A DNA stretch of 64,000 nt from a virus. Lineage: Duplodnaviria > Heunggongvirae > Uroviricota > Caudoviricetes. The stretch covers positions 43,752 to 107,751 of IMG/VR virus record IMGVR_UViG_3300045988_163275. The stretch is one strand, 5' to 3'. The notes below the pieces were generated by a model. The model searched no databases, had not been told where the DNA came from, and was given only the letters and a program-made list of their open reading frames with translations. How positions within the stretch are numbered: the stretch's first letter is position 1; each line of letters opens with the position of its first letter. Below, piece by piece: positions 1 through 64,000 of the stretch. A program made the position numbers and the translations under genes.

Positions 1-374
1 AAAGCGGCCAGCAACATCGCCAGAGAAGACTTCAGCCCGGCGATTTCATGATCTTTGCTGGCGTTGGTTTCATCTGCCTTGACTGAATCCAGTGAGCACT
101 TCGGCTTGCTTACCATTTCCAGAGTTGCCTGAAGTTTGTCGGCGCGTTCTTTCTCTTCCAGATACGCTTCGCCGAAATGACGCGCCAGCATCACAATTTC
201 AATCGGATCATCAATCATGCTTGAGAACTTGAGAACGCTGAAAAGGCGGTCAATAGGGGAGGCGTCGTCTTCGTGACCAACCACAAGACCCATGATCTCA
301 ACCAGTTCGGCCGCACCAACTTTTTTAATCACGCTTTCAACTTTGGCATTAGTTTTTTTGCATTTTTCACACAT
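1..374 (-). CDS. hypothetical protein, 3' part runs off the left edge of the window
   Basis: Minus-strand ORF starting at ATG 372-374 (MCEKCKKTNAKVESV...) with AAGGAAG RBS; not in ORF track because no stop within window. Confidence 0.4.
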   Translation of the reverse strand, partial: MCEKCKKTNAKVESVIKKVGAAELVEIMGLVVGHEDDASPIDRLFSVLKFSSMIDDPIEIVMLARHFGEAYLEEKERADKLQATLEMVSKPKCSLDSVKADETNASKDHEIAGLKSSLAMLLAA

Positions 375-392
375 GTGTTCTTCCTTATGCTT

Positions 393-410
393 TTAAACAA
401 GTTGTTTTCT
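393..410. promoter_or_regulatory. class-2 palindromic motif TTAAACAAGTTGTTTTCT
   Basis: About 20 bp upstream of start of left-edge gene; same motif upstream of cobT-like, dnaB-like and parA-like genes. Confidence 0.45.
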
Positions 411-582
411 TAATTGTTTAATTGTCTCAAATTCTATGATGATGTGAAGAGTTGCATTAAGGCGAAAAGACACGCAAAAGGAAAAATCAGGCATACCAGA
501 CATTTATTTAAAGTGGCATTCATAGCAGAATGTTCTCATTGCCGAAGTTCTATTCAGACGTCAGTCCCTAAGAGAGAGCAAA

Positions 583-1542
583 ATGTTTGGTAATCTTTTC
601 AAAACGGAAGAAACTAAGGCCCGGGAGGGCTTGGAGTCTCATTATCAGAAAGTCATGAGCTTCGTTGCTGAAAATGATCTACATGAAGCATGGGAAAAAA
701 CACGCAATATCATTTTTCGAAATATGGAAGTTAGAAGCTACATCACGCAAAACGGCGCGTTCGATCGTAACGATTTTTACTATAAGTCAGCCAAAGAGAA
801 GCTTATTCAAAGCGCCTTCACTTCATACCTACTCATAAAAGTTTTACCTCAGTTCTATGAAATGCATCTCACCACTTTGAAAAGAAAAGAAAAAACACTC
901 ACAACACAGGATGAATACGGGGTCTGGAACTTTGACAAGTGGTTTGATGAAGTAGACTACTTTTATGACAAGGTAGTAAAAGAGAAAGTTTACGATTGGA
1001 TCGAAGAGAACACAGGCCGGCTCAACAACCTTTGGTTGGCAGAGTCGGAGGACAAGAATGCCTGGGGGCGGCCAGTTTACTTTAAATTCCAGTTGCCTGA
1101 ACAATTTGATCGCTGCGCAATAAATCACATTATGACGGTGGTAGACAATACACCAGAACCTGAATTACCTGAGTACACTTCGCTACTGACCGGGCACGAA
1201 TATGAGCATTTTGTCGCTGGGGAGTTTATGAAGTATGGATCCGACACCCAAGTAACTAAGGGCAGCGGCGATCACGGTCTGGATATCCTTGTAACCTATA
1301 GAGAAGTTCGAATGGCTGTTCAGTGCAAACACTACCAGTCTAAAGTAGGCAACAAAGCTATTCAGGAAGCATTTTCCGCGAAACAGTTCTACGATTGCTC
1401 CCTCGCAATAGTAGTCAGCAACAGCGAGTTTACCCCTCACGCCAGACAAGCAGCCAAAAAACTGGACGTTTATCTGTATCACCATGAAGATATACACTTA
1501 ATAATAGACGCCATTAATAATTGGCTGGATGCGCCGGAGTGA
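583..1542 (+). CDS. Mrr-like restriction endonuclease domain protein (N-terminal unknown domain + C-terminal PD-(D/E)xK Mrr_cat-like)
   Basis: C-terminal segment GSGDHGLDILVTY...VQCKHYQSKVGNKAIQEAFSAKQFY...AIVVSNSEFT resembles Mrr catalytic domain; plus strand among minus-strand genes. Confidence 0.55.
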   Translation: MFGNLFKTEETKAREGLESHYQKVMSFVAENDLHEAWEKTRNIIFRNMEVRSYITQNGAFDRNDFYYKSAKEKLIQSAFTSYLLIKVLPQFYEMHLTTLKRKEKTLTTQDEYGVWNFDKWFDEVDYFYDKVVKEKVYDWIEENTGRLNNLWLAESEDKNAWGRPVYFKFQLPEQFDRCAINHIMTVVDNTPEPELPEYTSLLTGHEYEHFVAGEFMKYGSDTQVTKGSGDHGLDILVTYREVRMAVQCKHYQSKVGNKAIQEAFSAKQFYDCSLAIVVSNSEFTPHARQAAKKLDVYLYHHEDIHLIIDAINNWLDAPE

Positions 1543-1775
1543 AGATTGAGGGGCTAATGCCCCCCCCTATTCGTCGGTTAAAAGAACCCGAGGATGCCGC
1601 CCACTGGAACAATGAAAACTCCCACGACACGCGCAAGTGTCACTCCGGCATGAGACTGGAGATCGCCATCGTTCACAAGTTTCACCAGATTCATGATCCA
1701 GCCGCTAAACAAAAAAACGGTAAAGCCAACAATCATCAAGGTGAATTTCTGGAAGTTCCATTTCATACAATAGCC

Positions 1776-2369
1776 TCAGTCACAGCAGAAGGAAGATCCG
1801 GAGTCGCAGGTCGAGCTGGAATCGTGTCCATCAGCATCCCATCCAGAGAGACAGGAGGTCGTTCGGGCAGGGGGGTCATCTGCAAGGCCGTGGTGGCAGT
1901 GGAAGTAGTTGTGCCCGGCATCAAAAGGCTCTGACCGGCTGGTACGGTAACCGCTGCCAGAGTTGCCAAAATCACTCCGTAGGCCATTGGCTTCAGTCGA
2001 TTTCGTTGAAAATTTTCCATGAGAACTGTCCTTGTGTGTCCGGGTTTCACGCAAAACACGAGAAGCAACGCTATTACGCACCTTCTCCATGCCTACTGTC
2101 GTGCCCAGATTAGCTATGGCGGTAGCTTGCGCATTAATGCGCTTCTCCAGTTCAAACACTCGTTCTTCCAGTTCCGCAAGGCGTGCGGAAACACGACCAC
2201 TAAACAGCTCGGTCAGCACCAGGCGAATTGAACGGGGACGTTTATTGAAAGAAGTGAAAGACGTTTGACGGGCCATGTGGATTCCATTCAGTGTCAGAAA
2301 GAGTTGCGGCTGGCCAAGCCGCCTTTTGGCGTTCCATCCTGGAACCGTACCTAACCGGTACTTCGTCAT
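1776..2369 (-). CDS. hypothetical protein with coiled-coil segment; C-terminal half low complexity, possible frameshift
   Basis: ORF with ARLAELEERVFELEKRINAQATAIANL heptad-like region; a second frame (1763..2068) overlaps. Confidence 0.3.
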   Translation of the reverse strand: MTKYRLGTVPGWNAKRRLGQPQLFLTLNGIHMARQTSFTSFNKRPRSIRLVLTELFSGRVSARLAELEERVFELEKRINAQATAIANLGTTVGMEKVRNSVASRVLRETRTHKDSSHGKFSTKSTEANGLRSDFGNSGSGYRTSRSEPFDAGHNYFHCHHGLADDPPARTTSCLSGWDADGHDSSSTCDSGSSFCCD

Positions 2370-2426
2370 CCTGACGATTTATAAGATACCTGATTTATTA
2401 TAGTAGGTAAATACTTACTTATCTTT

Positions 2427-3023
2427 TTATGACAAAAACCCAATGTCATGCTTGTGAGGCATATCAGCTGCGGAATAGGCGGCGATCTTCGCCAGACGGT
2501 CACACATTTCGTTCTCGCGATGACCTGCATGGCCTTTAACCCACTTCCAGCGGACATTATGACGACTGGCGGCCGCGTCGAGACGTTTCCAGAGATCCAC
2601 GTTTTTGACTGGCTTCTTCTCAGACGTGATCCATCCGTTACGCTTCCAGCCTTTCATCCAGAGCGTCATGCCGTTTTTAAGATACTGGCTGTCGGAATGC
2701 AGGATCACGTTGCAGGGGTACTTCAGACGCTCCAGCGCAATCAGGGCGCCCATCATCTCCATCCGATTGTTGGTCGTGCTGTGGAAGCCCTCAGAAAGCT
2801 CGCGCTCTTCGCCTCGATACTGGAGAACGATGCCGTAACCGCCCGGCCCGCCCGGATTTTTGAGGCAGGAGCCATCACTGAATACTTTTACGGTTTTGAG
2901 CTGGGGATTGAACTCGACTACGGGTGTGTTGAAATTGGTACGGGAATGCTGGTGGGTTTGGCATCTGGCTTTAGACTTCGTGCGGCAGCCAGTGCGTTGC
3001 CGGACTGGGTTCTTGGTCGTCAT
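2427..3023 (-). CDS. rnhA: ribonuclease H (RNase HI type), with N-terminal extension
   Basis: FSDGSC...NPGGPGGYG...[16 protein letters not shown]...HSDSQY...[18 protein letters not shown] matches RNase HI catalytic motifs. Confidence 0.85.
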
Positions 3024-3599
3024 TTTGGCTCCAGAATCGTGCGCCGCGACGATTTTTGTTTTCTCGCGCGTGTGCGCACGCGTGCGTGTAAATAATAAAA
3101 AATTTTATAAAAGAAAAACTTACTTCCCAGAACAGGTTTTAATAAAACCTGAACTGAACGAACGAAGTGAGTGAAGTTCACCTCGAACGAAGTGAGAGGT
3201 TGTCTTTTCAGGTAATACTCTCCCAGGGAGGTGAGTACAAAATTTCCTCACCAACCTGGTCGTTTCATAACCTGAAAAGTTATGACCTAAGTCTACTGCC
3301 AGCTTAGGCTTGGGAAGTTATGGATGACAGCACCCCAGAACCGAGATCTTCCCACACTTTATGAAGGGGAGTACTGGAATCAACCTCTCGAAACACTCCA
3401 GACTCGACAATCATAAAGTGACCCTTCTCTCTGCTCACTTTGGTTCCCCCTTCCCCAACCCCTAAACGGTGCTGGTTCTACGCTGGTAGTGAGCTTTTTT
3501 AAACCTGACGCCAGTGACGCAATCCCCCACCCATCAGGTCGAGCTGCCGAAAGTATCCGGAAGCGGATAGATTGTATCACTGGTTAGTGGCGCTTTGAA

Positions 3600-3617
3600 T
3601 GGTAAGTACTTACCTAT
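3600..3617. promoter_or_regulatory. class-1 palindromic motif (GGTAAGTACTTACC core)
   Basis: Perfect palindrome in intergenic DNA; member of a family with about 20 copies. Confidence 0.45.
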
Positions 3618-3847
3618 TATATTGATTGATTAATTTCTCGCCCATGCAGCTGGACATTCAGAGCAAACACCTCATTGATCAGCTCACCCAACAACTGCTC
3701 CACCAGTTCTATGTGCTCGCCTGAATGAAGACACTTGAGCGACCATTCGTAGAGACTGAAAGCCTTATCGCGATCTTTCATCATGTCGCGTATCTTGGCC
3801 AGAAAATCGCTCTCAACGAGCGCTACGACGTTCGTCGGGTATATCAT
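3617..3847 (-). CDS. hypothetical small protein
   Basis: 76-aa ORF, no recognizable motif. Confidence 0.3.
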   Translation of the reverse strand: MIYPTNVVALVESDFLAKIRDMMKDRDKAFSLYEWSLKCLHSGEHIELVEQLLGELINEVFALNVQLHGREINQSI

Positions 3848-4049
3848 GATAATTTTCCTTACTGTGGTTCATAAAATCGATTCTAGAGCGTCTGGAGAGG
3901 GACTCCAGTGGGTTCTGGAGGTGTAAAACGGTCTGGGAGTTGTTTGGAAATCACGTCTTAAAAAGCCTGCGTCTGTATATATTAATAATTAGTACTTAGT
4001 TATTTATATATACGGAAGCAGGTTCTCAAACTAACTCCCAGACTGGTGT

Positions 4050-4643
4050 TTACGCTGCCTTTTTACGTGGTCTCTTCTTCCTGACAACATTGGCAGGGTC
4101 ATAACCACCCAGCTTTTTCATCACCGCCAGCGGTATCTTGCTGATGGTGTGCCCAGCTTCCTGACAGTAGCCACGGAAGATAAGCAACATGCTGCCACCA
4201 GGGTTGATGTTCACCTCCACCAGCCCAAGTTCAACATCCGGCTCAACGAACGCCACGCGGCCGCCAGACAAGATGACGGTTTCGTTGGCGCATTCAGCCG
4301 CACGCTCGTACCACTGCGTATCGAGGGATTGTGGTATCAGCATGACCGTCGTCACTCCACGCGCCTGCTCGCGAATGGCTGCGTCTATCCAGGGGGTGAT
4401 TTTGGAGTAGGGCGGGTTAAGGAACGCCACAGTGCCAGGTTCTCCCCAACTGCACTTGAGCGCATCACGCTCAACACCGATAAAGTTCGGCAGGAGAGCA
4501 TTATCTTTGTTGCAGGCGACGTCCACATCGAACTTTACGCCTATGTAACGTTGGATGGCGACAAACAACCACTGCGGTGTGCGCCAAAGGTCGCGAAGAG
4601 AGGCATCACGCTCTCGCTTTTTGATTTTTTCGGCTGCGATCAT
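4050..4643 (-). CDS. phage-type DNA N6-adenine methyltransferase (Dam-like)
   Basis: FLNPPYS catalytic motif and overall phage Dam-like pattern; palindromic motif 12 nt upstream of ATG. Confidence 0.75.
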   Translation of the reverse strand: MIAAEKIKKRERDASLRDLWRTPQWLFVAIQRYIGVKFDVDVACNKDNALLPNFIGVERDALKCSWGEPGTVAFLNPPYSKITPWIDAAIREQARGVTTVMLIPQSLDTQWYERAAECANETVILSGGRVAFVEPDVELGLVEVNINPGGSMLLIFRGYCQEAGHTISKIPLAVMKKLGGYDPANVVRKKRPRKKAA

Positions 4644-4654
4644 TACTTTACTCT

Positions 4655-4676
4655 GATAGGTAAATACTTACCTATT
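4655..4676. promoter_or_regulatory. class-1 palindromic motif ATAGGTAAATACTTACCTAT upstream of Dam-like gene
   Basis: 8-bp inverted arms ATAGGTAA/TTACCTAT, 12 nt upstream of start codon. Confidence 0.45.
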
Positions 4677-4797
4677 TTTTCATTTAATCCAACGGATAGC
4701 AAACAAAGAAGAACGCGCCAGATTCGCAAACGGGAAGCTCTCTGGCGCGTTTTATCGATGCTGGGTAAGCCAATTCATACCCAGCATCCTAAAGCTC

Positions 4798-5670
4798 TCA
4801 GGGTGCTTTAGATCGTGCAGAGGAACATTGTTCAATGGAATACTCCGCTATGAATTTTTTGACGATCGGCGACTCTTTATTAAGCGTTAGATTTCCACCT
4901 TCTCTGGTGGCAATGCCTGTGGCCGGAAACACAGCCATCATCTGGCCAGCCTGAGTCGAAGCCGTGTTAAGTGGATATGGTTTCTCCGGGTAGCTCATTA
5001 GCGCCAGTTTGATGCTATTGCTGGTCGCCGTGTTCGTATCAAGAATATGGCGCATTGCGATTACCGTGTAGACGCTGATTTCCGGGCCACCACTAAACCA
5101 GTTCAGGAGGTTTAAGATTTTGTCTTTCGCTTTGACCGGCGCGCCTTCAAATGCGGCAGTAAAGCGCTCACTATCCAGACCGGCTGTCACATAGAACGAT
5201 TCATCCTTACCCTCCAGCGTGAAGCGAGGTTTGGTCGGCGCACGCTTTGATTGTGCCTTCTGGTGTTTTGGCTGCTCTTCTTCAGGTTTAGGCCCAGACT
5301 CCACTGAAGGTAAAAGCGTTGGAGCTATATCGGTGGTCTCAGCGCTTCGAGCATCAAGTTCAGGTGTTGGCTCGTCCACTATCTCCGCAATAGGGCCACG
5401 CTCTGGCTCCTCGACCTTCACCGATTCGTGTGCAATCTCAAGCTCTTCCAGAACGCCACTCAGATCGCCGGTAGAGCTGACATTCATGACTTCATCTGCC
5501 ACCGCCTCGACTGGTTTTGCGATTGCATCATCCAGACCAGAAAGAAGATCGTCGATCTCGTCGACACCGCTCATTTTCGCAGCTTTCTGAACCGGTTCTT
5601 CGAGAGATTGCAGCATTGCAGTCAATTCATCCAGGTCATCGTTTTTAACAATGTTTGAAACTGCGCTCAT
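4798..5670 (-). CDS. hypothetical acidic protein
   Basis: ORF; start placed at ATG 5668-5670 preceded by AAGGAG; acidic N-terminal half. Confidence 0.45.
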   Translation of the reverse strand: MSAVSNIVKNDDLDELTAMLQSLEEPVQKAAKMSGVDEIDDLLSGLDDAIAKPVEAVADEVMNVSSTGDLSGVLEELEIAHESVKVEEPERGPIAEIVDEPTPELDARSAETTDIAPTLLPSVESGPKPEEEQPKHQKAQSKRAPTKPRFTLEGKDESFYVTAGLDSERFTAAFEGAPVKAKDKILNLLNWFSGGPEISVYTVIAMRHILDTNTATSNSIKLALMSYPEKPYPLNTASTQAGQMMAVFPATGIATREGGNLTLNKESPIVKKFIAEYSIEQCSSARSKAP

Positions 5671-5798
5671 TTTTAACTCCTTATGTTTTCGTTGGTGCAT
5701 TTCCGCGTTTTGGTTGAGCTTATTCTGGCAAAACCTATCAGGCAGAAAAGTCATAACTACAGGCAGTTAAAGGAACTGGAGGCAAAGAAAAAGCGCCA

Positions 5799-6353
5799 TC
5801 AGGCGCTTTCGAATGGGAGTTTGAAGAAGCCGTATTTCTCTCGGGCTTTGAAGAAACACTGCATCATCAGATCAGTATCGTAGAGAGCACTGTGGGCTTT
5901 CTCACGGTCGTAAGTGAACCCAAGTGAGAATGCCAGCTCTTCCAGGCGTGGGCGCTTCCCATCCTCGGTAGCCCACAGGGAAAATAGAGTGTCAACCAGA
6001 GGGATTTCTGGCAATTTCACTCCATAGCTTCCGAACTCGTGGCGAATGAACGGAAGGTCAAAAGCCTCCCCGTTATGGGCGACTAACGCGCTACATGCCC
6101 CCATATATGCAGCAATCTTACCTGCGTGATCAGCCAACAGCGGTTCAGCAGCCAGTTCTTCCAGAGAGATACCATGTACAGCCTGCGCCTTCGGATCGAT
6201 GCTACGACGCGGGTTGAAGCGCATCTCAAGGCTGTCAATGCGCTTCTGGGTTTCCAGTTCATAACGAGATATCGCGATTTCGATAATTTTGTGGCCGGAT
6301 GTGAAGTCCAGCCCCGTGGACTCAATATCGACGCCACCGACAATCGTGGTCAT
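5799..6353 (-). CDS. DnaQ-like 3'-5' exonuclease (DEDDh)
   Basis: Exo motifs VDIESTGL, HNGEAFDLPF, HSALYDTD. Confidence 0.75.
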   Translation of the reverse strand: MTTIVGGVDIESTGLDFTSGHKIIEIAISRYELETQKRIDSLEMRFNPRRSIDPKAQAVHGISLEELAAEPLLADHAGKIAAYMGACSALVAHNGEAFDLPFIRHEFGSYGVKLPEIPLVDTLFSLWATEDGKRPRLEELAFSLGFTYDREKAHSALYDTDLMMQCFFKAREKYGFFKLPFESA

Positions 6354-6362
6354 TGGTACTCC

Positions 6363-6782
6363 TTACAGCTTCTTCGCGCCTTTCAGCAGTGCGCCACGCA
6401 CAAACTGAGCAGCCTTTTTTAGTGCGTCCTCGCCGCTTTCGCAGACGACCGGCTCACGCCATTCGCCCGTTGACGTGTTGAGGAGCTGAATTTGGTTAGT
6501 CTCCAGGCAAACGGACACATACAAAACCGTACCGCCCGAGAGTTTGAGATGCATAGGAAACAGAGAGCGCTTGGTGCCGCCATTGAATTGCGACATCGCC
6601 GCATTAATGGCTTCACCAACCTCTTCCCCAACAAGACCTTGAACGGACTCAAACACTGCTCGGATAGCCAGACGTGCTTCACGTTCACTCATTAAGGAAC
6701 GGGATTGTTCGTCAGCAATACGGATCAGTGCTTCAATCGCTTTGCGATCTAATTCATCCGACAGGGGAAGTTCATCTATCAT
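6363..6782 (-). CDS. hypothetical protein
   Basis: ORF; start placed at MIDELPL ATG with GAGGA RBS. Confidence 0.4.
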   Translation of the reverse strand: MIDELPLSDELDRKAIEALIRIADEQSRSLMSEREARLAIRAVFESVQGLVGEEVGEAINAAMSQFNGGTKRSLFPMHLKLSGGTVLYVSVCLETNQIQLLNTSTGEWREPVVCESGEDALKKAAQFVRGALLKGAKKL

Positions 6783-6845
6783 TCTGTTTTTCCTCAATTT
6801 ATTTAGCGTGTCTTATTGTCACACTGCCCAACAGGGGAACAACAT

Positions 6846-7490
6846 TCAGTGGAAGGTCACTCGTCCTGTTATACGGCTCTCGATGTTTTCAGTGGCTCTT
6901 TCCAGCACACGCAATACCGATCTGGCTCGCGCCTCAACCGTGCGGCACTTTTCAGAGATAATGAAAACCTGCAAATCGCCGGTATGGGGAAGGGCGCTAA
7001 TTTTCGTCAGCTCGCCACACATAAGTGCATCGATGCGAGCAACATAGAGACGGTCAAGCGATCCTCGCTGGGGACGCGCGAGATCTTTGCTGGAAAGCTC
7101 AACGCCCGGGCGAAGACCCGCTATAGCATTAAAGTTGGAAATGGCCGCTTTGTGGCAAAACTGCTCAATGTCGAGAGCCAGCTCGATGCAGCGGTCTTCG
7201 TTGGTCTGGCCGACCAGGTCAAGCGTATAAGCCATGACATCGGCTGGCGTGCGGTCGATGACAAAACCTTCAACGCCGCGGGTGATCATCTCGATGTGTC
7301 TGGCAATCTCCATCTGAACCTGAAGACGCTCGTAAAGGGGCAAACGCTCGCCAACCTTCACCCCCAGACTGCTCATCAGCTTGCCAACACCGGCATCCAC
7401 ATACGGAATGCCATAGTGCGCATCGATGTACCTTGCCAGGGTTGTTTTCCCACTGCCCTGTGCGCCAGTGATTCCAATCCGGTAATCCAT
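6846..7490 (-). CDS. P-loop nucleotide kinase (putative dNMP kinase)
   Basis: N-terminal Walker A GITGAQGSGKTT; size and context next to DHFR and ThyA. Confidence 0.6.
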   Translation of the reverse strand: MDYRIGITGAQGSGKTTLARYIDAHYGIPYVDAGVGKLMSSLGVKVGERLPLYERLQVQMEIARHIEMITRGVEGFVIDRTPADVMAYTLDLVGQTNEDRCIELALDIEQFCHKAAISNFNAIAGLRPGVELSSKDLARPQRGSLDRLYVARIDALMCGELTKISALPHTGDLQVFIISEKCRTVEARARSVLRVLERATENIESRITGRVTFH

Positions 7491-7966
7491 TACGACCTTC
7501 TGTATACGATCTGCAAAAAGCCAGGCTCATCCTCATTTGCACGTTGGGTATAAGCCGTTTCGACTGGTACGAACCCTAAAGAACGCATCATTGGCGCCGG
7601 GAAGAACGCATCCGCGCCCGACACATCCACGCCAATATGCGACAGCCAGATCTCTTCAACGTGTGGCATAAAGAGCGAGTAAATCTGCCCGCCACCAATC
7701 ACCCAGACCGGATCTGGTAGTTTTAAAACGTCATCGATGCCAGCGGGGTAGAAACCATTGGGGATATAGCCACGAGAGCGCGTCAAAACGAGGTTATGGC
7801 GCTCTGGCAGCGGGCGTTTGAGACTTTCCATCGTCTTACGTCCCATCACGACAGTGGCGTTTTTGGTGAGTTGTTTGAACAGTTTCAGATCGGTCGGGCA
7901 ACGCCAGGGAAGTTCGTTGCCAATGCCGATTTCATAGTTGCGGCCGACAGCTGCAATCATCTTCAT
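7490..7966 (-). CDS. folA: dihydrofolate reductase
   Basis: MIAAVGRNYEIG...LPW...VVMGRKT...VIGGGQIY pattern typical of DHFR. Confidence 0.85.
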   Translation of the reverse strand: MKMIAAVGRNYEIGIGNELPWRCPTDLKLFKQLTKNATVVMGRKTMESLKRPLPERHNLVLTRSRGYIPNGFYPAGIDDVLKLPDPVWVIGGGQIYSLFMPHVEEIWLSHIGVDVSGADAFFPAPMMRSLGFVPVETAYTQRANEDEPGFLQIVYRRS

Positions 7967-8376
7967 TGGCTTACCTCATAGATGGTTGGTCGCTGGTGAG
8001 AATCTGCCAGCGCAGAACGCAGACGCGGATCATGAACCAGTGCGGCGATAAGTAAGTCGCCTTTGTGCTCTGCCAGCGTGCGCTTGATATGGGTTTCAAA
8101 ACTGACACCGCGCGGAACCAGGTGGAGCCAGTCATAATCAATGCCGAAGTCCTTCAGCCAGCGCTTGGTTGGGCCTTCGAGCGCTTCCGGACGACTACTG
8201 ATAAGCACCACTTCAGCACCGGAGCGAGCAAAACCACGCAACATGCGGCTGGTGGGAAAGATGAGTTCATCACCGGCAATGAGAGCGCCTGCATCCGCAT
8301 CAGGCACTGCTTTGCGATGGCTGGCTCTCGCCAGCACACCTTCAATTTCACACAACACATACATCCCTCTGGCCAT
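7963..8376 (-). CDS. hypothetical protein (weak HAD-like resemblance)
   Basis: ORF; upstream part of the 174-aa frame overlaps thyA so start moved to MARGMY; no firm motif. Confidence 0.35.
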   Translation of the reverse strand: MARGMYVLCEIEGVLARASHRKAVPDADAGALIAGDELIFPTSRMLRGFARSGAEVVLISSRPEALEGPTKRWLKDFGIDYDWLHLVPRGVSFETHIKRTLAEHKGDLLIAALVHDPRLRSALADSHQRPTIYEVSQ

Positions 8377-8377
8377 A

Positions 8378-9493
8378 TCACACCGCCACTGGAACCTTGA
8401 TCCACGGAAGAGGGCTGTAGCCGCACACCTGCACACCTTCCCATTTGAAGTCGTCCAGTTCGGCCCATTCATGCGGGAAGATGACAACCGGGTCGGACTC
8501 TTTGGGCGGCTCGCACTTCATCAGTTCCTCAACGCCTTCCATGTGGTTGTCGTAGAGATGAACGTCAAAGCCAAAATGCACGAATGCGCCAGCCATGTGG
8601 CCGGTGATCTTCGCGAGGAAGTGGGTGAGAATGCCGTAACCGGCGATGTTGAACGGCATACCAACAAAGGTATCGACACTGCGTTGAACCAGGCATGAGT
8701 TCAGAATGCGTTTCGGGATGCCCAGCTCGTCCAGCATGTTCTCAGTAATGCCGCCATCTCTTTCCAGAAGACACAGCATCTGGGTGTAAATGGACTCGTG
8801 GCCGTGGCGGTTGTGCTGTATGCCAATGTCGGTGGCCATAGTCAGTCGGGTCTCAAAGTCCAGCTCGCGACTCCACAGTGAAAACACGAAATGGCATGGC
8901 GGCAGCTTCATATCTTCCAGTTCGCCAACATTCCAGGCATTCAGCAGGATGCGACGATCTGTAGGGTTGGTGCGAAGCGTGTCAACGATACGCTGTAGCT
9001 GGTCAATTTCACGGGACAACACAACGCGATCTTCACTTACGCCCAGATACCCCTCGACCTTGTACCCGCGCTCACGGAACGTGTCGATTTTGCGCAGATA
9101 CTCGCTATGGCTCACGATGCGAGTGTCTTCCCACCGACGCCATTGCTTGCCATAGACCGGGCCTAAATCGCCATTTTCATCGGCCCAGGCATCCCAGATT
9201 TTGACGCCATTGTCTTTCAGGAACTGGATGTTGCCTGTTCCTTTGAGATACCACTCCAGCTCAACCAGTAACGGCTTCAGATTGACGGCTTTTCCGGAGA
9301 TAAGTGGAACAGATCCGCCCGTCAGCATGTAGTAGGAAGGGACATATGAAACACTTTTTGTGCCGGTTCCGGTGCGATCACCCGCGTGAACGCCAGTGTT
9401 GAGCACCGTTTCAACCACTTTGGCATACGAATCACTGGCAAACTGACCGTTCGTAAAGTCTCGATTCAGTAGGATAGACAAAATCAACCTCAC
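8378..9493 (-). CDS. thyA: thymidylate synthase with in-frame insertions (371 aa)
   Basis: GPVYGKQWRRW, PPCHFVF, QRSVDTFVGMPFNIAGYGILTHF, HLYDNH motifs; about 45-aa insertion between the PCH motif and the QRS motif; GTG start. Confidence 0.85.
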   Translation of the reverse strand: MRLILSILLNRDFTNGQFASDSYAKVVETVLNTGVHAGDRTGTGTKSVSYVPSYYMLTGGSVPLISGKAVNLKPLLVELEWYLKGTGNIQFLKDNGVKIWDAWADENGDLGPVYGKQWRRWEDTRIVSHSEYLRKIDTFRERGYKVEGYLGVSEDRVVLSREIDQLQRIVDTLRTNPTDRRILLNAWNVGELEDMKLPPCHFVFSLWSRELDFETRLTMATDIGIQHNRHGHESIYTQMLCLLERDGGITENMLDELGIPKRILNSCLVQRSVDTFVGMPFNIAGYGILTHFLAKITGHMAGAFVHFGFDVHLYDNHMEGVEELMKCEPPKESDPVVIFPHEWAELDDFKWEGVQVCGYSPLPWIKVPVAV

Positions 9494-9660
9494 ACAAGAT
9501 AAGTAAGTACATACCTATTATTTTATACAAGTTTATCTGTCAGAAGTGTGTAAGGCTAGGAGGGGAGTAAAAAAAATGGTGGCTCTTCGGCCACCATTGC
9601 AATGAGCAATTAAGAACTTGGACAATAAAACACGCCAAGGCAATATATAATGATAAGTAC

Positions 9661-10539
9661 TCACTTACAATTATTTTTTACCATCTCGTAAAGAGATGAG
9701 GACTTCGCCTTCTCAACAAAGCAAGTCAGATCCACATCGCTGTAGGTTGGGGATTTGAGGATCTTGCCATCAGAAACTCTGAAGCCGATCATCATGTCAG
9801 TCCCTTCAGCATGGCGGAACCCCAGATCTTCCTTATCGTATTTGCAATTCTCTACCGCCACACGACGCTCTTCGGCGTCAGCCGGCCACAGCTTGGTCAT
9901 GTTGGAACGGTGGATTTCTGCCACCAGCTCAACAATATCGATTCCGAGAAAATCAGCCAGACGGTAGGTCATCATGCAGGCAACGTAGATTTTGTTCATC
10001 ACGCGGCGCAGCTCCTGCACCAATTCGGAATCGCTTATCGGCTTCGCTTCAAGTTTGTCAGCCAGCGCATTCAGCATTAATGCAGCTTCTTTTGCTTCTT
10101 CAAACGGGATAGCCATATCGTCAAAGACCGTGTTGCCCGGAACCATGATGGTGTGGATGAAGCGATCAACACTCTGCTCTTGGGTGTAGTAACTCATGCC
10201 CGTCGAGATGCCGCCTTTGATGGCCACCATTGTGCCGACGCCCACGTAAAGGAAGTCAGCCATCGCGTCCAGCAGTGCCGTCATATCCCCATTTTTGGCT
10301 GCCGGGATGCCCTCGGTAACTGCTTCTTCGTGGATCAGCTTGGCACGCAGACGCAGTAATGCCGGATCTGGAATGGCACGGCGTGGGTGCTGAAACAGTG
10401 TGTGGAACTGGTCAACCATCAGGTAGATGCTTTCCGTTGTCTTGCCGAAACCGGGATTCAACTCGTAAGGCTCTGGTTTAAACCCCACGAGTTTGTCTGC
10501 GGCAAGTTTCAGATGATCGGTCAGTTTCGTAAATTTCAT
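9661..10539 (-). CDS. hypothetical protein (possible all-alpha MazG-like NTP pyrophosphatase)
   Basis: HEEAVTE...ALLDAMADFLYVG loosely resembles MazG EExxE/D motifs; weak. Confidence 0.35.
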   Translation of the reverse strand: MKFTKLTDHLKLAADKLVGFKPEPYELNPGFGKTTESIYLMVDQFHTLFQHPRRAIPDPALLRLRAKLIHEEAVTEGIPAAKNGDMTALLDAMADFLYVGVGTMVAIKGGISTGMSYYTQEQSVDRFIHTIMVPGNTVFDDMAIPFEEAKEAALMLNALADKLEAKPISDSELVQELRRVMNKIYVACMMTYRLADFLGIDIVELVAEIHRSNMTKLWPADAEERRVAVENCKYDKEDLGFRHAEGTDMMIGFRVSDGKILKSPTYSDVDLTCFVEKAKSSSLYEMVKNNCK

Positions 10540-10740
10540 GTTTTCTTTCCTTTAGACTTCTCTTGATACGCCAATTTTGACCCAGCAGCGCCAGGCCACA
10601 AAGTGGTTAAACTCGGCTTAGAGGTATTCGAACTGGCTCAGGCCAGTGCAATCGACAGCGAACTTTGTCAGCGCTTCATGCAACTGGCAGCGGCTCGGTG
10701 GGCGTTACGTTTTACGATGCTTATTATGTGTAGCCCAATT

Positions 10741-10765
10741 AAAAAGACCACTATATATAGTGGTC
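10741..10765 (-). terminator. rho-independent terminator downstream of ruvC-like gene
   Basis: Perfect 20-bp palindrome GACCACTATATATAGTGGTC followed on minus strand by TTTTT. Confidence 0.6.
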
Positions 10766-10804
10766 TCATGGTAATAGATAAGCACTTACCTATCAATTAT
10801 CAAC

Positions 10805-11374
10805 TTATAAAATTCCAGCAAGAACATCGCGAACCTGACGGAATTGATCAGTTTGCATACCGGTGTAAATCGATGCGACAGCGTCCGCAAGGTGCTCGTT
10901 TTTATTCACCAGCACTTCCTTGCCCGATTGCTTCCGGCGCAACCACGGGGCGTTTGGCTGCTTCTGCGTAGCCCACTGAATGATCTCTTCTTTCGACGTA
11001 GTCAGCTTATTCCCGACATAGTACTTAATCTCGTTTGGCGTGACCTGTATCAGTGGCTTATCCACACACGCCAGTACGCCAAGACAACCACCATAAGAAA
11101 CCATCGCTCTAGCAGATTGACTGCCTACTGGCAGTTCACAGAACACTAAATGAACTTGGTCAATCAGTGGCTTAATACCACGCCAAATCTCGTTCAACCG
11201 CCGCATATCGTCACTGTTAACGCGAACTTGCTTTTTCGTATCACCAGCTTTCGTCTCAATGAGATGCAACTTATTGACCTGCAATGCACCTGAATCCAGT
11301 TCTATTTCTCCGATGGCAACGCCAAAATTTGACAGAGATGGATCGAGACCTGCAACTTTGATTACTTTTTTCAC
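10805..11374 (-). CDS. RuvC-like Holliday junction resolvase
   Basis: N-terminal VAGLDPSLSNFGVAIGE and C-terminal EHLADAVASIYTG resemble RuvC/YqgF fold motifs. Confidence 0.6.
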   Translation of the reverse strand: MKKVIKVAGLDPSLSNFGVAIGEIELDSGALQVNKLHLIETKAGDTKKQVRVNSDDMRRLNEIWRGIKPLIDQVHLVFCELPVGSQSARAMVSYGGCLGVLACVDKPLIQVTPNEIKYYVGNKLTTSKEEIIQWATQKQPNAPWLRRKQSGKEVLVNKNEHLADAVASIYTGMQTDQFRQVRDVLAGIL

Positions 11375-12147
11375 TCTGTGACCTCCATTTCAACAAAATG
11401 CGGTAGATTGTGCTCTTCGATAAATCGCTTACGCGCTAAGTAAGCCTCCAATTCATCGTGACATTGATACAAGAAGACACACTCTCCTTTCCACACAACT
11501 CTAGCAACCCAAACCTTGTTCGTTTTGCAGTAATGAACGCCAGTAAACTTCGACGTACTACCATCCACTTTCCCTTGTTTATTTGCACTCTGGACGTGCT
11601 TGTCAGCCCACCTCAGATTCCCTGGTTCATATCCCTTGCTGGAGTCGATGCGATCAAGCGTAACCCCCTCTACAACTCTCTCCGTATCGGAAAACGGATA
11701 GCCCTCAAGTACGGAAACATACCTGTAAAAATTATCAAAATCCTCGAACCCGGTGGCGTAAGATATTCCCCGTCCACCATACTTTTCGTATCTTGCCCGA
11801 TTTGGATTGTTACAACGCGCCTTCATACTTGCCCAAGTCCAGTACAGAGGGTTTTCCATGACTTTATATTCTGCGTTCTGGCGATATATCCCGGCACATT
11901 TATTTGAGCAGGTCTTCTGTCTGACTCGCTTCGCGTTCTCAAGGTTTGCAGAGAATCGATGACCGCAGATAAAGCATTCAAGCTCAACAATTCGGCGCTT
12001 ACGCTCCCTTGAATCAAATATTGGCTCCAACTCTCTAATGAAATTTCCGTCGAAATCGTCGGGATTGATAGGTTTCGCATCTTTTCTTAATTTTGTCGCT
12101 CTTCCTCTCACTTTTGGTCTCCTTACCACGTAGCCCAGGTTGGGCAT
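11371..12147 (-). CDS. HNH homing endonuclease with AP2-like DNA-binding domain
   Basis: Zn-finger CFICGH...CSNKC, HNH_3-like YEPGNLRWADKHVQSANK, AP2-like FTGVHYCKTNKVWVARVVWKGE. Confidence 0.7.
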   Translation of the reverse strand: MPNLGYVVRRPKVRGRATKLRKDAKPINPDDFDGNFIRELEPIFDSRERKRRIVELECFICGHRFSANLENAKRVRQKTCSNKCAGIYRQNAEYKVMENPLYWTWASMKARCNNPNRARYEKYGGRGISYATGFEDFDNFYRYVSVLEGYPFSDTERVVEGVTLDRIDSSKGYEPGNLRWADKHVQSANKQGKVDGSTSKFTGVHYCKTNKVWVARVVWKGECVFLYQCHDELEAYLARKRFIEEHNLPHFVEMEVTE

Positions 12148-12869
12148 TCCATTAGTTTCTGTTCAAGTGTCTTCTCCGGCTCGCGAGTTGGCGGCTTCGG
12201 AATGTCGTTAACTACGTGAATGCCATCGTTGATCAGAACGCCTGCAGCAATATCTGCATCAATCATGCTCTGGCCGATGAAATGCCGCATGATGTCAATA
12301 AGTTGGCACGCAGCCTTTTCATTCGCGTTGAATACGTGGGGGAGGAGAACTTCAATAATCGCTACTTCACATCCCTTCTCGTAAAAGCAGAGTTTCGCCC
12401 GCTTTGAAATTGGCGCGTGCCGGTCATAGTCAACAGAGAAGCTGGCGAAGGCAGCACCCGGCATTGCAACGTGATCCGCGCGTGCGTTAGCGTGTCGAAT
12501 CAGATTAGTGAATGCGGTGCTGATGTGCGTCTCCATTGCATTGAAGAGTGCATTTTCTTGGATGTTCAGCGTTCCGGTTTCAGGAATCACAACGAACCCC
12601 GGCCCAGAATGTGGGAGATATCCACCTTCCGTAAATGGATTAATAAGGATCGGCGCAGTGCTTCCTGACGGCAGATTAGCCAAGCTCGGCATCAAAGGAG
12701 TCGATGACAATAGATTGGTTAATACCGAGAACTGGTTGTCGCTGATGTTTACGTTTTTCCACAAAAGTGCAGGCGGAGTTACTTTTGCTGTATGGTTGTT
12801 TATCAGCTTTATAGACTGCATCACGGCAAACATCTGCAAAAACTGCGTGCGGCTCAAGTTAAACGACAT
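12123..12869 (-). CDS. hypothetical protein
   Basis: 248-aa ORF immediately downstream of sbcC-like gene. Confidence 0.45.
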   Translation of the reverse strand: MSFNLSRTQFLQMFAVMQSIKLINNHTAKVTPPALLWKNVNISDNQFSVLTNLLSSTPLMPSLANLPSGSTAPILINPFTEGGYLPHSGPGFVVIPETGTLNIQENALFNAMETHISTAFTNLIRHANARADHVAMPGAAFASFSVDYDRHAPISKRAKLCFYEKGCEVAIIEVLLPHVFNANEKAACQLIDIMRHFIGQSMIDADIAAGVLINDGIHVVNDIPKPPTREPEKTLEQKLMECPTWATW

Positions 12870-14775
12870 AGCTGCGCCCCTCTTTAACTTCGACAGTGAT
12901 AATTTCCCGGAACCACGATTTCATCTCTTTGTGGGAGATGATCATCACTGTGCCACGTTCACGCGCTTTGGCTTCCAGAATCCCCATGAGACGCTCCAGA
13001 CCGGCTGTGTCGAGCGCGTCGTCAATTTCATCACCGATAAATAGCTCGATATTCTTACTGGCGCGACTGGCAACCAGATCCTGCAAAGCCAGAGAGCACG
13101 CAATACGTACCTTACGCTTCTCACCACCAGACAAAGTCTGGAAGGATTTGCTGGAGCCTGTTTTGATTACGCTGATATTGAATTTGTCGCGATACTCACC
13201 TTTCTTCGTTGTCTCCATTGTCGACCATTCGGCAACGATATTGCCGTCCGACAGCGTGTTGAGATACTCCGCAGTCCTGATGTTCAGGAAAGGCGTAACG
13301 GAGGTCAGGATGTGTGAACGCACGCCTGCTGGGGAGTAAACCTGGCGGGCCTTCTCCAGCAACAGAGCCTGTTTCTGAATGCTCTTTAACTCATTTTTAA
13401 GTACTGCATGATTAGATTTATTGGCAGCCAGGTTGTCTTCATGGCGCTTAATAACGGCCAGAAATGGGTTTGCTTCCGCCATGATGCGATTCACTTCAGT
13501 ACGCGCCCGCGCAACCATCGCTTCGACGGCCACAACTTCACGTTCGCGATGACGCAGCGCACTTAGCTCATTGGTCAGGCGTTCTATTGTGGAGATGATT
13601 TCTGAGACGTCGGGTGTGGCTGCGACCAGTGCAGACTCGATACCGAGCGCTTTCTCAAGACGAGCCTTGTGTTGAGCCACTGCCGCTGCTGATGTCTGCG
13701 CAAGGCCGATCTCATTGCGCGCTTGTTCAATGAAGCTCTCCTTCACCGTGGATAAATCTTCTTCGCAGTAGGGCTTTCCGCACGTAATGCAGGGTGCCCC
13801 GATCTTTGTGCTGACCTCTTCAGCTTTGGTTTTAAACGAGCGAGCACGGTTTATCGACTCGTTCTGTGCCGCTTCTGAAGTACGGATGCTTGAGCGGATC
13901 TCAGTAATAGCACTGCGCACCTTCAGCAGTTTGGCGTCATGCTCTTCTTTGGAGGCCAGCTTGCTGCGTTCGCCAGCAATCGCGTTTTCCGTATCACGGA
14001 TCTGTTCCGGCAGCGAGCGAATTTCCATCTCGACTTCAGACAGTGTTACCTCCGCGCCAGCCAAATCGGCTCGGGCCTTGTCCAGACGCTCGCCGCGATC
14101 GCGCTCCCAGCTTTCAGAGGACGCTTTGGCCGCCTCAATCTCTGACTGTGCAGTCTCGATAAGCGTGAGACAGGCGTCCATTTTGGATTTGGTAACGTCC
14201 ATACGTGCGGCAGCTGCATTAGCACGCTCGCGGGCAATGGCATAGGCTCGCGTCAATCGGTCGACGCCAGCAGCTTCTTCAACGATGGTTTTGAGGCTCT
14301 TGTCGGACATACCGGGCAGATCTGGCATCGCTTCCTGACTGGCGTAGATGGACGCCATGAACACCTCTTTCGATGCCCCAATCAGACGTTCTACGAACGT
14401 CTGTGTCAGCGTGTCCTTGCCTTTGGTCATATCACCGTCTTCACCACGGACGATTAGTCGGTTCTTGAACTCTTTGTGTTTACGATGGCGAATGATCGCG
14501 TATTTCTTACCTTCGTCTTCAACTGTAACCATCACACGGCAGTTCTTCTCATGGCCCGTCGACAGCACGTCATCGCCTTTGACGCCATGTGCAGTCTCAC
14601 CATACAGACACCACATTAAGCTATTCATCAGAGTGGATTTCCCGGCGCCATTGCTGGCAGCAGACGTATCGCCACTGTTCACACCCTGGATCAGCACCAG
14701 TCCACGCTGGTCTAACTCGACTTCTGCGCTGGCGATTGCCATAAAATTTTCAACCTGGAGCTTTAAAAACTTCAT
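12859..14775 (-). CDS. sbcC: SbcC/Rad50-like ATPase (short form with zinc hook)
   Basis: Walker A NGAGKST, CxxC hook CITCGKPYC, signature LSGGEKRKV, Walker B LFIGDEID; start placed at MKFLKLQVENF ATG 14773-14775 with GAGGTG RBS. Confidence 0.8.
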   Translation of the reverse strand: MKFLKLQVENFMAIASAEVELDQRGLVLIQGVNSGDTSAASNGAGKSTLMNSLMWCLYGETAHGVKGDDVLSTGHEKNCRVMVTVEDEGKKYAIIRHRKHKEFKNRLIVRGEDGDMTKGKDTLTQTFVERLIGASKEVFMASIYASQEAMPDLPGMSDKSLKTIVEEAAGVDRLTRAYAIARERANAAAARMDVTKSKMDACLTLIETAQSEIEAAKASSESWERDRGERLDKARADLAGAEVTLSEVEMEIRSLPEQIRDTENAIAGERSKLASKEEHDAKLLKVRSAITEIRSSIRTSEAAQNESINRARSFKTKAEEVSTKIGAPCITCGKPYCEEDLSTVKESFIEQARNEIGLAQTSAAAVAQHKARLEKALGIESALVAATPDVSEIISTIERLTNELSALRHREREVVAVEAMVARARTEVNRIMAEANPFLAVIKRHEDNLAANKSNHAVLKNELKSIQKQALLLEKARQVYSPAGVRSHILTSVTPFLNIRTAEYLNTLSDGNIVAEWSTMETTKKGEYRDKFNISVIKTGSSKSFQTLSGGEKRKVRIACSLALQDLVASRASKNIELFIGDEIDDALDTAGLERLMGILEAKARERGTVMIISHKEMKSWFREIITVEVKEGRSYVV

Positions 14776-15004
14776 ATAACACCTCTGATATCGTGTGTTA
14801 ACTTTTGACCATCTTTCAATCTGAACTCCGTATGCGCGGGGAAGGATCTGCGATTCAATAAGCCTTTTCTGGTTAGCCTTCCAAGATAAAACGCTACGGG
14901 ATTTCCTCCTGAAGGGTATGGCTTGTGAAACATAACCGTCTGGCCTTTTTGAAGTTTTTTCATCACGATGGCAAACTCTCGAAAGCTCCCATAATAACGT
15001 TGCC

Positions 15005-16090
15005 TCACACAGCCTCCGCACTCTCTGCTTCGGTCAAGATCTCCTGACACAGTATGTCCAGCTTGCTCAGGTCGAAGCCACCGTCAGTGTCGTGAACGAT
15101 CTTGCAGTACGCCGCAACGGACTCTCCCAGGCTGTCAATTTTGCTGGTTTCCGCAGTACTGGCAGCGCCTTCCATCATCGATGCCTTGCGAATGAAGTTG
15201 CAGACGACACCCTTCGCGCCCATTGTTTTCAGGACATTCTGAAGTTTGATGCCTTCTTCATCGCTCTCAACAACGGCACGGAAGCGCACGTAGTTGCCGC
15301 GAATCTGATCGTCATCTACATCGTCCTCAAGGTTCACGAATTTAGGTGCCGAGGTTTCGTGGTGAGTGAATGAGCCGTCCGGTTTGACGATCATGAAGCC
15401 GGCCAGTGAACCAACATCCCCCCAATTCTGGTGTGTCAGCGCCCCGATACTTACCACTCCAGGCAGCACTTCTTTGTGGTTGTGGTAGTGCCCGGACAAC
15501 AATAAACGGAAGCCGATATCTTTCAGTTCCTGTGCGTCGATGCCGACATCGGGCATGGTGGGGATCGCTTTGTTGATTGAGGTATGTACAACAACATCAT
15601 GGTTGTCACCATCCAGCCCGGAACGCAGCGTTTTGAGATCGCTGATAAGTTCTGCGTGGTTATTACGCCAGCTAATCAGATGGACGGTTACGTCGCCCAT
15701 TTTGATGGAATGAGGACGTTTGCCGCAGACGATTTCCACACCGATTGAGCGCAGAGAGGCTGCTGCATTGGCGCTGTATACGGAATCGTTGGTTTCGAGG
15801 TCGTGGTTGCCAGCCAGCATTACCACCTTGAGACCCAACTCTTTGATGATCCACTCGTAAGTTTCGGTCACGAAATGCAGAACGGAAGGTGATATAGCAC
15901 CGCGAACATGGAAGGTATCACCAGCTACCAGCATGTGCTTACAGCCAGCAGCTTTCATCGCTTTGGCCGCCTCCTTCGTAGCGTCCAATTGGATCTCCAG
16001 CCGAGAGTTAAGCCCGTCAGCGTTTGTTGTCGCAAAAGCATCCCAACGATGATAATGGGGATCTGATATTACCCCGTATGGCAATGTCAT
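15005..16090 (-). CDS. sbcD: SbcD/Mre11-like metallophosphatase nuclease
   Basis: GDTFH and GNHD metallophosphoesterase motifs; adjacent to sbcC-like gene. Confidence 0.8.
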   Translation of the reverse strand: MTLPYGVISDPHYHRWDAFATTNADGLNSRLEIQLDATKEAAKAMKAAGCKHMLVAGDTFHVRGAISPSVLHFVTETYEWIIKELGLKVVMLAGNHDLETNDSVYSANAAASLRSIGVEIVCGKRPHSIKMGDVTVHLISWRNNHAELISDLKTLRSGLDGDNHDVVVHTSINKAIPTMPDVGIDAQELKDIGFRLLLSGHYHNHKEVLPGVVSIGALTHQNWGDVGSLAGFMIVKPDGSFTHHETSAPKFVNLEDDVDDDQIRGNYVRFRAVVESDEEGIKLQNVLKTMGAKGVVCNFIRKASMMEGAASTAETSKIDSLGESVAAYCKIVHDTDGGFDLSKLDILCQEILTEAESAEAV

Positions 16091-16487
16091 GTGTCTTTTC
16101 CTTTGTGGTTATTTTGATACAAATTCTAAGCGTGCATAAGAGGCGTACAACCCAGACAACACGGCACACGAAAGAATATAAAGGCACATGATAATGACAA
16201 AAAAAATAAGTAAGTAAATACCTATCAGATAGGGCAGCAACGATTTCTAAACGTCACAAGCAATTTTATGAGAGCAGTCATTTACTGATGACAAGAAATG
16301 AAAAAGGAGAACGGACGGTGAAGTTGTGAGATGACATTTACGGCGTTTGCGTGCGTCGTCTTCAAACGCATCCGTCGGCCACAGTTTCTGCTCTTGAATA
16401 AAATTCACTCATGCATTAATCCCTAAAGCTCTCAGTGTCTTTCTAAGACACCATATTTTATGCCCGGTAAAAAGCATGAGTTTGCCT

Positions 16488-17132
16488 TTAAAACGTCTCT
16501 GAGGGCTTCTGACGCGCTCTGCTGATGTCTATTACCCCAGCTTTTGGACGAGGGTCTACAAGATTCAACTCTTCAGCACTGTGATACTCCGTGTCGAACT
16601 CCCGATCGACATGGCGAATGTAAATGGCTGTCAGAAGGCTGTTATCATTCAGAAAGTGTCCGTAAGATTTGCGAATTACTTCGCCAACCTTCTCAATCTT
16701 CTCTCCGCCCATGCAGAGATGGTTAAATCGGCTGTGTTTCCGCAGCATTTCATCCACCGGGCCTGAGTAGACCTTATCAACTCTCCCGAACCGGATGACA
16801 TTTCCGGTATCAGCTTCAACCAGACAAACGAGTTTGCCAGGTTCGACACGATCTCGCCAAGTGACACCAGAGCGCAGTGTGTTGAAGTAGGGAGCATCCA
16901 ATCCGATGATCGGTTTACGAAATGCTAGTAGTGGCACGTAACGTATGCAGCTGTTTAGGTGGAAATGCGCACCGGCGTCGTGGAGTTTAAGCCGGGTTTC
17001 GTTAATCGGGCATTTCGAAGCAATGCCGCAAAGGTCGCAGAGCAACTTCTGTTTGTTCAGACTAGTGTTTGATTCAATGGTGTAGGAGCCATCTTCAAGA
17101 CGGCGAACCCAGCGCGTGCGTTTAAGATCCAT
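16488..17132 (-). CDS. hypothetical protein
   Basis: 214-aa ORF, no recognizable motif. Confidence 0.45.
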   Translation of the reverse strand: MDLKRTRWVRRLEDGSYTIESNTSLNKQKLLCDLCGIASKCPINETRLKLHDAGAHFHLNSCIRYVPLLAFRKPIIGLDAPYFNTLRSGVTWRDRVEPGKLVCLVEADTGNVIRFGRVDKVYSGPVDEMLRKHSRFNHLCMGGEKIEKVGEVIRKSYGHFLNDNSLLTAIYIRHVDREFDTEYHSAEELNLVDPRPKAGVIDISRARQKPSETF

Positions 17133-17195
17133 AATTCTTGTTCAAATAATTTTGTCCGGGGCAACGATAACGGATAAGGCGCACCGGAGTTTGCA

Positions 17196-17300
17196 AATGC
17201 CTGTTTACTTATTCACTTTATTCACAGGCCCGATCCAATATTTAGATCCCCAGAGAGATCCTACAGAAGATCAAAAGAGATCCCCGATCGTCTCCAGCGC
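17196..17300. repeat. GATC-rich approx 90-bp direct repeat unit (copy 1), origin-like
   Basis: Segment cacaggcccgatcca...agatccc...aaagagatcccc with 6 GATC sites; second copy at about 17584-17690. Confidence 0.5.
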
Positions 17301-17330
17301 TTGCGGTTACTGGCTTGAGAAGGGGTTACT

Positions 17331-17436
17331 ATCCACTATAGGGAGCAAAATAACCACTGTAGAGAGCATAATAACCGCTATGAAGAGCAAAACAACCTCT
17401 CTGGAGAGTAGTCGGTATCCACTGTAGTGAGTAGGA
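17331..17436. repeat. iteron array (about 5 units of approx 21 bp, core CCACTGTAGnGAG)
   Basis: Tandem units atccactatagggagcaaaata / accactgtagagagcataataa / ... / atccactgtagtgagtaggag. Confidence 0.7.
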
Positions 17437-17583
17437 GACAATGTTTTAACTGGATAACTCCGAGCCTGTTTTTCTGCGGCAGATGGCTGATATTCTTGGA
17501 AATATTGTAAATTTTGCGTTGCGGCGTGTTTATTTCGATCACACATTATCCCCAGAAGGGGAGTGATGCCTGATTTTGTAATT

Positions 17584-17690
17584 ATCTGATTTTTATACAC
17601 AGGCCCGATCCAGTAATTCAGATCCCTGTTAGAACCAAAGAGAACCACAAAGACCCAAAGAGATCCCCGGACCCTGCAAACCGTTGTGCC
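17584..17690. repeat. GATC-containing direct repeat unit (copy 2)
   Basis: Shares cacaggcccgatcca and aaagagatcccc blocks with copy 1. Confidence 0.45.
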
Positions 17691-17713
17691 ACATGGCTTT
17701 AGAGGTTATCGAT

Positions 17714-17840
17714 ATCCACTATAGCGAGAATAACAACCACTATGGAGAGTAAATCAACCACTATGGAGAGTAGAAAAACCGCTGTAGGCGGTAGGATAAC
17801 CACTGTGATGGGTGCTACTATCCACTGTAATCAGTAAAGG
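17714..17840. repeat. iteron array upstream of repA
   Basis: Units atccactatagcgag, accactatggagag (x2), ccgctgtaggcgg, accactgtgatggg, tccactgtaatcag. Confidence 0.7.
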
Positions 17841-17874
17841 CACCCAAGCCGTCGAATAAAAAGAGACATTTGGA

Positions 17875-18930
17875 ATGAGCGTAAACGACAATAAAAACAT
17901 TGCGATAAGCGAAGCATTTTCCGAAACAGACAAAAAGACCGGCGAAGTTGTTACGTTAGTTCCTAACACCAACAACACAGTTCAGCCTGTTGCTCTGATG
18001 CGTCTTGGTCTCTTCGTTCCGACGCTGAAATCGACATCCAGGGGTAGAAAGGGGCAAATGGTCTCTATGGACGCCTCCGCTGAACTCAAACAGCTGTCTC
18101 TGGCCAAAGCCGAAGGGTACGAGGATATAAGGATTGCTGGTCTTCGTCTTGATATGGATAACGATTTCAAAACATGGGTGGGCATCATCCACGCGTTCGC
18201 CAAGCACAAGGTTGTTGGTGACACCGTCACGTTGCCGTTCGTCGAGTTCGTCAGACTTTGTGGCATACCAACAGCCAGATCGTCCGCGAAGTTACGTAAG
18301 CGCCTGGACAGCTCTCTAAGTCGTATCGCCACAAACACCATCTCATTCCGCAGCAAAGGCTCTGAAGAGTATTACGTTACGCACCTTGTGCAGACGGCAA
18401 AGTACAGTACCAAGAATGACACGGTCGAACTGAAGGCCGATCCTAAGATTTTCGAACTTTACCAGTTCGACAAAAAGGTGCTTTTGCAACTTCGGGCCAT
18501 CAACGAACTCTCCAGAAAGGAATCCGCGCAGGCGCTCTACACCTTCATTGAAAGTTTGCCACCAGACCCGGCGCCAATCTCATTGGCTCGCTTACGCGCC
18601 AGACTTAACTTAACCAGCCGCACCATTACCCAGAATGCGACAGTCAGGAAGGCGATGGAGCAACTGCGAGAGATCGGCTATCTCGATTACACTGAAGTGA
18701 AACGCGGCAGCTCGGTCTACTTCGTCATCCACTATAGACGGCCGAAGTTACGTTCGGCACTGCCGCCATCTATGGCCACGCCTGAAGATCCAGAAGATAT
18801 CTTGCCAGGTGATGATCCGGAGGACATTATCGATGTTGCTCCTGAAGAAAAAGACGGGGAAATGGTCATGTTGAGCAAGGAAGAACTGGCGATTCTCGAA
18901 GAGCTGCGCAAGGCAAAGGCTCGCAAATAG
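17875..18930 (+). CDS. repA: replication initiator RepA (P1/RepFIB-like)
   Basis: Blocks [60 protein letters not shown] match my recollection of P1 RepA; flanked on both sides by iterons. Confidence 0.8.
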
Positions 18931-18934
18931 CCCA

Positions 18935-19490
18935 ACCACTGTAGAGAGTAAAAAGGCTCACTATCCACTGTAGTGAGCCTTTTTGTTTATCGGAAATGCA
19001 ATATCCACTGTAGTGAGTAAAAGAAACCGAAGAATAACCACTGTAGGCAGTGCGCACAAATCGCGAAGTAAATGTTAGTGGTTGCAAACATAGATAAAAC
19101 AAGGGCTGAGAGGTTAGCGGTCACTGGGTATCCATGTTAAGTCTACTCTCTACAGCGGTTATCGTCGCTCTCTTCATTGTTGACTATCCACTGTGAAGAG
19201 CAGAATTGGCTGACTTGACCTTTATCCACTGTAGTGAGTGGATATCTGTTTAAAACAGCGAAGATTTACTCTCCATAGTGGATATCCGCTGGAGGAGGCA
19301 TTCCATCACTCTCTATAGTGGTTGTTTGTAGTCAGTGAACGCCTGTTTACTCACTACAGTGGATAGTTGATATCGTGGCAGAGGGTTTGCTCACTACAGT
19401 GGTTGGGGTGCATACCTGAAGGGTGTTCTACTCGCTACAGTGGTTATGAGCCGGATTCACACACGGTGAGCTGGCTACTCACCGCAGTGG
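18935..19490. repeat. downstream iteron field (about 13 units, both orientations)
   Basis: CCACTGTAG(T/A)GAG-type units in direct orientation 18936-19058 and mostly inverted orientation 19148-19490. Confidence 0.7.
18954..18985 (+). terminator. hairpin plus T-run after repA (overlaps an iteron)
   Basis: AGGCTCACTA tccactg TAGTGAGCCT followed by TTTTTG, preceded by AAAAA. Confidence 0.45.
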
Positions 19491-19711
19491 ATAGTGTTAT
19501 CAGTGGATTTTCTTCAGCAGACCCCAGAGTGTCCCGGCCTTCGTTGCGAGCTTACCTGTTTCCGGATCGTACATGTGCCATTCACGTCGCTGGTGGACAA
19601 TATACCCATCTTCACGTTCCAGTCGTTCCAGTACGCCGGACTGCTTGAACCCTTTGGCACGCCAGTAGCCGCTTGTTTTTTCGATTTCCAGACCTGTCAG
19701 TGTAACCGCCA

Positions 19712-20047
19712 TCAACTAATCTCCTTGCAGTCATCGAAAAGGTAGCTGTCGTTCTTCGCGTGAACGCCGTATACATCACCCGATTTGTTGTAAACGAACC
19801 TATCTTTACCTACGCCAGATAGTTCGCCGTTACGTTTAGTGAGAAACGGGGAAGACAGGACGCGATCATCGCGTACCACATAAAACTGTTCGCCGCGGTC
19901 CACAACCATCGCGCCGTAATTAGCTTTAACGACGTTACGGATCAGGCCGTTTTTCGCTTCGACCACAAACATTTCGCACTCATAGACATGTGTGTCCGCA
20001 AAGACGGGGAGAGTGAGCAGCGCCAGTACCAGGGCTGTTTTCTTCAT
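19712..20047 (-). CDS. secreted/periplasmic hypothetical protein
   Basis: N-terminal signal-peptide-like MKKTALVLALLTLPVFA. Confidence 0.5.
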   Translation of the reverse strand: MKKTALVLALLTLPVFADTHVYECEMFVVEAKNGLIRNVVKANYGAMVVDRGEQFYVVRDDRVLSSPFLTKRNGELSGVGKDRFVYNKSGDVYGVHAKNDSYLFDDCKEIS

Positions 20048-20223
20048 GCCACGACTCCTTTGAAAACGCCTAATGCTGAGTCGAAGACCAGTACTACGGC
20101 CAGCGCATTGATCATCACATCATTAACAGGCGCCAGCGCTTTACGGATTGCCTCTGTGAAGATGCAGTCGAGCACAAAGGCTATCGAGATAATAAGTAAC
20201 GTAATATCTAATAAAATTTTCAT
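20044..20223 (-). CDS. small hydrophobic membrane protein (59 aa), not in ORF track
   Basis: Translation MKILLDITLLIISIAFVLDCIFTEAIRKALAPVNDVMINALAVVLVFDSALGVFKGVVA; stop overlaps next start (ATGA). Confidence 0.3.
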   Translation of the reverse strand: MKILLDITLLIISIAFVLDCIFTEAIRKALAPVNDVMINALAVVLVFDSALGVFKGVVA

Positions 20224-20262
20224 GATAGGTAAATGCTAACTTATATATTTTTGCTGTTAATA

Positions 20263-20538
20263 TCACTCAAAAGTGCTGATACCCAAAATGCGCTCAAGAT
20301 GGGCCGCGTCTTCATCGCTTACCAGCATTGTGTCGTCGACGTACCAGCAGCTACCGTTGTGCCAACAAACACCGTCATCATCGATATAAATAGAATCCGT
20401 ATCCATTCCTGTGTATTCAACTAGATTGCGTTCAATTGCCGCTTGAATTTCTTCATCGTTCAGCCCGTCGCACTTGATCATGAACAACGGGTAAACGTCA
20501 TAGTCGCTACTAGATGAAATGCGAACCAAAGTCTTCAT
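20263..20538 (-). CDS. hypothetical acidic protein
   Basis: Start placed at MKTLVRISS ATG with AAGGAG RBS and upstream palindromic motif. Confidence 0.4.
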   Translation of the reverse strand: MKTLVRISSSSDYDVYPLFMIKCDGLNDEEIQAAIERNLVEYTGMDTDSIYIDDDGVCWHNGSCWYVDDTMLVSDEDAAHLERILGISTFE

Positions 20539-21023
20539 GTGTTTTCTCCTTGTTGGTAAGTACTTATCTATCTTAATGGGCGCTATAAGGCGCACAATCA
20601 TTGTGTTCAGGCTGGTGGAAAGAACTTCTCCAGCGTGTGGTTGATAGCCTTATCAATGTGCATCAGGTGGCCAAATTCAGTGTGCCACTTCACTCGAACC
20701 CCAAGACCGGCAATGGAATCGCTTTGTAGAGCTAGAGTTAGTGCCGCATCCTCGTATTGAGCACAGCGAAGCGATTGAGCTAGACTATGGCATGACGGGG
20801 GGCGCTCTAAAGGTTGAGATTAGAGCGGCCTCGGCAGGCTACTTACTCAGACAATGGAATGTGGATTGTTCTACCAACGCCACACTCCAAGATGGTGGAG
20901 CTCAATTGTACTTAAAGAACAGAGCAACACTTTATGGAGTTAAAAACATCATGCTAGCTCCAGGGATTGAAAAAGAACTTGGTAACTAATGCACAAAAAC
21001 GAACTTGGCGCAGAGAATAAATT

Positions 21024-24000
21024 TTGATGAAAATAATCGATAACCTTAACAACCTATTAGGTGACGAGCTTCAACAGACGCTGACACCGAATACAAAGTT
21101 AAAGATTGCTGCGTCTTGCTTTTCTATTTATGCGTATGAGGCTCTCAAAAAGGAGTTAGCGAAGATAGACTCACTTGAGTTCATCTTCACATCACCTACT
21201 TTTGTCGCAGATGAAGTTACCGATAAATTCAAAAAAGAAAAACGAGAGTTCTTTATTCCCAAAGCAGGGCGTGAACGCAGCCTTTACGGAACTGACTTTG
21301 AAATACAGTTAAAGAACAAGCTCACTCAAAAGGCGATCGCCAAAGAGTGTGCAAACTGGATCAGAAAGAAAGCGACATTCAAATCAAACAAAACTGATTC
21401 TCCAATGCAGTCGTTTGTTGTGACGGAAGCACCTAGACAGCAAACAGAGACAATGAGTGCAGTTTTTGCTCCGGTTAGCGGGTTTACGGCGGTTGATCTA
21501 GGGTATCAGCGAGGAAATGCTATTTCGAATTTTGTGCAAAAAATCGATGAGCCAAATTTCACAGCCCAGTACTTACAGTTATTCGACCAAATTTGGAAAG
21601 ACCCTGCGAAGCTTCAAGATGTTACTAAAACAATTTGCGAGCATATAGAGTCTGTCTACCAGGAAAACTCGCCTGAGAAAGTCTATTTCATTATTTTGTA
21701 TAACATTTTTAATGAGTTCCTTGATGATATTACAGAGGATGTATTACCAAATGATCGAACCGGCTATCAGGACACCTTGATTTGGAACAAGTTATTCAAC
21801 TACCAAAAAGATGCCGCGACTGGGATTATCAATAAGTTAGAGACCTATAACGGCTGCATTCTGGCTGATAGTGTTGGTCTTGGTAAAACATTTACAGCGT
21901 TAGCTGTCATCAAGTATTACGAGCTCAGGAACAAGTCCGTACTTCTACTGTGTCCGAAAAAATTGGCAGATAACTGGCTCAACTTTAATCGAAACTTAAA
22001 GACAAATATTTTTGCTAAAGACCGTTTTAGTTACGATGTTTTGTGTCACACAGATTTGAGTCGAACCTCTGGCGAATCCTTCGGTACTCCGTTGAATAGA
22101 ATAAACTGGGGTAACTATGACTTGGTCGTCATTGATGAGTCGCATAACTTTAGAAATAACGATGCAGTGAAAGATCGAGAAACTCGATATCAGAAACTGA
22201 TGAATAAAGTGATTCGCGCTGGCGTAAAAACCAAGGTGCTGATGCTATCAGCGACACCAGTGAATAACAGATTTACTGACCTGAGAAACCAGCTCGCGTT
22301 AGCTTATGAAGGCGAGTCGAGCAATCTCACAAAGCATCTTAAAACCACAAAAAGCGTAGAACAGATCTTCAACCAAGCACAAGCCGCATTTAACGCTTGG
22401 TCCAAACTCGACCCAGAGACGCGAACAGCTAAAGCCATACTCGATGCCTTAGATTTTGACTTTTTTGAACTGCTTGATAGCGTCACTATCGCTCGCTCAC
22501 GAAAGCACATCACAACTTTCTACGACACAACAGATATTGGCCATTTCCCTGAACGTAACAAGCCAATCTCGTTTCATTGTCCGCTTACTACTCGTTCGGA
22601 TGTAGTAAGCCTGAATGAGATCTTTGAACAGCTTAAGCTACTCAAACTATCTGTTTATGCGCCAGTGAGTTATATCCTCCCGAGTAGATTGAAGAAATAT
22701 GAGGAGATGTATGACACGGAAGTTGAAGGCGGAAAAGGTAAGTTAAAGCAAAGCGACCGTGAAAAAAGTTTGGTTGCATTGATGACAACGAACCTCCTAA
22801 AGCGTCTTGAGAGCTCCGTATACTCGTTCAGAAGCACCTTGCAATCTCTCCATGATAACCATGTTCGTGTTCTAGGTATTATCGACGAATTCTATAAGCG
22901 AGACGGGCAAACCGAAGTGAGCAGTCTCGTTGAAGCGCTAGAGTCTATTGAAGCAGATGAAGACGATATGCCTTCTTATCACGATATGGAAATCGGTAAC
23001 AAAATCAAAATTAAGCTAATGGATATGGATCTTCCATCCTGGCAGCAGGATTTAGATGGCGATTTGGAGCTGATCAAAGGGTTACTAGATTCTGTTAGCA
23101 AAATTAAGCCAGAAGAAGATGCTAAGTTGCAGCATCTGAAATCACATATTGCTGCAAAAATAAATAATCCGATAAATCCTGGAAACCGGAAAATCATCGT
23201 GTTCACGGCGTTTGCTGACACCGCTCAGTATCTGTACGAGCAGTTGTCACCTGTGATGTTAAGCGAGCATAGAATCCATACTGCGATGATCACTGGTGGT
23301 GCCAGTTTACCTAAGACCACCTTAAAAACCGGACGAAAAGGTTACGACACACAAGAAGTGCTCACCTTGTTTTCTCCAGTTTCCAAATCGAAAGCCAGTG
23401 TATTACCTGACGAACCCGCTGAAATCGATTTGTTGATTGCTACAGACTGTATCTCTGAAGGGCAGAACTTACAGGATTGCGATTACTTAATTAACTTTGA
23501 TATTCATTGGAATCCAGTTCGGATTGTTCAGCGCTTTGGGCGTGTTGACCGTATTGGCTCGGCGAATAAATGTATTCAGTTAGTTAACTACTGGCCTGAT
23601 ATATCGCTGGATGAGTACATCAACTTAAAAGAACGTGTTGAAAGTCGAATGACGATTGTTGACGTAACAGCGACCGGTGATGACAACGTTCTAAGTTGTC
23701 AAGCGAATGATGTGTCGTACCGTAAAGAGCAGTTAAAGAAACTACAAGAAGAAGTCATCGAGCTTGAAGATTTAAAAACGGGGGTTTCTATCACCGATCT
23801 AGGTCTAAACGAATTTCGAATGGACCTGCTAAATCTAATGAAACTCTACGGCGAACCAAGAAATGCACCAAGCGGCATGCATGCGGTGGTTGAGGCTAAG
23901 CCAGAATTAGGGTTATTGCCTGGCGTGGTGTTTGCGCTGAAAAACGTTAATAACAGTATCGATAGAGATCTGCAAAACAGGCTCCACCCTTATTACCTTG

Positions 24001-24359
24001 TCTATGTATCGAATGAAGGGGACATCGTCGCTAATCATTTTGAGGTAAAGAGACTATTAGATTTAATCCGAAGTAGCTGTAAAGGTCAAACAGCACCGCT
24101 CAGTGAGATTTGTGCTTTATTTAATCGCTTAACGCAAGACGGTCGAGATATGCAGTGTTACTCTCACCTTCTAACAGATGCCATAAAAAGCATGGTTGAA
24201 GTTAAGGAAGAAAAAGATATTGATAGTTTGTTCAATGGTGGCGCTACCTCAGCTTTAGTGAATACATTTGCCGGGCTTGATGACTTTGAATTGCTGGCAT
24301 TTATTGTGATCCAGCAAAAGCAGCTGATGGAAAACAGTGCCCAGGATGAGGTTAGCTAA
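21024..24359 (+). CDS. SNF2-family helicase (1111 aa) with about 280-aa N-terminal domain of unknown function
   Basis: Motif I ADSVGLGKTF, motif II VVIDESHNFRN, motif III LMLSATPVNN, motif V/VI region DCDYLINFDIHWNPVRIVQRFGRVDRIGS. Confidence 0.85.
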   Translation: MMKIIDNLNNLLGDELQQTLTPNTKLKIAASCFSIYAYEALKKELAKIDSLEFIFTSPTFVADEVTDKFKKEKREFFIPKAGRERSLYGTDFEIQLKNKLTQKAIAKECANWIRKKATFKSNKTDSPMQSFVVTEAPRQQTETMSAVFAPVSGFTAVDLGYQRGNAISNFVQKIDEPNFTAQYLQLFDQIWKDPAKLQDVTKTICEHIESVYQENSPEKVYFIILYNIFNEFLDDITEDVLPNDRTGYQDTLIWNKLFNYQKDAATGIINKLETYNGCILADSVGLGKTFTALAVIKYYELRNKSVLLLCPKKLADNWLNFNRNLKTNIFAKDRFSYDVLCHTDLSRTSGESFGTPLNRINWGNYDLVVIDESHNFRNNDAVKDRETRYQKLMNKVIRAGVKTKVLMLSATPVNNRFTDLRNQLALAYEGESSNLTKHLKTTKSVEQIFNQAQAAFNAWSKLDPETRTAKAILDALDFDFFELLDSVTIARSRKHITTFYDTTDIGHFPERNKPISFHCPLTTRSDVVSLNEIFEQLKLLKLSVYAPVSYILPSRLKKYEEMYDTEVEGGKGKLKQSDREKSLVALMTTNLLKRLESSVYSFRSTLQSLHDNHVRVLGIIDEFYKRDGQTEVSSLVEALESIEADEDDMPSYHDMEIGNKIKIKLMDMDLPSWQQDLDGDLELIKGLLDSVSKIKPEEDAKLQHLKSHIAAKINNPINPGNRKIIVFTAFADTAQYLYEQLSPVMLSEHRIHTAMITGGASLPKTTLKTGRKGYDTQEVLTLFSPVSKSKASVLPDEPAEIDLLIATDCISEGQNLQDCDYLINFDIHWNPVRIVQRFGRVDRIGSANKCIQLVNYWPDISLDEYINLKERVESRMTIVDVTATGDDNVLSCQANDVSYRKEQLKKLQEEVIELEDLKTGVSITDLGLNEFRMDLLNLMKLYGEPRNAPSGMHAVVEAKPELGLLPGVVFALKNVNNSIDRDLQNRLHPYYLVYVSNEGDIVANHFEVKRLLDLIRSSCKGQTAPLSEICALFNRLTQDGRDMQCYSHLLTDAIKSMVEVKEEKDIDSLFNGGATSALVNTFAGLDDFELLAFIVIQQKQLMENSAQDEVS

Positions 24360-24362
24360 TCT

Positions 24363-25049
24363 ATGTACTCACCTTGGATATTTCCTGACAAAGCAAAGTT
24401 CGGTCGAGTCGTGCCGAAGAACAAAATATACGAACACAGCGCGGCAAGCGCTGGATTGAAGTCACTTTTTGTAGAGCAAGTAGAGCAAATCCTTTGGGCT
24501 TACAAGCTATCGCCTAGCACGCTGAATATTCCTCAAACCAGTGAGGTCAGTGAAATACAGGTTTTCAGTGTGAAGCTTAAAGGTGACTCGATAGACGACA
24601 GCGTACTAAAAGCCATTGATTTGGCGATACCTTTTCCCATTCTATTTGAGGTATGGGAAGCTCGCGGTGAGCAAGGCCACTACGTTGCTTGCTATAAGCG
24701 TAAGGCAGAAAATGATCAGTCAAAATGGTTTTGTAGCCGCTATTTACGCTCAGAAACCTTCTATTCAAGTGATTCATTAGCAGTGACTTCAGAAGTTTTG
24801 GGGTTGCCTACCGCCATCGATATGGCGGAGCTGTATCAAAAGCTTCTTACTCGCTTGTTACCCATACCCCAACGAGCCGCTGAGAGTATTGAAGAGGTCA
24901 TTGAACGCTTGATGGCAATTCAGGCATTGGAAAAGCAAATCTCGCAATATAAGAAGAAGGTTCATGCCGAGAAACAGTTTAACCGCAAGGTTGAGCTCAA
25001 TAAGCAGTTAAAGAATTTAAGGTGCGAGCTTCAAGAGTTACTCGCATAA
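24363..25049 (+). CDS. hypothetical protein, translationally coupled to the SNF2 helicase gene
   Basis: 228-aa ORF starting 4 bp after helicase stop; C-terminal coiled-coil-like region; no motif I can name. Confidence 0.55.
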   Translation: MYSPWIFPDKAKFGRVVPKNKIYEHSAASAGLKSLFVEQVEQILWAYKLSPSTLNIPQTSEVSEIQVFSVKLKGDSIDDSVLKAIDLAIPFPILFEVWEARGEQGHYVACYKRKAENDQSKWFCSRYLRSETFYSSDSLAVTSEVLGLPTAIDMAELYQKLLTRLLPIPQRAAESIEEVIERLMAIQALEKQISQYKKKVHAEKQFNRKVELNKQLKNLRCELQELLA

Positions 25050-25122
25050 AGAATAAACAATTTCAATCAGTTAAATAGTGCCACATGCTTTTTATGCAAG
25101 GCATCACGCAAAAGGTGAACAC

Positions 25123-27045
25123 ATGGACAAATTAAAGATGCACAGCCCCGACATGACGCAGCAAAACATAGAGAAAATTCAGGCGTTGTTTCCGAACTGC
25201 GTGACGGAATCAAGAGGAGCTAACGGAGAGCTAAAGTTAGTCATTGATTTTGACCAACTTAAACAAGAGCTATCAAATTCAATCGTTGAAGGCCCGCAAG
25301 AGCGCTATCAGCTGAACTGGCCCGGTAAGCGAGAAGCACTACTAACAGCGAACGCACCTATTGCAAAAACATTAAGACCTTGTCGAGAAGAAAGTGTTAA
25401 TTTTGATACCACAGAAAACCTCTTTATTGAAGGTGATAACCTTGATGCGCTAAAAATGTTGCAAGAAACCTATTTGGGCAAGGTTAAGGTGATTTATATA
25501 GATCCGCCCTATAATACGGGTAAGGATTTTATATACGAAGACGATTTTGCTGAAAATTCTGATGGGTTTTTGAAGCGGTCAAATCAAAAGGATGAAGAAG
25601 GCAATCGCCTTGTAGCCAATACCGATTCCAACGGTCGCTTTCACTCAGACTGGTTGAGCATGATATTTTCGAGACTTAAACTTGCACGCAATATACTAAG
25701 TAGTGATGGAATTATCTTTATTAGTATAGATGAAAACGAGCTTGATAACCTCTTGAAAATAGGAAAGGAAATATTTGGTGAAGAGAACCACATAACTACG
25801 TTTTGTTGGGAAAAAAAGAAGAAACCATCTTTTCTTAATAAAAATGTAGGTTCGAAATTCGAGTATATTGTCACCTTTTCAAAGAATCGTGATTACACAG
25901 GTGCATTTTCCATTGATCTTACAACTGAAGGTAAAAAGTACCCCCTGAATAATGCAGGGAACTCACTCGGAAACCTTGTTTTTCCAGCAGGTTCGGTACG
26001 ATTCAACTTGCCAGACCAGATTATAGAACCGCAAGATATGTCTGAGGGTAAAATAAAAACCAGGTTAATTAATAGGTTGGAAATAATTGGAGGTAAAAAC
26101 GTTAATGAATTTATCCTTGAGGGTGAATGGAGATATTCTCAGAATAGATTAAATGAAATTCTAGAAAATCGAGAAGAAATTATAATCAGCAAAGTTCCGT
26201 TTAGGCCAAATCATGTAAAAGCAGGAGGTGAGATAAAAAAAATGCACAACCTCCTAAGTGTCGCTCATTATAAAGTTTCAACTAATGAGGATGCGGATGC
26301 CGAAAGTTCAGAGTTGATGGGGAATAAATACTTTGATTACACCAAGCCTTCAAATTTAATCAAACTATTAATCCAAGCAATAACTTATGACGATCAAGAA
26401 TGTCTAGTATTAGATTTTTTTGCGGGTTCATCAACAACCGCCCATGCCGTGATGCAACTTAATGCAGAAGATGGCGGAAATCGAAAATTTATCATGGTTC
26501 AGTTGCCTGAAGAGTGTGATAAAAAATCAGAAGCCTTCAAAGCTGGCTACAAAACAATTGCTGAGATATCAAAAGAACGCATCCGCCGTGCTGGTGCAAA
26601 AATATTAGAAGGGGAGTGCCACAAAGACTGGAATAAAGACGTTGGTTTCCGAGTGCTTAAAGTTGATACATCCAATATGGCCGATGTCTACTACTCGCCA
26701 GAGCAGGTTTCTCAGGGTTCGTTAGACTTATTGGTAGATAATATTAAATCAGACCGCACTGATGAAGATTTACTTTTCCAGGTTCTACTTGATTGGGGCG
26801 TCGATTTAACCTTGCCAATTAGAAAAGAAACGATTCAAGGTAAATCGGTATTCTTTGTCGATGATGATGCACTGGTGGCCTGTTTTGATCTGCGCATAAA
26901 TGAAGCTTTGATTAAAGAGTTAGCCATAAAAGAACCTCTTCGCGTAGTGTTCCGTGATGACGGCTTTGAATCTGATGCAGTAAAAATCAATGCTGAGCAG
27001 ATTTTCAAGCAAGTGTCGCCATATACTGAAGTTAAAGCGATTTAA
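25123..27045 (+). CDS. N6-adenine DNA methyltransferase, beta-class (Type III Mod-like)
   Basis: Catalytic motif [12 protein letters not shown] near N-terminus and AdoMet motif [14 protein letters not shown] near C-terminus (IV before I order); start at ATG 25123 with AAAGGTGA RBS. Confidence 0.85.
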
Positions 27046-27140
27046 GGGGGGAGCATGACAAATTTTACCGGATTAAAATTTGCACACAGCCTTGTCGCAG
27101 ACAAGGTGTGCCCAAAGGGTTGCGTACAGGGAGGTGCGCA

Positions 27141-30100
27141 ATGAAACTTAAATTCAAAGTCCAGCCTTATCAAACTGTTGCCGTAGAGTCGGTTGTTGAC
27201 TGCTTTGCGGGGCAACCTAATACCTCCGGTATAACCTACCGAATCGATCCTGGCATTGCCAAAGATAAATTTGGCAATGCTGGCTGGGATATGAGTGACC
27301 AGGATGGGTTTAAAAATGCTGAACTTGCGATCACTGAATCGCAGTTATTGCAAAATATCCATGGTGTTCAAAGTAGACAGAACCTCCCTGTTTCAGAAGC
27401 GTTAGCCAGCAATGCTAGCTCTAAGATTAATCTCGATGTTGAAATGGAAACCGGTACAGGTAAGACATATTGCTACATCAAAACTATCTTTGAGATGAAT
27501 AAACGCTATGGCTGGAGCAAATTTATTATCGTAGTGCCTAGCATTGCCATTCGTGAAGGTGTTTACAAGTCGCTACAAATCACAGGTGAGCATTTTGCCC
27601 AGAATTACAACGGTAAAAAGGCACGGTTTTTCATCTATAACTCAAAACAATTGCACCAGTTAGAGAGTTTTTCTTCTGACAGTGGCATCAATGTCATGAT
27701 CATTAATATTCAAGCCTTTAATGCATCAGGAAAAGACAATCGACGTATTTATGAAGAGTTGGATGACTTCCAGTCTAGGCGTCCTATTGATGTTATTAGT
27801 GCAAACCGTCCAATCCTGATTTTGGATGAGCCGCAGAAGATGGAAGGTAAGAAGACATTAGATGCCTTAGCCAAATTCAAACCACTGATGGTACTTCGAT
27901 ATTCGGCCACGCATAAGACAACACATAATAAGGTGCATCGTCTGGATGCTCTTGACGCTTATAACAATAAGCTGGTTAAGAAAATTGCAGTTCGTGGTAT
28001 CTCAGTAAAGGGTTTAGCGGGCACTACAGCCTATCTATATCTGGAATCCATCGAAATCTCAAAAAAAATGCCAGTGGCTCGTATAGAGATCGAGGTTAAA
28101 CAACAAAATGGCATCAAACGCATACCCAAGAAGGTCACTAAGGGCGATAATCTTTTTGATCTTAGTAATGGTTTGGACCAGTACCGTGATTTTGTGGTTA
28201 CTGATGTCAACGCGATTAACGACACAGTTGAATTCAAAAATGGCCATGTTTTAACCGCGGGCGATGCCACGGGAGACGTGACCGAAGAGACCATTCGCCG
28301 CATACAGATTCGCGAGACAATTAAAGCACACCTTGAAAAAGAAAAAATACTTTTTAACCAGGGTATAAAGGTTCTCTCTCTCTTTTTTATTGACGAAGTC
28401 GCAAAGTATAGGGACTACTCTCAAGCCGATGAAAAAGGTGATTATGCTCGCGTTTTTGAAGAAGAGTATTCCTTGCTTGTACAGGAGTATCTTGATGAGT
28501 TGTCCCTTTTGCCAAGTGAGCAGACTGATGCCTATAAAGCCTATCTATCGGCCATTGAAGGCTCTAGAACGCATAATGGTTACTTCTCAATTGATAAGAA
28601 ATCAAATCGTCTTCAGAACCCCGGCTTTAAAGTCCGTGGTGAAGATGCCGGGCTATCAGACGATGTAGATGCCTATGATTTGATTTTAAAAGATAAGGAA
28701 AAGTTACTTTCGTTTGAAGAGCCTACTCGATTTATCTTTTCACACTCGGCCTTGCGCGAGGGGTGGGATAATCCAAACGTATTTGTCATGTGTATGTTGA
28801 AACACAGCGACAATACTATCTCTCGTCGTCAAGAAGTTGGACGTGGTTTACGTCTGGCCGTCAATAAACATGGTGACAGACAAGATCATCCGGCAACTGT
28901 GCATGAAATTAATGTCTTGTCGGTGATTGCAAGTGAAAGCTATAAAGACTTTGTCACGAATCTGCAAAAAGAGATCAGCGAGTCTCTCTCAGCGAGACCT
29001 AGAAAAGCAGATGAAGCTTATTTTACGGGTAAGACAATTACAACAGCTGATGGACCTGTAGAAGTAACACCTGTCATGGCTAAGCAAATTTATAAGTATT
29101 TGCTTAAAAATGATTATACCAATGACGTTGACGATTCAATTGCGCCATCATTCCACCAGGCTAAGGCTAGTGGGCAGTTAGCGCCAATGCCTGCTGAGTT
29201 AGAGCCTTACCGCGAGCAAATATTGACCCTGATTGACGGTGTTTATAGTGAAGCGCAATTGCCAGGTGTTGGTGATGATCGTAAACCTAAAAACAATCCG
29301 TTGAATGCTAATTTTGATAAGAAAGAGTTTCAGGAGCTTTGGCACAAAATCAATCGCAAAGCGGTTTATAAGGTTGATTTTGATTCGTCTGAGTTGATTA
29401 AAAATTGTATTCGGGTACTCAATAAAGAGCTTAAGGTAACGCCTCTTCAGTACACGATTCAAGATGGTGTTCAATTGGATGGCATTACCGACGAACAACT
29501 CAAAGCTGGACAAAGTTTCAAGGTGAAAAACACTGAGACTGAAACTCATCAATCGAGCATTCATTCTGCTGTTCGTTATGACTTGGTTGGTAAGTTGGCT
29601 GAAAATTGTGTGCTGACTCGCAAAACAGTCGCCGAAATACTGATGGGTATAGAACCTGTAGTATTTGCACAATTTAAGCAGAACCCTGAGCATTTTCTCG
29701 CTGAGGCTTCACGCCTTGTGAAAGAGCAAAAGGCATCTGTGATCATCGAGAAGCTATCATATGATCCAACGAACGAATCTTATGATGTTGATATATTCAC
29801 GGCAGAGCAAAAAATCACTGATATGACAAAAGCCGTTAGTGGCGTTAATAAGCATATTTATGATTATGTTGTCGTTGATTCACAAGGCATTGAACGGGAC
29901 TTTGTTACCGAGCTTGATACAAGCAAAGAAGTCGTGGTTTATGCAAAACTGCCTCGTGGTTTTCTGATACCGACGCCTGTTGGCGACTACAACCCTGATT
30001 GGGCGATTTCTTTCAAAGAAGGAAGTGTTAAACACATTTACTTTATTGCAGAGACTAAAGGAACGATGTCTTCGCTTGAATTGCGTGGCATAGAAGATCG

Positions 30101-30218
30101 CAAGATTGAATGTGCTAGGAAATTCTTTGAAAAAATTAATGCAGAGATAACGAGTGAAAACGTCAAATATGATGTTGTAACGAGTTACTCGAAATTAATG
30201 GAAGTCATAAGCGGTTAG
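27141..30218 (+). CDS. Type III restriction Res-like helicase-nuclease
   Basis: Helicase motif [10 protein letters not shown], motif [11 protein letters not shown], motif [12 protein letters not shown]; C-terminal PD-ExK-like GDYNPDW...IAETKG; start at ATG 27141 with GGGAGGTG RBS. Confidence 0.85.
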
Positions 30219-30239
30219 TTGTTTTCGTTTTTATATCGG

Positions 30240-30274
30240 GCTGTCAGTTCATCTGGCTGACAGCTCACTTTTAG
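30240..30274 (+). terminator. hairpin terminator-like element after the Res-like gene
   Basis: GCTGTCAG ttcatctgg CTGACAGC followed by tcactttt. Confidence 0.4.
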
Positions 30275-30519
30275 TTACATAAAAATAATTGAAAAATTGA
30301 GTCAGCAGATTGAGTCTAAATGTCGCTCACTCATGCGGTTATATTTTAAGTATGGTTGTTGACATGACGGAGAAATAGCATGAATCCTGAAAAGTGAATC
30401 GCCACTGCCATCAGATAGAGTTTGATCATGTGTTTTCCTATGTGGCTATTGTGTGTAGATGATAAGTAAGTGATTATATATTTTCAAGGTATAAAGACGT
30501 CCATTCGGACGCCTGAAAA

Positions 30520-32859
30520 TTAATCTTCTAATTCATCTGTCGGTGATGTCTTCTCGCGCCTGTCATCTATTGCCTGTAACGCAGCAATGATTTCAGCTAA
30601 TGGCTTCTCCCGGTACATCTCGACGATCTGTGATTTGGTGTATTTCTTCTCGCCAATTTCCACACGCCCGCTGGCGCTCTTGGGCAGGTATCCTTCCTCC
30701 AGCATGTATTCAACCAGAGACTCGACGACGTCCAGCCCGCGAGTCGGGTCGAAGTAGAATTTCCATGAGCATTTGCCAAACGGAGGCGCGACTTTGTTTT
30801 TAATGCACTCGGCGCCAACGTCCTGTCCGATCTTCTCTTTGCCATCCTTCATGACGGATGCACCCAGACGGATGCGCACCGACGCGTAGAACTTCGGAGA
30901 GTCGCCACCCGGAGACGTAGTCGGATCGCCAAACATCACACCAATTTTGGTACGCACCTGGTTCAAGAAGATGATGCACGCGTTGTACTTACGCGCCCAA
31001 AGCGCCAGAGTAGGGAAGTTCGCACTTGTCGCGCGCGCCAGCGCCGTGTTGTCGTTCATGTTCAGCTGATCTTTGTCCTTCGCAGTGCCTTCTGCCATCT
31101 TGTCGAACTTCTCAGCCTTCGAGTTCGGAACCATCGACGCCAGAGAGTCGGCTACGATGCAGATAGGGGCTGTTTCCGGAATAAGCTCTTCGTCGCGCAC
31201 CAGCTTGAGGATTGTGCCGATCAGCTCTACGGAGTCTTCGAAGGTATCCGGCTGTTTGTAGACCCACTGACCGTCGTCTTCGTCGGCGTTCAGTCCGTTC
31301 GCTACCGCCAGACCAACGTCGAAACTGTTTTCGTGGTCAAGGAATACGGCCAGACCATCCTGTTTTTGTGCTGACACCATCGCAGCTGTCGCGAGGAATG
31401 TGTTGTGGCTGATAATCCCGTTAGACCAGAAAGAGTGTGTTTCCGGCATCGCTACGTCGAACGTTGGTGCTTCACCTTCCTCAATAGCCACGACTTCGTC
31501 GTAGAACAAGTTAGAGTCAATTACCGCTGCCAGTTGTGCAAACAGATGCTCGTTAAAACGATTCTTTCTGCTAATGAAGGAGACATAGATTTCTCGCAGT
31601 TTGTCTATTCCGACACGATCGCCGCGGCCAATAACGTGATCTACCAGAACGTAGTCTTTACGAGAGGTCTTGGTGAGTGACTCGTAGAGTGATTTCACTA
31701 AGCCGCTGATGTGCGGAACGTAGCCTAAATAAGTGCGGTCAAAACTAATGTCCCGTTTGGTTGCCACTGCTAAACGAGCCGGAGACTCGAACCCAATCGT
31801 TGACAGGAAAAGGTCGTAGTTAGAGCCACTGAATGACAGCCGGTAATATATGTTTTTATAACCTGCGACGTGTTTTTCAGAGATAGTTGACGTAATCCCC
31901 AGATTCAGGAGCATGAGGCGAATTTGCTGTAGCAGCAGCCCACTCGCGCTCACAACCTCAATGCAGCGACCATCATTGATGTGGCATTCCAGCTCAAAGT
32001 AGCCGCGAAGGAATGCAATTTGAGCCTCGCTATTGGCGCGACGCACACTCAACGGAACCTGCTTGCCAGCAGCTTTCTCATACTCCAGACCATATTCTTT
32101 AAAAAGCAGCGAACGCACCTCTTTGCTAAACAGCACATGGTCTTCCGAGCCGTTATGTTTTCTCGTAACTGGCATCTTGTCTGATACCAGCGAAATGAGG
32201 CGGTAGTACTCATCCTTGATGAATGGATCTGTGTTAGAAAAATGCACAGAATTTTCAGAGGCCACGTATCCGTCAGCAATTAAATAGCCCATCAGTTTTG
32301 CGATATTGGCATCCAAGTGCTGATCGCCGAATTGATGTGTGCCAACCATTGAAGGAATCGTGTCGCCTACACTGATTTTTTCAGCATACCGCCAGACGAT
32401 ATTGCCTAAGTCGTCAACCACACGAATTGGGTGACGGAACGTAGCCTCGATGTAACCCCCTGATGCCAGCTTAATGCGCTTGAATTTGCGACGGTTGTTC
32501 CATGTCAGGTGTGAGGTCTTCTCTATCACGCCATTTTCATTGATGAGTCCAACGTTATGCTCTACATCGCGAGTAGTGCATGTTGCTTTGTGCCCCTCAA
32601 TCTCAAACAGTTCTTTCACTGTTACCATTCCACGCTCCGTCAGCAGCATGGTGTCTGCGGTAACACATTTCCCCGCGCTTGGTGGCCCGAAGACTTCAAC
32701 GATACGCCCACACGGAAAACCACCGTCGTAACGTCCGGAAATGGCTTTGTTCAGTGGAGGGAAACCGGAGTCAATCCAGTGGGAGACCTTCTGAATCTCG
32801 TCATTGCTGCCGATTTTCTTTTTCAGCGCCAGTGCCAGTGCGGATTTGCCTTTTGCCAT
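30520..32859 (-). CDS. RecA/UvsX-like recombinase interrupted by an intein
   Basis: N-extein ends GRIVEVFGPPSAGK; C-extein resumes TFLATAAM... and contains IIFLNQVR; 422-aa insert begins with Cys and ends HN. Confidence 0.8.
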   Translation of the reverse strand: MAKGKSALALALKKKIGSNDEIQKVSHWIDSGFPPLNKAISGRYDGGFPCGRIVEVFGPPSAGKCVTADTMLLTERGMVTVKELFEIEGHKATCTTRDVEHNVGLINENGVIEKTSHLTWNNRRKFKRIKLASGGYIEATFRHPIRVVDDLGNIVWRYAEKISVGDTIPSMVGTHQFGDQHLDANIAKLMGYLIADGYVASENSVHFSNTDPFIKDEYYRLISLVSDKMPVTRKHNGSEDHVLFSKEVRSLLFKEYGLEYEKAAGKQVPLSVRRANSEAQIAFLRGYFELECHINDGRCIEVVSASGLLLQQIRLMLLNLGITSTISEKHVAGYKNIYYRLSFSGSNYDLFLSTIGFESPARLAVATKRDISFDRTYLGYVPHISGLVKSLYESLTKTSRKDYVLVDHVIGRGDRVGIDKLREIYVSFISRKNRFNEHLFAQLAAVIDSNLFYDEVVAIEEGEAPTFDVAMPETHSFWSNGIISHNTFLATAAMVSAQKQDGLAVFLDHENSFDVGLAVANGLNADEDDGQWVYKQPDTFEDSVELIGTILKLVRDEELIPETAPICIVADSLASMVPNSKAEKFDKMAEGTAKDKDQLNMNDNTALARATSANFPTLALWARKYNACIIFLNQVRTKIGVMFGDPTTSPGGDSPKFYASVRIRLGASVMKDGKEKIGQDVGAECIKNKVAPPFGKCSWKFYFDPTRGLDVVESLVEYMLEEGYLPKSASGRVEIGEKKYTKSQIVEMYREKPLAEIIAALQAIDDRREKTSPTDELED
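31402..32667 (-). mobile_element. intein with LAGLIDADG homing endonuclease domain inside the Walker A motif
   Basis: Insert CVTADTML...GIISHN followed by Thr +1; two LAGLIDADG-like blocks LMGYLIADGYV and IAFLRGYFELECH; excision gives GPPSAGKT. Confidence 0.7.
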
Positions 32860-32861
32860 GA

Positions 32862-33134
32862 TTAGGCTCCTTTTGATTCGTTGATTCGCTTCGAAGCAGC
32901 GGCTTCGTCAAACTTGATTGCGTCGTGGTTCAGGTGTTTGGCGACGCGAGCGATGATCTTCACGACCTGCTCACTGACCAGCGCGAACTCACGCTCAGTA
33001 GCAGAAATGCCAGCAGCGCCCAGAATGTTCGGCAGCGCTACCACAGCGTGCTCGCCGTGGCAGAAAACAATCTCCTTTGCCAGCATGGTTGGCGTAGTTG
33101 CCCCGCCATTAATGATGGATTTCAGCATCAGCAA
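32862..33134 (-). CDS. hypothetical small protein
   Basis: 90-aa ORF between flap endonuclease and recA-like gene. Confidence 0.35.
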   Translation of the reverse strand: MLMLKSIINGGATTPTMLAKEIVFCHGEHAVVALPNILGAAGISATEREFALVSEQVVKIIARVAKHLNHDAIKFDEAAASKRINESKGA

Positions 33135-34123
33135 TACCTCTCAAACGGCAGAACAAACACTTCCAGATCTTCCAGAAACGAACGGAAATTCAGCTCGTAA
33201 CACATCTGTTCAAAGGCGCTCATATCGCGTGCGCCTTTAATCGACTCGATTTCGCTGGGTGGGAATTTTGTGTCGATAAGGTTCATCAGCATCATGTTGC
33301 GCTTAAAGGCTTCGAGCATCCGGCAGCCCGTCTTCTCGTTGAAGGCGTTCTTTGCCAGCTTGTTGAATGCCGTCTTATAGCGACCTTTGTTGATGACAAT
33401 GGAACCGTCGTTAATGCCGCGTACCATTGCGGCCACGCTTCCCCATTCATGAAGCAGCTCTTTCGCGCCACCATCACCAATGCCACCTACGCCTTTGATG
33501 TTGTCCGAGTTATCGCCCTGCAACGCTTTCGCTTCCAGAAACGCGCGTGGGGTCGGCAGACCGGTCAGCTCTGCGAACTGTTCGAAGTTCACCTGCTTGT
33601 GCTTGGCGTCTTCACGCAGGCTTATCCAGCTCACGTTCTCACGAACAAGCTGGAGCCAGTCGCCATCGCCCGTTAGCAGATAGATATGGTCAACAGTCGG
33701 CTGCGGAGCCAGACGAGAGACCAGCATTCCAGCCAGGTCATCCGCTTCTGCGTCCTTTGCAATGAGTTGGTTAACGCCCAGCGCGGTCATCATTTTCAAG
33801 ATGTACGGCTTCTGGATGGCAAAGCCTTCTTTCATCTTCTTCATGTCCGGGTCGTCGTCGCGGTTCGCTTTGTACTCCGGGTAGAAGTCGCGACGTTTGT
33901 CGCTGAATCCATCCCACAAGATCATTGGCCGGGCATGGAGAATTGAGGCGTAACGACGAACGTTCTTCACGAAGCCAAAAGTCGCCTGAACTTCCATCTC
34001 GCCGTTGTGTAATTTGTCGGATTGCTGGTGGTAATAGCCCAGGCTGTTACCGTCCACAAAGAGATAATTCACCGGTACACTCCTTCCAAAAAGTAAGGCG
34101 TCCGCAGACGCCTTACTGGTCAC
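33128..34123 (-). CDS. flap endonuclease / 5'-3' exonuclease
   Basis: N-terminal LFVDGNSLGY, central AKDAEADDLAGM, H3TH-like GDNSDNIKGVGGIG motifs. Confidence 0.85.
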   Translation of the reverse strand: MTSKASADALLFGRSVPVNYLFVDGNSLGYYHQQSDKLHNGEMEVQATFGFVKNVRRYASILHARPMILWDGFSDKRRDFYPEYKANRDDDPDMKKMKEGFAIQKPYILKMMTALGVNQLIAKDAEADDLAGMLVSRLAPQPTVDHIYLLTGDGDWLQLVRENVSWISLREDAKHKQVNFEQFAELTGLPTPRAFLEAKALQGDNSDNIKGVGGIGDGGAKELLHEWGSVAAMVRGINDGSIVINKGRYKTAFNKLAKNAFNEKTGCRMLEAFKRNMMLMNLIDTKFPPSEIESIKGARDMSAFEQMCYELNFRSFLEDLEVFVLPFERYC

Positions 34124-34132
34124 GTTATGGGA

Positions 34133-35149
34133 TTACAGAGCGTCCAGTTCAGCCAGCAGGTTATCGAGACCTTCATCAGCTGGTACAGATGCAGCGGCAG
34201 CAGATGCTGAAGCACTTGCGGCTTCGGTGGCTTCCGGAGCTTTCGCTTCTTCCGGTTTGAACTCAGCTTCAGCTGCACGCAGGATCTCTTCATCAACCAG
34301 GCTGGTGGACTCTGGCGCCGGAGTATGTGCTGTAGCGACAGCAGCTGCGCCTTCCGTATGTCCAGTGATAGAGCCAAAGCCTGGCAGTCCAGCTGCGGCT
34401 GATTTTGCAGCGGAAGAAATGGCTGGTGAGGACATAGTTGCTGCCGGAGCCGCAATACCAATCAGACGACCCATAGTGCGAGCCGTGGACAGCAAACGAG
34501 TTTCGTCAGACTGGTTCGCATATGCGATCAGATCGTGTTGGGTAGTCCAGAGCTTCTCAGGAATGTCGCCTTTGTAGACTTTACGTTTCGGGGATACGTC
34601 GTACTTGGTGTCACGACCGGAACCGGTGCGTTTAATCAGGAACGCATAGCCTTCTTCTTTGCTCAGTGGGTTGCCAATATCGTCCGCAATATCTTCGGAC
34701 ATCACTTTGCAGATATCGTCGAAGACCGTAGACGGCAGCTCAATTAGCTGGCATTTCTCTGCGTCCGCAAAGTCTTCACGCGCAGACAGAACACCGTTGA
34801 CCAGATAACGCGGCGTAGCACGCATACTATTAATGCGCTCTTCCATCGCTTTGTTGCCCTTAAAGCGAGCGCGACCTTCCATAACCATCTCACACAGCTG
34901 GCAAGCGTGGCCGTGGGTGTGTTGTTCGCAGATATAGGCGGTGGTTACATCTTTGCCTTCCTCATTCTGATGCTTAACGTAGTGCATACCGAAAGTCTGG
35001 AAGAACACGCCATTCGGATCGTCCTTGTTCGGAAAAATGCGCAGATAGTTATTGCCATCTTTCAGACGGGTCAAATCAATGTTATTGCCACGTTTGGAAG
35101 CAATATCGCCACGGGTCTTGTTAAGCAGATCAAGTAATGACTTAGACAT
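34133..35149 (-). CDS. single-stranded DNA-binding protein (T4 gp32-like)
   Basis: LRIFPNK block, putative zinc ligands CEQHTHGHACQLC, Ala/Ser-rich linker and acidic tail DEGLDNLLAELDAL. Confidence 0.65.
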   Translation of the reverse strand: MSKSLLDLLNKTRGDIASKRGNNIDLTRLKDGNNYLRIFPNKDDPNGVFFQTFGMHYVKHQNEEGKDVTTAYICEQHTHGHACQLCEMVMEGRARFKGNKAMEERINSMRATPRYLVNGVLSAREDFADAEKCQLIELPSTVFDDICKVMSEDIADDIGNPLSKEEGYAFLIKRTGSGRDTKYDVSPKRKVYKGDIPEKLWTTQHDLIAYANQSDETRLLSTARTMGRLIGIAAPAATMSSPAISSAAKSAAAGLPGFGSITGHTEGAAAVATAHTPAPESTSLVDEEILRAAEAEFKPEEAKAPEATEAASASASAAAASVPADEGLDNLLAELDAL

Positions 35150-35268
35150 GTATTTCTCCTTGTTGTGATTGTGGCCATTGGCGCTATGCGCATTGGGCGT
35201 TCGTTTGTTCGTGGCTCTTTCGAGCGAGAAGAATGATAGATCAGTACTTACTTACTATCTAGCATAAA

Positions 35269-35742
35269 TTAACGGGGTAAATGGAATCGTTCGGCCCCCA
35301 GACGCTCTATCTCTACGATAGCCATCTTCGACGCCTGGACAATCATATCGCGGCGGTGGGAGAAGGCGGCTACAGCGTGCTTGTACAGGTCTGCAATGTG
35401 TCGAGCATCGTCGAGTTTCTGGCGCTTTGCGAGGTATTGCGGGTTGGTTCTAACCTTCGCTTCCAGTACTGATTCATTAAACTTAATTCCATTCATACTC
35501 AAGCTCTTACGCTCGTTGTCATAGATTTTTGCCTCGATCGCGTCGAGAGAGAGTTTTGCATCTGCAACCTCACGTTCTGCCCGTGCCAGCTTAGAGCCAT
35601 ACTCCATCAACAGACGCGGTTGCTGACGCCAGACTTCCTCCAGATTGTCGCGGTCGAACTCCAGATCGGACATGATTTTTTCGTAGATATCGGTGCTCAT
35701 AAAGTTATCTATATACTTATTTTCGTATATCAATTTTATCAT
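35269..35742 (-). CDS. hypothetical protein (possible recombination mediator, unverified)
   Basis: 157-aa ORF located between SSB and polymerase genes. Confidence 0.35.
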   Translation of the reverse strand: MIKLIYENKYIDNFMSTDIYEKIMSDLEFDRDNLEEVWRQQPRLLMEYGSKLARAEREVADAKLSLDAIEAKIYDNERKSLSMNGIKFNESVLEAKVRTNPQYLAKRQKLDDARHIADLYKHAVAAFSHRRDMIVQASKMAIVEIERLGAERFHLPR

Positions 35743-35809
35743 GTTGGAATCAGGCGGTGGAGCTGGCTTGCTGAAGAACTTGAGGGCTGACGTAGATAAG
35801 CTGATGTAA

Positions 35810-36370
35810 ATGGGGATAATTCTGATAACCTGTAGTCAGTACTGCGTAGTCGCAGATGCTCTGTATAGCCACGGTTGCGATGATGCGCTCATTTGCTACT
35901 ACGGAAACTCAGTGTATGTAGAATTTGACCGAGAAGCTAAATCTTTAGATGAAGCAATCGAATCGGCAATCCTTGATATTGAAACAGCAGGCATTGGCGC
36001 AGTGGTGGAATCGGTAGATTCAGCACTGGTAGGCTTGAGCGATATTGCTCAACTCTCTGGCTTAACGCGCCAGGCTATTACTCTGCTTAAAGACGGATTA
36101 CGTGGCAAAGGTGATTTTCCTTGCCCTGTTCAGCGTATCAGCGGTCAGTCTCCACTCTGGGACTGGGCGGAAGTCGCTAAATGGTTGAATGACTGCGGTC
36201 GTCTTGACAGCAAAGACGAAAAAGCACGGGAAGAACTGGTGCGTAACGCGCGCACATTGAGTACGTGGAATCTTGCCCTGCGTATAAGATCGTTGGGCGA
36301 CATTCATGAGGTGGAGAGAGTTACTCGCTCACTCAGTCACTCGCAAGACTGCGAAAAAATTTGCGCATAA
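35810..36370 (+). CDS. hypothetical protein with HTH-like segment
   Basis: LSDIAQLSGLTRQAITLL helix-turn-helix-like; plus-strand gene ending at a terminator hairpin. Confidence 0.4.
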   Translation: MGIILITCSQYCVVADALYSHGCDDALICYYGNSVYVEFDREAKSLDEAIESAILDIETAGIGAVVESVDSALVGLSDIAQLSGLTRQAITLLKDGLRGKGDFPCPVQRISGQSPLWDWAEVAKWLNDCGRLDSKDEKAREELVRNARTLSTWNLALRIRSLGDIHEVERVTRSLSHSQDCEKICA

Positions 36371-36395
36371 AACCCGCCAAATGGCGGGTTTTTCT
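36371..36395. terminator. bidirectional rho-independent terminator
   Basis: CCCGCC aaat GGCGGG flanked by AAAA and TTTTT, between convergent genes. Confidence 0.65.
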
Positions 36396-36398
36396 TTA

Positions 36399-39300
36399 TT
36401 ACTTATTTATCGTCTCCGCAATATCAGTCAGAATGGCCTCCAGTCGCTCTCCTTCTTCCGGTCGGAAGTAAAGGATATTCGGGTTAAATCCGTAGAAAAC
36501 GGTCGCATCCAGCTCCGGCAGATACTCTTTGCGTCCAACCAGGTCGGATGGTTTGCTCTTGTTGTTGAAGAGCGACGTCGCCCGGCTGCCACACGTCAGT
36601 ACATAGGTCGGACGCACCAGATTGATCTCTTCACGCATAAAGTCGGTGAACTGGCCGATCTCGTCTTTGGTGTAGTCCTTCTCTTTGTCCTTCACCTTTT
36701 TGCACACGCCGGTGACGTAGAGATCGCCCATACGCAGATCGCCGGCAGTAAGCAACTTCGCCTTAAAGTCGTCGTAGCCGTTCTCCATGAAGTAGCCGGT
36801 ACGCCCATCATTGCCGTTCGCGTTGTCCAGAATGACCATGATTTTCGGCTTAATGCCAATGCTTGGGCGGATCAGGTCGTCTCCCAGACCCATTTCGGCC
36901 GCCATGCGAGTCATCAGTGCATTCACCTCGGCAGAGCGCTTAGGGTTCATCTCGAACGGTCGAGAGGCTTTTACAGCGTCGATCACCAGATTGCCCATCA
37001 ACTCTGCCTGGTCGCGCAGTCGTTCCGGATCTGTCGCTGGCAGACTGCCAGACTCAATCGATGCGAACGCACCGACTCTTTGCAGTGATTCGCGTACCCG
37101 GCTGTTACATGCACGCTTCTCGACCGCTTCCTCAAATTGCTCAAGTGACTCGAATTTGCCGCCAACTTTCTCACGCGCTCTCATGATGGCCTGGCAACCA
37201 TTCTCAGAGCAGCCTTTCACAGCAGAGAATGGTGCATACAGAACCTGACTGCCGTCTTCCAGCGTGCGGATCTCAATTCGGTTAGATGACACGTTAACGT
37301 CTGGTGGCAATACGCGAATGCCATAGGTCAGCGCATCCTTAACCAGCCCCTGGTGCTTATCCTCGCCCAGAATGGTGAGCGCAGCAGCGAAGAACTCAGC
37401 AGGGTAATGTGTCTTTAACCACATAGACTGATAGCTGATTAAAGAATAAGCAACACTGTGTGATTTGTTGAAGGCATATCCACCGAACTTCTCAAAGGCG
37501 TCCCATATTTCTTGGGCTTTTTCCTTACTGAGACCTTCTTGTTCAGAGACGATCTCCACGTAGTCTATGCCGTCACTAATAGCCTCGCTGTAGCTTCTAC
37601 GCTTACCGTCTGAGCAATCCAATTTTGCGTGTTTGTGAACCTCTACAGTACCTCCATTTTTGAGTGACAGTGTCACCCAGCCTGCTTGTGCTCGTTCTAC
37701 AAAATCGCTGCCGATCGCTTTCATCTTATCCATGTTCTTTTTACCGATAGCGGAACGCAGAGCGTCTGCTTCGGCCATAGAGAACCCGGCAAGTACTCGG
37801 GAACTTTGCATGATTTGTTCCTGATAGAGCAAAACACCATTAGTCTCCCGGGTGACTTCCTCAAGACGCGGATGAATTGAATGTGGAGCCATGAAGCCTT
37901 TGGCCACGGAGACATAGTCGTCCAACATGCCGGATTGGATCGGGCCAGGTCGGAAGAGTGCGGTCGTGGCGACAACGGTTTTGAAGCTCATTGGCTCAAT
38001 GCCACCGCCCAGATCTTTAAGCAGCTTGCGCATGGGGCCGGACTCCAGCTGGAATACGCCTTGCGTGTACCCTGCAGCGAACCCATCCAGAACCTTACGA
38101 TCGTCCAGTGGAATAGCATCGAGATTGATGTCTTCCCCGGTACTCTCTTTGATGTAGCGTTTCGCGCTATCCAGCAGATCGAGCGTTGCCAGACCGAGAA
38201 CGTCCAGCTTAATCAGCCCCATCGCCTCGCAGTAACGTTTATCGAACGCAATACAGCGAGCGTTGCCACGCAGCTCGACGGGCGTGCGCTCTACCAGTGG
38301 AACGCCAGCGACGATCATCCCCGCAGCGTGACGACCAAAACCACGCATCAGGCTTTGCAGCTTACACGCCGCTTTGAACGCTTCCGGGTTTTTCGTGGCG
38401 TATTTGTCCAGGCTGGCCAGTTGCTCGCGCAGCTCTTCCAGAGACAGGCTATCGTCTTCCAGATTCTTGAACTCTTTGGATACCGCCATATCCGCAGCGT
38501 CGACACCGTAAATACGCGCAGTGTCTCGCAGCGCAGAAGCGGCGCCCAGATAGGTGAAGTTTGGAATACCGGCAACGTAATCTTCGCCATAGCGTTCATT
38601 CAGATACTCGATCACCTCATGACGACGTGCCTGGCTGAAGTCCAGATCCGCATCCGGTAAGTCAAGACGTTCAGGGTTGATGAAACGCTCAAACAGAAGA
38701 CCGTGACGGATAGGATCGACGTTGGTTATGCCTATGCACCACGCTACCAGAGAACCCGCTGACGAACCACGCCCTGGCCCAACCGGTATTCCTGTTTCAC
38801 GGCTGTGATTCATCAGATCGCGTACCATCAGGAAGTAGCCACAGAAGCCCAGACGGGTCAGTGTGTCCATTTCGTACTTCAGTCGCTCAACATACACTCG
38901 GTGCTCAGAAGCCGGTGGTGTGTAGCCAAACTCTTTAGTAGTTAGACGCTTGCGTAGCCCCGCGACAGCCAGCTTCAGCAGCGTTGCAGGCTCGTCGTCT
39001 GCCATCTTGGGCAGTGCTGGTGGCAGTTCATGCCAGCGCCATGTGCAGGCTTCAATAATGGTGTCCTGCGTTGTTGAGGCCATTGCAGCTGTTACCGGTA
39101 CGCCCATGCGAACGGAGAAGGCCTTCAGCGCTTCAAGGAGATGGCGACGACCATTAACAGCGTTATCTCGCTGGTGGGGGATGCGCAGACGATGCGGCTG
39201 GTCGATTTTGATGTTGTTCGTAACCATGTGCGCAATGTCTTTAATGTCAGCGTCGTCGATCGCTTCGTAATAAGCGGGATAGAACGCCACTGGCTCTATT

Positions 39301-39905
39301 TTCAGTGCGCTCGCCACTTTCATCGCCCGGACGTTAATCTGGTCGTAGAATGGGGTAGGGTGCGGATAAACCACGCTGTAGAAGTTATCGCGACCGCCAG
39401 CTGTGACCAGCGTACCGATAATTTTTGCGAAGTCCCGGCGCTGGAATACACTGCCAATGTCGGACGTCAGCAGGATGATGTTGCCTTTGGCATATGCGGC
39501 TGCCAGCTGCTCAAGCGCCAGACGCGGGACAAAGTAGAATTGCTCGCGCTTGTTCGCTAAGGTCATCAGTTCGCACACGTCGCGATAACCTTGTTCATTC
39601 TTTATCAGTGCCGTGAAGCAGTAGCTGCGATCACGAACTAATGATTCCATACATCTTCCTGACTCTTTCGCCAAGCGAGCGCGGTGCTCGTATGTCGGAT
39701 CGTCGACAACATTCAGCTTAACGCCACAAATTACCGACATGTCGTCGCCAGCGGCACGTTGCAGAGGGATTACACTGGCAATATTCATGCTGTCGGCGGA
39801 AATGACAGCGGTGTAGCCAGCGTCTCTCGCGATTTTCACCGCGTTTTCTGCTTTTAGAGCTGACTCTCCCAGGGAGAAGTCAGTTCTGACCATCAGAGCC
39901 TTCAT
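36399..39905 (-). CDS. dnaE: DNA polymerase III alpha subunit-like replicative polymerase (DnaE family)
   Basis: PHP-like N-terminus, GPGRGSSAGSLVAWCIGITNVDPIRHGLLFERFINPER palm motif, 1168 aa. Confidence 0.9.
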   Translation of the reverse strand: MKALMVRTDFSLGESALKAENAVKIARDAGYTAVISADSMNIASVIPLQRAAGDDMSVICGVKLNVVDDPTYEHRARLAKESGRCMESLVRDRSYCFTALIKNEQGYRDVCELMTLANKREQFYFVPRLALEQLAAAYAKGNIILLTSDIGSVFQRRDFAKIIGTLVTAGGRDNFYSVVYPHPTPFYDQINVRAMKVASALKIEPVAFYPAYYEAIDDADIKDIAHMVTNNIKIDQPHRLRIPHQRDNAVNGRRHLLEALKAFSVRMGVPVTAAMASTTQDTIIEACTWRWHELPPALPKMADDEPATLLKLAVAGLRKRLTTKEFGYTPPASEHRVYVERLKYEMDTLTRLGFCGYFLMVRDLMNHSRETGIPVGPGRGSSAGSLVAWCIGITNVDPIRHGLLFERFINPERLDLPDADLDFSQARRHEVIEYLNERYGEDYVAGIPNFTYLGAASALRDTARIYGVDAADMAVSKEFKNLEDDSLSLEELREQLASLDKYATKNPEAFKAACKLQSLMRGFGRHAAGMIVAGVPLVERTPVELRGNARCIAFDKRYCEAMGLIKLDVLGLATLDLLDSAKRYIKESTGEDINLDAIPLDDRKVLDGFAAGYTQGVFQLESGPMRKLLKDLGGGIEPMSFKTVVATTALFRPGPIQSGMLDDYVSVAKGFMAPHSIHPRLEEVTRETNGVLLYQEQIMQSSRVLAGFSMAEADALRSAIGKKNMDKMKAIGSDFVERAQAGWVTLSLKNGGTVEVHKHAKLDCSDGKRRSYSEAISDGIDYVEIVSEQEGLSKEKAQEIWDAFEKFGGYAFNKSHSVAYSLISYQSMWLKTHYPAEFFAAALTILGEDKHQGLVKDALTYGIRVLPPDVNVSSNRIEIRTLEDGSQVLYAPFSAVKGCSENGCQAIMRAREKVGGKFESLEQFEEAVEKRACNSRVRESLQRVGAFASIESGSLPATDPERLRDQAELMGNLVIDAVKASRPFEMNPKRSAEVNALMTRMAAEMGLGDDLIRPSIGIKPKIMVILDNANGNDGRTGYFMENGYDDFKAKLLTAGDLRMGDLYVTGVCKKVKDKEKDYTKDEIGQFTDFMREEINLVRPTYVLTCGSRATSLFNNKSKPSDLVGRKEYLPELDATVFYGFNPNILYFRPEEGERLEAILTDIAETINK

Positions 39906-40085
39906 GTGCTTTTACCTTTCTGGTTTTCTTGATTTTATCATTGGGGAAGCCAACGAACTTCCCATACATCGAAATCGCAACCTCTTTGGCTGACTGGTGG
40001 CACTCGGGTCTATCCGGACATGCCAAACAAGCACTGCCAGTTTCAGACGCTGCGATAAGAGAGCCGAAACATCCTTTACGCACGA

Positions 40086-41321
40086 TTAACCAAAGATCTT
40101 CTGAACCACTTCACGCGCTGCCTGTGCAGACGTGGATGGAAGTTTATTGATAAACGACTTTTCGATGCCGGCAGAGAAATCACCGCGCATCATTCCGATT
40201 TTGGCGGACAGCAGCAGCTCACGAGGCCCGATTGGCTGGCTAATCTGATGCTTTTCATAACCTTCACGGATAAGATTCGCGAACTTCACCATCTTCTCGG
40301 CGTATTCGCGGATGACGCCTGCTTCAGCCAGCATGTTGACTTCTGCCTTCGTACTCATGTACTTCACGTTTGAAACAATGCCAAAACGCGAGAAGTTCGC
40401 TGCGTTCTGGATGTTTGTGCCTTGATAGAGACCTGTTTCGTCGCCAGAGCCGTTAGTGTTGCCAGTGCCAATGAAGGCAAAGCGTTTATGCGGGGTGATG
40501 CGGCGCCAGTCCGCAGTTGCCTCTTTGATGATCAGCGGCTCTCCTTCAAGAACTGGCTGATACACACCCAGAATCTGCGGGAACGCGAAGTCATATTCAT
40601 CAGCGAGGTAAACCCAACCATTTTTCATCGCCAGCGCTAGTAAACCCGGTTCGAAATAGGTGGAACCATCGCGAGCGAGGATCTGGCCTGTAACGTGCGC
40701 TTCCTCCATAGACGCCGTATGCTGGGCGCGGATCAGTGGTCGATTTAGCAGGGCACATAGCTGCGTAGGAAGAGAAGATTTACCGGTTCCTGCATGGCCC
40801 CAGAGATAACCCGGGATTCCGATTTCCAGCATCATAAAGATGTCTTTGATCAGGTCGAAGTCGCCATACACATAGTTTTTCTTCGCTTCCGGTACGAACT
40901 CCGGATAGGGCGTGTTGACGTTGACTGTCACCTGTAGTGGCTTTCCGCGTGGCGTTCCCAGCTCTTTGATCGTTACGCCAAGCAGCTCGTGCGCGGCCAC
41001 CAGTTCGGTCTTGTATTCGACCGTTCCTGCGTAGCCCGGATGTGCGCTAATCTCCGCTACTTTTCCTTCGCCTGAATGCTTTTCGGCACGCTTCTCATTG
41101 AGTTTGGCCAGTGCCGTGCGAGAGATCGTTGGTTCATCTGGAAACGCAGAGGTGTACATCTTCACCACTTCGTCCACGTCCAGACCCTTCGCAGACTCAG
41201 GAATATTCTCGCAACGGCCCATAGAGATATGGGATTTCAGGTAATGAAAGGATTTGCCACACCACTTGCAGACGATGGCTTCCGGCAAATGTTCTTCTTG
41301 CTGTAGTGCAGTAGCGGTCAT
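40086..41321 (-). CDS. AAA+ ATPase, MoxR/CobS-like
   Basis: Walker A LWGHAGTGKSSL, Walker B VYLADEYD. Confidence 0.7.
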   Translation of the reverse strand: MTATALQQEEHLPEAIVCKWCGKSFHYLKSHISMGRCENIPESAKGLDVDEVVKMYTSAFPDEPTISRTALAKLNEKRAEKHSGEGKVAEISAHPGYAGTVEYKTELVAAHELLGVTIKELGTPRGKPLQVTVNVNTPYPEFVPEAKKNYVYGDFDLIKDIFMMLEIGIPGYLWGHAGTGKSSLPTQLCALLNRPLIRAQHTASMEEAHVTGQILARDGSTYFEPGLLALAMKNGWVYLADEYDFAFPQILGVYQPVLEGEPLIIKEATADWRRITPHKRFAFIGTGNTNGSGDETGLYQGTNIQNAANFSRFGIVSNVKYMSTKAEVNMLAEAGVIREYAEKMVKFANLIREGYEKHQISQPIGPRELLLSAKIGMMRGDFSAGIEKSFINKLPSTSAQAAREVVQKIFG

Positions 41322-41416
41322 GTTTTTTCCTTACTGTTTGTCGTTTGTGGGGTATATCTTATAGAAATATATTAGGCTGTATAGTAAGTAGTTACTTATT
41401 TTTAAGGGTAAAGCTA

Positions 41417-43648
41417 TTACCAAAGAATGATACGAGATAACTCAGTGACGACTGACGGCCCTAACTCTTCAACACTGTTAACCAGTGCGTAATTTTTGTA
41501 GTAACGCCGTGGTTCGTCGGTCAGAATGCCGATAGCCATCAGTTCGATGTCGCTCAAGGTCTCAATTTCTTTGGTGACGGTTCGTAAATGCTGATGGAAT
41601 CCACTACCTGTAGCACATGGCTCCCCATCACTCATAACCAGCATGATCTTTTTGTCCTCCATTCGCCCTGCAAACAGGGTAGCCAGTTGCGCGACACTCT
41701 CACCATCGACGTTATTGAGCAGGGGGAACGTCTCACATACGCATCCCATGCGAGCACGGATCTCTGGAGAGTTTGCTTTCTCATTCCAGTTTTTGATAAT
41801 GGGCAGCATGAGCGCCTCGAAGCGTGTAAACCCGCGCTTCGACCTGGTTTCATAATCTGGGCTACCGAACGTGGTAAAGCCGGTGATGATGTTGGGGACA
41901 TTGATACGATCTAAAGCATCCGCAATGGTATAGGCACTGGCTAGGGCCAGTTGAATCTTCACGCCATCCATTGAGCCGGACAAGTCGATGACCTGCTGGA
42001 CACACGCATTCACCGCTCTATGGTCTTCCTTCTTGCGGAACACTCGGTCGTCGTTCATTGCCAGACGATACAGGCTCGCGCCATGTATCCGCCCACGCCT
42101 CTGACCAGGTATAAACTGAACTCGGTTGCGGCTGGCGATGGCCCGCTCCAGGTCTTTGGCCAGCGTCGAAGAAACGCCTGCAGACAGATGTTTTTCGATT
42201 TTCAGTTCAAAGAGTTTTCTGCCTTCTGGCACCATACGGTAGCGGTCGACTGGTGAGTGCATTGGTATTGCACCGAACGTCTTTCTGGTGCGCTTCACAT
42301 GCTCTTCGGCTCCATCAATCAACCCGATAAAGTCGTATGATCGATCGTATGGCCGATAATCAGAAGGTGAGACGCTCATAAGCTCTTTGCTGATGGTGGC
42401 CGACAGTGCGTCTTCGGTCATTTCACCGATTCCGTCTTCCATCTCGTCGAGCGCCTTTAGCGCCTCCTCCAGAGTCATTTCATCCGGCGCAGGAACAAAG
42501 CCAGACTCACTGTCTTTGGGCACTTCCGCACCATCTTTATTTTTTTTGCCTTCGACGTCTTCTTCTTCAGTTTCCCCACGATCAGTATCGGAGTCCTCAC
42601 CGCCATCACCATCGGTGTCAGAGTCACTTGATTTCATGCCGATAGCATCGGATTCTGGGGTGTCTCCTGACTCTTCGTGGCCTGCTTCTGTATATTTACT
42701 TTCTGTATCACTAATATCTTTAACGTGTGTAGGTAAGTCCTTATCTAACGAATCAGGCAAATCGGAATCCCCAGAATCTTCCTCTTCTGATGCATCATCT
42801 TCTCGTTCTTCCTTGTCATCGCCTTCGCCTTTGGCAGGCTTAGATGCAGAGTCACCATGAGATGGCTCGTCACCTGATTCTGGCGTTTCCTCGGACTCGT
42901 CTTTGCTCTCCGACGGATTTCTGGCAGATGATTTAAGTTCTGGTAATTTGCCCTCTGGCTTGTCTTTCATATCCTGCATGATTTGGGCTATAGCAGCAGC
43001 GACCTTCACGCAATCCTCAGTGTTCGACATATTGCGAACGGCCACGTCTATACCATGCTCCTTTAGTAAGGCTACCGGCCTCTCGATAAGGCGCCAGTGT
43101 TCTTCCATAAAATCGATGAAGGGGCTTTGTCCATCCCAGGCGCGGACGACCGGGCAAAGGAAGAATTTCAAAAACAATTCACGCTGGTCTCCGTGACAGG
43201 CTAAAACCGCTTCTGGTACTTTATTCCTGAAGTATTTGTCGATAACCAGACTCTGTGTTGCAAGTAAATTACGCCGGGTTCCGTTAAAGACCTGCCCCAT
43301 TCTGCGTTCAATAAAAACGTCTTCCAGCGCATTCCAAAGCCCCGTAGACGGAGCCTTTCCTCTTTCGCGCATCTGCATTGCGACTTTCGGTTCAGTAAAG
43401 AGAATATGGGCCACCTCATGGTCGAGAAAACCACGCACTGCGTTCATGAGGGTTGGCGACGCGTCGTCCGGTATAGATGGGATGTTTACCAGCACTGGTT
43501 CGCCGCGCCGGTTATAGCGGACATATGCTTCATTGCCTCGTTCTGCAACAGGTATCTGTTTACCTGAAAGCATCGCTACAACTCGTTTTACACAGTCGCG
43601 AAAATCCTGCACCTCTTTCAGTACAGCTTTGGTGGTTTTTTTGGACAT
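41417..43648 (-). CDS. von Willebrand factor A domain protein (CobT-like partner of the AAA+ ATPase), with long acidic central region
   Basis: C-terminal MIDAS motif VIDLSGSMDG; acidic Asp/Glu/Ser-rich linker; start placed at MSKKTTKAV ATG 43646-43648 with AAGGGA RBS. Confidence 0.65.
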   Translation of the reverse strand: MSKKTTKAVLKEVQDFRDCVKRVVAMLSGKQIPVAERGNEAYVRYNRRGEPVLVNIPSIPDDASPTLMNAVRGFLDHEVAHILFTEPKVAMQMRERGKAPSTGLWNALEDVFIERRMGQVFNGTRRNLLATQSLVIDKYFRNKVPEAVLACHGDQRELFLKFFLCPVVRAWDGQSPFIDFMEEHWRLIERPVALLKEHGIDVAVRNMSNTEDCVKVAAAIAQIMQDMKDKPEGKLPELKSSARNPSESKDESEETPESGDEPSHGDSASKPAKGEGDDKEEREDDASEEEDSGDSDLPDSLDKDLPTHVKDISDTESKYTEAGHEESGDTPESDAIGMKSSDSDTDGDGGEDSDTDRGETEEEDVEGKKNKDGAEVPKDSESGFVPAPDEMTLEEALKALDEMEDGIGEMTEDALSATISKELMSVSPSDYRPYDRSYDFIGLIDGAEEHVKRTRKTFGAIPMHSPVDRYRMVPEGRKLFELKIEKHLSAGVSSTLAKDLERAIASRNRVQFIPGQRRGRIHGASLYRLAMNDDRVFRKKEDHRAVNACVQQVIDLSGSMDGVKIQLALASAYTIADALDRINVPNIITGFTTFGSPDYETRSKRGFTRFEALMLPIIKNWNEKANSPEIRARMGCVCETFPLLNNVDGESVAQLATLFAGRMEDKKIMLVMSDGEPCATGSGFHQHLRTVTKEIETLSDIELMAIGILTDEPRRYYKNYALVNSVEELGPSVVTELSRIILW

Positions 43649-43655
43649 TAGAATT

Positions 43656-43673
43656 CCCTTGTTGTTAAAACAA
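43656..43673. promoter_or_regulatory. class-2 palindromic motif upstream of VWA/CobT-like gene
   Basis: ttaaaacaatttgttttct immediately 5' of RBS. Confidence 0.45.
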
Positions 43674-43760
43674 TTTGTTTTCTGATGTGCGTAATTTATC
43701 ACTGTACGAACAGGCATCTAATCTGTTCGTACAGGCGCTAGAGAGGATGGGAGGGGGGTG

Positions 43761-43973
43761 TTAAATTGTGCGGACGGCTACTGAACCGCAGCCGGTATTG
43801 ATGAGAGTGAAGCACTTGCCCTTTAGCTCAAAGATGTATGCGGTTGCGTCTTTCATGCCAAGTAACAAAGACTTTGTTGGCAGTTCAGTGAGTATGGCTG
43901 CTGCCCCGTCAGCGTCAATTGAAACCGTATGTCCGACCTTAAGGGCGATCAAATTAGAAGTTATTTTTTTCAT
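43761..43973 (-). CDS. hypothetical small protein
   Basis: 70-aa ORF. Confidence 0.3.
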   Translation of the reverse strand: MKKITSNLIALKVGHTVSIDADGAAAILTELPTKSLLLGMKDATAYIFELKGKCFTLINTGCGSVAVRTI

Positions 43974-44229
43974 TTCATATCATCCAACTGAACACGTAAA
44001 TGCCTTGCAATACTACTACCTATTGTATCAATACGGAATACTTATATATCAAATACAACTTAGTTTTAAGTTCTTAAATGAGTTGTTTTTTAGATAGTTG
44101 TCTATTAATGAAGCCTTTTGCGGTCAATAACTCTACGAAAAAAAATAGATAAGTCTTTACAACACTAACCTTTGATGTAATATCAGTAAGCACTTACCAT
44201 ATAAAATCAAAACACGCAGGTTGATAATT

Positions 44230-44619
44230 ATGGCTACCAACGAAATAACAGAAGCTAAAGTAGGTCGCTATGCTGCTTACATTGACGCTTTAATCGCGAT
44301 TTCTCCGAAAAGCCAGGCGACCATCGCGAAAGAAGCAGGCTATAAAAATCCTAACAATCTTTCACTTATCAAGAGCGGCAAAATCCCGCTTCCGATCGAC
44401 AAGGTCAGAGCGTTGGCTAAAGCATTGGATGCCGATTCGGTCCGATTGATGCTAATGGTGCTGGAAGAGCGTCATCCAGAGCTGTTAGCGTTTTTTCGCG
44501 ACGAAGGCACAGCCCCTCTGACTAAAGATGAAAAACTAGTTCTGGAAGCCTTCCGTCGACGTTTCGGTGACCAACGTGGTGCGTCGGAGCGGGTTGTTGA
44601 GGCAATCAAGTCGCTATGA
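44230..44619 (+). CDS. HTH DNA-binding protein (XRE-like)
   Basis: SQATIAKEAGYKNPNNLSLIKSG helix-turn-helix pattern; divergent from integrase gene. Confidence 0.5.
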   Translation: MATNEITEAKVGRYAAYIDALIAISPKSQATIAKEAGYKNPNNLSLIKSGKIPLPIDKVRALAKALDADSVRLMLMVLEERHPELLAFFRDEGTAPLTKDEKLVLEAFRRRFGDQRGASERVVEAIKSL

Positions 44620-45717
44620 GAAATTTACACGGATTAGCTCAGTAGCGAGTCGATCTCCCTTGAACTTATGATCTATCTCCTCTAAATCCTGTTTCTCTAC
44701 GATTGATGCGATGTACGCCGAAAAACTGTTTAAGGCGTCTCGCATCTCGTCTATATAATCGTGTCGATCGTATACTCGATCTATCCCCTCAAGACTGTGG
44801 TTCATAATTTTGCGGGATACCTCCTGACTTATGCCTAACGCGGGGAAGTAACTACGCGCAGTACGACGCAAATCTCGGGGGGTAAATGGCTCAAGCTCCA
44901 TCAACTCTGGACGTTCTAAAATCCTTCTCAACGCCTGTGATATGGCCACCTTAGACATTGGCACATCCTCACCCTGTTTCTTGTTTGAAGGAACAAGCCA
45001 CTGGCTGCCTTTTCCGTATTTGATCAGCTCCTCAACACATTTGCGCATTAGCGGGCTTAATGGTAACGAGTGCTGGCGAGCCGATTTATTCCTCGTTCCT
45101 TGATTCCATAAATTATATTCGAGGTTGAATTCTGATCTTTTAGCTCGGAGCACTTCATCTGGTCGTCTGGCCGCTACAAGGCATAATCTGGCCGCCCACT
45201 TTGTACCCTCACATACGTTGAAGTAGTCCCATACATTCCAAAAGACCCAGACCTCTGCGTCGGTCAGTTTGCGCTCGCGCGGCGTGGGCTTCGCGCCACC
45301 GGCTACTCTGTTAAGCGACATATCGTTCAATGGGGATGTATCAATTAAGCCCTGAAATGCACACCAACTGAGAAACTGCTTCATCAGCGAGAACACACGT
45401 CTGCCCTGGACGATCTTACCTTCCAGTATCAGTGGGTTCACCAGCTGGTTGACCAAGACCCTACTTATATCACTTACCTTTACATCAGAGATATGCGGCA
45501 TTACATGTATCAAAACACAATGAACGGCTATTTCAGGTCGACGCCTCGTTATCAGTAAAGATAAGCGAGTGAATAACATGAAGGCAGAAGAAAACGACAT
45601 GTCTCCGTCGAATTTGGCGGTCGACACTGCCGACAAACCGGAAGCGCGTTCGAGGTACTCGATGGCTTCCCGAGAGGTATTTTCTGCTGCGCGTGCTTTA
45701 TCAAAGGTGTTTTTCAT
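44614..45717 (-). CDS. tyrosine recombinase / integrase-like protein (N-terminus atypical)
   Basis: C-terminal catalytic region FTPRDLRRTARSYF...NHS...RVYDRHDY; first about 70 aa do not resemble an integrase arm domain. Confidence 0.6.
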   Translation of the reverse strand: MKNTFDKARAAENTSREAIEYLERASGLSAVSTAKFDGDMSFSSAFMLFTRLSLLITRRRPEIAVHCVLIHVMPHISDVKVSDISRVLVNQLVNPLILEGKIVQGRRVFSLMKQFLSWCAFQGLIDTSPLNDMSLNRVAGGAKPTPRERKLTDAEVWVFWNVWDYFNVCEGTKWAARLCLVAARRPDEVLRAKRSEFNLEYNLWNQGTRNKSARQHSLPLSPLMRKCVEELIKYGKGSQWLVPSNKKQGEDVPMSKVAISQALRRILERPELMELEPFTPRDLRRTARSYFPALGISQEVSRKIMNHSLEGIDRVYDRHDYIDEMRDALNSFSAYIASIVEKQDLEEIDHKFKGDRLATELIRVNFS

Positions 45718-45889
45718 CGTCCACTCACTGAGTGAAGCCTTTTACTGTATATATAAACAGTATATTAGGCATAAGTTTTTGTATGATCAACCATAAAATA
45801 GCCTGTTTTATACAATGATTCCATACTTAATAGGTATGGAATCATTTAAGGACGGAAATTTAAATTCTGAGATTTTATTAGCGTGATTG

Positions 45890-46300
45890 TCACGGATTAG
45901 TGAGAGCTTGAAATGCGGCGGCGTATGCAGCGATATCGGCCATAATTTTTGGATCTTTCGCAAACTGATGTGCGTTGTTAGGGAAGATTGCCAATAGGCT
46001 ATACACATCTTGGAAATGTGCATGTTGACTGTAAACGAGTGCGCGGTCGCTTGTGCAATTGAATCTGTTGCGGCTGCTGGTTCGTTCTTGCTTCGTGAGC
46101 AAGAGATGAACGTGATAAACGCGGGAGGACACAATAGCACCCGGAGCCGTATACGGGCCATCTTTCCCGAATACGGTTGGGTACATGCCTTGTTTAAGCG
46201 ACGTGAAATCGTTGAGTAACGTGATCTTTAAATCAGGCTTTATATCGAAGGTCGGCTGTAAAAATTGGGCGTAACTATCACTGTTCCATGTGACCTTCAT
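45890..46300 (-). CDS. hypothetical protein (possible toxin-like, unverified)
   Basis: 136-aa ORF; weak impression of YafO-type toxin from memory only. Confidence 0.3.
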   Translation of the reverse strand: MKVTWNSDSYAQFLQPTFDIKPDLKITLLNDFTSLKQGMYPTVFGKDGPYTAPGAIVSSRVYHVHLLLTKQERTSSRNRFNCTSDRALVYSQHAHFQDVYSLLAIFPNNAHQFAKDPKIMADIAAYAAAFQALTNP

Positions 46301-46309
46301 CGATCAACC

Positions 46310-46918
46310 TCAATGGAATGAGAAGTTGGCGAAGACGTCCTCATCGATGAGGCCAGTCTGCGATTCGATGACGTCTACGTCGTTAAAACACTGATTTAAA
46401 ATCAATAGCAGATCAGAGATAGCCAAACGATACTCAGTTACAGAATCGCTCAGGCGTTTCAAGTAGGGATGAGGTTGCTCAGAGTCACGAATCAACTTGT
46501 TAACGAATCCCTCCAAACCACGAATGGTCAGGTCAACGTTCTTCAATTCTTCGTAACGGCTTTCACCGAAGCTGGTGCGAATCTTTTCCGCTTTCCATCC
46601 AGAGATGGCATGAGCCAGGCGAACGTGTTTCGCCGTCAATTCTGCGAGCTTGCTTTCGATCTCCGCCAGCTGCGCCGCATCGCTGTTCTCTTGAACAGGT
46701 ATACCTGCGGTTCTCACATAGGCTTGTTCTTTGAATCCAGCAAATTTCGCAGAGTGCTTCACCGTGCCACGGAAGCGTCGATAGCCAAGCGGCTCAATAA
46801 AGGCACGCCCAAATTTAGCTTTAGGCTTTGCAGTTGAAAAGCGCGAGGCGTTAGAGGTCACAGTAGCAAGGGCATTGCTAATGACACTCATATCTTCCAG
46901 GCAATTTTCTAAACGCAT
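46310..46918 (-). CDS. hypothetical protein
   Basis: 202-aa ORF. Confidence 0.45.
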   Translation of the reverse strand: MRLENCLEDMSVISNALATVTSNASRFSTAKPKAKFGRAFIEPLGYRRFRGTVKHSAKFAGFKEQAYVRTAGIPVQENSDAAQLAEIESKLAELTAKHVRLAHAISGWKAEKIRTSFGESRYEELKNVDLTIRGLEGFVNKLIRDSEQPHPYLKRLSDSVTEYRLAISDLLLILNQCFNDVDVIESQTGLIDEDVFANFSFH

Positions 46919-47013
46919 AAAACCTCTTAACTACTCAATGGCTCGTAACTAAGTGTACGCTGTGTTGATGAAAGCGACAAATAATAAACGGCCCCAAAAG
47001 GAGCCGTATTGTA

Positions 47014-47262
47014 TTACAGAGTGCTCGCAAAAGCAGCAAATTCTGTATAGCCGCCGATAGGATCACCATTAACGAACACCTGCGGTATGGTTTCCACCGG
47101 TTTGCCAACCAGGTCGCTCAACTTCTCTTTGTCGATGCCGGCAGACACAATATCGATGTATTCGTAATCGCCAAAGCCGTGGCCGTGCAGCTGCTTCGCC
47201 AGCTCGACCGCACGTTTGCAGTATGAGCAATTATCGCGTCCGTAGATAACGACCTTCATCAC
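47014..47262 (-). CDS. glutaredoxin-like protein
   Basis: VVIYGRDNCSYCKRA CxxC thioredoxin-fold motif. Confidence 0.75.
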   Translation of the reverse strand: MMKVVIYGRDNCSYCKRAVELAKQLHGHGFGDYEYIDIVSAGIDKEKLSDLVGKPVETIPQVFVNGDPIGGYTEFAAFASTL

Positions 47263-47879
47263 TTCGCCTCGTGCAGCTGCTGCTTGAGAAGATAGCCTTC
47301 CAGCGGCCAGATTTTGGCAATCGCGTTCTGACGTGTAATTTTACGCCCGATCTCCGGGTCAAAGTTCTCCGGGCTGGCGCACGCAGACTCGCCGGTTACG
47401 GTAAAGCCGTTCTTGGCCACCTCTGGCTTTAAGCAATATTCAAGGAATGAGCCACCCAAACGCTTCTGTAGCACGTCATAGACGGGCCGGAAGAACGGAG
47501 CGAACTTCTCGCTCATGTCGCCCGGAAGGAAGCCCAGATCTTCTTCTGCTTGCAATACCGGACGCGTCACGATGATCTTCCCGACTTCCTTATCCAGCAG
47601 ACGCTGCGCTGCGACGGCAGCAGCCAGGTAGGTTTTGCCGCAGCCGGCTTCACCAGTGGCGAACGTCAGAGATTTGGTGTCGAGGGAGATAAGATAGTGG
47701 GCCTGGGCCTCGTTTCGCGCTTCGATGGGAGAGTTGTCGCGTTTAGGTTTTGGTGGCAGAGCAGGGGCGACAGCCAGCTCGTCAACGATGATTGTGTCAA
47801 TTTCGTAGCCGTGGATGCGTGGCTTTGACTTCAGTGCCTGACGAGCTGCGCGACGCGCCTGTTTACGTTTGTTTCCCAT
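47259..47879 (-). CDS. PhoH-like ATPase
   Basis: Walker A GEAGCGKTYLA and PhoH-like downstream blocks; start placed at MGNKRKQ ATG with AAAGGA RBS. Confidence 0.75.
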   Translation of the reverse strand: MGNKRKQARRAARQALKSKPRIHGYEIDTIIVDELAVAPALPPKPKRDNSPIEARNEAQAHYLISLDTKSLTFATGEAGCGKTYLAAAVAAQRLLDKEVGKIIVTRPVLQAEEDLGFLPGDMSEKFAPFFRPVYDVLQKRLGGSFLEYCLKPEVAKNGFTVTGESACASPENFDPEIGRKITRQNAIAKIWPLEGYLLKQQLHEAK

Positions 47880-47926
47880 ATTGAGTCCTTTCAAGTGAGT
47901 AACTGAAAGAACTATACCGACAAATA

Positions 47927-47946
47927 ATAGGTAAGTCATTACCTAT
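47927..47946. promoter_or_regulatory. class-1 palindromic motif ATAGGTAAGTCATTACCTAT upstream of phoH-like gene
   Basis: Same arms as other copies. Confidence 0.45.
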
Positions 47947-47992
47947 TTTTCGTGCATTATCCCTCTACCATGTAGAGGGATATCGTCATGAC

Positions 47993-48805
47993 TCACGGCA
48001 GTTTTGCTCTAATTTCGAGTAATTTCTGTGCCGTTATGCTGATTTCATACGCCAAATCTTGTGTTTGGTTAATGATTCCGTAATAGCGCTCAACCTGATC
48101 AGGATAAAAACGTCTGATATGGGGGATATCGATATAATCATAATACCCAAGCCCTCCAGCAGAATGTTCTCTGAACAGCGCCCAAAAGTTGTTCACTTTC
48201 CCGACCAACTCCATACGGATTGTTTCTAAAACAACATCATTGAAGCTGTAAAAGGGGTTATGGGCAATATTATCAAATGCGTAGAGAGGGTCGGTAATGT
48301 CGGTGCTAACTTTTGCCCGGAACTGTTCGCTCTTCAGAATTTGGAGGTAGTTGTAATTAAAAATATCAGTAATGGCTTTTAAAACACCGACATCTCTTTC
48401 TGAGTAATTGTTCTGACTCACCTGGTGCGTCATCTGAAGCAGAAGAGATTGTTGAGTTTCGGCCAGCTGCTTCCAGTTTTTCAATTGCTCAACGGAATAG
48501 ATAGTGTAGTCAGAGTCAATGAGTGCGCCATGTGAACGACACATCCATATACCGTTATCAATCGAGCTTCGCTGTTCTGGGGTCAAGCTAGGATCATATC
48601 TCGGTCCACCCGGCGCTGCTGCTGTAATATGTGCCGCGATACCATTATTAATCCTGCCGTTTGTATCACTGCTATCTGGGCCGACTGTTACCTGGTTGCA
48701 TCCAAGAAAAGAGCACTTCCAGCCTACGCGTTCGGCTAGTGTTCGCTTCACCGATGGAGAAAAATCATCTCTGTTACTCACGTTTACCTCGCTGTGTTTA
48801 AACAA
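47993..48805 (-). CDS. HNH nuclease domain protein (N-terminal HNH, C-terminal unknown)
   Basis: CSFLGC...AHITAAAPGGPRYDPSLTPEQRSSIDNGIWMCRSHGALID HNH-like pattern. Confidence 0.45.
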   Translation of the reverse strand: MFKHSEVNVSNRDDFSPSVKRTLAERVGWKCSFLGCNQVTVGPDSSDTNGRINNGIAAHITAAAPGGPRYDPSLTPEQRSSIDNGIWMCRSHGALIDSDYTIYSVEQLKNWKQLAETQQSLLLQMTHQVSQNNYSERDVGVLKAITDIFNYNYLQILKSEQFRAKVSTDITDPLYAFDNIAHNPFYSFNDVVLETIRMELVGKVNNFWALFREHSAGGLGYYDYIDIPHIRRFYPDQVERYYGIINQTQDLAYEISITAQKLLEIRAKLP

Positions 48806-48820
48806 TCTTATGGCTATTTG

Positions 48821-49375
48821 TTAGTGGCGTTTATCTTCTTCCAGACGAGCCGTTTTTAATTGTTTATCGGTAAAGGTAAGCAACGTTACGCCCTCTTTTT
48901 CGTTCAAAAGGCCTGCACCGTTAATCACCATTACTAACCGATCCTTCCCTCGATAGACTTCATAATACTTGCCCGCACCACAGGTCTTTGTCTCAATACA
49001 GTCCATACCAGATATAGCTTCTTGGTCGAAAATTCTGTCTTTCGTTGCTACCGGTTTTCCGTACTCCTTTGTCAGCATTTCACCGATCTGCATGAACGTA
49101 TACTTGCCGACATTTGTCGTTAAAGACGATTCAACCTTTCCATCAATGAGATTGCCATACGTATGCGGTTCCTGCTCCTTCGGTGCATTTTTATCTTGAA
49201 GTGCGAAGGCTTCAATATTGGGTGTTTGCTCTTGGAACTGGGCTTTATAGTTCTGTGCAAGATCGCTTTTATCTCTACCTATTAAGGTGATTTTGTCGAT
49301 CTCCGACTCGTTACATCCCGTCAGAGCGAACGCGATCACCAGAGATGCGAGAATATTGAGGTTGCGCTTTTTCAT
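48821..49375 (-). CDS. lipoprotein
   Basis: Signal peptide with lipobox MKKRNLNILASLVIAFALTGC. Confidence 0.6.
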   Translation of the reverse strand: MKKRNLNILASLVIAFALTGCNESEIDKITLIGRDKSDLAQNYKAQFQEQTPNIEAFALQDKNAPKEQEPHTYGNLIDGKVESSLTTNVGKYTFMQIGEMLTKEYGKPVATKDRIFDQEAISGMDCIETKTCGAGKYYEVYRGKDRLVMVINGAGLLNEKEGVTLLTFTDKQLKTARLEEDKRH

Positions 49376-49502
49376 TGGCTTATCTCCATGTTTTACTGCC
49401 ACATCCTATCACCCACATGCAGGCAGTCTAATGCTGCCGTTGCTAAATGAAGGCCCAAAGGTGGTAAAACCATACGTGGAAATATTCTGGAGTCAACCCA
49501 GC

Positions 49503-49530
49503 AAAAAAGGGGCCGAAGCCCCTTTGATTT
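49503..49530 (-). terminator. rho-independent terminator downstream of tRNA
   Basis: GGGGC cgaa GCCCC hairpin with TTTTTT on minus strand. Confidence 0.6.
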
Positions 49531-49677
49531 TTGCGCTAAAAAGTGTTGGTACAATGCTAAGAAGCAATGGTTAAGAACGTCTGCCGTGTCTATCACAGCG
49601 CTGAACGGTCTGGCGACATTTGCGGAGTCTTTCCGTTCGGACGGTGGTGGCGAACTCCAAACCGTTCAGCGCTATGT

Positions 49678-49752
49678 TGGCGATGGTGGGTGGACTCGAA
49701 CCACCGACCAGTTGATTAACAGTCAACCGCTCTACCACTGAGCTACACCATC
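49678..49752 (-). tRNA. tRNA-Asn (anticodon GTT), CCA encoded
   Basis: Cloverleaf by hand: acceptor GATGGTG/CACCATC, D-stem GCTC/GAGC, anticodon stem GTTGA/TCAAC with loop CTGTTAA, T-arm GGTGG TTCGAGT CCACC, discriminator G then CCA. Confidence 0.85.
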
Positions 49753-50500
49753 ATTTTTCGCGGCGGTACTTGTTCATGGACAACCAGGCAACCAAGAACT
49801 TTCCCGCAACTTGCACTTTACGTTAGTGCCAGACGAGGCTTGTGGCTCGCTCACATAGAGCGAAGATCTGGAATCCTTCTCGGCTGTTGATGGCCGCCAG
49901 ACTCTTCGATCTTATTGGATGTATGGAATCATCCATGTTGTGAAACCAGGGGCTACATAGGCAACAATGATTTCACCAGAGGGTTAAAGAATCCTGCTTT
50001 CACAACGTTGAGGCCACTGAACCGATTTATGTTCGACCCAACATATTGATCAGTCACTACAGCTCTGTGGAATCACCTGTATGATTAAAAGAAAAACAGT
50101 GACCTCAACGTTGTGCGCTGGCTAACCAAGCCAGCCGGGTTACGTCGCCGCTTTTAACCCAAGATTAAACGACATAAGTAATGGAAATGACGTAACAGGA
50201 TGGACGGTCAGCTGGCTGAAACCGGGATGATGGAATGGAATGAGGAAACCAACCGCCCATCCTGTTACTTCATCGAATAGGGCATGGGTGGTGCAACATG
50301 CCCTATCCTGCGTTCTGCAATCACACTCGCTCAGTGTGTCCCATTTCGGTGACGAGGCTGGAAACTGACCTCGCTGGTGTTTGGCTTCTTAGGCTACTGC
50401 CAGGTATGCATCTTCGTTTGCAGTTATATTTAACGTTCAAACAGTCGCATCTCAACGAAAACAAAGTGATCTTATACATATTAGATAAGTAAGTAAATAC

Positions 50501-50806
50501 TTATCTATCTGTAATGCGTTTAGTTGCTATCTTTTTGATCAGGCTCCCCTTTTGTTCCGGAGTTCTCGTGATGATGGCGGTAAAACGCTTCGCTTGAATA
50601 GTGATAGTTTCGTTTTCCTTGAGTTCGCCGTAATGCGTCTCTAACAGGGACCCCAGACGCCACAGACCGTCGTCTATGCGTTTATGGCTGGCGAATCTTA
50701 TCAGCAGTAGCTTTACGATTAACTGACCAACGTAAAAGGCAAATCCGAAGCCGGCCGCAACAAGGTAGGTTGCCAGCCACCAGTCGAAGGAAGTCAAATT
50801 GCTCAT
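50501..50806 (-). CDS. hypothetical membrane protein
   Basis: N-terminal hydrophobic segment WWLATYLVAAGFGFAFYVGQLIV. Confidence 0.35.
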   Translation of the reverse strand: MSNLTSFDWWLATYLVAAGFGFAFYVGQLIVKLLLIRFASHKRIDDGLWRLGSLLETHYGELKENETITIQAKRFTAIITRTPEQKGSLIKKIATKRITDR

Positions 50807-51326
50807 TTTCGCACTCCCGTCTCGTGAACAACCCGATACACACGCTTACCGACACGAAGTGTTTTGGTTTTCAGTTCCTGCTGGACCAGGGCGCGGCAGA
50901 TTGCGAGGCCGAGACCCACGCCACCAGTGAATGATAAAATGATGTATGGAATCATCAGTATGCCCCCGCCTCAGTCAATTGCTGCAACAACAAATAACCT
51001 TTTTCAGTCAGTTGATAGTTCTCAATACATCCCTTTGGAGAAACGTTGGCGACAAGATTCATGCGCTCCAGTTTGGCTCTGGTCTTCGGCTTCCAGTTGG
51101 CATAGAACTCCTTCCACTTGCTAATTTCACGCAGGGTTTCCTTCTCTCGTTTACTTAACATGATCATCCTTAATCTCCTTCAGTGTGTCCGTGATATCTA
51201 CTATGCGATAAATACGACCTCGCCTTTGCATGACACCGGCTTTTACGTAATCGTGGATACAGCTGGACATAACCAGACTTCCGATAACAATGCCGACGAC
51301 TAAAAATACAAACATCCAGCCGAGCA

Positions 51327-52649
51327 TCATTCTTTATCTCCAATACGATCTTCGGTATCTCGAAGACATTTAGGCCACTTCAGACGTGGATGACGCAAGC
51401 TACCATCTGGCGTTTTCTCATGGCAGTGAACCTCAACGATGCGTCCACGATACTTCTCCTGATTGTTCCAGATTTCATCCAGGTATTTATGCTTGATACC
51501 GCTGGCACGAACGATGACGCCGTTCTCCAGACGAATCACTATCTTGCCTAGCGTATGCGCAAATCCAGAATCCGGATCGCCAGGCTCGAAGTCGATGATT
51601 TCACCGTCTTCTGAATCCTCGTCTTTCAGCTTCCACCAGCTGCGGGTACGTTTGAACTCGTAAACTGAATCCGGATCTTTGCCCATCTCTCCCTCTTCAT
51701 TCTCGTCCAGTCGCTTCATGAAACGTTCGATGAAATCTTCGTGGCTATGGATGATGTAGAACGGATGAAGGTGGATATCTTGCGCATAATCTTCCACGCA
51801 AGTGTTGCGGAACAACGCCACCAGCATAGCCAGGCGCTCTTTCAGCTTCATACCGGTCTTCAGGTACTCTTTGCTTTTTGCCTGAGCACGCCACTCCGGT
51901 AAGAAGAAATCGAAAATGTGGTAAACGGCACCAATGGCTTTCACGTTCTTCTTACGAAGCGCCGACACTGACTGGTTGAATGTACCTGCAGTGCCCTCTC
52001 CATCGAAGAAGATGTGATTGAAGCCGGAGAGTCTGCCCCGCTCCAGCATGGCTGGTTTAAGGTGATCGAGTGACGTAATCGGATTGCCGGTGCGCGTCAG
52101 GAAATTGACCTCACCCTCGTCCACGATGACTTCGCAGATAACCCGGAGACCATCGAGTTTGAGACTGCCGATCATTGGCCACTTGGCCTTTGGATTTGGT
52201 TTAAATGGGTATTTGTCGCCTTTCTCCTTGTACGGAGACGCCAGCTGTACCTCAAACTTCGGAATTGGGTTTTCGAACACCTTGTTGCACAGGCTGATGC
52301 CGACACCGGCTTTCGGATCTTTCAGCAGGAAGCGACGAAACACGTCCTGCCCGTCAGCGCACATCGAGGCAACGAGTGATTCGACAGCAGCAATAGCGAT
52401 GTTCCCGGTCAGTTCGCGCGCTGCCAGCTTCTCCAGCAGATCTACTACCTTCTGGTCGCTGGGTACGGAAGTATCGAGTGGCTCGGCCACTTTGTACTTC
52501 TTCACACCGAATCGAATGAATGGATTGAGCATTAGCGAGACCATGCTCTGTTCAAATTCATCCAGATTGGCCAGTGCCTCTTTCTTGGCGTTGGTTCCCA
52601 TCGTTTTAATAGCATCCAGCTTGTGCTTTAGGGCGATCAGTTTTTCCAT
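51327..52649 (-). CDS. ATP-dependent DNA ligase
   Basis: Motif I KLDGLR (KxDGxR adenylation lysine), motif V-like WWKLK. Confidence 0.8.
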   Translation of the reverse strand: MEKLIALKHKLDAIKTMGTNAKKEALANLDEFEQSMVSLMLNPFIRFGVKKYKVAEPLDTSVPSDQKVVDLLEKLAARELTGNIAIAAVESLVASMCADGQDVFRRFLLKDPKAGVGISLCNKVFENPIPKFEVQLASPYKEKGDKYPFKPNPKAKWPMIGSLKLDGLRVICEVIVDEGEVNFLTRTGNPITSLDHLKPAMLERGRLSGFNHIFFDGEGTAGTFNQSVSALRKKNVKAIGAVYHIFDFFLPEWRAQAKSKEYLKTGMKLKERLAMLVALFRNTCVEDYAQDIHLHPFYIIHSHEDFIERFMKRLDENEEGEMGKDPDSVYEFKRTRSWWKLKDEDSEDGEIIDFEPGDPDSGFAHTLGKIVIRLENGVIVRASGIKHKYLDEIWNNQEKYRGRIVEVHCHEKTPDGSLRHPRLKWPKCLRDTEDRIGDKE

Positions 52650-52683
52650 TAGTGTTTAACCTCCATCGGTCGCTCGGGAGTTT

Positions 52684-53160
52684 TCATGTGTTTTCTTTGG
52701 TTGCTTCTTCAATGAGTGCCGCGTACACGTCAGTGACCGGCGCCAGTGAATCGGTGAGCTTGGTTTCGGATTTAGCAGGTTCTGTTTTCTTCGTGCGATG
52801 AATAAGACTGTCAATTGTCGCGGTGTTTCGCTTCCGGGGGAGCGTTCTGGCATGGTCGTTTTGCTCTTCCACTTCTTTGATAAGTGAAGACATATCGATG
52901 AAGTAGAGCTGTTCGTCTTTGCGGATCTCTTCGACCATCATTTTCAGTGCCTGACATTTACCAGCAGCAATAGCCGCAGCGCAGGACTGGAACGATGTAG
53001 CCGGGAGACGTTTTTCTTTATAGGCGAGGATCGTGTGTTGGCAGACTGTATAGCTGCAATGAGCCTCATGGCCGTTGAGCTTCACTTCCGGGCAGCGCAG
53101 CGAATAACCGTTGTTTCCGGAGATAGACGGGATTTTCGACAAATCTGTTCTTGTGGACAT
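52684..53160 (-). CDS. hypothetical Cys/His-containing protein
   Basis: 158-aa ORF with CPEV...HEAHCSYTVCQH cluster; palindromic motif upstream. Confidence 0.4.
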   Translation of the reverse strand: MSTRTDLSKIPSISGNNGYSLRCPEVKLNGHEAHCSYTVCQHTILAYKEKRLPATSFQSCAAAIAAGKCQALKMMVEEIRKDEQLYFIDMSSLIKEVEEQNDHARTLPRKRNTATIDSLIHRTKKTEPAKSETKLTDSLAPVTDVYAALIEEATKENT

Positions 53161-53240
53161 GCTTCTAACCGTAATCTTGTACTTACTTATTAATCGCAGT
53201 TTAAAGAAGCCCCACGAGGGGCTAAATGTTTTATCGAGGC

Positions 53241-54053
53241 TTACCAGGTCGCCCAGCCAGTCATTTTGTCCTGAGCAGCTTCGAACCGGTATGGGTCCAG
53301 TAAATCGTTGGTACGATGAACGGCGTAGGATTTGGCTTCTTGTTTAATCATGGGTAATTCGTTGGCCATACGAGCCACTTGCCCTGCAAAACTGGCGAGT
53401 ACTCCGTCACATGCCTGACCCGCGTCGACAATGATGCGCACCAGGTCTAAGTCGCTGCGGCACATATCGCAGATAATGCCGTATTCCACCTCACGAATGC
53501 GCTCAACGGCTTTTTTGATATCGCCACTGACCACCAATTCCAGCAAACCAGGTGGAGTTGTCAGATCTGTTACGCGCTCGGTAACTTCAGACTGTTCGAC
53601 AATACTCAGGAACGCCGCGATGGACGGGTCATCCGCCACACCAGCTCTGACTTTGAGCGTGCGAAGAGTTGCGTCGACAATATCCTCAAACCGTTCACCT
53701 TCATCGCACACAGTCTGATTGGTGTAGACAGTCTGATTAGTGTAGACAATGCGACCGTCGTACCATGCACCGGTACTCACTTCGACCGTTGCGTCTTTCA
53801 TCTCGCGAGAGAACGCCACAAGTGCCGCGCGTTTCTGCTTAACACCTGGCAACTCCGGGGACTCTCCAAAACGAACCCAGACCTGCATGTATTTCGAGCC
53901 TTCCGAAAGAGGTACGGTGCTCACGGACGTGGCGATATGCTCCAGTGCAGTTTGGATCGCCTCGTCGATAATCTTCTGGCGCTCTTCTGTATCAATTTCT
54001 ACGCCTGATTTGTCGATGATTTCGGTAACGGACTTCTGAATATCTGCTTTCAT
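53241..54053 (-). CDS. hypothetical protein containing an 18-bp tandem duplication
   Basis: 270-aa ORF; YTNQTVYTNQTV encoded by duplicated tctgatt(g/a)gtgtagaca. Confidence 0.45.
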   Translation of the reverse strand: MKADIQKSVTEIIDKSGVEIDTEERQKIIDEAIQTALEHIATSVSTVPLSEGSKYMQVWVRFGESPELPGVKQKRAALVAFSREMKDATVEVSTGAWYDGRIVYTNQTVYTNQTVCDEGERFEDIVDATLRTLKVRAGVADDPSIAAFLSIVEQSEVTERVTDLTTPPGLLELVVSGDIKKAVERIREVEYGIICDMCRSDLDLVRIIVDAGQACDGVLASFAGQVARMANELPMIKQEAKSYAVHRTNDLLDPYRFEAAQDKMTGWATW

Positions 54054-54133
54054 AAAGGTTCCTCAATTCCTTCTTCGCGCATATTCTTACAGAAAAATAA
54101 GTATGTATCTACTTATCATTGGCGGCGTGCAAT

Positions 54134-55318
54134 TTATACAAGAGCTTTAATGCCGAGTACCTTGCTTTGTAGCTCCAACTGTCTGGAGTACGGTTTGGCA
54201 CGATAATAGGCTTTGAGGATCTGCTCTGGTGTCGCGTCGCCGGGGTCGAGACCTTCCTCGCCCAGACAGGCCACTTTGACATTCAGTCCTATGCTGGTGA
54301 GACGTTTGGCCGCCGACATGGTGTTGCGGATCGCTTGCTTCTCGCTATCCCACATCATGATGACGTTGCGTAATCCACGCGCCTTGAGCGTCAGGAACGC
54401 GCCCAACTGATCTTCAGCGTCCTCATTCATATTTCCGGACAAGTGCATCCCGAACGTGCCAATTGGCTCCACGTAATCCCGCAGCGTCTCTTCGTCGAAG
54501 ATGGCACGCTTCACGCCCATTACGTCAAATGCCCCTTCACACACAACGACCGTTTGTTTTCCGACTGCGTTGTGGCCGTTGTAGAGAAACTTACCCGACG
54601 CCGGCAACTGCATGGGGAAGAGATAACGGCGTTCTGCTGCACCGGTAATGTCACGCCCCTGGAAGGTCTTCATCACGCCATCCAGATCGTAAACCGGTAT
54701 CAGGATGCGCATATCAAACACCTGCCCTTTGACCTGGTCTGTGTACGGATCGACGTATGCGTGCTTGCCTTCGACGCAGTAACGCAGATCAAAGTATTTG
54801 GCCAGCTCCGGGGAAATATGGCGCTCCACCAGATAATCAGGAAGACGACCGTCAATGGGGAGTTCGTAATGGCGCGGGAGAGCTACTGGCCCTTCGAGTT
54901 CAACCTTGCTGGCCAGCACGATCTCTTCCTTCTTCGGCGCCCAACCTTGTGAGATCAGCGCGTTCTGGACGTACTCTTCAAAATCGCGACGGGATTTGCC
55001 GCTGTAGTGCTTGAGGAAGACCAGCTTATTGAACTGAATCTCTTCGGGATGATCACCAGCAAAGCATTTGCCGACGCCATTGGTCAGGTTGAAATAAACC
55101 TTCCAGTTTGAGCTGCCGCATACCGGACACTCTTTAATGTTGACCTCTCGTCCGCGAGTACTGACTCCACCACGACGGTAGATGATCCCTTCCATATCGA
55201 GCCATTGCTCAAAATCCAGCTCGGTCAGTAATTCTTTCAAGTCGCTCACGTTCTTACCCCTGTTTTTTGCAGGTAATATCTTGATAAGCCTCGGTATTTG
55301 AATACCATAAAGGCTCAT
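54134..55318 (-). CDS. dnaG: DNA primase (zinc-binding + TOPRIM)
   Basis: Zn-binding CPVCGSSNW...CFAGDH and TOPRIM-like VVVCEGAFDVMG; start placed at ATG 55316-55318. Confidence 0.7.
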   Translation of the reverse strand: MSLYGIQIPRLIKILPAKNRGKNVSDLKELLTELDFEQWLDMEGIIYRRGGVSTRGREVNIKECPVCGSSNWKVYFNLTNGVGKCFAGDHPEEIQFNKLVFLKHYSGKSRRDFEEYVQNALISQGWAPKKEEIVLASKVELEGPVALPRHYELPIDGRLPDYLVERHISPELAKYFDLRYCVEGKHAYVDPYTDQVKGQVFDMRILIPVYDLDGVMKTFQGRDITGAAERRYLFPMQLPASGKFLYNGHNAVGKQTVVVCEGAFDVMGVKRAIFDEETLRDYVEPIGTFGMHLSGNMNEDAEDQLGAFLTLKARGLRNVIMMWDSEKQAIRNTMSAAKRLTSIGLNVKVACLGEEGLDPGDATPEQILKAYYRAKPYSRQLELQSKVLGIKALV

Positions 55319-55405
55319 GTGTTTTTTCTTTTGTGGTTTTGGCAAAAGAGAAATTTGTTCTCTTCTGGAGACAGGCGTGGAGAGTGTTTCCCCACGCCTT
55401 CTTTT

Positions 55406-56746
55406 TTAGAGGACGTCCATAATGCGTTCGATGAATCGCATTTGTTCGAGGTTCTGCTTAACGCGGATGCTTACGCCGCCTTTCTGGTTACGTGAACCAG
55501 CGAAGTAAAGACGCGCTTCGCCTTTCGCTTCTTCTTCTTCCGTTTTGTTGATAGTGATAACGAGGTCAGCGATACGCACCTTCTCGATGTTGTCCGCTGC
55601 GTGCATCATTGTAGCCACCTCAGAAGCGCCACCTTCTCTGTTAGTCTGCGATGCCGTGATGCCGGCAACGTTGTGTTTGTCGTACAGCGCACGCAGGTCA
55701 GTGTAGATGCTGCGAATGTTAGCGCGGTCGTCGCGGAGGTCGTAGCTGGCACGCATCAGGTCAGCGTAGTCGACCACAACCATATCGGGGACCATACCGT
55801 TGGCTTTCATGCTGCCCAACATACGGTCCAGATCTGCGGGCGACATGCTTCCGGAGGGTCGTTCAACAATCCACAAACTTCCCACGCCTTTCGTCGCACC
55901 CAGCTCTGCCAGTTTGCGATGGACGTCATCGCGACGTTCCACCAGCCTGGACATTTCGGTCTCAGACAGACGGGCGTCAAAGCGATCTGACAGAATGGAG
56001 GTGTGAACTTCCAGCGACAGATACAGGACGTTGTAACCGGCAAGCGTGGCGTTGATGGAAAACTCCCCCATCGCCGTCGATTTACCAGACTTAGCGAAGC
56101 CCATAAATAGCACCATTTCACGCTTTGCCCAGCCTTTCTGGTAAAGCAGCTTGTCGAGCAGCGGGAGGCCGGTAGTGATGCTGTTTGGCACGTAATCGTC
56201 GGACGCTTCGTACTCACGGGCCTTGTAACGCTCCGCTGATTCTGCGAAGTAATCGTAAATGCCGGTCGCTTCGTTAGAGCCGATTTGCTGGACCTTAGCC
56301 ATGATTGCCATCGCGCCCTGGAAATCGCCCTTCTCTTTCATCTCAGCCGCTTTAATCAGCGCGTCGTCGAACGCTACGCTTTTAGCAAATGTCGCGACCT
56401 GGTCGACCATGTACGCCGTATCTGACAGCTTCTCAGCGAGAATGCGCTTAAACGCCTCAACAACGTCAGGGAACAGCTCTTCGCGGATCGTCTTATCGCG
56501 TTTGGCGCGTTTGAGCATGTCGAGGATGGCTGATGATGATGGTGCGCTCTTATACATTCTGTAGTAGCCCGACACCATGTTAACCAGAATGGAGTTAGCC
56601 GCATTAGAGAACTGGTTTGGGGCAACCAGATCGCCTGCGCGAGTCAGAAACTCATGGTCGCGACAGAAGTAGGCAGCGAGTCTATTCTGGAAGTCGTCGT
56701 CGAACTCTTCAGACAACCCTCGTCCTGTGTGGCAAAGTTCGGTCAT
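55406..56746 (-). CDS. dnaB: replicative DNA helicase (DnaB-like)
   Basis: Walker A GFAKSGKST, Walker B VVVDYADLM, arginine-finger region typical of DnaB/gp41 helicases. Confidence 0.8.
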   Translation of the reverse strand: MTELCHTGRGLSEEFDDDFQNRLAAYFCRDHEFLTRAGDLVAPNQFSNAANSILVNMVSGYYRMYKSAPSSSAILDMLKRAKRDKTIREELFPDVVEAFKRILAEKLSDTAYMVDQVATFAKSVAFDDALIKAAEMKEKGDFQGAMAIMAKVQQIGSNEATGIYDYFAESAERYKAREYEASDDYVPNSITTGLPLLDKLLYQKGWAKREMVLFMGFAKSGKSTAMGEFSINATLAGYNVLYLSLEVHTSILSDRFDARLSETEMSRLVERRDDVHRKLAELGATKGVGSLWIVERPSGSMSPADLDRMLGSMKANGMVPDMVVVDYADLMRASYDLRDDRANIRSIYTDLRALYDKHNVAGITASQTNREGGASEVATMMHAADNIEKVRIADLVITINKTEEEEAKGEARLYFAGSRNQKGGVSIRVKQNLEQMRFIERIMDVL

Positions 56747-56764
56747 GTGCTTTCCTTTGATACT

Positions 56765-56782
56765 TAAACAAATTGTTTTCTA
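56765..56782. promoter_or_regulatory. class-2 palindromic motif upstream of dnaB-like gene
   Basis: ttaaacaaattgttttct about 20 bp upstream of ATG. Confidence 0.45.
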
Positions 56783-56806
56783 ATACTAAAAAATCCAGAT
56801 AGGGGA

Positions 56807-57532
56807 TCAACAGAATCGCCGTGCTTCTTCCAGTTCTTCCGGGAAATGCGCATAAATTACACGCTCAGGTACGATTTCCATCAACCAGACTGCGGAGAAG
56901 ATGATGCGGATGCGTTTATCTCGGGTAATGCCACGCAGACGCTCCAGAATCCACTCAAAATAGCGTTCCTGAATCGGGTCACGCTGCATGTCTCCAAGAT
57001 GCTTAAAACTCACCAGAGAGTCATCCAGACGGGTTACAGCGCGTTTGGCTAACTTCTCTTCGAATATCTCGATCAACTCGGGCTGCCAGAGATGCTGGGG
57101 GCGCGGTAATTTGTCCCACAGCCGTCGTGCAGCTGCGGAAAGAACGGTGGAGATAAAGTAGTCGTATGAGCAGCAATAGCGGTCAGCAAACTGGCGTGCT
57201 TTCCATAGAGACGTTTTATTGGCAGTCGACAACTCCTGATATGGCACACGCTTCAGACCGGTTGTGAATGGAGCCGTCTCATAGTGTTCACGACCATGCG
57301 ACAGCATGATGTATGAGTACTGGCGCTTGTATGCCTCAGTGAAAAGGCATGTGGCCATGAGCGGGTGCATATCGCGATAGTCAAACCATTTGGTTTCGAA
57401 CAGTTCCGCCTCGTCCTTGCAACGTGACAGGCCAATGTTCTCCGCTACCCACTTATCCATGACTGCGGTGTTCCACTCTGTCATGAAATCGTACTGGTCA
57501 TTGTCGATAGTGTTGAAGAAGATCTGGCTCAC
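56807..57532 (-). CDS. hypothetical protein
   Basis: 241-aa ORF. Confidence 0.45.
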   Translation of the reverse strand: MSQIFFNTIDNDQYDFMTEWNTAVMDKWVAENIGLSRCKDEAELFETKWFDYRDMHPLMATCLFTEAYKRQYSYIMLSHGREHYETAPFTTGLKRVPYQELSTANKTSLWKARQFADRYCCSYDYFISTVLSAAARRLWDKLPRPQHLWQPELIEIFEEKLAKRAVTRLDDSLVSFKHLGDMQRDPIQERYFEWILERLRGITRDKRIRIIFSAVWLMEIVPERVIYAHFPEELEEARRFC

Positions 57533-57544
57533 ATGATTCCCTTT

Positions 57545-57570
57545 AATAGGTATGTACTTACTTATCTAAG
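57545..57570. promoter_or_regulatory. class-1 palindromic motif upstream of 56807..57532 gene
   Basis: aataggtatgtacttacttatctaag. Confidence 0.4.
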
Positions 57571-57814
57571 TGGGCGAATCATAGCGACTGGAGATATTTT
57601 TGGGAAGTGGAAACGGAAGGGAGTTGTTCTGGTGGGTGTCTTTTAAAAGACCTGCTTCCGTATATATTTAATAAGTTACTTATTATTTATATACAGAAAC
57701 AGGCATAACTTGTCGTCTTAGACACCCAGAAGCTCTACACTTTGAGCCTGTAAAATTGATTAAAAACTTATGTGTAAAATAGAACGCATTAGTCAGTAGC
57801 TAAGAGATGCAATA

Positions 57815-58582
57815 ATGGACGATTTATCGGTATACGCGAGATCATTGGATAAGGCTAAATACTATGTTTACTGTCTCTATGATACAGAAGACAAGATGAA
57901 AAGACCGTTTTACATAGGAAAAGGCAAATCGACTCGTTGTCTCGATCACATCAAGTATCCCGATGACTCTCCCAAATCCATGCGGATCAAAGAACTTTTG
58001 GCTAATAAAAAATTAGGCATAGATATTCTTCGTCATGGTATGGATGAAACCACAGCCAAACTTGTTGAGGCGACATGCATCGACCTTATGGGGGTCGGAG
58101 AGCTTACGAATAAGGTACGAGGAAGTGGTTCCATGATGGGCAGAATATCACTGGACGCCTACCATCACTTAGTGCTGCAAGAGGAATCTGAAATTGCTCC
58201 TGAGCACGCCGGTCTTGCCTTCCTGCTAAACAGCACCTACAAGTCAGGAATGTCCGCTCTGGCATTATATGAAGCTACGCGTGGCGTATGGGCAAAGGTT
58301 CCAAGAGACGAGAATCTCAAATATGCCTACGCTACATATGGGGGCCTGATAATGGAAGTTTATCAGATTGAATGCTGGGTCAAAGCCGGTTCTCAGCAGT
58401 ACTTTACAAGGGATATAGCTCTTGGCCCCGACACAAAACGTTATGAATTTGTTGGCAGAATAGCCGATGAGCATATTAGAAAACTGTATGTAGGCAAATT
58501 AATCAAGAAGCCACCAAGCTACGGCAGCCCTTTTGTGAAGGTTGGGGTGGTTAGGAATGAACATAGTGTTAGCGCGGCATAA
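57815..58582 (+). CDS. GIY-YIG nuclease domain protein
   Basis: YVYCLYD...PFYIGKGKSTRCLDH GIY-YIG motif; isolated plus-strand gene. Confidence 0.55.
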   Translation: MDDLSVYARSLDKAKYYVYCLYDTEDKMKRPFYIGKGKSTRCLDHIKYPDDSPKSMRIKELLANKKLGIDILRHGMDETTAKLVEATCIDLMGVGELTNKVRGSGSMMGRISLDAYHHLVLQEESEIAPEHAGLAFLLNSTYKSGMSALALYEATRGVWAKVPRDENLKYAYATYGGLIMEVYQIECWVKAGSQQYFTRDIALGPDTKRYEFVGRIADEHIRKLYVGKLIKKPPSYGSPFVKVGVVRNEHSVSAA

Positions 58583-58634
58583 AGCTGACACTGTACTTAT
58601 GCATTGGCGCAATGTACGCGCCAATGCATAATTT

Positions 58635-58994
58635 TTAACCTTTCTTCATCAACTCTCGTTTGATTTCGTCGGTACGCATCGTGACGTCGGCAGCAGTGAT
58701 CGCCTCGTTCAGTTTCACGATGTCTTCGATTTCCTGCGGTGACTTCTCTGCCAGATGGAAAATGGCTGCACGAATCACATCAGAACGGGTGAACTTCTCA
58801 AAACGAGGGATAAACTTCATCATCTCCAACAGTTCGAAGTACTCGTCTTCCAGCGACATTGTGCGGCTTTTAATCTTCTCTTTGCCACGAGTCGGACGCC
58901 CCTGCGGTCTGACTGGCTGGCGCAGTGGAGTGCTGCTTTTGGCCGGTTCTTTAGGCTCATTGCGCTTTGCAAGGTCTCCCATTCTCATGGACAT
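58635..58994 (-). CDS. small partition partner protein (ParG/ParB-like, putative centromere binding)
   Basis: 119-aa basic N-terminus, immediately downstream of parA-like gene with overlapping stop/start. Confidence 0.45.
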   Translation of the reverse strand: MSMRMGDLAKRNEPKEPAKSSTPLRQPVRPQGRPTRGKEKIKSRTMSLEDEYFELLEMMKFIPRFEKFTRSDVIRAAIFHLAEKSPQEIEDIVKLNEAITAADVTMRTDEIKRELMKKG

Positions 58995-59659
58995 TATTCT
59001 TCCTCCAGACTCAAGATGTAATCTACAAACTCTTCGAACTCGGCTTCTGCCTTCTTATCGCGTTCAGCGCCAGTCATTTCAAAGATAGAACGACCTGCCT
59101 CTTCCGCATCGTCATAAACGTTACGGTTGTACAGGTTAACCGGCGCAGCCTCGATGCCGAAAGTTTCGACAATTTCCTTCGCGGCCAGAATACGTGATAC
59201 CTGGGAAGGCAATGACGGACACTGGTTTATTACCGCGCGGATCTTAACTTTCTCGTTCACATTGCGAACGTTGTCGATAATCGGGTCGATATCACGCAGA
59301 GATTTCAAATCACGACGTTTAGGGCGCAGCGGGATGATGATTACATCAGCCATAAGCATCGCCAGACGCTGAATTTCGGAGTCAAAGCCACCAGCATCTA
59401 CCACTACATAATCAGTTCGCCCCTGAAGCGATTTAAGATGTTTGACGATGTCGTCCTGCACATAAGCGAACGGGATCAGTTCAAGATCTTCGTTCTGGCG
59501 ACGGTCTTCACACCAGCTGGTCGTGGTGCGCTGGATATCGATATCGGTGACGTGAACCTTCTTTTTCTTTTTAACTTTGAGACATACCGCAATTTGCTGG
59601 GCAACGGTAGATTTGCCTGGGCCGCCTTTTGTGCCGCCAACCACAATGATCTTGGTCAT
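58994..59659 (-). CDS. parA: ParA/ParF-type partition ATPase
   Basis: Deviant Walker A GGTKGGPGKST, Walker B DYVVVDAGG. Confidence 0.8.
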   Translation of the reverse strand: MTKIIVVGGTKGGPGKSTVAQQIAVCLKVKKKKKVHVTDIDIQRTTTSWCEDRRQNEDLELIPFAYVQDDIVKHLKSLQGRTDYVVVDAGGFDSEIQRLAMLMADVIIIPLRPKRRDLKSLRDIDPIIDNVRNVNEKVKIRAVINQCPSLPSQVSRILAAKEIVETFGIEAAPVNLYNRNVYDDAEEAGRSIFEMTGAERDKKAEAEFEEFVDYILSLEEE

Positions 59660-59692
59660 TGGTGAGTTTCCTTTGCGTGAATTATTGTCGTA

Positions 59693-59709
59693 TGAAACAA
59701 CTTGTTTTC
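59693..59709. promoter_or_regulatory. class-2 palindromic motif upstream of parA-like gene
   Basis: aaacaacttgttttct about 35 bp upstream of ATG. Confidence 0.45.
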
Positions 59710-59978
59710 TTATATGCGATATAGCCTAAATGCCTACGGCTGCGGTGTAAAGGTTATTTAGTAGGTTGTTATTGCCTATTGCTAGTAACTGTTTTCATTT
59801 GTCTGTTGAAAAAAGTGACAATCACCTCTATATTACGAGTACGGTAAATTGCCGTACACAATTTGATGACACATACGCAATGGGCTATAGCCCAGTTAAA
59901 TAACCTTTGAGTCGAAAACTCAATTTAAATAGAGAGCAATGATGGCCTTCCTACATCACCGGCCATCAGGGGGTACAC

Positions 59979-60248
59979 ATGTCCGCACTGAAAAAGCAGC
60001 GCATCGATTTGAGATTAACCGATGACGATAAAAGCATCATCGAGGAAGCTGCCGCAATGTCTAACCAGAGCATTACCCAGTTCATGGTTAGCAGTGCATC
60101 CGAACGTGCCGTGAAGGTGATAGAGCAACACCGTAGACTGGTTCTAAGTGAAGAGTCCTGGAATCTGGTTATGGATGCTATAAGCAATCCTCCGGCACCG
60201 AACGACAAGCTGAAACGAGCTGCCAATCGTCTGAAAAGCATGGAGTAA
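59979..60248 (+). CDS. DUF1778-type antitoxin (TacA-like)
   Basis: 89-aa protein with RIDLRLTDDDKSIIEEAA N-terminal pattern directly upstream of a GNAT gene. Confidence 0.75.
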   Translation: MSALKKQRIDLRLTDDDKSIIEEAAAMSNQSITQFMVSSASERAVKVIEQHRRLVLSEESWNLVMDAISNPPAPNDKLKRAANRLKSME

Positions 60249-60255
60249 TTTACTC

Positions 60256-60777
60256 GTGAGCAATACGACGATCGAGATTTTCTCTGGAGAGAAAGATTAT
60301 GATCTAAACGGTTTTGATTGCGGCGAAGAGTCGCTAAACGCATTTTTGACCAACCACTTAAAAAGACAGCATGAGGGAAAAATTCTTCGCGCTTATGTGC
60401 TTTGCACTAAAGAAGAAATACCAAAGGTATTAGGTTATTACACTTTGTCAGGCAGCTGCTTTGAGAAAGAAACCTTACCTTCAAAGAGTCAGCAAAAGAA
60501 AGTGCCTTATCGGAATGTCCCAAGTATCACTTTAGGCAGACTGGCTTTGGACAAATCTCTTCAAGGTCAGGGGCTTGGCTCAATGCTTGTAACTCACGCA
60601 ATGCGTGTTGTGTACAATGCATCTCTTGCGGTAGGCATTCATGGGCTTTTCGTTGAGGCGTTGAACGATAAAGCCAGGGCGTTTTATAAAAGTTTGGGCT
60701 TTATCCAGCTGGTTGGTAACAACGATCGTTCTTTGTTCTATCCAACAAAATCTATCGAAAAATTGTTCGAAGAATAA
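60256..60777 (+). CDS. GNAT-family acetyltransferase toxin (TacT-like)
   Basis: GNAT fold motifs LQGQGLGSMLV and ARAFYKSLGF; 8-bp downstream of antitoxin, GTG start. Confidence 0.75.
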   Translation: MSNTTIEIFSGEKDYDLNGFDCGEESLNAFLTNHLKRQHEGKILRAYVLCTKEEIPKVLGYYTLSGSCFEKETLPSKSQQKKVPYRNVPSITLGRLALDKSLQGQGLGSMLVTHAMRVVYNASLAVGIHGLFVEALNDKARAFYKSLGFIQLVGNNDRSLFYPTKSIEKLFEE

Positions 60778-60945
60778 TGTGTCCCCCTCATTTGAGGGGA
60801 ACTTCGACATCACCAACCGCAAACTCTCTCTCCCATCGTATTGTGAAAAAGGATTTGGCGTTCGGTTTCTTCGGTCATTACATCGTCATTGCTGATATAA
60901 ATAGGTTCAGCGCCATCGCAGAACAACACGCTGGTGGTCTGTGGC

Positions 60946-61197
60946 TTAATTACGCACCCACTTATCATGCAGCTCACGATGAATGACAGAAGCATCTTTC
61001 TGACGTATTTCACTGTTCGTCTCATTCACCACTTCCACTGTGCTTTGAAGACGCTTGTTATCTTCCCGCCGTTCTTTCTCTTCCATACTGCGTCTGGCCA
61101 TATACCCGCCATAGGAGTATGCGCCGACAAGGACTAGAATGACGGCGGCCAGAGTGAACAAAGCGGATTTCATTTTGAACAACAGGCCGCCGAACAT
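60946..61197 (-). CDS. small membrane protein (spanin-like candidate)
   Basis: N-terminal TM LFTLAAVILVLVGAY followed by charged region. Confidence 0.35.
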   Translation of the reverse strand: MFGGLLFKMKSALFTLAAVILVLVGAYSYGGYMARRSMEEKERREDNKRLQSTVEVVNETNSEIRQKDASVIHRELHDKWVRN

Positions 61198-61199
61198 AC

Positions 61200-61892
61200 T
61201 TACACTAATCCTTTCTGGTACTTGCGAACCTGGGACCAGGCAATGAATGCTGCCACAAGAATGGTAGCTACGCCAAAGATGATGCGTACCGTATCTCCAC
61301 TGGAGATATTGCCTTGCGCTTTATCCATTGCGGCAGAAACTTGAGGCATAACGTCGGCAATTTGTGCAAGGCCAATACCTGCAGTGACTGTAGCACCTGC
61401 GGTTTCTTTTGTTACAGGAACGGCTTTTACAGCCTTTACCGGTTTGACAATGCCGGCACGCCGCAGACCTTCTTCGATAAGTTCTGGTGTATACCAGCTA
61501 TTGGGGGTTTTCAGCGGACCTCGGCCATTTTCATGTCTAATGATCGCCTCTACCAGCGGTCTTAAGGTCTCGTAGTCATGCAGATCGATAATCATATCTG
61601 GTGCTACTCCAACGGCTTTGGATACCTCGTTCACATAAGCCAAAGTGTTGTTCTCATGTGGAGGCGCCCAGCGTTCGATGACTTCGCGGATCGTATCAAT
61701 GCTGGAGCCATCTTTTGCGCGGCGCTTGTCGTGGTAAGTAATGAGTGTCACTGCCAATGCCCGAATCCCCCACACGGGGTCTTTAAACGTGCAGAAGCGC
61801 GGTTCTGAAGAGTTGTTGACTAAGCCCTGCCACGGCGCTCCTTTATCAAGATTACCGGGGTTGTTATTACGAATGCCTCTCGGAGTTTTCAT
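61200..61892 (-). CDS. putative lysis-cassette protein (possible peptidoglycan hydrolase) with C-terminal TM
   Basis: GIRNNNPGNL...WQG block and position between holin-like and spanin-like genes; start at ATG 61890-61892 with AGGAGA RBS; function not verified. Confidence 0.35.
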   Translation of the reverse strand: MKTPRGIRNNNPGNLDKGAPWQGLVNNSSEPRFCTFKDPVWGIRALAVTLITYHDKRRAKDGSSIDTIREVIERWAPPHENNTLAYVNEVSKAVGVAPDMIIDLHDYETLRPLVEAIIRHENGRGPLKTPNSWYTPELIEEGLRRAGIVKPVKAVKAVPVTKETAGATVTAGIGLAQIADVMPQVSAAMDKAQGNISSGDTVRIIFGVATILVAAFIAWSQVRKYQKGLV

Positions 61893-61905
61893 CCTTGATC
61901 TCCTG

Positions 61906-62241
61906 TTATTGCAATCCATTTTTTACGCCATACGCGGCCAATCCTAAAAGCAGTACGGTAATAATGAACGACGTTATTTTCGAAACAATGCCGCCAAAGA
62001 ACCCACTGGAGATGGTGTCGAGCCGGTTAAGAAGTTTGTCCAGATTGGAGTGCTGAATGCTGTGTTGTGCGGGCGTCATATCGCCAAAGTAGGTTTTGAG
62101 CTGGTCATTGACCTCCTGACCAATTTCCTCGCGTATTTCTTTACCTAATTTGCCTACGACTTCCCGAGCAACGATTGAGGCGATGCGCTCAACCTGTTCA
62201 GTTGTGACTCCCGCCATCTCGTTCGACATGTTTTCCTCCAT
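61906..62241 (-). CDS. holin-like small membrane protein
   Basis: C-terminal TM ITSFIITVLLLGLAAYGV. Confidence 0.35.
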   Translation of the reverse strand: MEENMSNEMAGVTTEQVERIASIVAREVVGKLGKEIREEIGQEVNDQLKTYFGDMTPAQHSIQHSNLDKLLNRLDTISSGFFGGIVSKITSFIITVLLLGLAAYGVKNGLQ

Positions 62242-62289
62242 GAAAAGTCAAATCGGGATGGCGTGTTTATATCATATTTTAACCATTTG

Positions 62290-62315
62290 TAGTAGGTATG
62301 TACTTACCTACTATA
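62290..62315. promoter_or_regulatory. class-1 palindromic motif TAGTAGGTATGTACTTACCTACTA upstream of holin-like gene
   Basis: 9-bp inverted arms around TGTAC. Confidence 0.45.
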
Positions 62316-62362
62316 TATCTTACAAACTAATCGTTGTTAATAATGCAGATATAATCTGCCCC

Positions 62363-62950
62363 TTACTCTGCTGGTATTGTTGGCCAGTCAATATCCGGTG
62401 CCGTTGATGTGTCAATGCGGTTCAATAAAACTCTATACTTCTTCCATGCAGTCAGCAACGATGCTTCTTCCTCCGTTGCAATCTCCAAATCTACAGCATC
62501 CTGAAGTGGCGCAATGTGCTCGCTGGCTACCTGCATCAGACTTTTTTTTGTTTCTTCCGCTTCCCGTATCTGAAACAATTTTTCTGTTTCCTCATCCTTC
62601 TCCCAGGATGTGCCGTCCCACTTCTGATATTCCCCATCCGGTGATAACCAGGTGACATTTTCCGGTAATGGCCCAAGTTCAGAAATAAACAACGCGTCCC
62701 CTGATTCCACGTCATAGACCGTTTTACCCCTGTGGTCTTCAACGAGACTCCATGATTTATTTTCGCTATTGAATACGGCCACGAAGCCAGCAGGTACATC
62801 CGGTGGCGCTATATCCGTAGAATAAGCTGGCAGCCCTGTATGAGGTGGAATATATGCATCACCTTCACCAATAAATTCATTGGTTCCGGCCAACAGATTA
62901 TAAATTTTTATGGTCCGTGGTTGTTCACTCATTGTGAAGTCCATGTTCAC
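62363..62950 (-). CDS. tail fiber assembly protein (Tfa-like chaperone)
   Basis: N-terminal [28 protein letters not shown] and C-terminal WPTIP typical of Tfa proteins. Confidence 0.75.
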
Positions 62951-62952
62951 CT

Positions 62953-63855
62953 CTACTTAATATCAAAGACAGTATGTTGTTTATTGAGTGTATGGGTGTG
63001 AGCACCAACAGTGATGCCCCTTCCGTGATTATATGCGCCAGTGGCGATATTGCTTCCGGTATTTTCCGGATTAATCCGGTGTATATGCGAACCAGGGCGA
63101 AACCGGTTATTAGCCTGATGTTGTATCAGTACATCATCAGCCTGATGTTCAGGGTTAATACAGATCTGCCCTGAACGTGAGCAATACGTCCGGGAATCGC
63201 CACAGCCAATATATTTAGTATCCGCATAACGGCAAACAGAATTACCTGGACAGTATGCATATGTGCTAAATACTGCCGACTGGCGAGATTGTGCATATTC
63301 CCAGTTAATTGCTTCTGTTTTTTTATTAAAGTTATCCCACGCCTGCTTCATCTGCCGGGCAACACTTTCAAACGGCACCTGACCGCATCCGGCCCCCATT
63401 GCAGGGAATACGACCGTTTTTATTTTCCTGTCTGTCGTTGCGTTTTTATTATGCTGAAAGATGGCAAGCAGAGCGGCCCAGGTTGCGTTATATACAGCCT
63501 CTGTTCCGTCAATTGTCAGCGGAACACGCATTGTTGGCGCATGTACCAGCCAGGGGTGATGATTATGCCCCGTTTCAATGACAAATGCAGAACCTACAGG
63601 CTGTTCGCCGAGATATTCACAAATAATATGATTCTGAACGCGGGACTGTAACTGAGTACCGAAGAATGCGGTAATGGCGGCATCAACGCCGCCATCCATC
63701 AAGCCGAAACTATTTGCCGCACTTACCATGCAGTCAAATTCTCTGATTGCTTCAAATGGTTTTCCGACAATATTCACATTGTCTGCATTTGCGAATACTC
63801 GCTTAAATGCTTCAGTCATTTCTTTTACTGGAGCAGAAAGAATGAGATTAATCAT
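62953..63855 (-). CDS. macro domain protein with Cys/His-rich tail-fiber-tip-like C-terminus
   Basis: Macro motifs [22 protein letters not shown] and [21 protein letters not shown]; C-terminal GAHTHTL HxH-like segment; start overlaps upstream stop (ATGA). Confidence 0.55.
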
Positions 63856-64000
63856 GCAAGCCTCACAATATAGTTAAATGCAATGTTTTTGACGGTGTTT
63901 TCCGCGTTACCAGCAGCGTTAACAGTGATGGTGTGTCCATGTGAGCCAATCGCAACGGAGTGCGTATGAGCACCAATACCGACAGTATGTGCATGTGCGC
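63853..64000 (-). CDS. tail fiber protein, C-terminal end only (5' part beyond window)
   Basis: Minus-strand translation ...[48 protein letters not shown] with HxH repeats. Confidence 0.55.

Follow-up and report, generated by a model that had tools for sequence, protein, structure and literature searches.

The stretch of DNA analysed here (the window, 64 kb) combines phage genes with plasmid genes. The preliminary description reported phage replication and tail genes alongside plasmid maintenance functions, and profile searches recovered all the gene classes that it listed. The window is almost certainly part (64 kb, about 59%) of a ~108-kb phage-plasmid of the SSU5/pHCM2 group from Escherichia coli, a temperate siphovirus that, as a prophage, persists as a non-mobilizable IncFIB plasmid of low copy number. 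Directly shown are its gene content and the collinearity with SSU5 and pHCM2. It encodes a Rep3-family RepA lying between iterons, ParA and its small partner, toxins and antitoxins of two modules, a complete phage-type set of replisome, recombination and nucleotide-metabolism genes, a lysis cassette and, of the tail module, the host-range end; the capsid, terminase and remaining tail genes lie outside. Profile searches of the 64 kb found no capsid, terminase or tail-tube gene, and the window alone therefore cannot show a complete phage. The SSU5 supergroup, which is exactly the group of the window, consists mostly of IncFIB elements that are predicted siphoviruses (Pfeifer et al. 2021, PMC7969092).

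Searches against phage and plasmid databases matched SSU5 and IncFIB plasmids. Megablast identity to SSU5 was 92.9% over positions 4-20673 and 93.4% over 30425-50000, and local blastn gave collinear blocks of 41,081 nt with SSU5 (80-97.6% nucleotide identity) and 44,756 nt with pHCM2 (mean 91.4%); together with the plasmid matches, these bear out the SSU5/pHCM2-type content suggested at the outset. SSU5 (Salmonella phage, JQ965645 / NC_018843) has the same gene order throughout the replication, recombination, nucleotide-metabolism, maintenance and lysis region, and shares a tRNA-Asn and a dispersed palindrome with the window. Plasmid pHCM2 (Salmonella Typhi CT18, NC_003385; IncFIB, non-mobilizable) is collinear in the integrase and PhoH region as well. 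Escherichia phage Cyrano (OV696614), an SSU5-like isolate infecting E. coli, also keeps the gene order, carries an integrase and a RecA intein (779-aa RecA), has the palindrome at syntenic sites and encodes a RepA 90.3% identical to that of the window; its backbone identity is, however, only 77-83%, and it has nrdAB and HicAB but no restriction-modification (RM) island.

Each third of the window matched 816-981 plasmid records, of which 765-931 are non-mobilizable. The closest are circular, non-mobilizable E. coli plasmids of ~106-115 kb typed IncFIB, with 98-100% identity (IncFIB and non-mobilizable typing by PLSDB for three relatives inspected: p1919D62-2, pLAO18 and pHCM2). Of 5426 complete E. 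coli genomes, 279 contained matches, at 375 places on plasmids versus 4 on chromosomes. The phage, plasmid and complete E. coli genome collections contained no sequence identical to the window over its full length, and a different record came out best for each third, so the window is a mosaic. Four relatives, the E. coli plasmids p1919D62-2 (NZ_CP046008), ET300 unnamed1 (NZ_CP100974) and pLAO18 (NZ_OP242248) (all three circular records) and Logan contig ERR3328222_5, are 98-100% identical and 108-114 kb long; in all of them the SNF2-DUF4391-Mod-Res island occupies the corresponding site, yet each is mosaic with respect to the window and unlike it in at least one cargo slot, examples being Rha replacing Mrr, PsyrTA-like RecQ/DprA genes (pLAO18) and a frameshifted Res (ET300).

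Plasmid maintenance features, together with a recombinase and a YafO module that may also serve maintenance, are the following:

17332-17835, plus strand: upstream iteron cluster, probably the origin (6 pattern matches at 17332-17770 and 2 degenerate direct copies at 17797 and 17819)
17875-18930, plus strand: RepA, Rep3/IncFIB-type replication initiator (Pfam Rep3_N and Rep3_C)
18933-19495, unstranded: downstream iteron cluster (13 pattern matches, 6 direct and 7 inverted)
44614-45717, minus strand: tyrosine recombinase (Pfam Phage_integrase, E 6.8e-9)
45890-46300, minus strand: YafO-family toxin, accessory (Pfam YafO_toxin, E 1.9e-22)
46310-46918, minus strand: YafO upstream partner, 202 aa, accessory
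58635-58994, minus strand: ParA partner, 119 aa (phrog_5111, listed jointly for ParA and partner)
58994-59659, minus strand: ParA partition ATPase (Pfam AAA_31, MipZ, CbiA; NCBIfam ParA_partition, E 3.7e-34)
59979-60248, plus strand: TacA (DUF1778) antitoxin, accessory (Pfam TacA1, E 3.5e-26)
60256-60777, plus strand: GNAT acetyltransferase toxin, accessory (Pfam Acetyltransf_1/7)

RepA shares 92.9% identity with its SSU5 counterpart and 47.5% with P1 RepA, and the iteron pattern WCCACTRTRGDGAG has 19 matches (0.25 expected by chance), all within 17332-19491 and on both sides of repA. The P1/RepFIB-like RepA flanked by iterons, the ParA-type ATPase with its small partner and the GNAT/DUF1778 toxin-antitoxin pair of the preliminary description are thus upheld, RepA and ParA both withstanding homology searches. 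The tyrosine recombinase is present in pHCM2 and Cyrano and absent from SSU5, and the YafO region falls in a gap (45847-46986) of the alignment to pHCM2.

Phage-type replication, recombination and nucleotide metabolism are represented by a large set of genes:

2427-3023, minus strand: RNase H (Pfam RNase_H, E 6.5e-46)
5799-6353, minus strand: 3'-5' exonuclease, DnaQ-like (Pfam RNase_T, E 4.3e-21)
7490-7966, minus strand: dihydrofolate reductase, DHFR (Pfam DHFR_1, E 3.8e-35)
8378-9493, minus strand: ThyA, thymidylate synthase, start probably near 9481 (Pfam Thymidylat_synt, E 7.8e-78)
9661-10539, minus strand: MazG/PRA-PH-type nucleotide pyrophosphohydrolase (Pfam PRA-PH, E 3.6e-9)
10805-11374, minus strand: RuvC-like resolvase (phrog_159, E 1.7e-53)
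12859-15021, minus strand: SbcC-like ATPase, start probably near 14775 (Pfam AAA_23, SMC_N, SbcC_Walker_B)
15005-16090, minus strand: SbcD-like nuclease (Pfam Metallophos)
30520-32859, minus strand: RecA-like recombinase with intein (Pfam RecA, LAGLIDADG_3, Intein_splicing)
33128-34123, minus strand: 5'-3' exonuclease/flap endonuclease (Pfam 5_3_exonuc_N and 5_3_exonuc)
34133-35149, minus strand: gp32-like single-strand DNA-binding protein, SSB (Pfam gp32, E 7.6e-72)
36399-39905, minus strand: DnaE-like DNA polymerase III alpha subunit (Pfam DNA_pol3_alpha, finger, HHH_6, PHP)
51327-52649, minus strand: ATP-dependent DNA ligase (Pfam DNA_ligase_A_M, E 5.5e-12)
54134-55345, minus strand: primase (weak Pfam matches, Toprim_2 scoring 21.9 bits against a cut-off of 22.1; relatives annotated primase)
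55406-56746, minus strand: DnaB-like helicase (profile search)

The DHFR is identical to that of SSU5 (SSU5_083) at 156 of 158 positions (BLASTP), and the SSU5 enzyme carries the name dfrA51 (PMC12217456). The RecA intein (422 aa, 31402-32667) contains a LAGLIDADG homing endonuclease and is inserted in the P-loop GPPSAGK|T, running from C65 to HN486 ahead of T487; the exteins share 86-96% identity with the RecA of SSU5, which is uninterrupted.

Further features include the two members of a backbone ATPase-VWA pair annotated as 'porphyrin biosynthesis' proteins:

4050-4643, minus strand: phage Dam-type N6-adenine methyltransferase (Pfam Dam, E 4.4e-37)
35810-36370, plus strand: excisionase/transcriptional-regulator-like protein (phrog_2620, E 4.6e-85)
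40086-41321, minus strand: AAA_5 ATPase of the pair (profile search)
41417-43717, minus strand: CobT/VWA protein of the pair (profile search)
47259-47939, minus strand: PhoH-like ATPase fused to a gp49/66 domain (profile search)
49681-49752, minus strand: tRNA-Asn (GTT) (ARAGORN; Rfam 76.2 bits)
2403-62311, unstranded: span of the dispersed palindrome, with pattern sites at 2403, 3598, 4656, 9499, 10774, 16206, 20225, 30462, 35701, 47927, 50485, 54097, 57546 and 62292 (n=14)

This 20-bp palindrome, ATARGTA-N6-TACYTAT, occurs in 14-16 copies ahead of backbone genes, two degenerate copies (about 20550 and about 41380) being seen only in repeat families. It is specific to the SSU5 lineage, and no published description of it was found.

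Eight segments of the window have no counterpart in SSU5, and seven of these are missing from pHCM2 too: 411-1579, 11258-12111, 20670-30403, 31393-32667, 45847-46986, 57704-58633, 59755-60824 and 62277-64000. They are swappable cargo, mostly defence genes, and what differs from SSU5/pHCM2 comprises a type III RM system with SNF2 helicase and DUF4391 genes ahead of it, PD-T4-3, the Mrr-like gene, YafO, TacAT and the RecA intein. The endonuclease and defence genes are:

583-1542, plus strand: Mrr-like restriction endonuclease, accessory (Pfam Mrr_cat, E 2.1e-21)
11371-12147, minus strand: HNH endonuclease (phrog_374, E 2.2e-35)
20690-20990, plus strand: WYL/BrxR-family regulator remnant bordering the defence island on its left (100%-identical DNA is labelled 'WYL domain-containing protein, incomplete' in RefSeq)
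21024-24359, plus strand: SNF2-family helicase, 1111 aa, first of four island genes (Pfam SNF2-rel_dom, Helicase_C)
24363-25049, plus strand: DUF4391 protein (Pfam DUF4391, E 7.3e-55)
25078-27045, plus strand: type III RM methyltransferase, Mod (PADLOC MTase_III, E 7.8e-226; Pfam N6_N4_Mtase)
27108-30218, plus strand: type III restriction endonuclease/helicase, Res, intact ORF (PADLOC REase_III, 1163.8 bits, full length; Pfam ResIII, RE_endonuc)
57815-58582, plus strand: PD-T4-3/CMoRE-like GIY-YIG nuclease, accessory (PADLOC PD-T4-3, E 1.6e-23, full length; PDB 9u7u, E 2.5e-15; PMC12923530)

The SNF2 helicase matched PADLOC C3a139 'HKD+Snf2' over its full length (E 3.9e-122) and NCBIfam DrmD at 152 bits against a cut-off of 610. 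Profile searches gave no PADLOC or NCBIfam match for the DUF4391 protein, and fold comparison of its AF2 model (pLDDT 82) gave no significant match. Local blastn of 411-1579 found no match in SSU5 or pHCM2, which have an Ant/Rha regulator at the Mrr site and a DUF2971 gene at the PD-T4-3 site; an alignment gap against both also lies at the HNH gene (11258-12111), where SSU5, pHCM2 and Cyrano carry annotated nrdA-nrdB. SSU5 has nrdAB, the Ant/Rha and DUF2971 genes and an uninterrupted RecA, and it lacks the integrase-PhoH block, the SNF2-DUF4391-type III RM island, PD-T4-3, Mrr, YafO and TacAT. With the exception of the integrase block, pHCM2 differs in the same accessory segments; it has nrdAB and no defence island. 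PD-T4-3 and RM systems are known in E. coli SSU5-group phage-plasmids (bioRxiv 10.1101/2025.09.12.675607).

At the right end lie the lysis cassette, collinear with SSU5_026-028, and the edge of the tail module:

60946-61197, minus strand: spanin, Rz-like (phrog match)
61200-61919, minus strand: endolysin (phrog match)
61906-62241, minus strand: holin-like gene (phrog match; cassette phrog_1026, phrog_873, phrog_5093)
62363-62950, minus strand: Tfa, tail-fibre assembly protein (Pfam Caudo_TAP, E 2.2e-44)
62953-63855, minus strand: Macro-domain protein, between the tail-fibre gene and tfa (Pfam Macro, E 5.5e-19; phrog_2613, E 2.6e-145)
63853-64000, minus strand: tail-fibre gene, 3' end only, truncated at the window edge (read directly from sequence)

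What had been called lysis-like genes are thereby identified by phrog matches. The earlier claim of tail fibre and Tfa stands for Tfa, whose gene is whole; only the last ~49 codons of the tail-fibre gene are within the window, and it encodes 921 aa in a contig identical over the right end. The SSU5 tail-fibre tip differs, and SSU5 lacks a Tfa or Macro gene.

An integrated prophage or genomic island in the chromosome might be suggested by the tyrosine integrase 4 kb from the tRNA-Asn gene, by the 4 chromosomal places among 379, and by a single case of the type III RM island by itself in a chromosome between IS elements. This reading is already largely refuted and highly improbable: a search found no tRNA-derived att repeats bounding the integrase region, which belongs to the pHCM2 and Cyrano backbone, and an iteron replicon and partition system are present. 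Nor do chromosomal core genes flank the window in near-identical ~108-kb contigs; Logan contig ERR3328222_5 (107,946 bp; 100% identity over the right 11,048 nt, 99.94% over the left 11,542 nt) runs past both ends into tail and backbone genes of the phage-plasmid. The Mrr protein at the window edge was found in 315 assembly blocks, and no contig there exceeded 200 kb. That the assembly is a chimera of a phage and a plasmid with no relation to each other is scarcely credible. G+C does fall to 0.40-0.43 at 20-30 kb, but the low-G+C block corresponds to the type III RM island, which at least 15 independent plasmid records carry at this position, and collinearity of the remainder with SSU5, pHCM2 and Cyrano refutes the chimera.

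Two other readings stay within the SSU5 lineage. The element may be a defective, non-inducible plasmid, a domesticated phage remnant that replicates only as a plasmid and supplies defence genes. Tail, ParB or Res genes are frameshifted in some close relatives, so single members of the group can be defective; circular NZ_CP100974.1 (111,725 bp), whose sequence beyond the extent of the window includes terminase, major capsid, tape measure, tail and tail-fibre genes, has a frameshifted tail protein and ParB, and the title of a report on a Klebsiella SSU5-like plasmid speaks of 'A plasmid with conserved phage genes' (PMC8969562). Every backbone ORF of the window, however, has its full length and lies in the order seen in the phage isolates SSU5 and Cyrano, and the lysis cassette and tfa are intact, which makes a defective element unlikely. 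Sampling of a packaged genome from virions is less probable still. SSU5 and Cyrano were deposited as phage genomes with this gene order, but bacterial genome assemblies supply the closest relatives (plasmids, 98-100% identity), and identical contigs were assembled from isolates or metagenomes; a virion genome would in any case be another physical state of the same element.

The phage-plasmid reading can be set beside P1, the archetypal phage-plasmid, which is a myovirus unrelated to the window with a different gene set. P1 follows the same logic of a RepA whose gene has iterons on either side, and the downstream cluster is comparable to incA of P1. Its partition system, site-specific recombinase, addiction module and type III RM cargo are all paralleled in the window; it lacks a DnaE replisome of its own, and its iteron and operator sequences differ. 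By analogy with P1/RepFIB plasmids and phage biology, RepA would fire the origin at the upstream iterons during lysogeny, the downstream cluster would limit copy number via handcuffing, ParA and its partner would segregate plasmid copies, the tyrosine recombinase would resolve multimers, and TacAT and YafO would kill plasmid-free cells. Upon induction, the DnaE, DnaB-like helicase, primase, SSB, ligase, flap endonuclease and RNase H of the element would replicate it, with RecA/UvsY-like, SbcCD and RuvC-like proteins processing its DNA and ThyA, DHFR and MazG providing nucleotides; virions built by the structural module outside the window would be freed by holin, endolysin and spanin. SSU5/pHCM2-type phage-plasmids, prophages with a plasmid lifestyle, are well known, and the element described here is an ordinary one.

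Phage-plasmids of the SSU5 type are common in Escherichia coli, Shigella, Salmonella, and Klebsiella and make up, to our knowledge, the largest known phage-plasmid group. The preliminary description, made from the sequence alone, had likened the element to SSU5 and pHCM2, a likeness that comparison with phage and plasmid databases bears out. In megablast searches, the window is 92.9% identical to Salmonella phage SSU5 over positions 4-20673 and 93.4% identical over 30425-50000, and local blastn recovers collinear blocks of 41,081 nt with SSU5 and of 44,756 nt with pHCM2, a plasmid of Salmonella Typhi CT18 (mean 91.4%). On the evidence of this collinear backbone, shared at approximately 91-93% identity, the element is assigned to the SSU5_pHCM2 group of the SSU5 supergroup. 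Each third of the window is matched by 816-981 plasmid records, most of them non-mobilizable and mainly from Escherichia, Klebsiella, Enterobacter, Yersinia, and Salmonella, and the best plasmid matches are E. coli plasmids of 106-115 kb with 98-99% identity. The close E. coli relatives p1919D62-2 and pLAO18, and pHCM2 itself, are typed as IncFIB and non-mobilizable in PLSDB, and the window ORFs scanned contain neither a relaxase nor a T4SS domain. SSU5 and the SSU5-like E. coli phage Cyrano are both phage isolates. The SSU5 supergroup, and this very group, have been described (Pfeifer et al. 2021, PMC7969092), and E. coli and Shigella members are reported to carry PD-T4-3 and restriction-modification (RM) systems (bioRxiv 10.1101/2025.09.12.675607). 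Since the literature describes exactly this group, the element is of an already known kind, and its recognition in the preliminary description is correct and ordinary.

A six-frame ORF listing together with base composition depicts a gene-dense window that is transcribed mostly from the minus strand, with a block at 20-30 kb that has a lower G+C content (0.40-0.43) and plus-strand transcription. Profile searches of the window ORFs confirmed every phage-type gene class that had been read from the sequence; the genes found in the window are as follows.

2427-3023, RNase H
4050-4643, Dam methylase
5799-6353, DnaQ-like exonuclease
7490-7966, minus strand, dihydrofolate reductase (DHFR)
8378-9493, ThyA
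9661-10539, MazG-like protein
10805-11374, RuvC-like protein
12859-16090, SbcC and SbcD
30520-32859, minus strand, RecA
33128-34123, flap endonuclease
34133-35149, gp32 single-stranded DNA-binding protein
36399-39905, DnaE
51327-52649, ligase
54134-55345, primase
55406-56746, DnaB-like helicase
60946-62241, spanin, endolysin, and holin-like gene
62363-62950, Tfa
window edge, last ~49 codons of a tail-fibre gene

The phage functions encoded in the window are thus a phage replisome, a lysis cassette, Tfa, and the tip of a tail fibre; capsid, terminase, and tail-tube genes do not occur within it, and near-identical relatives alone show the structural module in full. An Rfam match to IS009, a candidate E. 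coli sRNA, lies inside the tfa coding sequence (62403-62601, minus strand, 191 bits). Rfam also confirms a tRNA-Asn; a tRNA-Lys called by ARAGORN (81 nt, 59591-59671, plus strand), overlapping the start of parA, receives no such confirmation and is therefore probably a false positive. The classification as an SSU5-type phage-plasmid changes little, and its practical value lies in annotation, an instance being the backbone DHFR, which is identical at 156 of 158 residues (99%) to the SSU5 enzyme named dfrA51. Expression of dfrA51 in E. coli raised trimethoprim MICs, and the residues highlighted in that study, A6, I13, D26, and S48, are all kept here (PMC12217456).

Alongside the phage genes, the window encodes functions for both plasmid replication and partition, and so has the two kinds of genes that a phage-plasmid, as Pfeifer et al. 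(2021) use the term, must encode. Further maintenance genes were identified by profile searches.

17875-18930, RepA, with Rep3_N and Rep3_C domains
44614-45717, tyrosine recombinase
45890-46300, YafO toxin
58994-59659, ParA, with a 119-aa partner
59979-60248, TacA antitoxin
60256-60777, GNAT toxin

The iteron pattern WCCACTRTRGDGAG has 19 matches, all of them within 17332-19491, against 0.25 expected. Six lie upstream of repA, where two degenerate direct copies are also present at 17797 and 17819, and the remaining 13 lie downstream in both orientations, so that the gene is flanked by iterons as had been proposed. RepA is 92.9% identical to the SSU5 initiator and 47.5% identical to that of P1; a search against solved structures gave no sequence match. 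These identities, the Rep3 domains, and the IncFIB typing of the relatives make "P1/RepFIB-like" an accurate name for RepA, and a Rep3-family initiator with repeats on either side of its gene typifies an iteron-controlled replicon of the P1/RepFIB type, to which this one is assigned by sequence. The predicted ParA-type ATPase and its small partner were likewise recovered by profile search; beside parA, a search for centromere repeat arrays returned only short, unconvincing inverted repeats. The GNAT/DUF1778 pair was also confirmed, a DUF1778/TacA antitoxin (TacA1, E 3.5e-26) being followed after 8 nt by GNAT domains, and gene order and domains together identify it as a putative TacAT toxin-antitoxin system. 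With YafO, the element has two predicted addiction modules aboard.

Indirect evidence that such an element would reside outside the chromosome comes from its relatives, which are circular plasmids. Matches were present in 279 of 5426 complete E. coli genomes, at 375 places on plasmids versus 4 on chromosomes. The close relative NZ_CP100974.1 is circular (111,725 bp) and carries, outside the part equivalent to the window, terminase, portal-region, major capsid, tape measure, tail, and tail-fibre genes. Exact-protein look-ups of the genes nearest both window ends recovered the Logan contig ERR3328222_5 (107,946 bp), to which the rightmost 11,048 nt of the window align at 100% identity and the leftmost 11,542 nt at 99.94%; scaffold_94 of ENA ERZ28597683 (108,066 bp) was compared with the same rightmost 11,048 nt alone, again at 100%. 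Both are probably the same element or a sibling and indicate its likely full size. An integrated prophage or island would be expected to be flanked by chromosomal core genes, but ERR3328222_5 runs past one window end into tail genes and past the other into genes of the SSU5 backbone, and the Mrr-like gene at the window edge, found in 315 assembly blocks, never occurs on a contig of more than 200 kb. These ~108 kb continuations and the contig sizes of the edge gene argue against integration, and the RepA and ParA assignments withstand homology searches, through the Rep3_N and Rep3_C domains and a ParA profile match. A more local form of integration, in which the integrase-PhoH block would be an island inserted at tRNA-Asn, was rejected, as no tRNA-Asn-derived direct repeats occur and the block is part of the backbone in pHCM2 and Cyrano.

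From the biology of P1/RepFIB replicons and of phages, we infer how this anatomy might work. RepA acting on the upstream iterons would initiate plasmid replication, the downstream iterons would control copy number, ParA and its partner would segregate the copies, and the recombinase would resolve multimers, with post-segregational killing provided by TacAT and YafO. Lytic replication would be driven by the phage replisome, recombination, and nucleotide genes, and the lysis cassette would release virions.

Local blastn distinguishes eight window segments that are without counterpart in SSU5, seven of which also lack one in pHCM2.

411-1579, Mrr-like nuclease in the slot of the relatives' Ant/Rha gene
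11258-12111, HNH endonuclease in the slot of the relatives' nrdAB
20670-30403, truncated BrxR/WYL gene, then SNF2, DUF4391, type III Mod, and Res
31393-32667, 422-aa LAGLIDADG intein in the RecA P-loop
45847-46986, YafO and partner
57704-58633, PD-T4-3/CMoRE-like nuclease
59755-60824, TacAT
62277-64000, Tfa, Macro-domain ORF, and tail-fibre tip

These segments illustrate the exchange of cargo, for which a conserved backbone offers fixed intergenic slots. The Mrr_cat restriction endonuclease (583-1542, plus strand), an exact protein that is widespread, is encoded on the strand opposite to that of the Ant/Rha-family gene it replaces. The HNH endonuclease (11371-12147, minus strand) sits exactly at the nrdA-nrdB position of SSU5, pHCM2, and Cyrano, both of these genes being missing here. 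The RecA intein (31402-32667, minus strand) extends from C65 to HN486, with T487 next, and interrupts the Walker A loop at GPPSAGK|C...HN|T. Neither SSU5 nor pHCM2 has it; the RecA of Cyrano is likewise annotated with 779 aa, and presumably contains the intein too, and in several E. coli plasmids the annotation of the recA locus includes a LAGLIDADG homing endonuclease. The YafO segment is part of a larger block (43778-49634) that is wholly missing from SSU5, whereas it belongs to the backbone of pHCM2 and Cyrano. This block abuts tRNA-Asn without att-like repeats and carries the integrase, YafO, PhoH, and an ORF that the Cyrano annotation lists as a putative HTH repressor; the N-terminal endonuclease-like region of ORF 47993-48805 matches PADLOC effector models (PDC-M68A, E 1.4e-22).

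The GIY-YIG protein encoded at 57815-58582 (plus strand) aligns through residues 11-231 to positions 11-238 of the 256-position PD-T4-3 model of PADLOC (E 1.6e-23), and matches 9u7u with E 2.5e-15. It is thus classed, by homology over its full length, as a single-protein type IV restriction endonuclease of the PD-T4-3/CMoRE kind, from a family for which cleavage of hmC- and glucosyl-hmC-modified DNA has been shown; in SSU5 and pHCM2, the same slot holds a DUF2971 gene. A perfect 14-bp hairpin (58597-58631) lies between this gene and the convergent parA operon. At the far end of the window, a 300-aa Macro-domain protein (ADP-ribose binding or hydrolase; 62953-63855, minus strand) is encoded between the tail-fibre gene and tfa, its start overlapping the tail-fibre stop (ATGA), whereas the two flanking genes are directly adjacent in NZ_CP100974.1. 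The protein had no match in PADLOC, and its gene could be an anti-defence or moron gene.

The largest of the segments holds adjacent, full-length Mod and Res genes (MTase_III, E 7.8e-226; REase_III, 1163.8 bits; PADLOC) that are classed by these matches as a type III RM system. They do not stand in the plain two-gene type III layout, being preceded by the SNF2 and DUF4391 genes. At least 15 plasmid records have the island at this site, and it appears a single time in an E. coli chromosome, with IS elements on either side; Res is intact in the window but has a frameshift in NZ_CP100974.1, whose island is otherwise identical. Homologues of DUF4391 form more than 1500 clusters, and with DUF4391 at ~45% identity the SNF2-DUF4391-Mod-Res order persists in a Burkholderiales MAG and in taxonomically unplaced metagenome contigs, where the distant loci lie inside defence islands and adjoin AbiE, Kiwa, and toxin-antitoxin genes. 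DISARM, in which the SNF2 helicase DrmD goes together with DrmA, DrmB, and DrmC, and Hma were each rejected as an assignment for the SNF2 gene. Its protein reaches 152 bits with the DrmD model, for which the cut-off is 610, and the island has no DUF1998 or PLD genes. The DUF4391 fold gave no significant match, and nothing relevant to this domain was found in the literature searched. The four genes may constitute a conserved, uncharacterised variant of type III restriction. Together with the PD-T4-3/CMoRE-like and Mrr-like nucleases, they bring the restriction-type defences aboard to three.

A repeat scan of the whole window uncovered a 20-bp palindrome that is dispersed along the backbone. The pattern ATARGTAWRTNNNTACYTAT, with up to two mismatches, gives 28 strand-matches, which correspond to 14 distinct sites, against 0.08 expected, and two degenerate copies accompany them.

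2403, 3598, 4656, 9499, 10774, 16206, 20225, 30462, 35701, 47927, 50485, 54097, 57546, and 62292, palindrome ATARGTA-N6-TACYTAT, 20 nt each
~20550 and ~41380, degenerate copies

Most sites occupy short intergenic gaps of the backbone, where a minus-strand start codon follows after 11-62 nt, and an A-run often precedes them. The exceptions are 16206 (~115 nt from the SbcD start), 10774 (~235 nt), and 50485, which has no nearby downstream ORF; 20225 and 35701 fall within the longest ORF calls. None lies within the cargo segments, except that 62292 straddles the edge of the last one. In the window, the palindrome precedes replication, nucleotide-metabolism, and lysis genes, and in a close relative also portal, scaffold, major-tail, tail-fibre, and holin genes. 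In the stretches compared, it has 14 copies in SSU5 (81 kb), 16 in pHCM2 (86 kb), and 10 in Cyrano (49 kb); unrelated loci totalling 81 kb have none. Where copies are syntenic, conservation is higher in the palindrome than in its 40-nt flanks in Cyrano (89.7% versus 77.4%), SSU5 (90.8% versus 85.3%), and pHCM2 (94.2% versus 86.2%), with changes concentrated in the central six bases. Among the 2.9 million viral contigs of IMG/VR, the perfect 20-mer occurs in only 26 stretches, all of which align to SSU5-like references at 74-83% identity, over 55-100% of the stretch in 25 and over 15% in one.

A reading of the palindrome as an RNA hairpin was rejected. At half-site positions 4 and 17, the combinations are A-C (three sites), G-C (five), G-T (two), and A-T (two), and neither strand is favoured. 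Half-site mismatches that lack strand-specific compensation favour recognition of the DNA by a dimeric protein over an RNA hairpin. The palindrome is probably the site of a dimeric regulator, be it a repressor operator, an activator site, or a ParB/KorB-like site. Candidates for this regulator are encoded at 44221-44619 and 35810-36370, and homologues of SSU5_116/121 and of the ParB-like SSU5_125/126 are further ones. A sigma-70 scan showed no enrichment of promoter-like sites, with 14 versus 20.5 expected, and only three of the six palindrome sites in 1-20 kb adjoin one. That the palindrome is the operator of a dimeric regulator for most SSU5-type transcription units, together with the four-gene RM variant, is put forward tentatively, as a possibility rather than an expectation. 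Parallels to such an operator would be the C1 operators dispersed in P1 or the KorB sites of RK2; the literature searched holds no description of an SSU5 operator or of this palindrome. If the proposal is true, the palindrome would constitute the switch between plasmid maintenance and lytic growth. Being lineage-specific, it offers a concrete handle on the regulation of SSU5-type elements.

Follow-up and report, generated by a model that had tools for sequence, protein, structure and literature searches.

The 64,000-nucleotide stretch of DNA analyzed here (referred to as the window) comes from an SSU5-like phage-plasmid of E. coli, and four short palindromes in it look like members of a regulon-wide operator class of these elements that is read by a putative regulator. 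The motif is probably the operator of a regulator encoded by the element itself. The overall account that explains our data best, which we advance tentatively, combines this regulon-wide operator class with a protein of the FljA family as the leading candidate for the binder.

The palindromes are real and nonrandom. Exact AAACAAnTTGTTT is present in 4 copies, compared to 0.28 expected, at least four copies were reached in 0 of 100 shuffles of the window, and an unbiased enumeration of palindromes returned this motif as the most recurrent one with 6-bp arms. Exact matches to AAACAANTTGTTT are located at 395-407, 43668-43680, 56766-56778, and 59695-59707; the minus-strand 18-mer AGAAAACAANTTGTTTAA matches without mismatch at 393-410 and 56764-56781 and with one mismatch at 43666-43683 and 59693-59710. 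The original prediction had placed three of the copies correctly and the second (43656-43673) about 10 bp too low. All four copies have the same orientation and are intergenic, 18, 17, 17, and 33 nt (copies 1 to 4) before a minus-strand ATG, with a Shine-Dalgarno sequence between motif and ATG in each case; they sit at promoters or leaders. The motif is not equally frequent inside coding regions, the outcome named beforehand as contrary to a regulatory role: none of the four exact copies lies in coding sequence. The central base is different in each copy. A fifth match at 44074-44091 (3 mismatches) was taken as chance; it is not kept in a close relative that is ~98% identical in the adjacent repressor. 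The sites and the genes around them are as follows.

393..410, minus strand: motif copy 1, AGAAAACAACTTGTTTAA, 18 nt upstream of the ATG of the left-edge gene
421..448, minus strand: predicted sigma-70-like promoter with extended -10 (TTCACA-16-TGaGACAAT)
1..374, minus strand: left-edge gene, SSU5_094 homologue (190 aa, function unknown), cut at the window edge
43666..43683, minus strand: motif copy 2, AGAAAACAAATTGTTTTA, 17 nt upstream of the CobT-like ATG (43648)
43702..43734, strand ".": perfect hairpin with 12-bp arms, CTGTACGAACAG-9-CTGTTCGTACAG
36399..43648, minus strand: operon behind copy 2 (CobT-like, CobS-like, small ORF, DNA polymerase III alpha)
41417-43648, minus strand: CobT-like gene of this operon
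40086-41321, minus strand: CobS-like AAA ATPase of this operon
36399-39905, minus strand: DNA polymerase III alpha subunit of this operon
56764..56781, minus strand: motif copy 3, AGAAAACAATTTGTTTAA, 17 nt upstream of the dnaB-like ATG
54134..56746, minus strand: genes behind copy 3, DnaB-like helicase (55406-56746) and primase (54134-55345)
59693..59710, minus strand: motif copy 4, AGAAAACAAGTTGTTTCA, 33 nt upstream of the parA ATG
58635..59659, minus strand: type Ib-like partition operon (short ParA and 119-aa partner)
58994-59659, minus strand: short ParA of this operon, with MipZ/ParA/CbiA domains
58635-58994, minus strand: 119-aa partner of this operon, with disordered basic N-terminal tail, KSRTMSL / helix / helix
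44221..44619, plus strand: cI-like helix-turn-helix repressor, adjoining the integrase and divergent from a 70-aa gene
44614-45717: integrase, adjoining the cI-like repressor
43761-43973: 70-aa gene, divergent from the cI-like repressor

Closer inspection of the promoters revealed that the -10 of the copy 1 promoter ends 10 nt before the motif, whose predicted start is at about +4, and that the cassette promoters of SSU5 have the identical spacing of -10, 10 nt, and motif. Copy 3 is located in a gap of ~60 nt after a 241-aa gene, and a -10-like TAGTAT abuts the motif. The perfect hairpin immediately precedes the -10-like TGATAAAT of the cobT promoter, and the hairpin arms have compensatory changes in Klebsiella relatives. 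As for the motif itself, half-site variants have no compensating change in the partner half, the fold z-scores of the leaders (-0.07 to +1.15) gave no significant RNA structure, a search of Rfam at the sites gave no match, and none of the four window sites was predicted to be an intrinsic terminator. Some of the reverse copies in relatives provide the T-tract of a neighboring terminator.

Complete SSU5-like relatives have 16 to 20 near-identical copies of the 13-bp palindrome per genome, and the mosaic pMT1 has 7. With at most one mismatch to the core, we counted 20 matches in SSU5, 16 in CP122497 (a 99%-identical relative), 17 in pJN2-26, 20 in pCAV1015-111, and 7 in pMT1; an ORF start lies within 45 nt in the AGAAAAC orientation in 55 of 84 such matches (median, 17 nt), and ~24% of the copies have no nearby gene start. 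The typical unit consists of a -10 box (often extended TGn), ~10 nt, AGAAAACAAnTTGTTTAA, 0 to 20 nt including the ribosome-binding site, and the ATG. About one-fourth of the copies are themselves second copies in reverse orientation, located ~50 bp upstream and directly after terminator hairpins. Among 42 distinct sequences upstream of dnaB, conservation was 0.99 in the core, 0.72 in the upstream flank, and 0.85 in the downstream flank, and the central base was free (T 20, A 14, C 8). The two halves are coupled: in SSU5, TTGTTT with at most one mismatch follows 13 of the 15 occurrences of AGAAAACAA. Among the units that the motif fronts in complete relatives are the leader of the small terminase, nrdB, a Rha-like gene, and ~10 small genes of unknown function. 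The Moellerella, Pectobacterium, and Acinetobacter lineages lack the motif; they also rank among the more divergent ones.

Since the sites are real, nonrandom, and located at promoters or leaders, joint regulation of them all through a single trans-acting factor is the simplest explanation, and to this extent the co-regulation proposed in the original prediction is supported. Its restriction to maintenance and replication is not supported: the motif fronts 16 to 20 units per genome and is missing in the three lineages just named, and therefore, we regard it as a regulon-wide operator. A single element-encoded regulator would bind the sites and hold down expression of the partition, DnaB/primase, and CobT/CobS/DnaE operons as well as of the terminase leader and numerous small genes, and repression would proceed by occlusion of the transcription start or early leader or of the adjacent ribosome-binding site. 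In LF82 lysogens, mRNA levels of parA (~50), dnaB (~21), and cobT (~8) reveal an about tenfold spread among motif-bearing operons, and therefore, the site does not act as an all-or-none switch of transcription.

Whether a dedicated binder is needed at all has to be weighed against the possibility that the motif is part of a promoter-leader cassette that spread by duplication and recombination, its parts being the start-site region, an AT-rich UP-like element or terminator U-tract, and an A/U-rich translational enhancer. Indeed, many sites lie between small genes in a ~75-bp unit of terminator hairpin, reverse copy, CCTTTTC, -10, and forward copy, in the reverse copies TTGTTTT is the terminator U-tract, and TTGTTTAA resembles part of the T7 gene 10 leader. 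The promoter-early stem-loop (PeSL) cassettes of T4-type phages, repeated intergenic terminator-plus-promoter units around small genes in a variable region of the genome, are a parallel. However, a strict palindromic operator is not what defines PeSLs, and neither a leader nor an enhancer accounts for a strict dyad, coupled halves, or a free center; furthermore, the palindrome also stands alone, with the dnaB, parA, and cobT sites lying in otherwise unrelated flanks in which only the motif is invariant. We therefore consider a spread without any dedicated binder unlikely.

Our leading candidate for the regulator, again put forward with reserve, is the FljA-like protein. In CP122497, its match to Pfam PF03614 has an E value of 5e-95, and the gene is located ~40 kb away, outside the 64-kb window. 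The protein was found in every motif-bearing lineage examined, including pMT1, in some with only 33 to 58% identity. It was undetectable in Moellerella, and the 831 plasmids carrying an FljA-like gene include no Acinetobacter record; both lineages are also motif-less. In a phyletic screen for proteins shared by three motif-bearing lineages but missing in Moellerella, it was the sole annotated nucleic-acid-binding regulator. The motif is invariant, and such comparisons thus rest on presence and absence only, not on true covariation with any protein. In the AF2 model (pLDDT, 82; pTM, 0.80), a unit of one helix plus five strands occurs twice, as a tandem Hfq-like fold; among the PDB matches listed for it, all 50 were Hfq chains or Hfq complexes or fusions. 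Klebsiella is nonflagellate, but 341 Klebsiella plasmids carry the FljA-like gene, which argues for targets on the element itself.

Two publications report that FljA binds the fliC leader and blocks translation (PMC4122451, PMC2652032). In the fliC leader of Salmonella and Citrobacter, we found CAAGTTGT 19 nt before the AUG, and the phage-plasmid sites have CAAnTTGT 21 to 22 nt before the AUG; the chance of a fliC-type match anywhere in a 60-nt leader is ~0.003 by a post hoc estimate. In the window, -10-like boxes precede the motifs, three of which lie 17 to 18 nt and the last 33 nt from the ATG, a geometry that would fit a site in the 5' untranslated leader, although at dnaB the -10 abuts the motif. 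By analogy to FljA and fliC, the predicted target of the FljA-family protein is the part of the 5' leader that immediately precedes the Shine-Dalgarno sequence, and its binding there would repress translation. The two systems have in common a PF03614 protein, here on the element, and the same core and geometry next to the Shine-Dalgarno sequence. However, the phage-plasmid protein is only ~33 to 37% identical to flagellar FljA, FljA has one chromosomal target compared to ~20 candidate sites here, and the fliC site does not extend to the full 13-bp palindrome, to which binding is predicted in phage-plasmids. CAAGTTGT is missing from the flagellin leader of a linear plasmid that encodes FljA. 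Other observations speak against the FljA-like protein: Pectobacterium has a remote FljA-like ORF (28% identity, E = 1.5e-7) and no motif, and no motif copy was found upstream of the FljA-like gene itself. Furthermore, a perfect palindrome with a free center is characteristic of dimers that bind double-stranded DNA and not of a single-stranded RNA site, and the Hfq-like fold is not known for sequence-specific DNA binding.

A rival reading is another element-encoded dimeric DNA-binding protein acting on a classical transcriptional operator, which we judge rather unlikely for all candidates taken together. Examples are either of two KorB-like proteins with a ParB_N domain, the genes of which lie upstream of those for the terminase, the Rha-like protein, and uncharacterized proteins with the phyletic pattern of the motif, namely, a 70-aa protein (window 50955-51167) and the 160-aa SSU5_117. 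The sites are placed between the -10 and ~+20, second copies ~50 bp upstream flank the core promoter, the two ParB_N proteins are encoded in every lineage, and SSU5_046, 117, 068, 105, and 113 share the presence/absence pattern of the motif. A 13-bp palindrome with a free central base is also the format of the KorB operator: on the IncP plasmid RK2, a dozen or more copies of OB, the palindrome TTTAGCSGCTAAA with a nonconserved center, lie at promoters of replication, partition, and other operons and join maintenance functions in one regulon, and KorB is a ParB-family protein and the partition protein of RK2. The likeness is in the 13-bp format and the dispersed copies at replication and partition promoters; there is no sequence similarity, OB is placed at -40 or far away whereas the sites described here lie between the -10 and the ribosome-binding site, and the partition partner does not track the motif here. 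Moreover, no DNA-recognition domain is demonstrated or predicted in these candidates, and the ParB_N pair is also encoded by the motif-less Moellerella and Pectobacterium plasmids.

The original prediction had named the small ParG-like protein or a repressor as a possible binder. A generic repressor is still plausible, but the ParG-like partner is disfavored, and we regard it as improbable that this 119-aa protein is both par autorepressor and a KorB- or omega-like global repressor, in which case the dispersed sites might also serve as centromeres; N15, with sopC sites dispersed among its phage genes, is a precedent for such a spread of partition sites. In its favor, one palindrome is located at the parA promoter and fits a dimeric DNA binder, and the partner is conserved, is expressed in lysogens (~89 units), and has a ribbon-helix-helix-like pattern (disordered basic tail, KSRTMSL, helix 48-59, helix 70-84), with a putative DNA-contact strand that is identical across lineages only 50% identical overall. 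A single-sequence AF2 model of low confidence (pLDDT, 67) fits strand-helix-helix, but Pfam and PDB sequence searches gave no ribbon-helix-helix match. The distribution speaks against the partner: the Moellerella and Pectobacterium phage-plasmids have a partner homologue but no motif anywhere, not even upstream of their own parA, the Moellerella homologue (KSRTVSMEDEY) having an almost identical putative DNA-contact strand, and pMT1 has no partner homologue but seven intact sites, albeit by a recent divergence. In type Ib partition systems (ParG/parH of TP228, omega of pSM19035), operators and centromeres consist of short repeats in arrays. The short ParA, the small partner with its ribbon-helix-helix-like sequence pattern, and the site at the parA promoter resemble such systems, but a repeat search (58500-60100) gave a single palindrome and no array that includes the motif or is typical of a type Ib centromere upstream of parA, and partner and motif do not co-occur across lineages.

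A further regulator on the window is the cI-like immunity repressor (44221-44619), which is encoded beside the cobT site and expressed in lysogens (~96 units). In P1, another plasmid-prophage, C1 acts as master immunity repressor on ~17 to 20 dispersed operators, asymmetric 17-mers of which one controls the DnaB-type helicase gene ban; the number of sites and the site at a DnaB-type helicase gene are similar here. Furthermore, Acinetobacter relatives have a different palindrome upstream of the homologous repressor, cobT, cobS, and hfq-dnaB. However, SSU5 does not have the gene for this repressor and keeps ~20 sites, the switch region has no conserved motif copy, conservation of the helix-turn-helix region extends to Moellerella and Acinetobacter, where the motif is absent, and the site-bearing parA operon is clearly expressed in lysogens. 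TAGGTA-N6-TACCTA is the better operator candidate for this repressor, to which we give hardly any credence as reader of the motif. This second palindrome has a wider distribution than the AAACAAnTTGTTT motif. A host factor common to Enterobacteriaceae and Yersinia would explain why the motif is unvarying across elements of Escherichia, Salmonella, Klebsiella, Enterobacter, and Yersinia, but it is very unlikely as well: Moellerella and Pectobacterium have most enterobacterial global regulators and their elements are motif-less. No E. coli operator is known to match the motif, and KdgR-type boxes have a half-site spacing unlike that of the motif.

In its widest form, which we consider doubtful, our model takes the motif as the operator of a tandem-Hfq-like, FljA-family global and largely post-transcriptional repressor of ~20 units; Salmonella FljA and its fliC leader site (CAAGUUGU beside the Shine-Dalgarno sequence) would then be a domesticated copy of that pair. 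A functional parallel is RegA of T4, a phage-encoded translational repressor of many phage mRNAs that acts via A/U-rich sites in the initiation region. Many phage targets and A/U-rich sites at the translation initiation region are common to both, but RegA sites overlap the AUG, are poorly conserved, and have no dyad, and the proteins are unrelated.

In sum, we describe a candidate dispersed regulon in SSU5-like phage-plasmids, the presumed genome-wide regulator of which is undescribed. If the FljA-family model is true, the phage-plasmid regulator would be a RegA analogue built on the Sm fold, and this would explain the existence of a "flagellin repressor" on hundreds of plasmids in nonflagellate Klebsiella.

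Exactly four copies of the core palindrome AAACAANTTGTTT are present in the 64-kb window. The mean expected from dinucleotide-preserving shuffles is 0.28, and four was not reached in any of 100 trials. Of all palindromes with 6-bp arms, an unbiased enumeration of the window found this core to recur most often. The original prediction of four near-identical palindromes is thus borne out. The minus-strand form AGAAAACAAnTTGTTTAA has the same polarity in all four copies, and the central base is another one in each.

Palindrome copies in the window (core; minus-strand form; distance to the minus-strand ATG; genes behind the site)
395-407; 393-410 (-); 18 nt; copy 1, SSU5_094 homologue, cut by the left window edge
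43668-43680; 43666-43683 (-); 17 nt; copy 2, CobT-like, CobS-like and DnaE genes
56766-56778; 56764-56781 (-); 17 nt; copy 3, DnaB-like and primase genes
59695-59707; 59693-59710 (-); 33 nt; copy 4, short ParA and its 119-aa partner

All copies are intergenic with a Shine-Dalgarno sequence between site and ATG, as predicted for a position upstream of start codons and 5' of the ribosome-binding site; the second copy had been placed about 10 bp too low, and the coordinates of the other three stand. A three-mismatch match at 44074-44091 is not retained in a close relative and was taken as chance rather than as a fifth copy. A promoter scan of the window called an extended -10 ending 10 nt before copy 1; at copies 2 to 4, -10-like hexamers are visible by eye only and were uncalled in the consensus scan. 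Directly upstream of the cobT -10 lies a perfect inverted repeat with 12-bp arms (CTGTACGAACAG-9-CTGTTCGTACAG, 43702-43734), which recurs in Klebsiella pJN2-26 with arms CTGCGCGAA...TTCGCGCAG; these arms differ in sequence yet pair, so the structure has been kept by compensatory change, and since it has no T-run, it is no standard terminator.

Sequence comparison shows that the window covers about 60% of an SSU5-like phage-plasmid from E. coli. Identity is 99% with several plasmids of E. coli (~107-188 kb) and 92% with Salmonella phage SSU5; it falls to ~85-88% with the E. coli phages Cyrano and CMS-2020a and to ~81% with phage-plasmids of Klebsiella. Core matches were counted at ≤1 mismatch in complete genomes rebuilt from this family.

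Core matches in SSU5-like elements (≤1 mismatch; exact)
SSU5: 20; 11
E. coli CP122497: 16; 10
Klebsiella pJN2-26: 17; 11
K. oxytoca pCAV1015-111 (DnaB 69% identical): 20; 12
Y. pestis pMT1: 7; 3

The four copies in the window are a sample of a larger family of sites. Co-regulation of maintenance and replication, as first proposed, fits the sites in front of parA, dnaB and cobT and is too narrow for the family, as further sites stand ahead of nrdB, a Rha-like gene, a gene for a DNA methylase, about 10 small genes in the variable region outside the window, and the small-terminase leader, where SSU5 and E. coli have two copies in tandem. The recurrent unit consists of a -10 that is often extended (TGnGATAAT), ~10 nt (aAaCCAAcA), AGAAAACAAnTTGTTTAA, 0-20 nt with the ribosome-binding site, and the ATG. 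An ORF start lies within 45 nt in the AGAAAAC orientation at 55 of 84 core matches (median, 17 nt), in the opposite orientation only at 9, and nowhere nearby at 20. The last group includes reverse-oriented second copies at a constant ~50 bp (centre to centre) upstream of the main copy; these sit right behind a terminator hairpin, of which TTGTTTT is the T-tract. In the small-terminase leader, outside the window (SSU5 record 53-130; pJN2-26 38625-38700), one or two motif copies adjoin, on their downstream side, a GC hairpin, GAGCGCaaggaTGCGCTC, with a T-rich run behind it; this arrangement resembles an attenuator in front of the late operon. An exact-pattern scan of IMG/VR gave mostly single matches in AT-rich contigs, which we read as chance; contigs with several matches measure 90-112 kb, the size of SSU5-like elements.

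Upstream of dnaB (42 distinct sequences out of 79 viral contigs), conservation is 0.99 at the twelve specified positions of the core, compared with 0.72 over the 30 nt upstream and 0.85 over the 14 nt downstream, where the Shine-Dalgarno sequence lies; 20 sequences have T at the central base, 14 have A and 8 have C. The half-sites are coupled: the 9-mer AGAAAACAA, expected 0.7 times in all in SSU5, occurs 15 times, and TTGTTT (≤1 mismatch) follows in 13 of the 15. The motif is identical even in lineages much diverged in protein sequence. Because it never varies, there is no true covariation with any protein, and presence or absence alone is informative. No exact copy was found in the phage-plasmid of Moellerella, whose DnaB shares 63% identity with the main group, nor was the motif present in the Pectobacterium relative of this phage-plasmid or in the 23.7 kb examined of an Acinetobacter relative; such lineages without the motif are few, and they belong to the more divergent ones, which limits inference from presence and absence.

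Several readings could be set aside. An RNA hairpin or riboswitch was rejected: the leaders allow at most a marginal 5-6-bp hairpin and fold no better than shuffled sequences (z, -0.07 to +1.15), the half-site variants TTGGTT, TTATTT and AGATAAC show no compensating change, and Rfam has no family at the four motif positions. The matches above gathering score lie elsewhere in the window (IS009 at 62403-62601 (-), 191 bits; a tRNA at 49681-49752 (-), 76 bits). A terminator role of the four window copies was dismissed, as none is predicted there, and so was a KdgR-type host operator, whose half-site spacing differs from that of this motif.

The original prediction named the ParG-like partner behind parA as a possible binder. 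Its layout of disordered basic tail, KSRTMSL, helix and helix fits a ribbon-helix-helix protein, which it may tentatively be called from a single-sequence AF2 model (pLDDT 67); it has no match in Pfam or the PDB. The partner is conserved across all enterobacterial lineages, with an identical putative DNA-contact strand at 50% overall identity. Nevertheless, the role as binder is disfavoured: Moellerella (KSRTVSMEDEY) and Pectobacterium encode a homologue, yet the motif is missing from both, also in front of the parA that each carries, no repeat array was found near parA, and pMT1 has 7 intact sites and no partner homologue, although pMT1 counts only weakly because it diverged recently. A remote ParG-like match on a 188-kb Klebsiella plasmid is an IS-disrupted remnant and carries no weight either way.

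The cI-like repressor (44221-44619) was rejected as binder. SSU5 does not have its gene yet retains ~20 sites, no conserved motif copy lies in the repressor's switch region, and its helix-turn-helix region is conserved in motif-less lineages. SSU5 is without the whole module of integrase, cI-like repressor and 70-aa gene (window 43761-45717), which is present in the window, Cyrano, pMT1 and the Klebsiella, Moellerella, Pectobacterium and Acinetobacter relatives; an origin of SSU5 by deletion of the repressor would agree with this. A better fit for the cI-like repressor would be a second palindrome, TAGGTAAGTACTTACCTA (TAGGTA-N6-TACCTA), its candidate operator and probably the "first" motif of the original prediction. 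With 18 window matches at ≤2 mismatches (0.8 expected), it is more numerous than the main motif.

Second-palindrome 18-mers in the window
2404, 3599, 4657, 9500, 10775, 16207, 20193-20570
42730, 47928, 50486, 54098, 57547, 62293

These sites lie mostly just upstream of minus-strand gene starts, e.g., those of thymidylate synthase, methylase, RNase H and a 241-aa gene ahead of dnaB. The palindrome is also plentiful in the relatives from Moellerella (27) and Pectobacterium (23), where no substitute palindrome other than this TAGGTA class was found, and K. oxytoca pCAV1015-111 has the variant ATAAGTAnnnTACTTAT. In Acinetobacter pLUH6011-1, another palindrome, AGTCAGTnnnACTGACT, stands at equivalent spots upstream of hfq-dnaB, cobT, cobS and orf23149 and also precedes the cI-like HTH repressor gene; this lineage may thus have immunity operators under autoregulation.

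The leading candidate is a FljA-like protein (PF03614, "repressor of phase-1 flagellin"; E=5e-95), found in all motif-bearing genomes examined (SSU5_121, CYRAN_114, WP_112916377); its gene lies at a distance of ~40 kb from the window. A six-frame phyletic screen singled it out as the only annotated nucleic-acid-binding regulator that three motif-bearing lineages have and Moellerella lacks, although the pattern is shared by a few small proteins of unknown function. One protein with this pattern is the 70-aa SSU5_046 homologue (50955-51167 (-)), a "putative transcriptional regulator" in Cyrano with no Pfam match and a PHROG family of unknown function. FljA-like proteins occur in 831 plasmid records (Klebsiella, 341; Escherichia, 229; Enterobacter, 92; Yersinia, 62; Salmonella, 60; others), none named Acinetobacter or Moellerella. 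Pectobacterium has a remote FljA-like ORF (28% identity) without the motif, and in pCAV1015/pB-KP1118, the Nissabacter type and the E. wuhouensis type, the protein is 33-58% identical yet the motif is identical.

No solved relative was found by sequence. An AF2 model from 22 diverse members (pLDDT 82, pTM 0.80) has two helix-plus-five-strand repeats, and all 50 PDB matches listed by Foldseek are Hfq chains or Hfq complexes or fusions (target-normalised TM, 0.66-0.86). In motif-less lineages, a small gene stands immediately upstream of dnaB, where enterobacterial lineages carry the palindrome.

Small genes upstream of dnaB in motif-less lineages
Acinetobacter pLUH6011-1, 1774-2313: 179-aa protein, Hfq domain in the C-terminal half
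Pectobacterium Drgb1, 48354-48575: 73-aa protein, annotated Hfq
Moellerella, 12297-12527: similar 76-aa protein, annotated hypothetical

Proteins of the Hfq type are therefore a recurrent feature of the SSU5 supergroup as a whole; homology of the 179-aa protein to FljA-like proteins was rejected (hhalign probability, 1.3%).

Flagellin leaders of ~100 species were compared. The Salmonella/Citrobacter fliC leader reads ...AACATCAAGTTGTAATTGATAAGGAAAAGATCATG, with CAAGTTGT 19 nt before the AUG and adjoining the Shine-Dalgarno sequence; at the window sites, CAAnTTGT lies 21-22 nt before the AUG. The CAAGTTGT element is missing from the flagellin gene that shares an operon with a plasmid-borne fljA. 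Klebsiella is not known to have flagella, yet hundreds of its plasmids keep the "flagellin repressor," and hence another target is needed. The PF03614 protein on the same element and the resemblance to the fliC leader agree with an FljA-type leader operator, to which binding is predicted; the distance from the ATG may also place the sites in a 5' leader.

On the level of action, the evidence is divided. A dimeric DNA-binding repressor would produce strict dyad symmetry, a central base that is free to vary and second copies at about -50 flanking the core promoter; for such a role the Hfq-like fold has no known precedent. The position next to the ribosome-binding site, the FljA precedent and the Hfq-like fold argue for action on leader RNA. 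In the Cyrano lysogen, mRNA levels are ~50 for ParA, ~89 for the partner, ~21 for DnaB, ~8 for CobT, ~18 for the FljA-like gene and ~96 for the cI-like repressor (background, ~5-9; PMC9928086). The motif-bearing operons thus differ in mRNA level, and the site is no uniform transcriptional off-switch. In mode of working, the closest analogues are the KorB operators of RK2 and the C1 operators of P1, whose dispersed operators join replication and maintenance genes in one regulon; if the RNA reading is right, FljA on fliC and RegA of T4 are the closest. The sites themselves could be assigned neither to type Ib centromere/operators nor to immunity-repressor operators, structured RNAs or terminators.

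Apart from the sites, the window has a 779-aa ORF (30520-32859 (-)) whose counterpart in CP122497 is annotated as a LAGLIDADG homing endonuclease and in whose position SSU5 has a recombinase of ~358 aa, which suggests an intein-containing recombinase. Three large plus-strand ORFs adjoining it (21024-30218 (+)) are possibly a cargo insertion, and a type I restriction-modification system is annotated elsewhere in CP122497.

Dispersed operators are a class of known kind; this motif and its possible regulator appear to be new, as neither the motif nor an Hfq-like fold of FljA was found described in the literature, of which our coverage was incomplete. A phage-plasmid preprint of 2026 deals with an unrelated family. 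Phage-plasmids of the SSU5 type abound in Klebsiella, E. coli, Enterobacter and Salmonella (~800-930 plasmid records match individual core genes); to this family belong pHCM2 of S. Typhi and a large part of Y. pestis pMT1, and resistance genes are present in some members. How the family is regulated has hardly been studied. One invariant putative operator, placed before the units for partition, helicase/primase, polymerase and terminase and before many accessory genes, offers a handle on the switch between plasmid and phage life, together with at least four convenient reporter targets and a short list of candidate regulators. If the link to FljA is true, it would provide a fold and a general function for a family known only from flagellar phase variation, and would suggest that the phase-variation system came from phage-plasmids.

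Follow-up and report, generated by a model that had tools for sequence, protein, structure and literature searches.

A dispersed palindrome in a phage-plasmid

The window analyzed here, a 64,000-nt stretch of viral DNA, belongs to an E. coli SSU5/pHCM2-type phage-plasmid and carries 18 strong copies of the 20-bp palindrome ATARGTAAGTACTTACYTAT, at a density of about one per 3.5 to 6 kb and nearly all of them intergenic (Table 1). An earlier note on this DNA had called the repetition far beyond chance, and the counts agree: ATAGGTAAGTACTTACCTAT at ≤3 mismatches occurs 10 times in the window and 0 times in 100 dinucleotide shuffles. An iterated symmetric position weight matrix (PWM) finds 29 sites of ≥9 bits (shuffle mean, 2.1) and about 18 to 20 of ≥18 bits. 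Intergenic enrichment over a shuffled background, one of the checks that the note had named as able to overturn its claim, is strong, with 16 of the 18 strong sites lying in the 12% of the window that is intergenic (binomial p = 2e-13). Information is spread evenly over all 20 motif positions in the SSU5-type clade, the center not being low in information, and the palindrome extends weakly to 24 to 26 bp with the flanks TG/AA ... CA/TT.

Nearly all sites stand upstream of minus-strand genes, as first described, with a typical spacing given there as 8 to 40 nt; the distance from motif to start ranges from 1 to about 230 nt and is ≤40 nt for roughly half of the sites. Seventeen of the 21 positions listed at that time are true members of the family (2401, 3600, 4655, 9500, 9651, 10776, 16206, 20224, 20564, 30461, 35240, 41381, 47927, 50483, 54097, 57545, and 62290). 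Two others are weaker: 44185 keeps a perfect 12-bp core between degenerate arms, and 53176 reaches 15.5 bits. The remaining two, 3988 and 57670, had been misassigned and are the centers of a different, longer palindrome of 53 to 57 bp with 26-nt arms (3966-4022 and 57651-57703). The intragenic copy at 42729 is absent from that list.

Table 1. Copies of the palindrome in the window and the gene following parA
Coordinates	Strand	Feature	PWM bits	Context
2403..2422	.	Motif copy GTAGGTAAATACTTACTTAT	25.8	Intergenic, upstream of 1776-2369(-) gene; also in SSU5, Cyrano, and IMG/VR relatives, there as part of a ~30-bp palindrome
3598..3617	.	Motif copy, perfect SlmA-type core GTAAGTACTTAC (PWM, SBS-rule scan)		Abuts -35 of conserved promoter; ~590-nt noncoding stretch downstream of promoter
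4656..4675	.	Motif copy	27.8	12 nt upstream of adenine methyltransferase gene (4050-4643, -); conserved promoter TTGCYA-17-(TGn)AAAAAT, -10 ending within motif
9499..9518	.	Motif copy	28.8	Upstream of thymidylate synthase; intrinsic terminator precedes; TAAAAT at motif edge conserved in alignment
9649..9668	.	Weaker copy	18.0	Overlaps stop codon of 9661-10539(-) gene; agrees with SBS rule but for one mismatch
10774..10793	.	Motif copy		In spacer of TTGATA-17-TACCAT; terminator hairpin follows
16206..16225	.	Motif copy	26.9	115 nt upstream of sbcD-like gene; kept in SSU5
20225..20244	.	Motif copy		ATG 1 nt after; -10 TAGCAT within motif, behind TTAACA-16
20552..20571	.	Motif copy		13 nt before ATG of 20263-20538(-) gene; AAGGAG between
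30462..30481	.	Motif copy		Upstream of RecA-like gene; fills spacer of near-consensus TTGAAA-17-TATCAT (promoter score 13.1)
35236..35255	.	Motif copy		Upstream of gp32-like SSB gene; TAGATA-17-TATCAT
41380..41399	.	Motif copy		Upstream of CobS-like AAA ATPase gene
42729..42748	.	Intragenic copy		Within CobT-like gene; same copy in SSU5
44182..44201	.	Core-only copy GTAAGCACTTAC		-10/+1 of XRE-type regulator gene promoter (44230-44619, +), predicted as TTTACA-16-TAATAT; block shared with Cyrano; agrees perfectly with SBS rule
47927..47946	.	Motif copy	25.5	Upstream of 47259-c.47900(-) gene; ATGACT-17-TATAGT
50485..50504	.	Motif copy	26.9	Overlaps stop of 50501-50806(-), upstream of tRNA region; TTTACT-17-TAAGAT
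54097..54116	.	Motif copy	22.4	53241-54053(-) follows after 43 nt
57546..57565	.	Motif copy		Start of 56807-57532(-) follows after 13 nt; spans about +6 to +25 of conserved promoter TTCCCA-17-TATGAT
58635..58994	-	119-aa protein		Directly after small ParA (58994-59659); ribbon-helix-helix-like signature by alignment
62292..62311	.	Motif copy	24.9	Upstream of holin-like gene 61906-62241(-); orthologous sites in SSU5 and Cyrano

Motif symmetry and predicted promoters

A palindrome between genes might act in DNA or in RNA. In three site sets the number of pairs between the motif halves equals the expectation for independent halves (counts include 161 observed versus 161.2 expected and 132 versus 135), and the halves show neither a consistent 5′/3′ asymmetry nor compensatory changes, indicating that the palindrome works as double-stranded DNA, read by a symmetric protein, rather than as an RNA hairpin. 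The 5′-UTR hairpins offered in the earlier note therefore find no support, and we regard an intercistronic or 5′-UTR hairpin for processing, stabilization, or translational control as highly improbable. Copies do adjoin ribosome-binding sites and stand between cistrons, the FljA-like (Flag1_repress) protein encoded by the phage-plasmid family could be the RNA-binding partner, and ATAGGATAAC is present in the fliC leader. Yet that last likeness is a 5-mer match of marginal significance, and divergence of the FljA-like protein does not track the motif variants. About 20% of the stem positions are unpaired, as independent halves predict, without a sense-strand G-U bias; no Rfam family matches the motif; and a hairpin would miss the transcript in many cases, because predicted transcription starts often lie inside or after the motif.

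The sites overlap sense-strand σ70-like promoters at the -35, the spacer, the -10, or the +1. When the best σ70-like match within ±35 nt of each site was taken, these promoters being sequence predictions only, the sense strand beat the antisense strand at 14 of 17 window sites (p = 0.006) and at 19/24, 16/21, and 20/22 sites in three genomes (p = 0.002 to 0.0001), a test of colocation rather than function, since gaps upstream of genes are expected to hold sense-strand promoters anyway. Alignments of relatives show conservation of both the -35 and the -10 boxes. In motif coordinates the predicted -10 falls at -17, -3, 7, 12, 18, 21, or 29 to 35, and this variable register matches repressor-operator geometry.

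In RNA-seq of Cyrano lysogens, genes behind sites stay at the background level; under some conditions, upward steps in expression coincide exactly with several of the sites (PMC9928086 supplement). CYRAN_81, in the region matching the 3598 site, lies 12× above background in lysogens; a 16-fold step separates CYRAN_59 from CYRAN_60 at the site orthologous to that at 20225; and the orthologue of the 30462 site also shows a step. CYRAN_34, the orthologue of the gene behind the 54097 site, is expressed above its neighbors, and CYRAN_31, the orthologue at the 57546 site, is silent beside highly expressed upstream genes (PMC9928086 supplement).

Such steps would also suit an element-encoded activator, or a motif that forms part of a phage-specific lytic promoter, in the manner of the P1 late promoters with their -22 element working with Lpa. 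Some copies end in or adjoin a -10-like hexamer that lacks a good -35 (2403: ...TAC TATAAT), many carry TATCAT or TATGAT from motif position 18, and clade-specific variants suit any element-encoded factor. We nevertheless consider this reading improbable. The register to the -10 and -35 is not fixed, two copies sit within near-consensus σ70 promoters (TTGAAA-17-TATCAT) at which an activator should be unneeded, the 57546 copy lies downstream of the start site of its promoter, and several copies are 1 to 17 nt from a start codon. The flanks are themselves symmetric and thus not a directional -10. A P1-type Lpa-dependent late promoter has a 9-bp element fixed at -22, beside the -10; no such arrangement was found here, the register varying and no Lpa homologue being present. 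The earlier note also proposed a promoter element recognized by a factor or polymerase specific to the element. This, too, is disfavored: the register varies, no conserved element lies at a fixed distance, many sites crowd the start codon, and no RNA polymerase, σ factor, or Lpa homologue was found in the element.

Conservation among relatives and candidate binders

About 26 copies per genome occupy orthologous junctions in a 99%-identical plasmid, Cyrano, and SSU5, in early and late operons alike, including positions within late operons, and IMG/VR relatives that share about 75% nucleotide identity carry the motif as well. These are real, intergenic, and conserved sites with symmetric, independent halves and sense-strand promoter-like elements in variable register. 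Among relatives the inner bases vary in concert by clade while the outer arms, ATAGGTA, are invariant: in a close relative from Cronobacter (JZ38), about 20 sites read ATAGGTAG[Y]T|A[R]CTACCTAT, and Morganellaceae-type relatives have AT-rich centers. Concerted inner-base variants within invariant arms point to a binder encoded by the element, most likely allele specific in the manner of immunity determinants.

A host-encoded binder has nonetheless to be weighed, and a possible, if rather unlikely, explanation is that the copies are SlmA-binding sites (SBSs), SlmA being the nucleoid-occlusion factor of the host, a TetR-family dimer of dimers. For SlmA binding, positions 1, 2, 4, and 5 must be G, T, A, and G, positions 3 and 6 accept any purine and any pyrimidine, respectively, and a G-to-A change at position 3 gives a Kd of about 60 nM versus about 50 nM (PMC3020112). 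The 12-bp consensus core GTAAGTACTTAC agrees with every measured requirement, and the two tandem TRAG units of each half match the consensus GTAAGTGAGCGCTCACTTAC. The window holds 11 matches to GTRAGYRCTYAC at ≤1 mismatch (2 perfect and 9 with one mismatch) versus 1.2 expected, and at least one fully conforming inner half is present in 18 of 19 sites. Scored with the phage-derived matrix, the published E. coli 20-bp consensus reaches 14.2 bits and the natural site SBS17 12.0 bits (P about 1e-4), each aligned in the same register; SBS12 gives no score. In Planctomycetota, Streptomyces, Nitrospirae, and other, unrelated phyla, the exact palindrome ATAAGTAAGTACTTACTTAT directly precedes TetR-family genes as a single site beside the regulator gene, whereas here about 26 sites accompany no TetR-family gene: an HMM built from six palindrome-linked TetR proteins found nothing at E ≤ 10 among 3801 ORFs of four genomes, and the annotations of these genomes list no TetR protein. 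Since in this clade the operator core equals the SlmA-binding consensus and the element has no TetR gene, we predict that SlmA of the host would bind many of the copies.

Site density on the element would be about 25 to 50 times chromosomal, and SlmA, supplied by the host, might repress the promoters that the sites overlap. Alternatively, it might be the means by which the plasmid mimics the nucleoid toward FtsZ, in which case plasmid copies might be protected or positioned at division, and division blocked during lytic genome amplification. A reporter is repressed when SlmA occupies an SBS in its promoter, and in Vibrio SlmA acts as a transcriptional regulator (PMC5519180). On the E. coli chromosome, however, SBSs are sparse (24 to 52 per 4.6 Mb), lie mostly inside genes, with 2 of 24 intergenic, and are not in promoters, unlike the dense, largely intergenic sites of the phage-plasmid. 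The pattern of an SBS, conserved wherever the host has SlmA and not associated with promoters, was not found here. Variants that SlmA should be unable to bind occur in related elements of similar hosts: sites of the Cronobacter relative break the critical positions 4 and 5 despite a canonical SlmA host background. Sites of the Morganellaceae-type relatives have the AT-rich centers noted above. A conserved host protein leaves concerted, clade-specific change unexplained.

Within the element, the protein encoded directly after parA (Table 1) is a weak candidate for the motif binder. The copies would then be centromere-like or organizing sites of a partition adaptor doubling as a global repressor, modeled on omega of pSM19035 and KorB of RK2, a scenario that we judge distinctly improbable. 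As with those proteins, one plasmid-encoded DNA-binding protein would serve palindromic or repeated operators at a dozen or more places across the replicon, and a putative partition adaptor gene lies in the window. Besides its gene position, the protein has a ribbon-helix-helix-like signature (KIKSRTMSL...FTRSDVIRAAI), and its Cyrano orthologue is expressed at 9× background in lysogens. The putative DNA-reading strand IKSRTMS is kept in all clades with the SSU5-type motif, one of them at about 50% overall identity. The Cronobacter and Moellerella clades, whose motifs are different, have IQSRTMS and IKSRTVS, respectively. This covariation spans three clades only, and the fold has no Pfam match, a low-confidence model, and no PDB match. 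Unlike the KorB and omega cases, the promoter of the par operon, upstream of parA, lacks the motif and bears another palindrome, AAACAAnTTGTTT. This one has 4 copies in the window and would more naturally be what the putative adaptor recognizes.

A putative operator network

We favor, with about even confidence, a reading in which the palindromes are double-stranded DNA operators for one symmetric regulator of essentially all lytic units of the phage-plasmid. Dispersed operators of a global repressor, as for P1 C1, were one of three roles offered in the earlier note, and this is the best supported of the three, given the independent symmetric halves, the variable promoter register, the silence of the downstream genes in a lysogen of a relative, and the concerted clade-specific variants. 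From the sites and their setting we infer that a protein binds and represses by binding. The regulator would be a sequence-specific dimer or dimer of dimers; as each copy overlaps a σ70-type promoter, the bound protein would occlude RNA polymerase and so shut off the genes of replication, nucleotide metabolism, and lysis, along with the structural genes, for as long as the element is maintained as a plasmid. Several observations sit uneasily with such operators. The integrase-linked XRE regulator carries a core site on its promoter, but SSU5 lacks this regulator and still keeps the motif; several copies are intragenic or lie between a stop codon and a terminator hairpin, where promoter blocking is not obvious; and 20 evenly conserved positions are unusual for a simple helix-turn-helix dimer.

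The closest parallel to the proposed operators is P1, likewise a large plasmid prophage with one operator dispersed over its genome on σ70 promoters at varying positions, the promoters here being predicted. Its annotation places 17-bp C1 operators at varied positions in the promoters of dmt, ban, lpa, and pmg genes, and operator-bearing promoters serve replication, methylase, and morphogenesis genes, the same kinds of genes as here. The two systems differ in detail: the 15 annotated P1 operators that we extracted give an asymmetric 17-bp consensus, ATTGCTCTAATAAATTT, unrelated to the 20- to 26-bp palindrome; tblastn searches of the window, the plasmid, Cyrano, and SSU5 gave no match to C1, Coi, or Lpa at E ≤ 1; and whereas P1 late operons are under separate Lpa control, the same site occurs here within late operons.

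Another repeated intergenic regulatory unit of large phage genomes, sometimes with a hairpin, is the PeSL cassette of T4-type phages, reportedly described by Arbiol et al. in 2010 as promoter-plus-hairpin units of about 50 to 70 bp in hyperplastic regions; the unit here is instead a 20-bp protein-type palindrome at conserved core-gene junctions. Two observations go beyond the earlier note, namely, the copies in late and structural operons of the full genome and the link to host SlmA and the TetR-type operator.

Dispersed palindromes in a family of phage-plasmids

The window shares 99.4% identity with the E. coli plasmid NZ_CP100974.1 and 93% with Salmonella phage SSU5, and it matches hundreds of ~105- to 115-kb non-mobilizable plasmids from Escherichia, Klebsiella, Salmonella, Enterobacter, and Yersinia; judged by these sequence matches, it belongs to an SSU5/pHCM2-type phage-plasmid. 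Such elements are commonly harbored by E. coli, Salmonella (Typhi included), Klebsiella, and Enterobacter and carry resistance genes (dfrA51 in the window), and ~800 PLSDB plasmids have a par gene linked to them. Most window genes lie on the minus strand. The 20-bp palindrome (12-bp core) reported in the earlier note as dispersed in intergenic gaps is indeed enriched beyond chance: allowing ≤3 mismatches, the consensus is found 10 times, compared to 0 in shuffled sequences, and an iterated symmetric matrix found 29 sites of ≥9 bits (shuffle mean, 2.1), 18 to 20 of them strong. Sixteen of 18 strong sites are intergenic, although intergenic DNA makes up only 12% of the window (p=2e-13). Most of the 21 copies listed earlier were recovered; the entries at 3988 and 57670 are instead the centers of a separate 53- to 57-bp palindrome, and an intragenic copy at 42729 had been overlooked.

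The full genomes of the near-identical plasmid, Cyrano, and SSU5 have 25 to 28 sites each at orthologous junctions, including sites in late operons (terminase/portal, after the major capsid gene, tail genes, and holin). Scanning IMG/VR for the exact pattern yielded 39 stretches, every one SSU5-like with ~75 to 84% identity. The motif set is real and is absent from the literature searched, which covered SSU5, pHCM2, phage-plasmid promoters and repressors, the core sequence, and SlmA together with phages. How do these phage-plasmids silence ~100 kb of lytic genes? No description was found in the same literature.

With the terminase gene as anchor, 80 loci were compared: every clade has a palindrome overlapping the terminase stop codon, with invariant arms (ATAGGTA...TACCTAT) and a clade-dependent center (AAGTACTT, GGTTAACT, or AT-rich). 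A full Cronobacter relative carries the variant ATAGGTAG[Y]T|A[R]CTACCTAT at ~20 sites, and the motif of the Moellerella relative is RTAGGTATTTAMATACTTAT. Since all sites change in concert within one bacterial family, this comparison argues for a putative binder that is element-encoded and allele-specific, as in heteroimmunity. The clade-specific inner bases offer a predictor of immunity groups. On either strand, two of the three reading frames meet a stop codon within the motif (TAG/TAA, positions 2 to 4 and 6 to 8); the large-terminase stop codon falls within it in all clades examined, and copies contain or adjoin the ends of several window genes.

Operator-like behavior of the motif

Selection on an RNA or cruciform hairpin would be expected to produce compensating deviations between the two halves. 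Compensation was absent, with 161 paired stem positions in the plasmid versus 161.2 expected, 132 versus 135 in Cyrano, and 272 versus 275.6 pooled, leaving ~20% of stem positions unpaired. The sense strand of the sites has no G-U pairing advantage, conservation does not differ between the 5' and 3' halves in two of the three genomes, and no Rfam family matches the motif. These are the properties of a duplex-DNA binding site for a symmetric protein, and they speak against the 5'-UTR hairpin that had been proposed as one role. The flanks are weakly symmetric (TG...CA or AA...TT), and the site therefore extends to 24 to 26 bp.

The −35/−10 boxes around the motif are conserved in alignments of orthologous gaps (see the table), and no element at a fixed distance is conserved outside it. 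In a strand-symmetric control, the top sigma-70-like score up to 35 nt either side of each site was compared between strands. The sense strand scored higher than the antisense strand at 14 of 17 window sites (p=0.006) and, in the three genomes, at 19/24, 16/21, and 20/22 sites (p=0.002 to 0.0001). This is a measure of co-location and not of mechanism, since genes should have a sense promoter upstream of them anyway. The predicted −10 box begins at motif position −17, −3, 7, 12, 18, 21, or 29 to 35. Annotated P1 C1 operators likewise show constant promoter overlap in variable register, which is typical of repressor operators. Such behavior is unlike that of activator sites or dedicated promoters, and the suggested element-specific promoter or activator site is thus disfavored. 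Variable register with promoter overlap and symmetric, uncompensated halves instead favor the remaining suggestion, dispersed operators like those of P1 C1, and the motif set is best read as the genome-wide operator set of a phage-plasmid, recognized by a putative binder.

In Cyrano lysogens, RNA-seq places the genes behind motif sites at background expression, and in some conditions expression rises exactly at several sites (CYRAN_59 to 60, 55 to 56, 11 to 12, and 80 to 81) (PMC9928086 supplement), indicating that promoters exist at the sites but are normally off. A single operator marking nearly all lytic promoters offers a direct route to the master regulator, and the motif provides a sequence signature for annotating transcription units.

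A stretch of ~590 nt without a convincing gene lies behind a conserved promoter abutting copy 3598, whose center would fall near −43.5 of that promoter. In lysogens, expression of its Cyrano counterpart ("CYRAN_81") reaches 12x above background next to silent neighbors, and the stretch is a candidate regulatory RNA or small protein.

Host SlmA and element-encoded candidates for the binder

In a GTDB scan of one genome per species, the exact 20-mer ATAAGTAAGTACTTACTTAT was found as one copy each in 12 unrelated genomes, and a 13th has a one-base variant; these genomes span 30 to 75% G+C, and the copies are in promoter-like positions. Its hits included no SSU5-like plasmid and were confined to single TetR-linked copies in other phyla. 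Because 6 of 10 ORFs tested beside these copies encode TetR-family regulators across unrelated genomes, the palindrome is a TetR-type operator archetype, and ATAAGTAAGTACTTACTTAT looks like the operator of a very widely conserved TetR subfamily. The E. coli nucleoid-occlusion factor SlmA, a TetR-family protein, targets GTGAGTACTCAC, in which positions 1, 2, 4, and 5 alone are strict, position 3 accepts any purine (Kd of ~60 nM for G-to-A versus ~50 nM), and position 6 accepts any pyrimidine (PMC3020112). The motif core GTAAGTACTTAC fully meets these requirements. The window has 11 matches to the SlmA rule at ≤1 mismatch versus 1.2 expected, and the phage matrix scores the published 20-bp SlmA consensus at 14.2 bits and the natural SlmA-binding site SBS17 at 12.0 bits, both in register (P ~1e-4). 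The element encodes no TetR domain. On the strength of the conforming core, the excess of matches, the in-register scores, and the lack of an element TetR protein, SlmA should bind many of the sites in E. coli; the match to the host SlmA site is unexpected and testable.

Motif sites are 25 to 50 times as dense as chromosomal SlmA-binding sites, and SlmA at a promoter site represses a reporter (PMC5519180). This widespread enterobacterial family might then have loaded its genome with ~26 high-affinity SlmA sites and co-opted host SlmA as a copy-number-titratable silencer on lytic promoters and/or as a division coupler, tying FtsZ-ring placement to plasmid segregation and halting division upon phage genome amplification. 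If functional, this would be the first mobile element known to exploit the nucleoid-occlusion system. We consider such co-option rather doubtful. Cronobacter and Morganellaceae variants break critical positions, and chromosomal SlmA sites lack promoter association, so SlmA binding as the selected function is ranked second, below an element-encoded operator system.

The element has no homologues of P1 C1, Coi, or Lpa, and ranking orthologues by conservation in SSU5-type genomes and divergence in the Cronobacter relative JZ38 brought out no clear regulator. The integrase-linked XRE regulator has a conserved core motif site at −10/+1 of its own promoter; it was rejected as binder, since SSU5 lacks the gene yet keeps all sites. 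Also rejected were the HicB-like, Rha/Ant, and SSU5_116 "repressor-like" proteins (non-universal or without an associated site) and LexA, whose boxes differ in sequence and occupy other loci. The FljA-like protein (SSU5_121, CYRAN_114), likewise rejected, is encoded outside the window and is probably RNA-binding, and its divergence does not track motif type; it shows moderate lysogen expression and weak Sm-like matches and might silence host flagellin, a form of lysogenic conversion. A further rejected candidate, the CYRAN_117-family protein of 92 aa encoded after the UvsW-like helicase, is lysogen-expressed and was suspected to be ribbon-helix-helix, but the model (pLDDT 70) shows only helices and a disordered N-terminus, Pfam and PDB give no support, and the protein is absent or undetectable in some clades. 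A weak candidate is a 119-aa protein that has a ribbon-helix-helix-like signature and is encoded directly after the small ParA. The strand with which it presumably reads DNA is IKSRTMS in every clade with the window-type motif; Cronobacter has IQSRTMS and Moellerella has IKSRTVS. Two points count against this protein: an unconfirmed fold and a different palindrome, AAACAAnTTGTTT, at its own promoter.

Other features of the window

Features of the window and counterparts in relatives; promoter boxes come from orthologous-gap alignments
Feature	Coordinates	Strand	Details
Methylase gene promoter			TTGCYA-17-(TGn)AAAAAT, ends within motif
Promoter of RecA-like gene, also inside portal gene			TTGAAA-[motif]-TATCAT
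Promoter at motif copy	20225		TT(T/A)ACA-16/17-TAG(C/T)AT, −10 within motif
Promoter at motif copy	57546		TTCCCA-17-TATGAT, directly upstream of motif
Stretch behind copy 3598	3024-3616		
Dihydrofolate reductase gene	7490-7966	−	dfrA51 by homology with annotated plasmid; trimethoprim-resistance allele reported in phage-plasmids
Defense island	20741-30218 (~20.7-30.2 kb)	+	No motif copies; adjoins replication region
XRE regulator	44230-44619		
Integrase gene	44614-45717	−	
LexA box	45745-45760		TACTGTATATATAAACAGTA, ~28 nt upstream of integrase gene
119-aa protein	58635-58994		
53- to 57-bp palindromes	3966-4022; 57651-57703		26-nt arms CCTGCKTCYGTATATAT...ATATACRGAARCAGG, AT-rich center
Same, SSU5	~33473; ~78323		
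Same, Cyrano	78099; extreme end of linear record		
AAACAAnTTGTTT palindrome	395-407; 43668-43680; 56766-56778; 59695-59707		
tRNA-Lys (ARAGORN)	59591-59671	+	Overlaps parA start
Rfam IS009 match	62403-62601	−	191 bits, within tail-fiber-assembly gene
FljA-like gene, NZ_CP100974.1	68868-69395		
SSU5_103 counterpart, NZ_CP100974.1	78686-78949		

The near-perfect LexA box before the integrase gene is conserved in Cyrano, and relatives have a further LexA box before the small gene SSU5_103, which could encode an SOS-controlled antirepressor. The tRNA-Lys call is unsupported by Rfam and probably spurious. Products of the defense island, by the annotated plasmid, are a WYL fragment, a large helicase-related protein, a DUF4391 protein, a DNA methyltransferase, and a type III restriction enzyme; contents differ among close relatives, with a type I R-M system in others. 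The 53- to 57-bp palindromes, whose Cyrano record-end copy is just upstream of the small terminase gene, may serve as bidirectional terminators or as packaging/recombination sites. The third palindrome, AAACAAnTTGTTT, has four window copies versus 0.28 expected; one precedes parA by 36 nt and another precedes the DnaB-like helicase gene by ~20 nt. This palindrome is likely an operator or centromere of the ParA-adaptor system.

Follow-up and report, generated by a model that had tools for sequence, protein, structure and literature searches.

A RepFIB/P1-family replicon with two tandem origin-like modules, probably maintaining a phage-plasmid of the SSU5/pHCM2/pMT1 type

The replicon of phage P1 (AF234172) is annotated in the order DnaA boxes, five Dam sites, five iterons at 21-bp phase containing the promoter PrepA, repA and nine incA iterons. 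The latter start at the repA stop, with three '+' units followed by '-' units. Membership of the strict P1 type (IncY) has been defined by a RepA at least about 72-73% identical to that of P1 and by near-identical 19-bp iterons (PMC10999674). In RepFIB replicons, the iterons downstream of rep suffice for displacement of the replicon, and those upstream are linked to the origin (PMC11983097). Published typing places the SSU5 supergroup in IncFIB (PMC7969092; bioRxiv 10.1101/2025.09.12.675607). As to plasmid pMT1, a Y. pestis methylome paper found its GATC sites nearly all methylated; the origin was absent from the four under-methylated loci of that study and was not discussed in it.

In this study, a 64-kb stretch of DNA (hereafter the window) was analysed, of which the segment at 17.2-19.5 kb is read as the replicon that maintains an E. 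coli phage-plasmid of the SSU5/pHCM2/pMT1 type as a plasmid prophage. A probability of roughly 0.85 is given to this reading taken as a whole, with the division of roles between two upstream modules proposed below. Its assignment to the iteron-controlled theta replicons of the RepFIB/P1 family is nearly certain. Both family and logic are textbook, and a tandem second origin module is the sole unusual feature. The features of the locus are as follows.

17209..17226, + strand: distal DnaA boxes, TTATTCACT (8/9) then TTATTCACA (9/9 to TTATNCACA), found by regular-expression scan
17232..17289, no strand: distal GATC (Dam) cluster, six GATC spaced by 13/12/12/10/7 bp within AGATCCn heptamers, homologous to the P1 Dam sites
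17330..17433, + strand: distal iteron array, five direct units at 21-bp phase, putative origin iterons
17434..17586, no strand: inter-module spacer, the least conserved segment
17593..17601, + strand: proximal DnaA box TTATACACA, 9/9 to TTATNCACA
17607..17672, no strand: proximal heptamer cluster, GATC kept at 17607, 17621 and 17662
17713..17836, + strand: proximal iteron array, six direct units at 21/22-bp phase, putative repA operator
17813..17821, + strand: putative repA promoter, extended -10 (TGcTACTAT) lying between the fifth and sixth proximal iterons, predicted transcription start near 17828
17875..18930, + strand: repA, 351-aa Rep_3-family initiator (Pfam)
18726..18742, + strand: iteron-like site within the repA coding sequence (CATCCACTATAGACGGC), 16.0 bits
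18933..19494, both strands: downstream iteron field, 13 units in the order ++++-++------
18949..18991, + strand: hairpin followed by a U-run, likely repA terminator (RNA fold)

RepA matched Pfam PF01051 Rep3_N (44.6 bits against a cut-off of 22.4, E 2.4e-11, residues 115-225), and PF21205 Rep3_C at 20.7 bits, just below its 21.1-bit cut-off (E 4.9e-4). By tblastn, residues 40-293 were 47.5% identical to P1/P7 RepA (E 3e-71). Together, the Rep3_N and P1/P7 matches confirm the RepA homology on which the earlier note had staked its identification of a P1-like replicon. Identity reached 94-95% with SSU5 and pMT1, 75% with Erwinia E602, 65% over 307 aa with the F-plasmid RepFIB initiator and 47% with P1. 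Near-identical plasmids annotate the gene as 'replication protein RepA'. A PDB sequence search returned no solved structure matching RepA, and NCBIfam was likewise negative for the RepA proteins of the window, P1 and Erwinia.

The replicon is already known, since it was 99.5-99.8% identical at the DNA level to E. coli plasmids (99.5% to pGS04EC-1, which is typed IncFIB and non-mobilizable, and 99.8% to NZ_CP100974) and about 90% identical to SSU5 and pMT1. Of 5426 complete E. coli genomes, 130 contained matches, which were plasmid-borne every time; plasmids at least 99% identical to the replicon were typed IncFIB by MOB-suite. Phage SSU5 aligned over 100% of the query at 89.6% identity, and its neighbouring genes (SbcCD-like genes, a 214-aa ORF, repA and a cra-like gene) match those of the window. 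SSU5, S. Typhi pHCM2 and Y. pestis pMT1 carry the same replicon (89.6-90% DNA identity over 2.5 kb), sharing the double upstream module, the ++++-++--- downstream pattern and the flanking genes, and displaying allelic differences only. Host genera of the element were Escherichia, Salmonella, Enterobacter, Yersinia and Citrobacter. The window also encodes phage-type replication genes (Pol III alpha, a DnaB-like helicase, gp32, a RecA-like protein and a ligase), which is consistent with a separate plasmid-mode replicon. The replicon of a 2026 preprint on phage-plasmid copy-number heteroresistance was set aside as irrelevant to that of the window, being of CopA/IncFII type.

With a position weight matrix derived from the repeats, 24 iterons flanking repA were called (five distal, six proximal and 13 downstream), essentially where the earlier note had placed about 23. 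Their consensus, the derivation of which was a check proposed in that note, is TAWCCACTGTAGnGAGTA. Called units scored 11.8-27.4 bits, and the maximum elsewhere in the 64 kb was 12.1 bits. With up to three mismatches, TAWCCACTRTAGNGAGT matched 21 times in the window, every time inside 17330-19493; shuffled sequence contained 0.94 +/- 0.98 matches and attained 21 in 0/100 shuffles. A chance origin of the repeats is excluded. Their 3' half, CTGTAGTnAGTA, is common to the window replicon and RepFIB. Each array matches the iteron consensus of its lineage, so that both upstream arrays probably bind RepA.

Upstream of repA lie two complete origin-like modules in tandem rather than one incC. The two units aligned over about 240 bp (17198-17432 with 17571-17815; about 71% identity, 383-bp period), and a DnaA box and GATC sites precede each iteron array. 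Two repeat copies, each followed by an array, had been seen in the earlier note at essentially these positions; the description of both as GATC-rich holds for the distal copy, with its six GATC, but not for the proximal one, which has only three. The position of the distal DnaA boxes corresponds to that of the annotated pair at the left end of oriR in P1. With six GATC in 58 bp, the distal cluster is the densest of the window (Poisson expectation of 0.018 such windows). Across five enteric lineages its GATC columns were invariant (24/24) as against 24/40 neighbouring columns (Fisher p=1.8e-4). By analogy, it would be the site of origin opening and SeqA sequestration. The distal iterons start at 17330, 17351, 17372, 17393 and 17416 (spacing 21/21/21/23 bp), and the proximal ones at 17713, 17734, 17755, 17776, 17797 and 17819 (spacing 21/21/21/21/22 bp). 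In the proximal cluster, the three central heptamers have decayed to GAACC, GAACC and GACCC and the last site reads CGGACC; Tandem Repeats Finder reported a period of 10 x 3.3 at 17631-17663. The central heptamers are likewise lost in the Erwinia E602 plasmid. Judging from their alignment, the GATC columns of both modules are under purifying selection.

Within the proximal array, all aligned lineages of the clade but Xenorhabdus (10 of 11) carry the motif TGnTAnnAT, which aligned with the annotated -10 of P1 PrepA; this conserved -10 is confined to the proximal array. The putative repA promoter at 17813..17821 was drawn from this cross-lineage alignment as a conserved motif only, and a consensus promoter scan called no promoter in the proximal array. 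The spacer between the modules was 61% identical to E. coli DFL.5 and 36% to Erwinia, as compared with 75-94% and 61-75%, respectively, for the DnaA-box, GATC-cluster and iteron segments. It had no Rfam match, and the only Rfam hit obtained was a sub-threshold chance match (RF02844, 28.7 bits vs 49). A minus-strand promoter called in the spacer by the consensus scan (17532-17504) was dropped because SSU5 and pMT1 do not conserve its -10. The spacer was also considered as a leftover of the 5' end of repA and rejected as such, local alignment showing that similarity between the modules stops after the fifth iteron.

The downstream field begins 2 nt past the repA stop, and its units are mostly 38-47 bp apart. 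Both orientations, as described in the earlier note, are represented: six units lie on the + strand (18933, 18962, 19002, 19035, 19185 and 19223) and seven on the - strand (19145, 19268, 19308, 19349, 19389, 19430 and 19477). The field is analogous to the nine P1 incA iterons and to RepFIB iterons E-K (PMC11983097), and by this analogy it would be an incA-like locus of copy control and incompatibility. Unit number is polymorphic: the window has 13, SSU5 and pMT1 have 13-15, and E. coli plasmids with at least 99% identity have 13-18, such as 13 in pGS04EC-1, 14 in pA320_p0 and 18 in pE16EC1016-4. The likely repA terminator consists of a hairpin with a 16-bp stem (minimum free energy -24.6 kcal/mol, z = -4.24, equalled in 0/200 shuffles), whose loop and 3' arm hold the iteron 18962-18978. 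A consensus terminator scan missed it because of its loop limit of 8 nt.

The P1 oriR/incC-repA-incA layout proposed in the earlier note was borne out part by part against AF234172, except that the origin module occurs twice here. P1 and the window share two DnaA boxes, GATC heptamers, a GC-rich spacer, five iterons with PrepA, repA and a mixed-orientation field. Since P1 incA also mixes orientations, the downstream arrangement is itself P1-like; moreover, each is the lysogenic replicon of a phage-plasmid. P1 nevertheless differs by its single module, by nine instead of 13 control iterons, by parAB following incA (not so in the window) and by its iteron, GATGTGTGCTGGAGGGAAA, which that note had rightly described as different. 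At 47-47.5% RepA identity and with another iteron consensus, the locus falls outside the strict IncY type.

On sequence grounds, the closest prototype is RepFIB/IncFIB rather than P1/IncY. As in RepFIB (F/P307/pO157; RepA 65% identical), rep lies between upstream origin iterons with a DnaA site and downstream control iterons, the latter in both orientations; RepFIB also displays five GATC and five iterons upstream. The DnaA/GATC segment of the window resembles that of F RepFIB (GGCCCGATCCAGTAAATAGATCC), and that of three relatives (L005, L007 and L010) resembles P1's (TTATCCACTGGATAGATCCA). F RepFIB is distinguished by one origin module, fewer downstream iterons and another iteron 5' half (ATAAGCTGTAGTCAGTA, which has only its 3' half in common with the window consensus), so that incompatibility specificity probably differs. 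Large plasmids of Erwinia, Pantoea and Rahnella (e.g. Erwinia sp. E602, 326 kb; RepA 68-77% identical) share the iteron consensus, the tandem double module and large mixed-orientation downstream fields. Yet these replicons reside on megaplasmids, not phage-plasmids, parAB adjoins them and up to about 20 downstream iterons are present. Enteric and Erwinia distal modules were 73% identical and cross comparisons gave 65-66%, module orthology between the two being weakly resolved.

The two-module layout was surveyed in 80 species-level loci encoding RepA relatives (81 with the window). Arrays were called by weight-matrix chaining; a periodicity-based detector was dropped as it under-called degenerate arrays, finding none in F RepFIB. 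The layout was recorded in 37/81 loci (36/80 besides the window), where a GATC cluster and four or more iterons are retained in each module, and a DnaA box in most proximal copies. A further 14 loci combined a full distal module (at least five GATC and at least four iterons) with a proximal array having 0-2 GATC or only 2-3 iterons. The distal module was unrecognisable in a single locus of the 81 (L057), and the proximal GATC count never exceeded the distal one in any surveyed locus. A single origin module was found in P1, F RepFIB, the Klebsiella pKpn type and one Pantoea clade. In the literature covered, the double-module architecture was neither described nor dissected for SSU5, pHCM2 and pMT1; the original pMT1/pHCM2 papers, which were beyond this coverage, may already have noted it.

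By homology with P1 and RepFIB, RepA monomers would bind the 21-bp-phased origin iterons and host DnaA the flanking boxes. The GATC-heptamer region would then open, its Dam sites making initiation methylation-dependent and exposing the origin to SeqA sequestration after firing. RepA would repress its own promoter between the last two iterons before repA, and the 13 near-consensus downstream iterons would titrate RepA and handcuff the origin, leading to low copy number and incompatibility. The two tandem copies of the origin module (DnaA box, GATC heptamers, GC-rich spacer and five iterons) may divide the work. The distal copy (17209-17433) would be the working oriR, and the proximal one (17593-17836) would serve chiefly as promoter-operator of repA and as a handcuffing partner in cis, with vestigial origin sequence. 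This assignment, suggested by the 36 two-module loci and the 14 with a decayed proximal copy, is somewhat favoured on comparative evidence. More tentatively, the tandem modules may be a conserved functional refinement of the RepFIB/P1 design, in which an ancestral oriR was duplicated and its roles divided, and no recent accident. The distal copy would then be the Dam/DnaA-dependent origin, and the DnaA box and GATC of the proximal promoter-operator could tie repA expression or cis handcuffing to methylation; alternatively, the proximal copy could be a second, less Dam-dependent origin.

Other explanations were weighed against this division of roles. In P1, the Klebsiella pKpn type and the Pantoea clade, the working origin lies directly upstream of repA, to which the proximal copy is thus orthologous by position. 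Among enteric lineages, no element is better conserved than its DnaA box (the surrounding 16-bp segment is 94-100% identical to the window in four others), and its three GATC are invariant in 6/6 aligned lineages. These points would suit an active proximal origin, with the distal copy as an extra incompatibility/copy-control locus or spare. Such an arrangement is unlikely in view of the 14 lineages where the proximal GATC cluster, DnaA box or most iterons were lost and a full distal module persisted (14/14). GATC heptamers are critical to P1 origin function, and the central proximal heptamers lack Dam sites, with proximal GATC counts nowhere above distal ones. Position and the conservation of the proximal DnaA box and GATC do count against the role split, and the proximal module may still fire.

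Slightly less probable still is that both modules are alternative working origins, for instance one strongly and the other weakly Dam/SeqA-dependent, providing a wider host range or buffered initiation. The retention of both modules in the 37/81 lineages, the purifying selection on both sets of GATC columns and the five host genera are in its favour, but the repeated, one-sided proximal decay in 14 lineages argues that the proximal copy is dispensable as an origin. That the repeats are sites of another protein (e.g. a partition centromere) or chance or structural repeats, rather than RepA iterons, is highly improbable. The divergent parAB beside the repeats of the Erwinia plasmid would fit a centromere, yet among the larger window ORFs scanned with Pfam 0/20 were par proteins. 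The 18-bp unit lies on both sides of repA with P1-like phasing, accompanies RepA relatives across dozens of lineages and has the 3' half of known RepFIB iterons, and shuffling excludes chance.

The replicon maintains widespread enterobacterial phage-plasmids, including S. Typhi pHCM2, the Y. pestis virulence plasmid pMT1 and resistance-gene-carrying E. coli elements. Modest as a discovery, the map of origin, operator and copy control serves plasmid typing, incompatibility-based curing (for which RepFIB is a precedent) and the reading of copy-number variation. The conserved double module and the polymorphic number of downstream iterons offer a natural handle on iteron replicon evolution and copy-number setting. 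Finally, the iteron-like site within repA (18726..18742) outscored every site outside the replicon and was found in all relatives, though its sequence is coding.

Iterons flank the repA ORF (351 aa, 17875-18930, +): a repeat finder reported 12 close copies of a 17-nt family, as well as several inverted-repeat pairs linking the regions upstream and downstream of the ORF. A weight matrix built from these copies delimited 5 and 6 units upstream and 13 downstream, and the three arrays claimed around repA in an earlier note thus proved real.

Features of the replicon (iteron arrays as called by the weight matrix)
17209-17226, distal DnaA boxes, TTATTCACT and TTATTCACA
17330-17432, distal iteron array, 5 units spaced by 21/21/21/23 bp
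17713-17835, proximal iteron array, 6 units spaced by 21/21/21/21/22 bp
18933-19494, downstream iteron field, 13 units (6 on the + strand, 7 on the - strand, order ++++-++------)

The downstream field begins 2 nt past the repA stop codon. Aligning the units, a step suggested in the same note, yielded for all 24 the consensus TAWCCACTGTAGnGAGTA, and scanning the 64-kb window with the matrix revealed no site above 12.1 bits outside the replicon. Likewise, the degenerate pattern TAWCCACTRTAGNGAGT (up to 3 mismatches) displayed 21 matches, all within 17330-19493, where shuffling predicted 0.94 +/- 0.98 and none of 100 shuffles reached 21. The downstream iterons were the closest to consensus (20.8-27.6 bits) and the upstream arrays included weak units (11-15 bits), a comparison that is partly circular since the matrix came largely from strong units. 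An iteron-like site inside repA (18726-18742, 16.0 bits) was conserved in all relatives examined; this sequence being coding, coding and binding-site constraints are not separable there.

Judging from its sequence, the repA product is a Rep_3-family initiator: Pfam Rep3_N scored 44.6 bits (cut-off 22.4) and Rep3_C 20.7 bits, just below its cut-off. Homology to RepA was confirmed by 47-47.5% identity to the P1/P7 proteins (E 3e-71); identity rose to 65% with the F-plasmid RepFIB initiator and to 75% with that of a 326-kb Erwinia plasmid. In the P1 record AF234172, a DnaA site of two boxes is followed by five Dam sites, incC (five iterons in 21-bp phase; PrepA lies between the final ones), repA and incA (nine iterons from the last base of repA onward, three '+' and then '-' ones). 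Each part has its match in the window (two boxes, six GATC, GC-rich spacer, five iterons, repA and downstream field), which supports the P1-like layout put forward in the earlier note. The downstream units in both orientations, also pointed out there, are a feature shared with P1, since incA is itself mixed. Yet RepFIB/IncFIB is a nearer prototype than P1/IncY. RepFIB of F has a single DnaA box, five GATC and five iterons on the upstream side, and its downstream iterons likewise point both ways; the 3' half of its iteron, ATAAGCTGTAGTCAGTA, is common to the window iteron, and the DnaA/GATC segment retains recognisable DNA-level homology among window, F and P1. The replicon can thus be assigned to the RepFIB/P1 family. 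IncY members have RepA proteins about 72-73% identical and near-identical iterons (PMC10999674), so that, with its 47-47.5% RepA identity, the window replicon is to be classed outside P1 (IncY) when incompatibility is defined strictly.

The replicon itself is a known one with many database entries. Identity of its 2.5-kb region reached 99.5% with E. coli plasmid pGS04EC-1 and 99.8% with NZ_CP100974, and of 5426 complete E. coli genomes, 130 carried it, plasmid-borne every time. The many plasmids of the pGS04EC-1 type (about 106-120 kb) are non-mobilizable, typed IncFIB, and have the ORF annotated as 'replication protein RepA'. Salmonella phage SSU5 displayed 89.6% identity over the full replicon length, with the same neighbouring genes, and Y. 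pestis pMT1 and Salmonella and Enterobacter plasmids about 90%. Elsewhere, the window carries phage-type replication and recombination genes, among them those for Pol III alpha, a DnaB-like helicase, gp32, a 5'-3' exonuclease, a ligase and a RecA-like protein with an intein, as well as SbcCD-like ones. From these matches and this gene set, the window is part of a phage-plasmid of the SSU5 supergroup, which is known to be typed IncFIB (PMC7969092; bioRxiv 10.1101/2025.09.12.675607).

The replicon has one non-canonical feature, a conserved tandem origin module, which is also its sole part that could repay experiments. Each module comprises DnaA box, GATC heptamers, GC-rich spacer and iterons, and the two are separated by a poorly conserved spacer of 154 bp. 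The upstream units (about 17198-17432 and 17571-17815) aligned at about 71% identity with a period of 383 bp. The repeat of about 90 bp described previously before each array is real, but fully GATC-rich in the first copy only: the distal unit carries 6 GATC in 58 bp, the densest cluster of the window (Poisson expectation 0.018 such windows), in AGATCCn heptamers spaced by 13/12/12/10/7 bp, whereas the proximal unit retained just 3, its remaining heptamers being GAACC or GACCC. Among aligned lineages, GATC columns were more often invariant than others, both in the distal (24/24 versus 24/40, p=1.8e-4) and in the proximal module (12/12 versus 24/58, p=1.7e-4). The inter-module spacer also contains a DnaA-box-like site (8/9), TTATCCCCA, at 17546-17554, which precedes the proximal DnaA box by about 40 bp; at the aligned position, a diverged E. 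coli lineage displays ATATCCACA.

The double module is not private to the window. It was also found in SSU5, pMT1, phage Cyrano, this E. coli lineage (77% identity), E. ludwigii and the Erwinia megaplasmid, whereas P1, F RepFIB, one Pantoea plasmid clade and a Klebsiella pKpn-type phage-plasmid have a single one. The latter (L006; K. quasipneumoniae pM72-2-2, 3064-4680), although it belongs to the SSU5 supergroup, has another, more P1-like replicon: identity to P1 oriR is 74% over its DnaA/GATC/iteron region, and its 5 upstream and 9 downstream iterons are of their own type, ATATGCTGTCAGCGGT, all in direct orientation. Its repA ORF looks split in the record, possibly through an assembly error. 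Large non-phage Erwinia/Pantoea plasmids (loci L011, L036, L039, L042, L058 and L075-L087) share the iteron consensus of the window, with very large downstream fields whose units (up to about 16-20) mostly share one orientation; in the 326-kb plasmid of Erwinia sp. E602 (L011, 2010-5060), divergent parAB adjoins the origin.

A survey took in 80 species-level genomic loci with genes for RepA relatives (61-94% identity), 81 with the window. Both modules occurred in 37 of the 81, from genera including Kluyvera, Buttiauxella, Yersinia, Rahnella, Erwinia, Pantoea and Cedecea. In another 14, the distal module was complete (5 GATC or more and 4 iterons or more, mostly with a DnaA box) and the proximal array reduced (0-2 GATC or just 2-3 iterons), and a single locus was without recognisable distal module. 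Other upstream iterons, outside the scoring range of this matrix, were present in 25; four stayed unclassified, two because their upstream sequence was too short and two because they fitted none of these patterns. The proximal GATC count never exceeded the distal one. An extended -10 (TGnTAnnAT), which aligns with the annotated -10 of P1 PrepA, lay between the last two proximal iterons in 10 of 11 aligned clade lineages, and the lineage alignment displayed no equivalent in the distal array.

This pattern across lineages speaks for a division of labour, to which we give a probability of roughly 0.55: the distal module would act as oriR and the proximal one as promoter-operator, perhaps also as handcuffing partner in cis. 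The proximal copy occupies the position equivalent to the P1 origin and might for that reason be the origin itself, which we consider unlikely; that both modules fire seems somewhat less probable still. Judging by homology, RepA on the origin iterons and DnaA at the adjacent boxes would open the GATC-heptamer region, re-initiation would be gated by Dam methylation and SeqA, and repA would be repressed by RepA on the iterons bracketing its promoter. The downstream field, like P1 incA or RepFIB iterons E-K, would set copy number and incompatibility through RepA titration and origin handcuffing; in RepFIB, the downstream block by itself suffices for replicon displacement (PMC11983097).

In E. coli plasmids of 99% identity or more (L001, L092, L093), strong downstream iterons numbered 13 in pGS04EC-1, as in the window, 14 in pA320_p0 and 18 in pE16EC1016-4. 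Whole 40-41-bp units were gained or lost in the '-' sub-array only, a polymorphism that, under the incA model, should alter copy number. A hairpin with a 16-bp stem followed by a U-run (18949-18991, z = -4.2 by RNA folding) is probably the repA terminator. An iteron (18962-18978) is embedded in its loop and 3' arm, so that RepA binding and termination or readthrough could interact there.

A Pfam scan of the 20 larger ORFs of the window found no par protein, in contrast to P1 and the Erwinia plasmid. A 71-aa ORF (19500-19715, -) ends directly after the last iteron; it had no match in Pfam or NCBIfam. The SSU5 annotation names its homologue 'Cre-associated protein', that of phage Cyrano 'P1 Cra protein'. 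About 1.5 kb past the replicon end lies a four-gene defence or restriction-modification-like island (21024-30218, +) whose products are an SNF2/ResIII helicase of 1111 aa, a DUF4391 protein, an N6/N4 DNA methylase and a 1036-aa ResIII helicase bearing an RE_endonuc domain at its C-terminus. It is followed by the RecA-like recombinase gene (30520-32859, -), whose RecA domain is split by an intein containing Intein_splicing and LAGLIDADG_3 domains.
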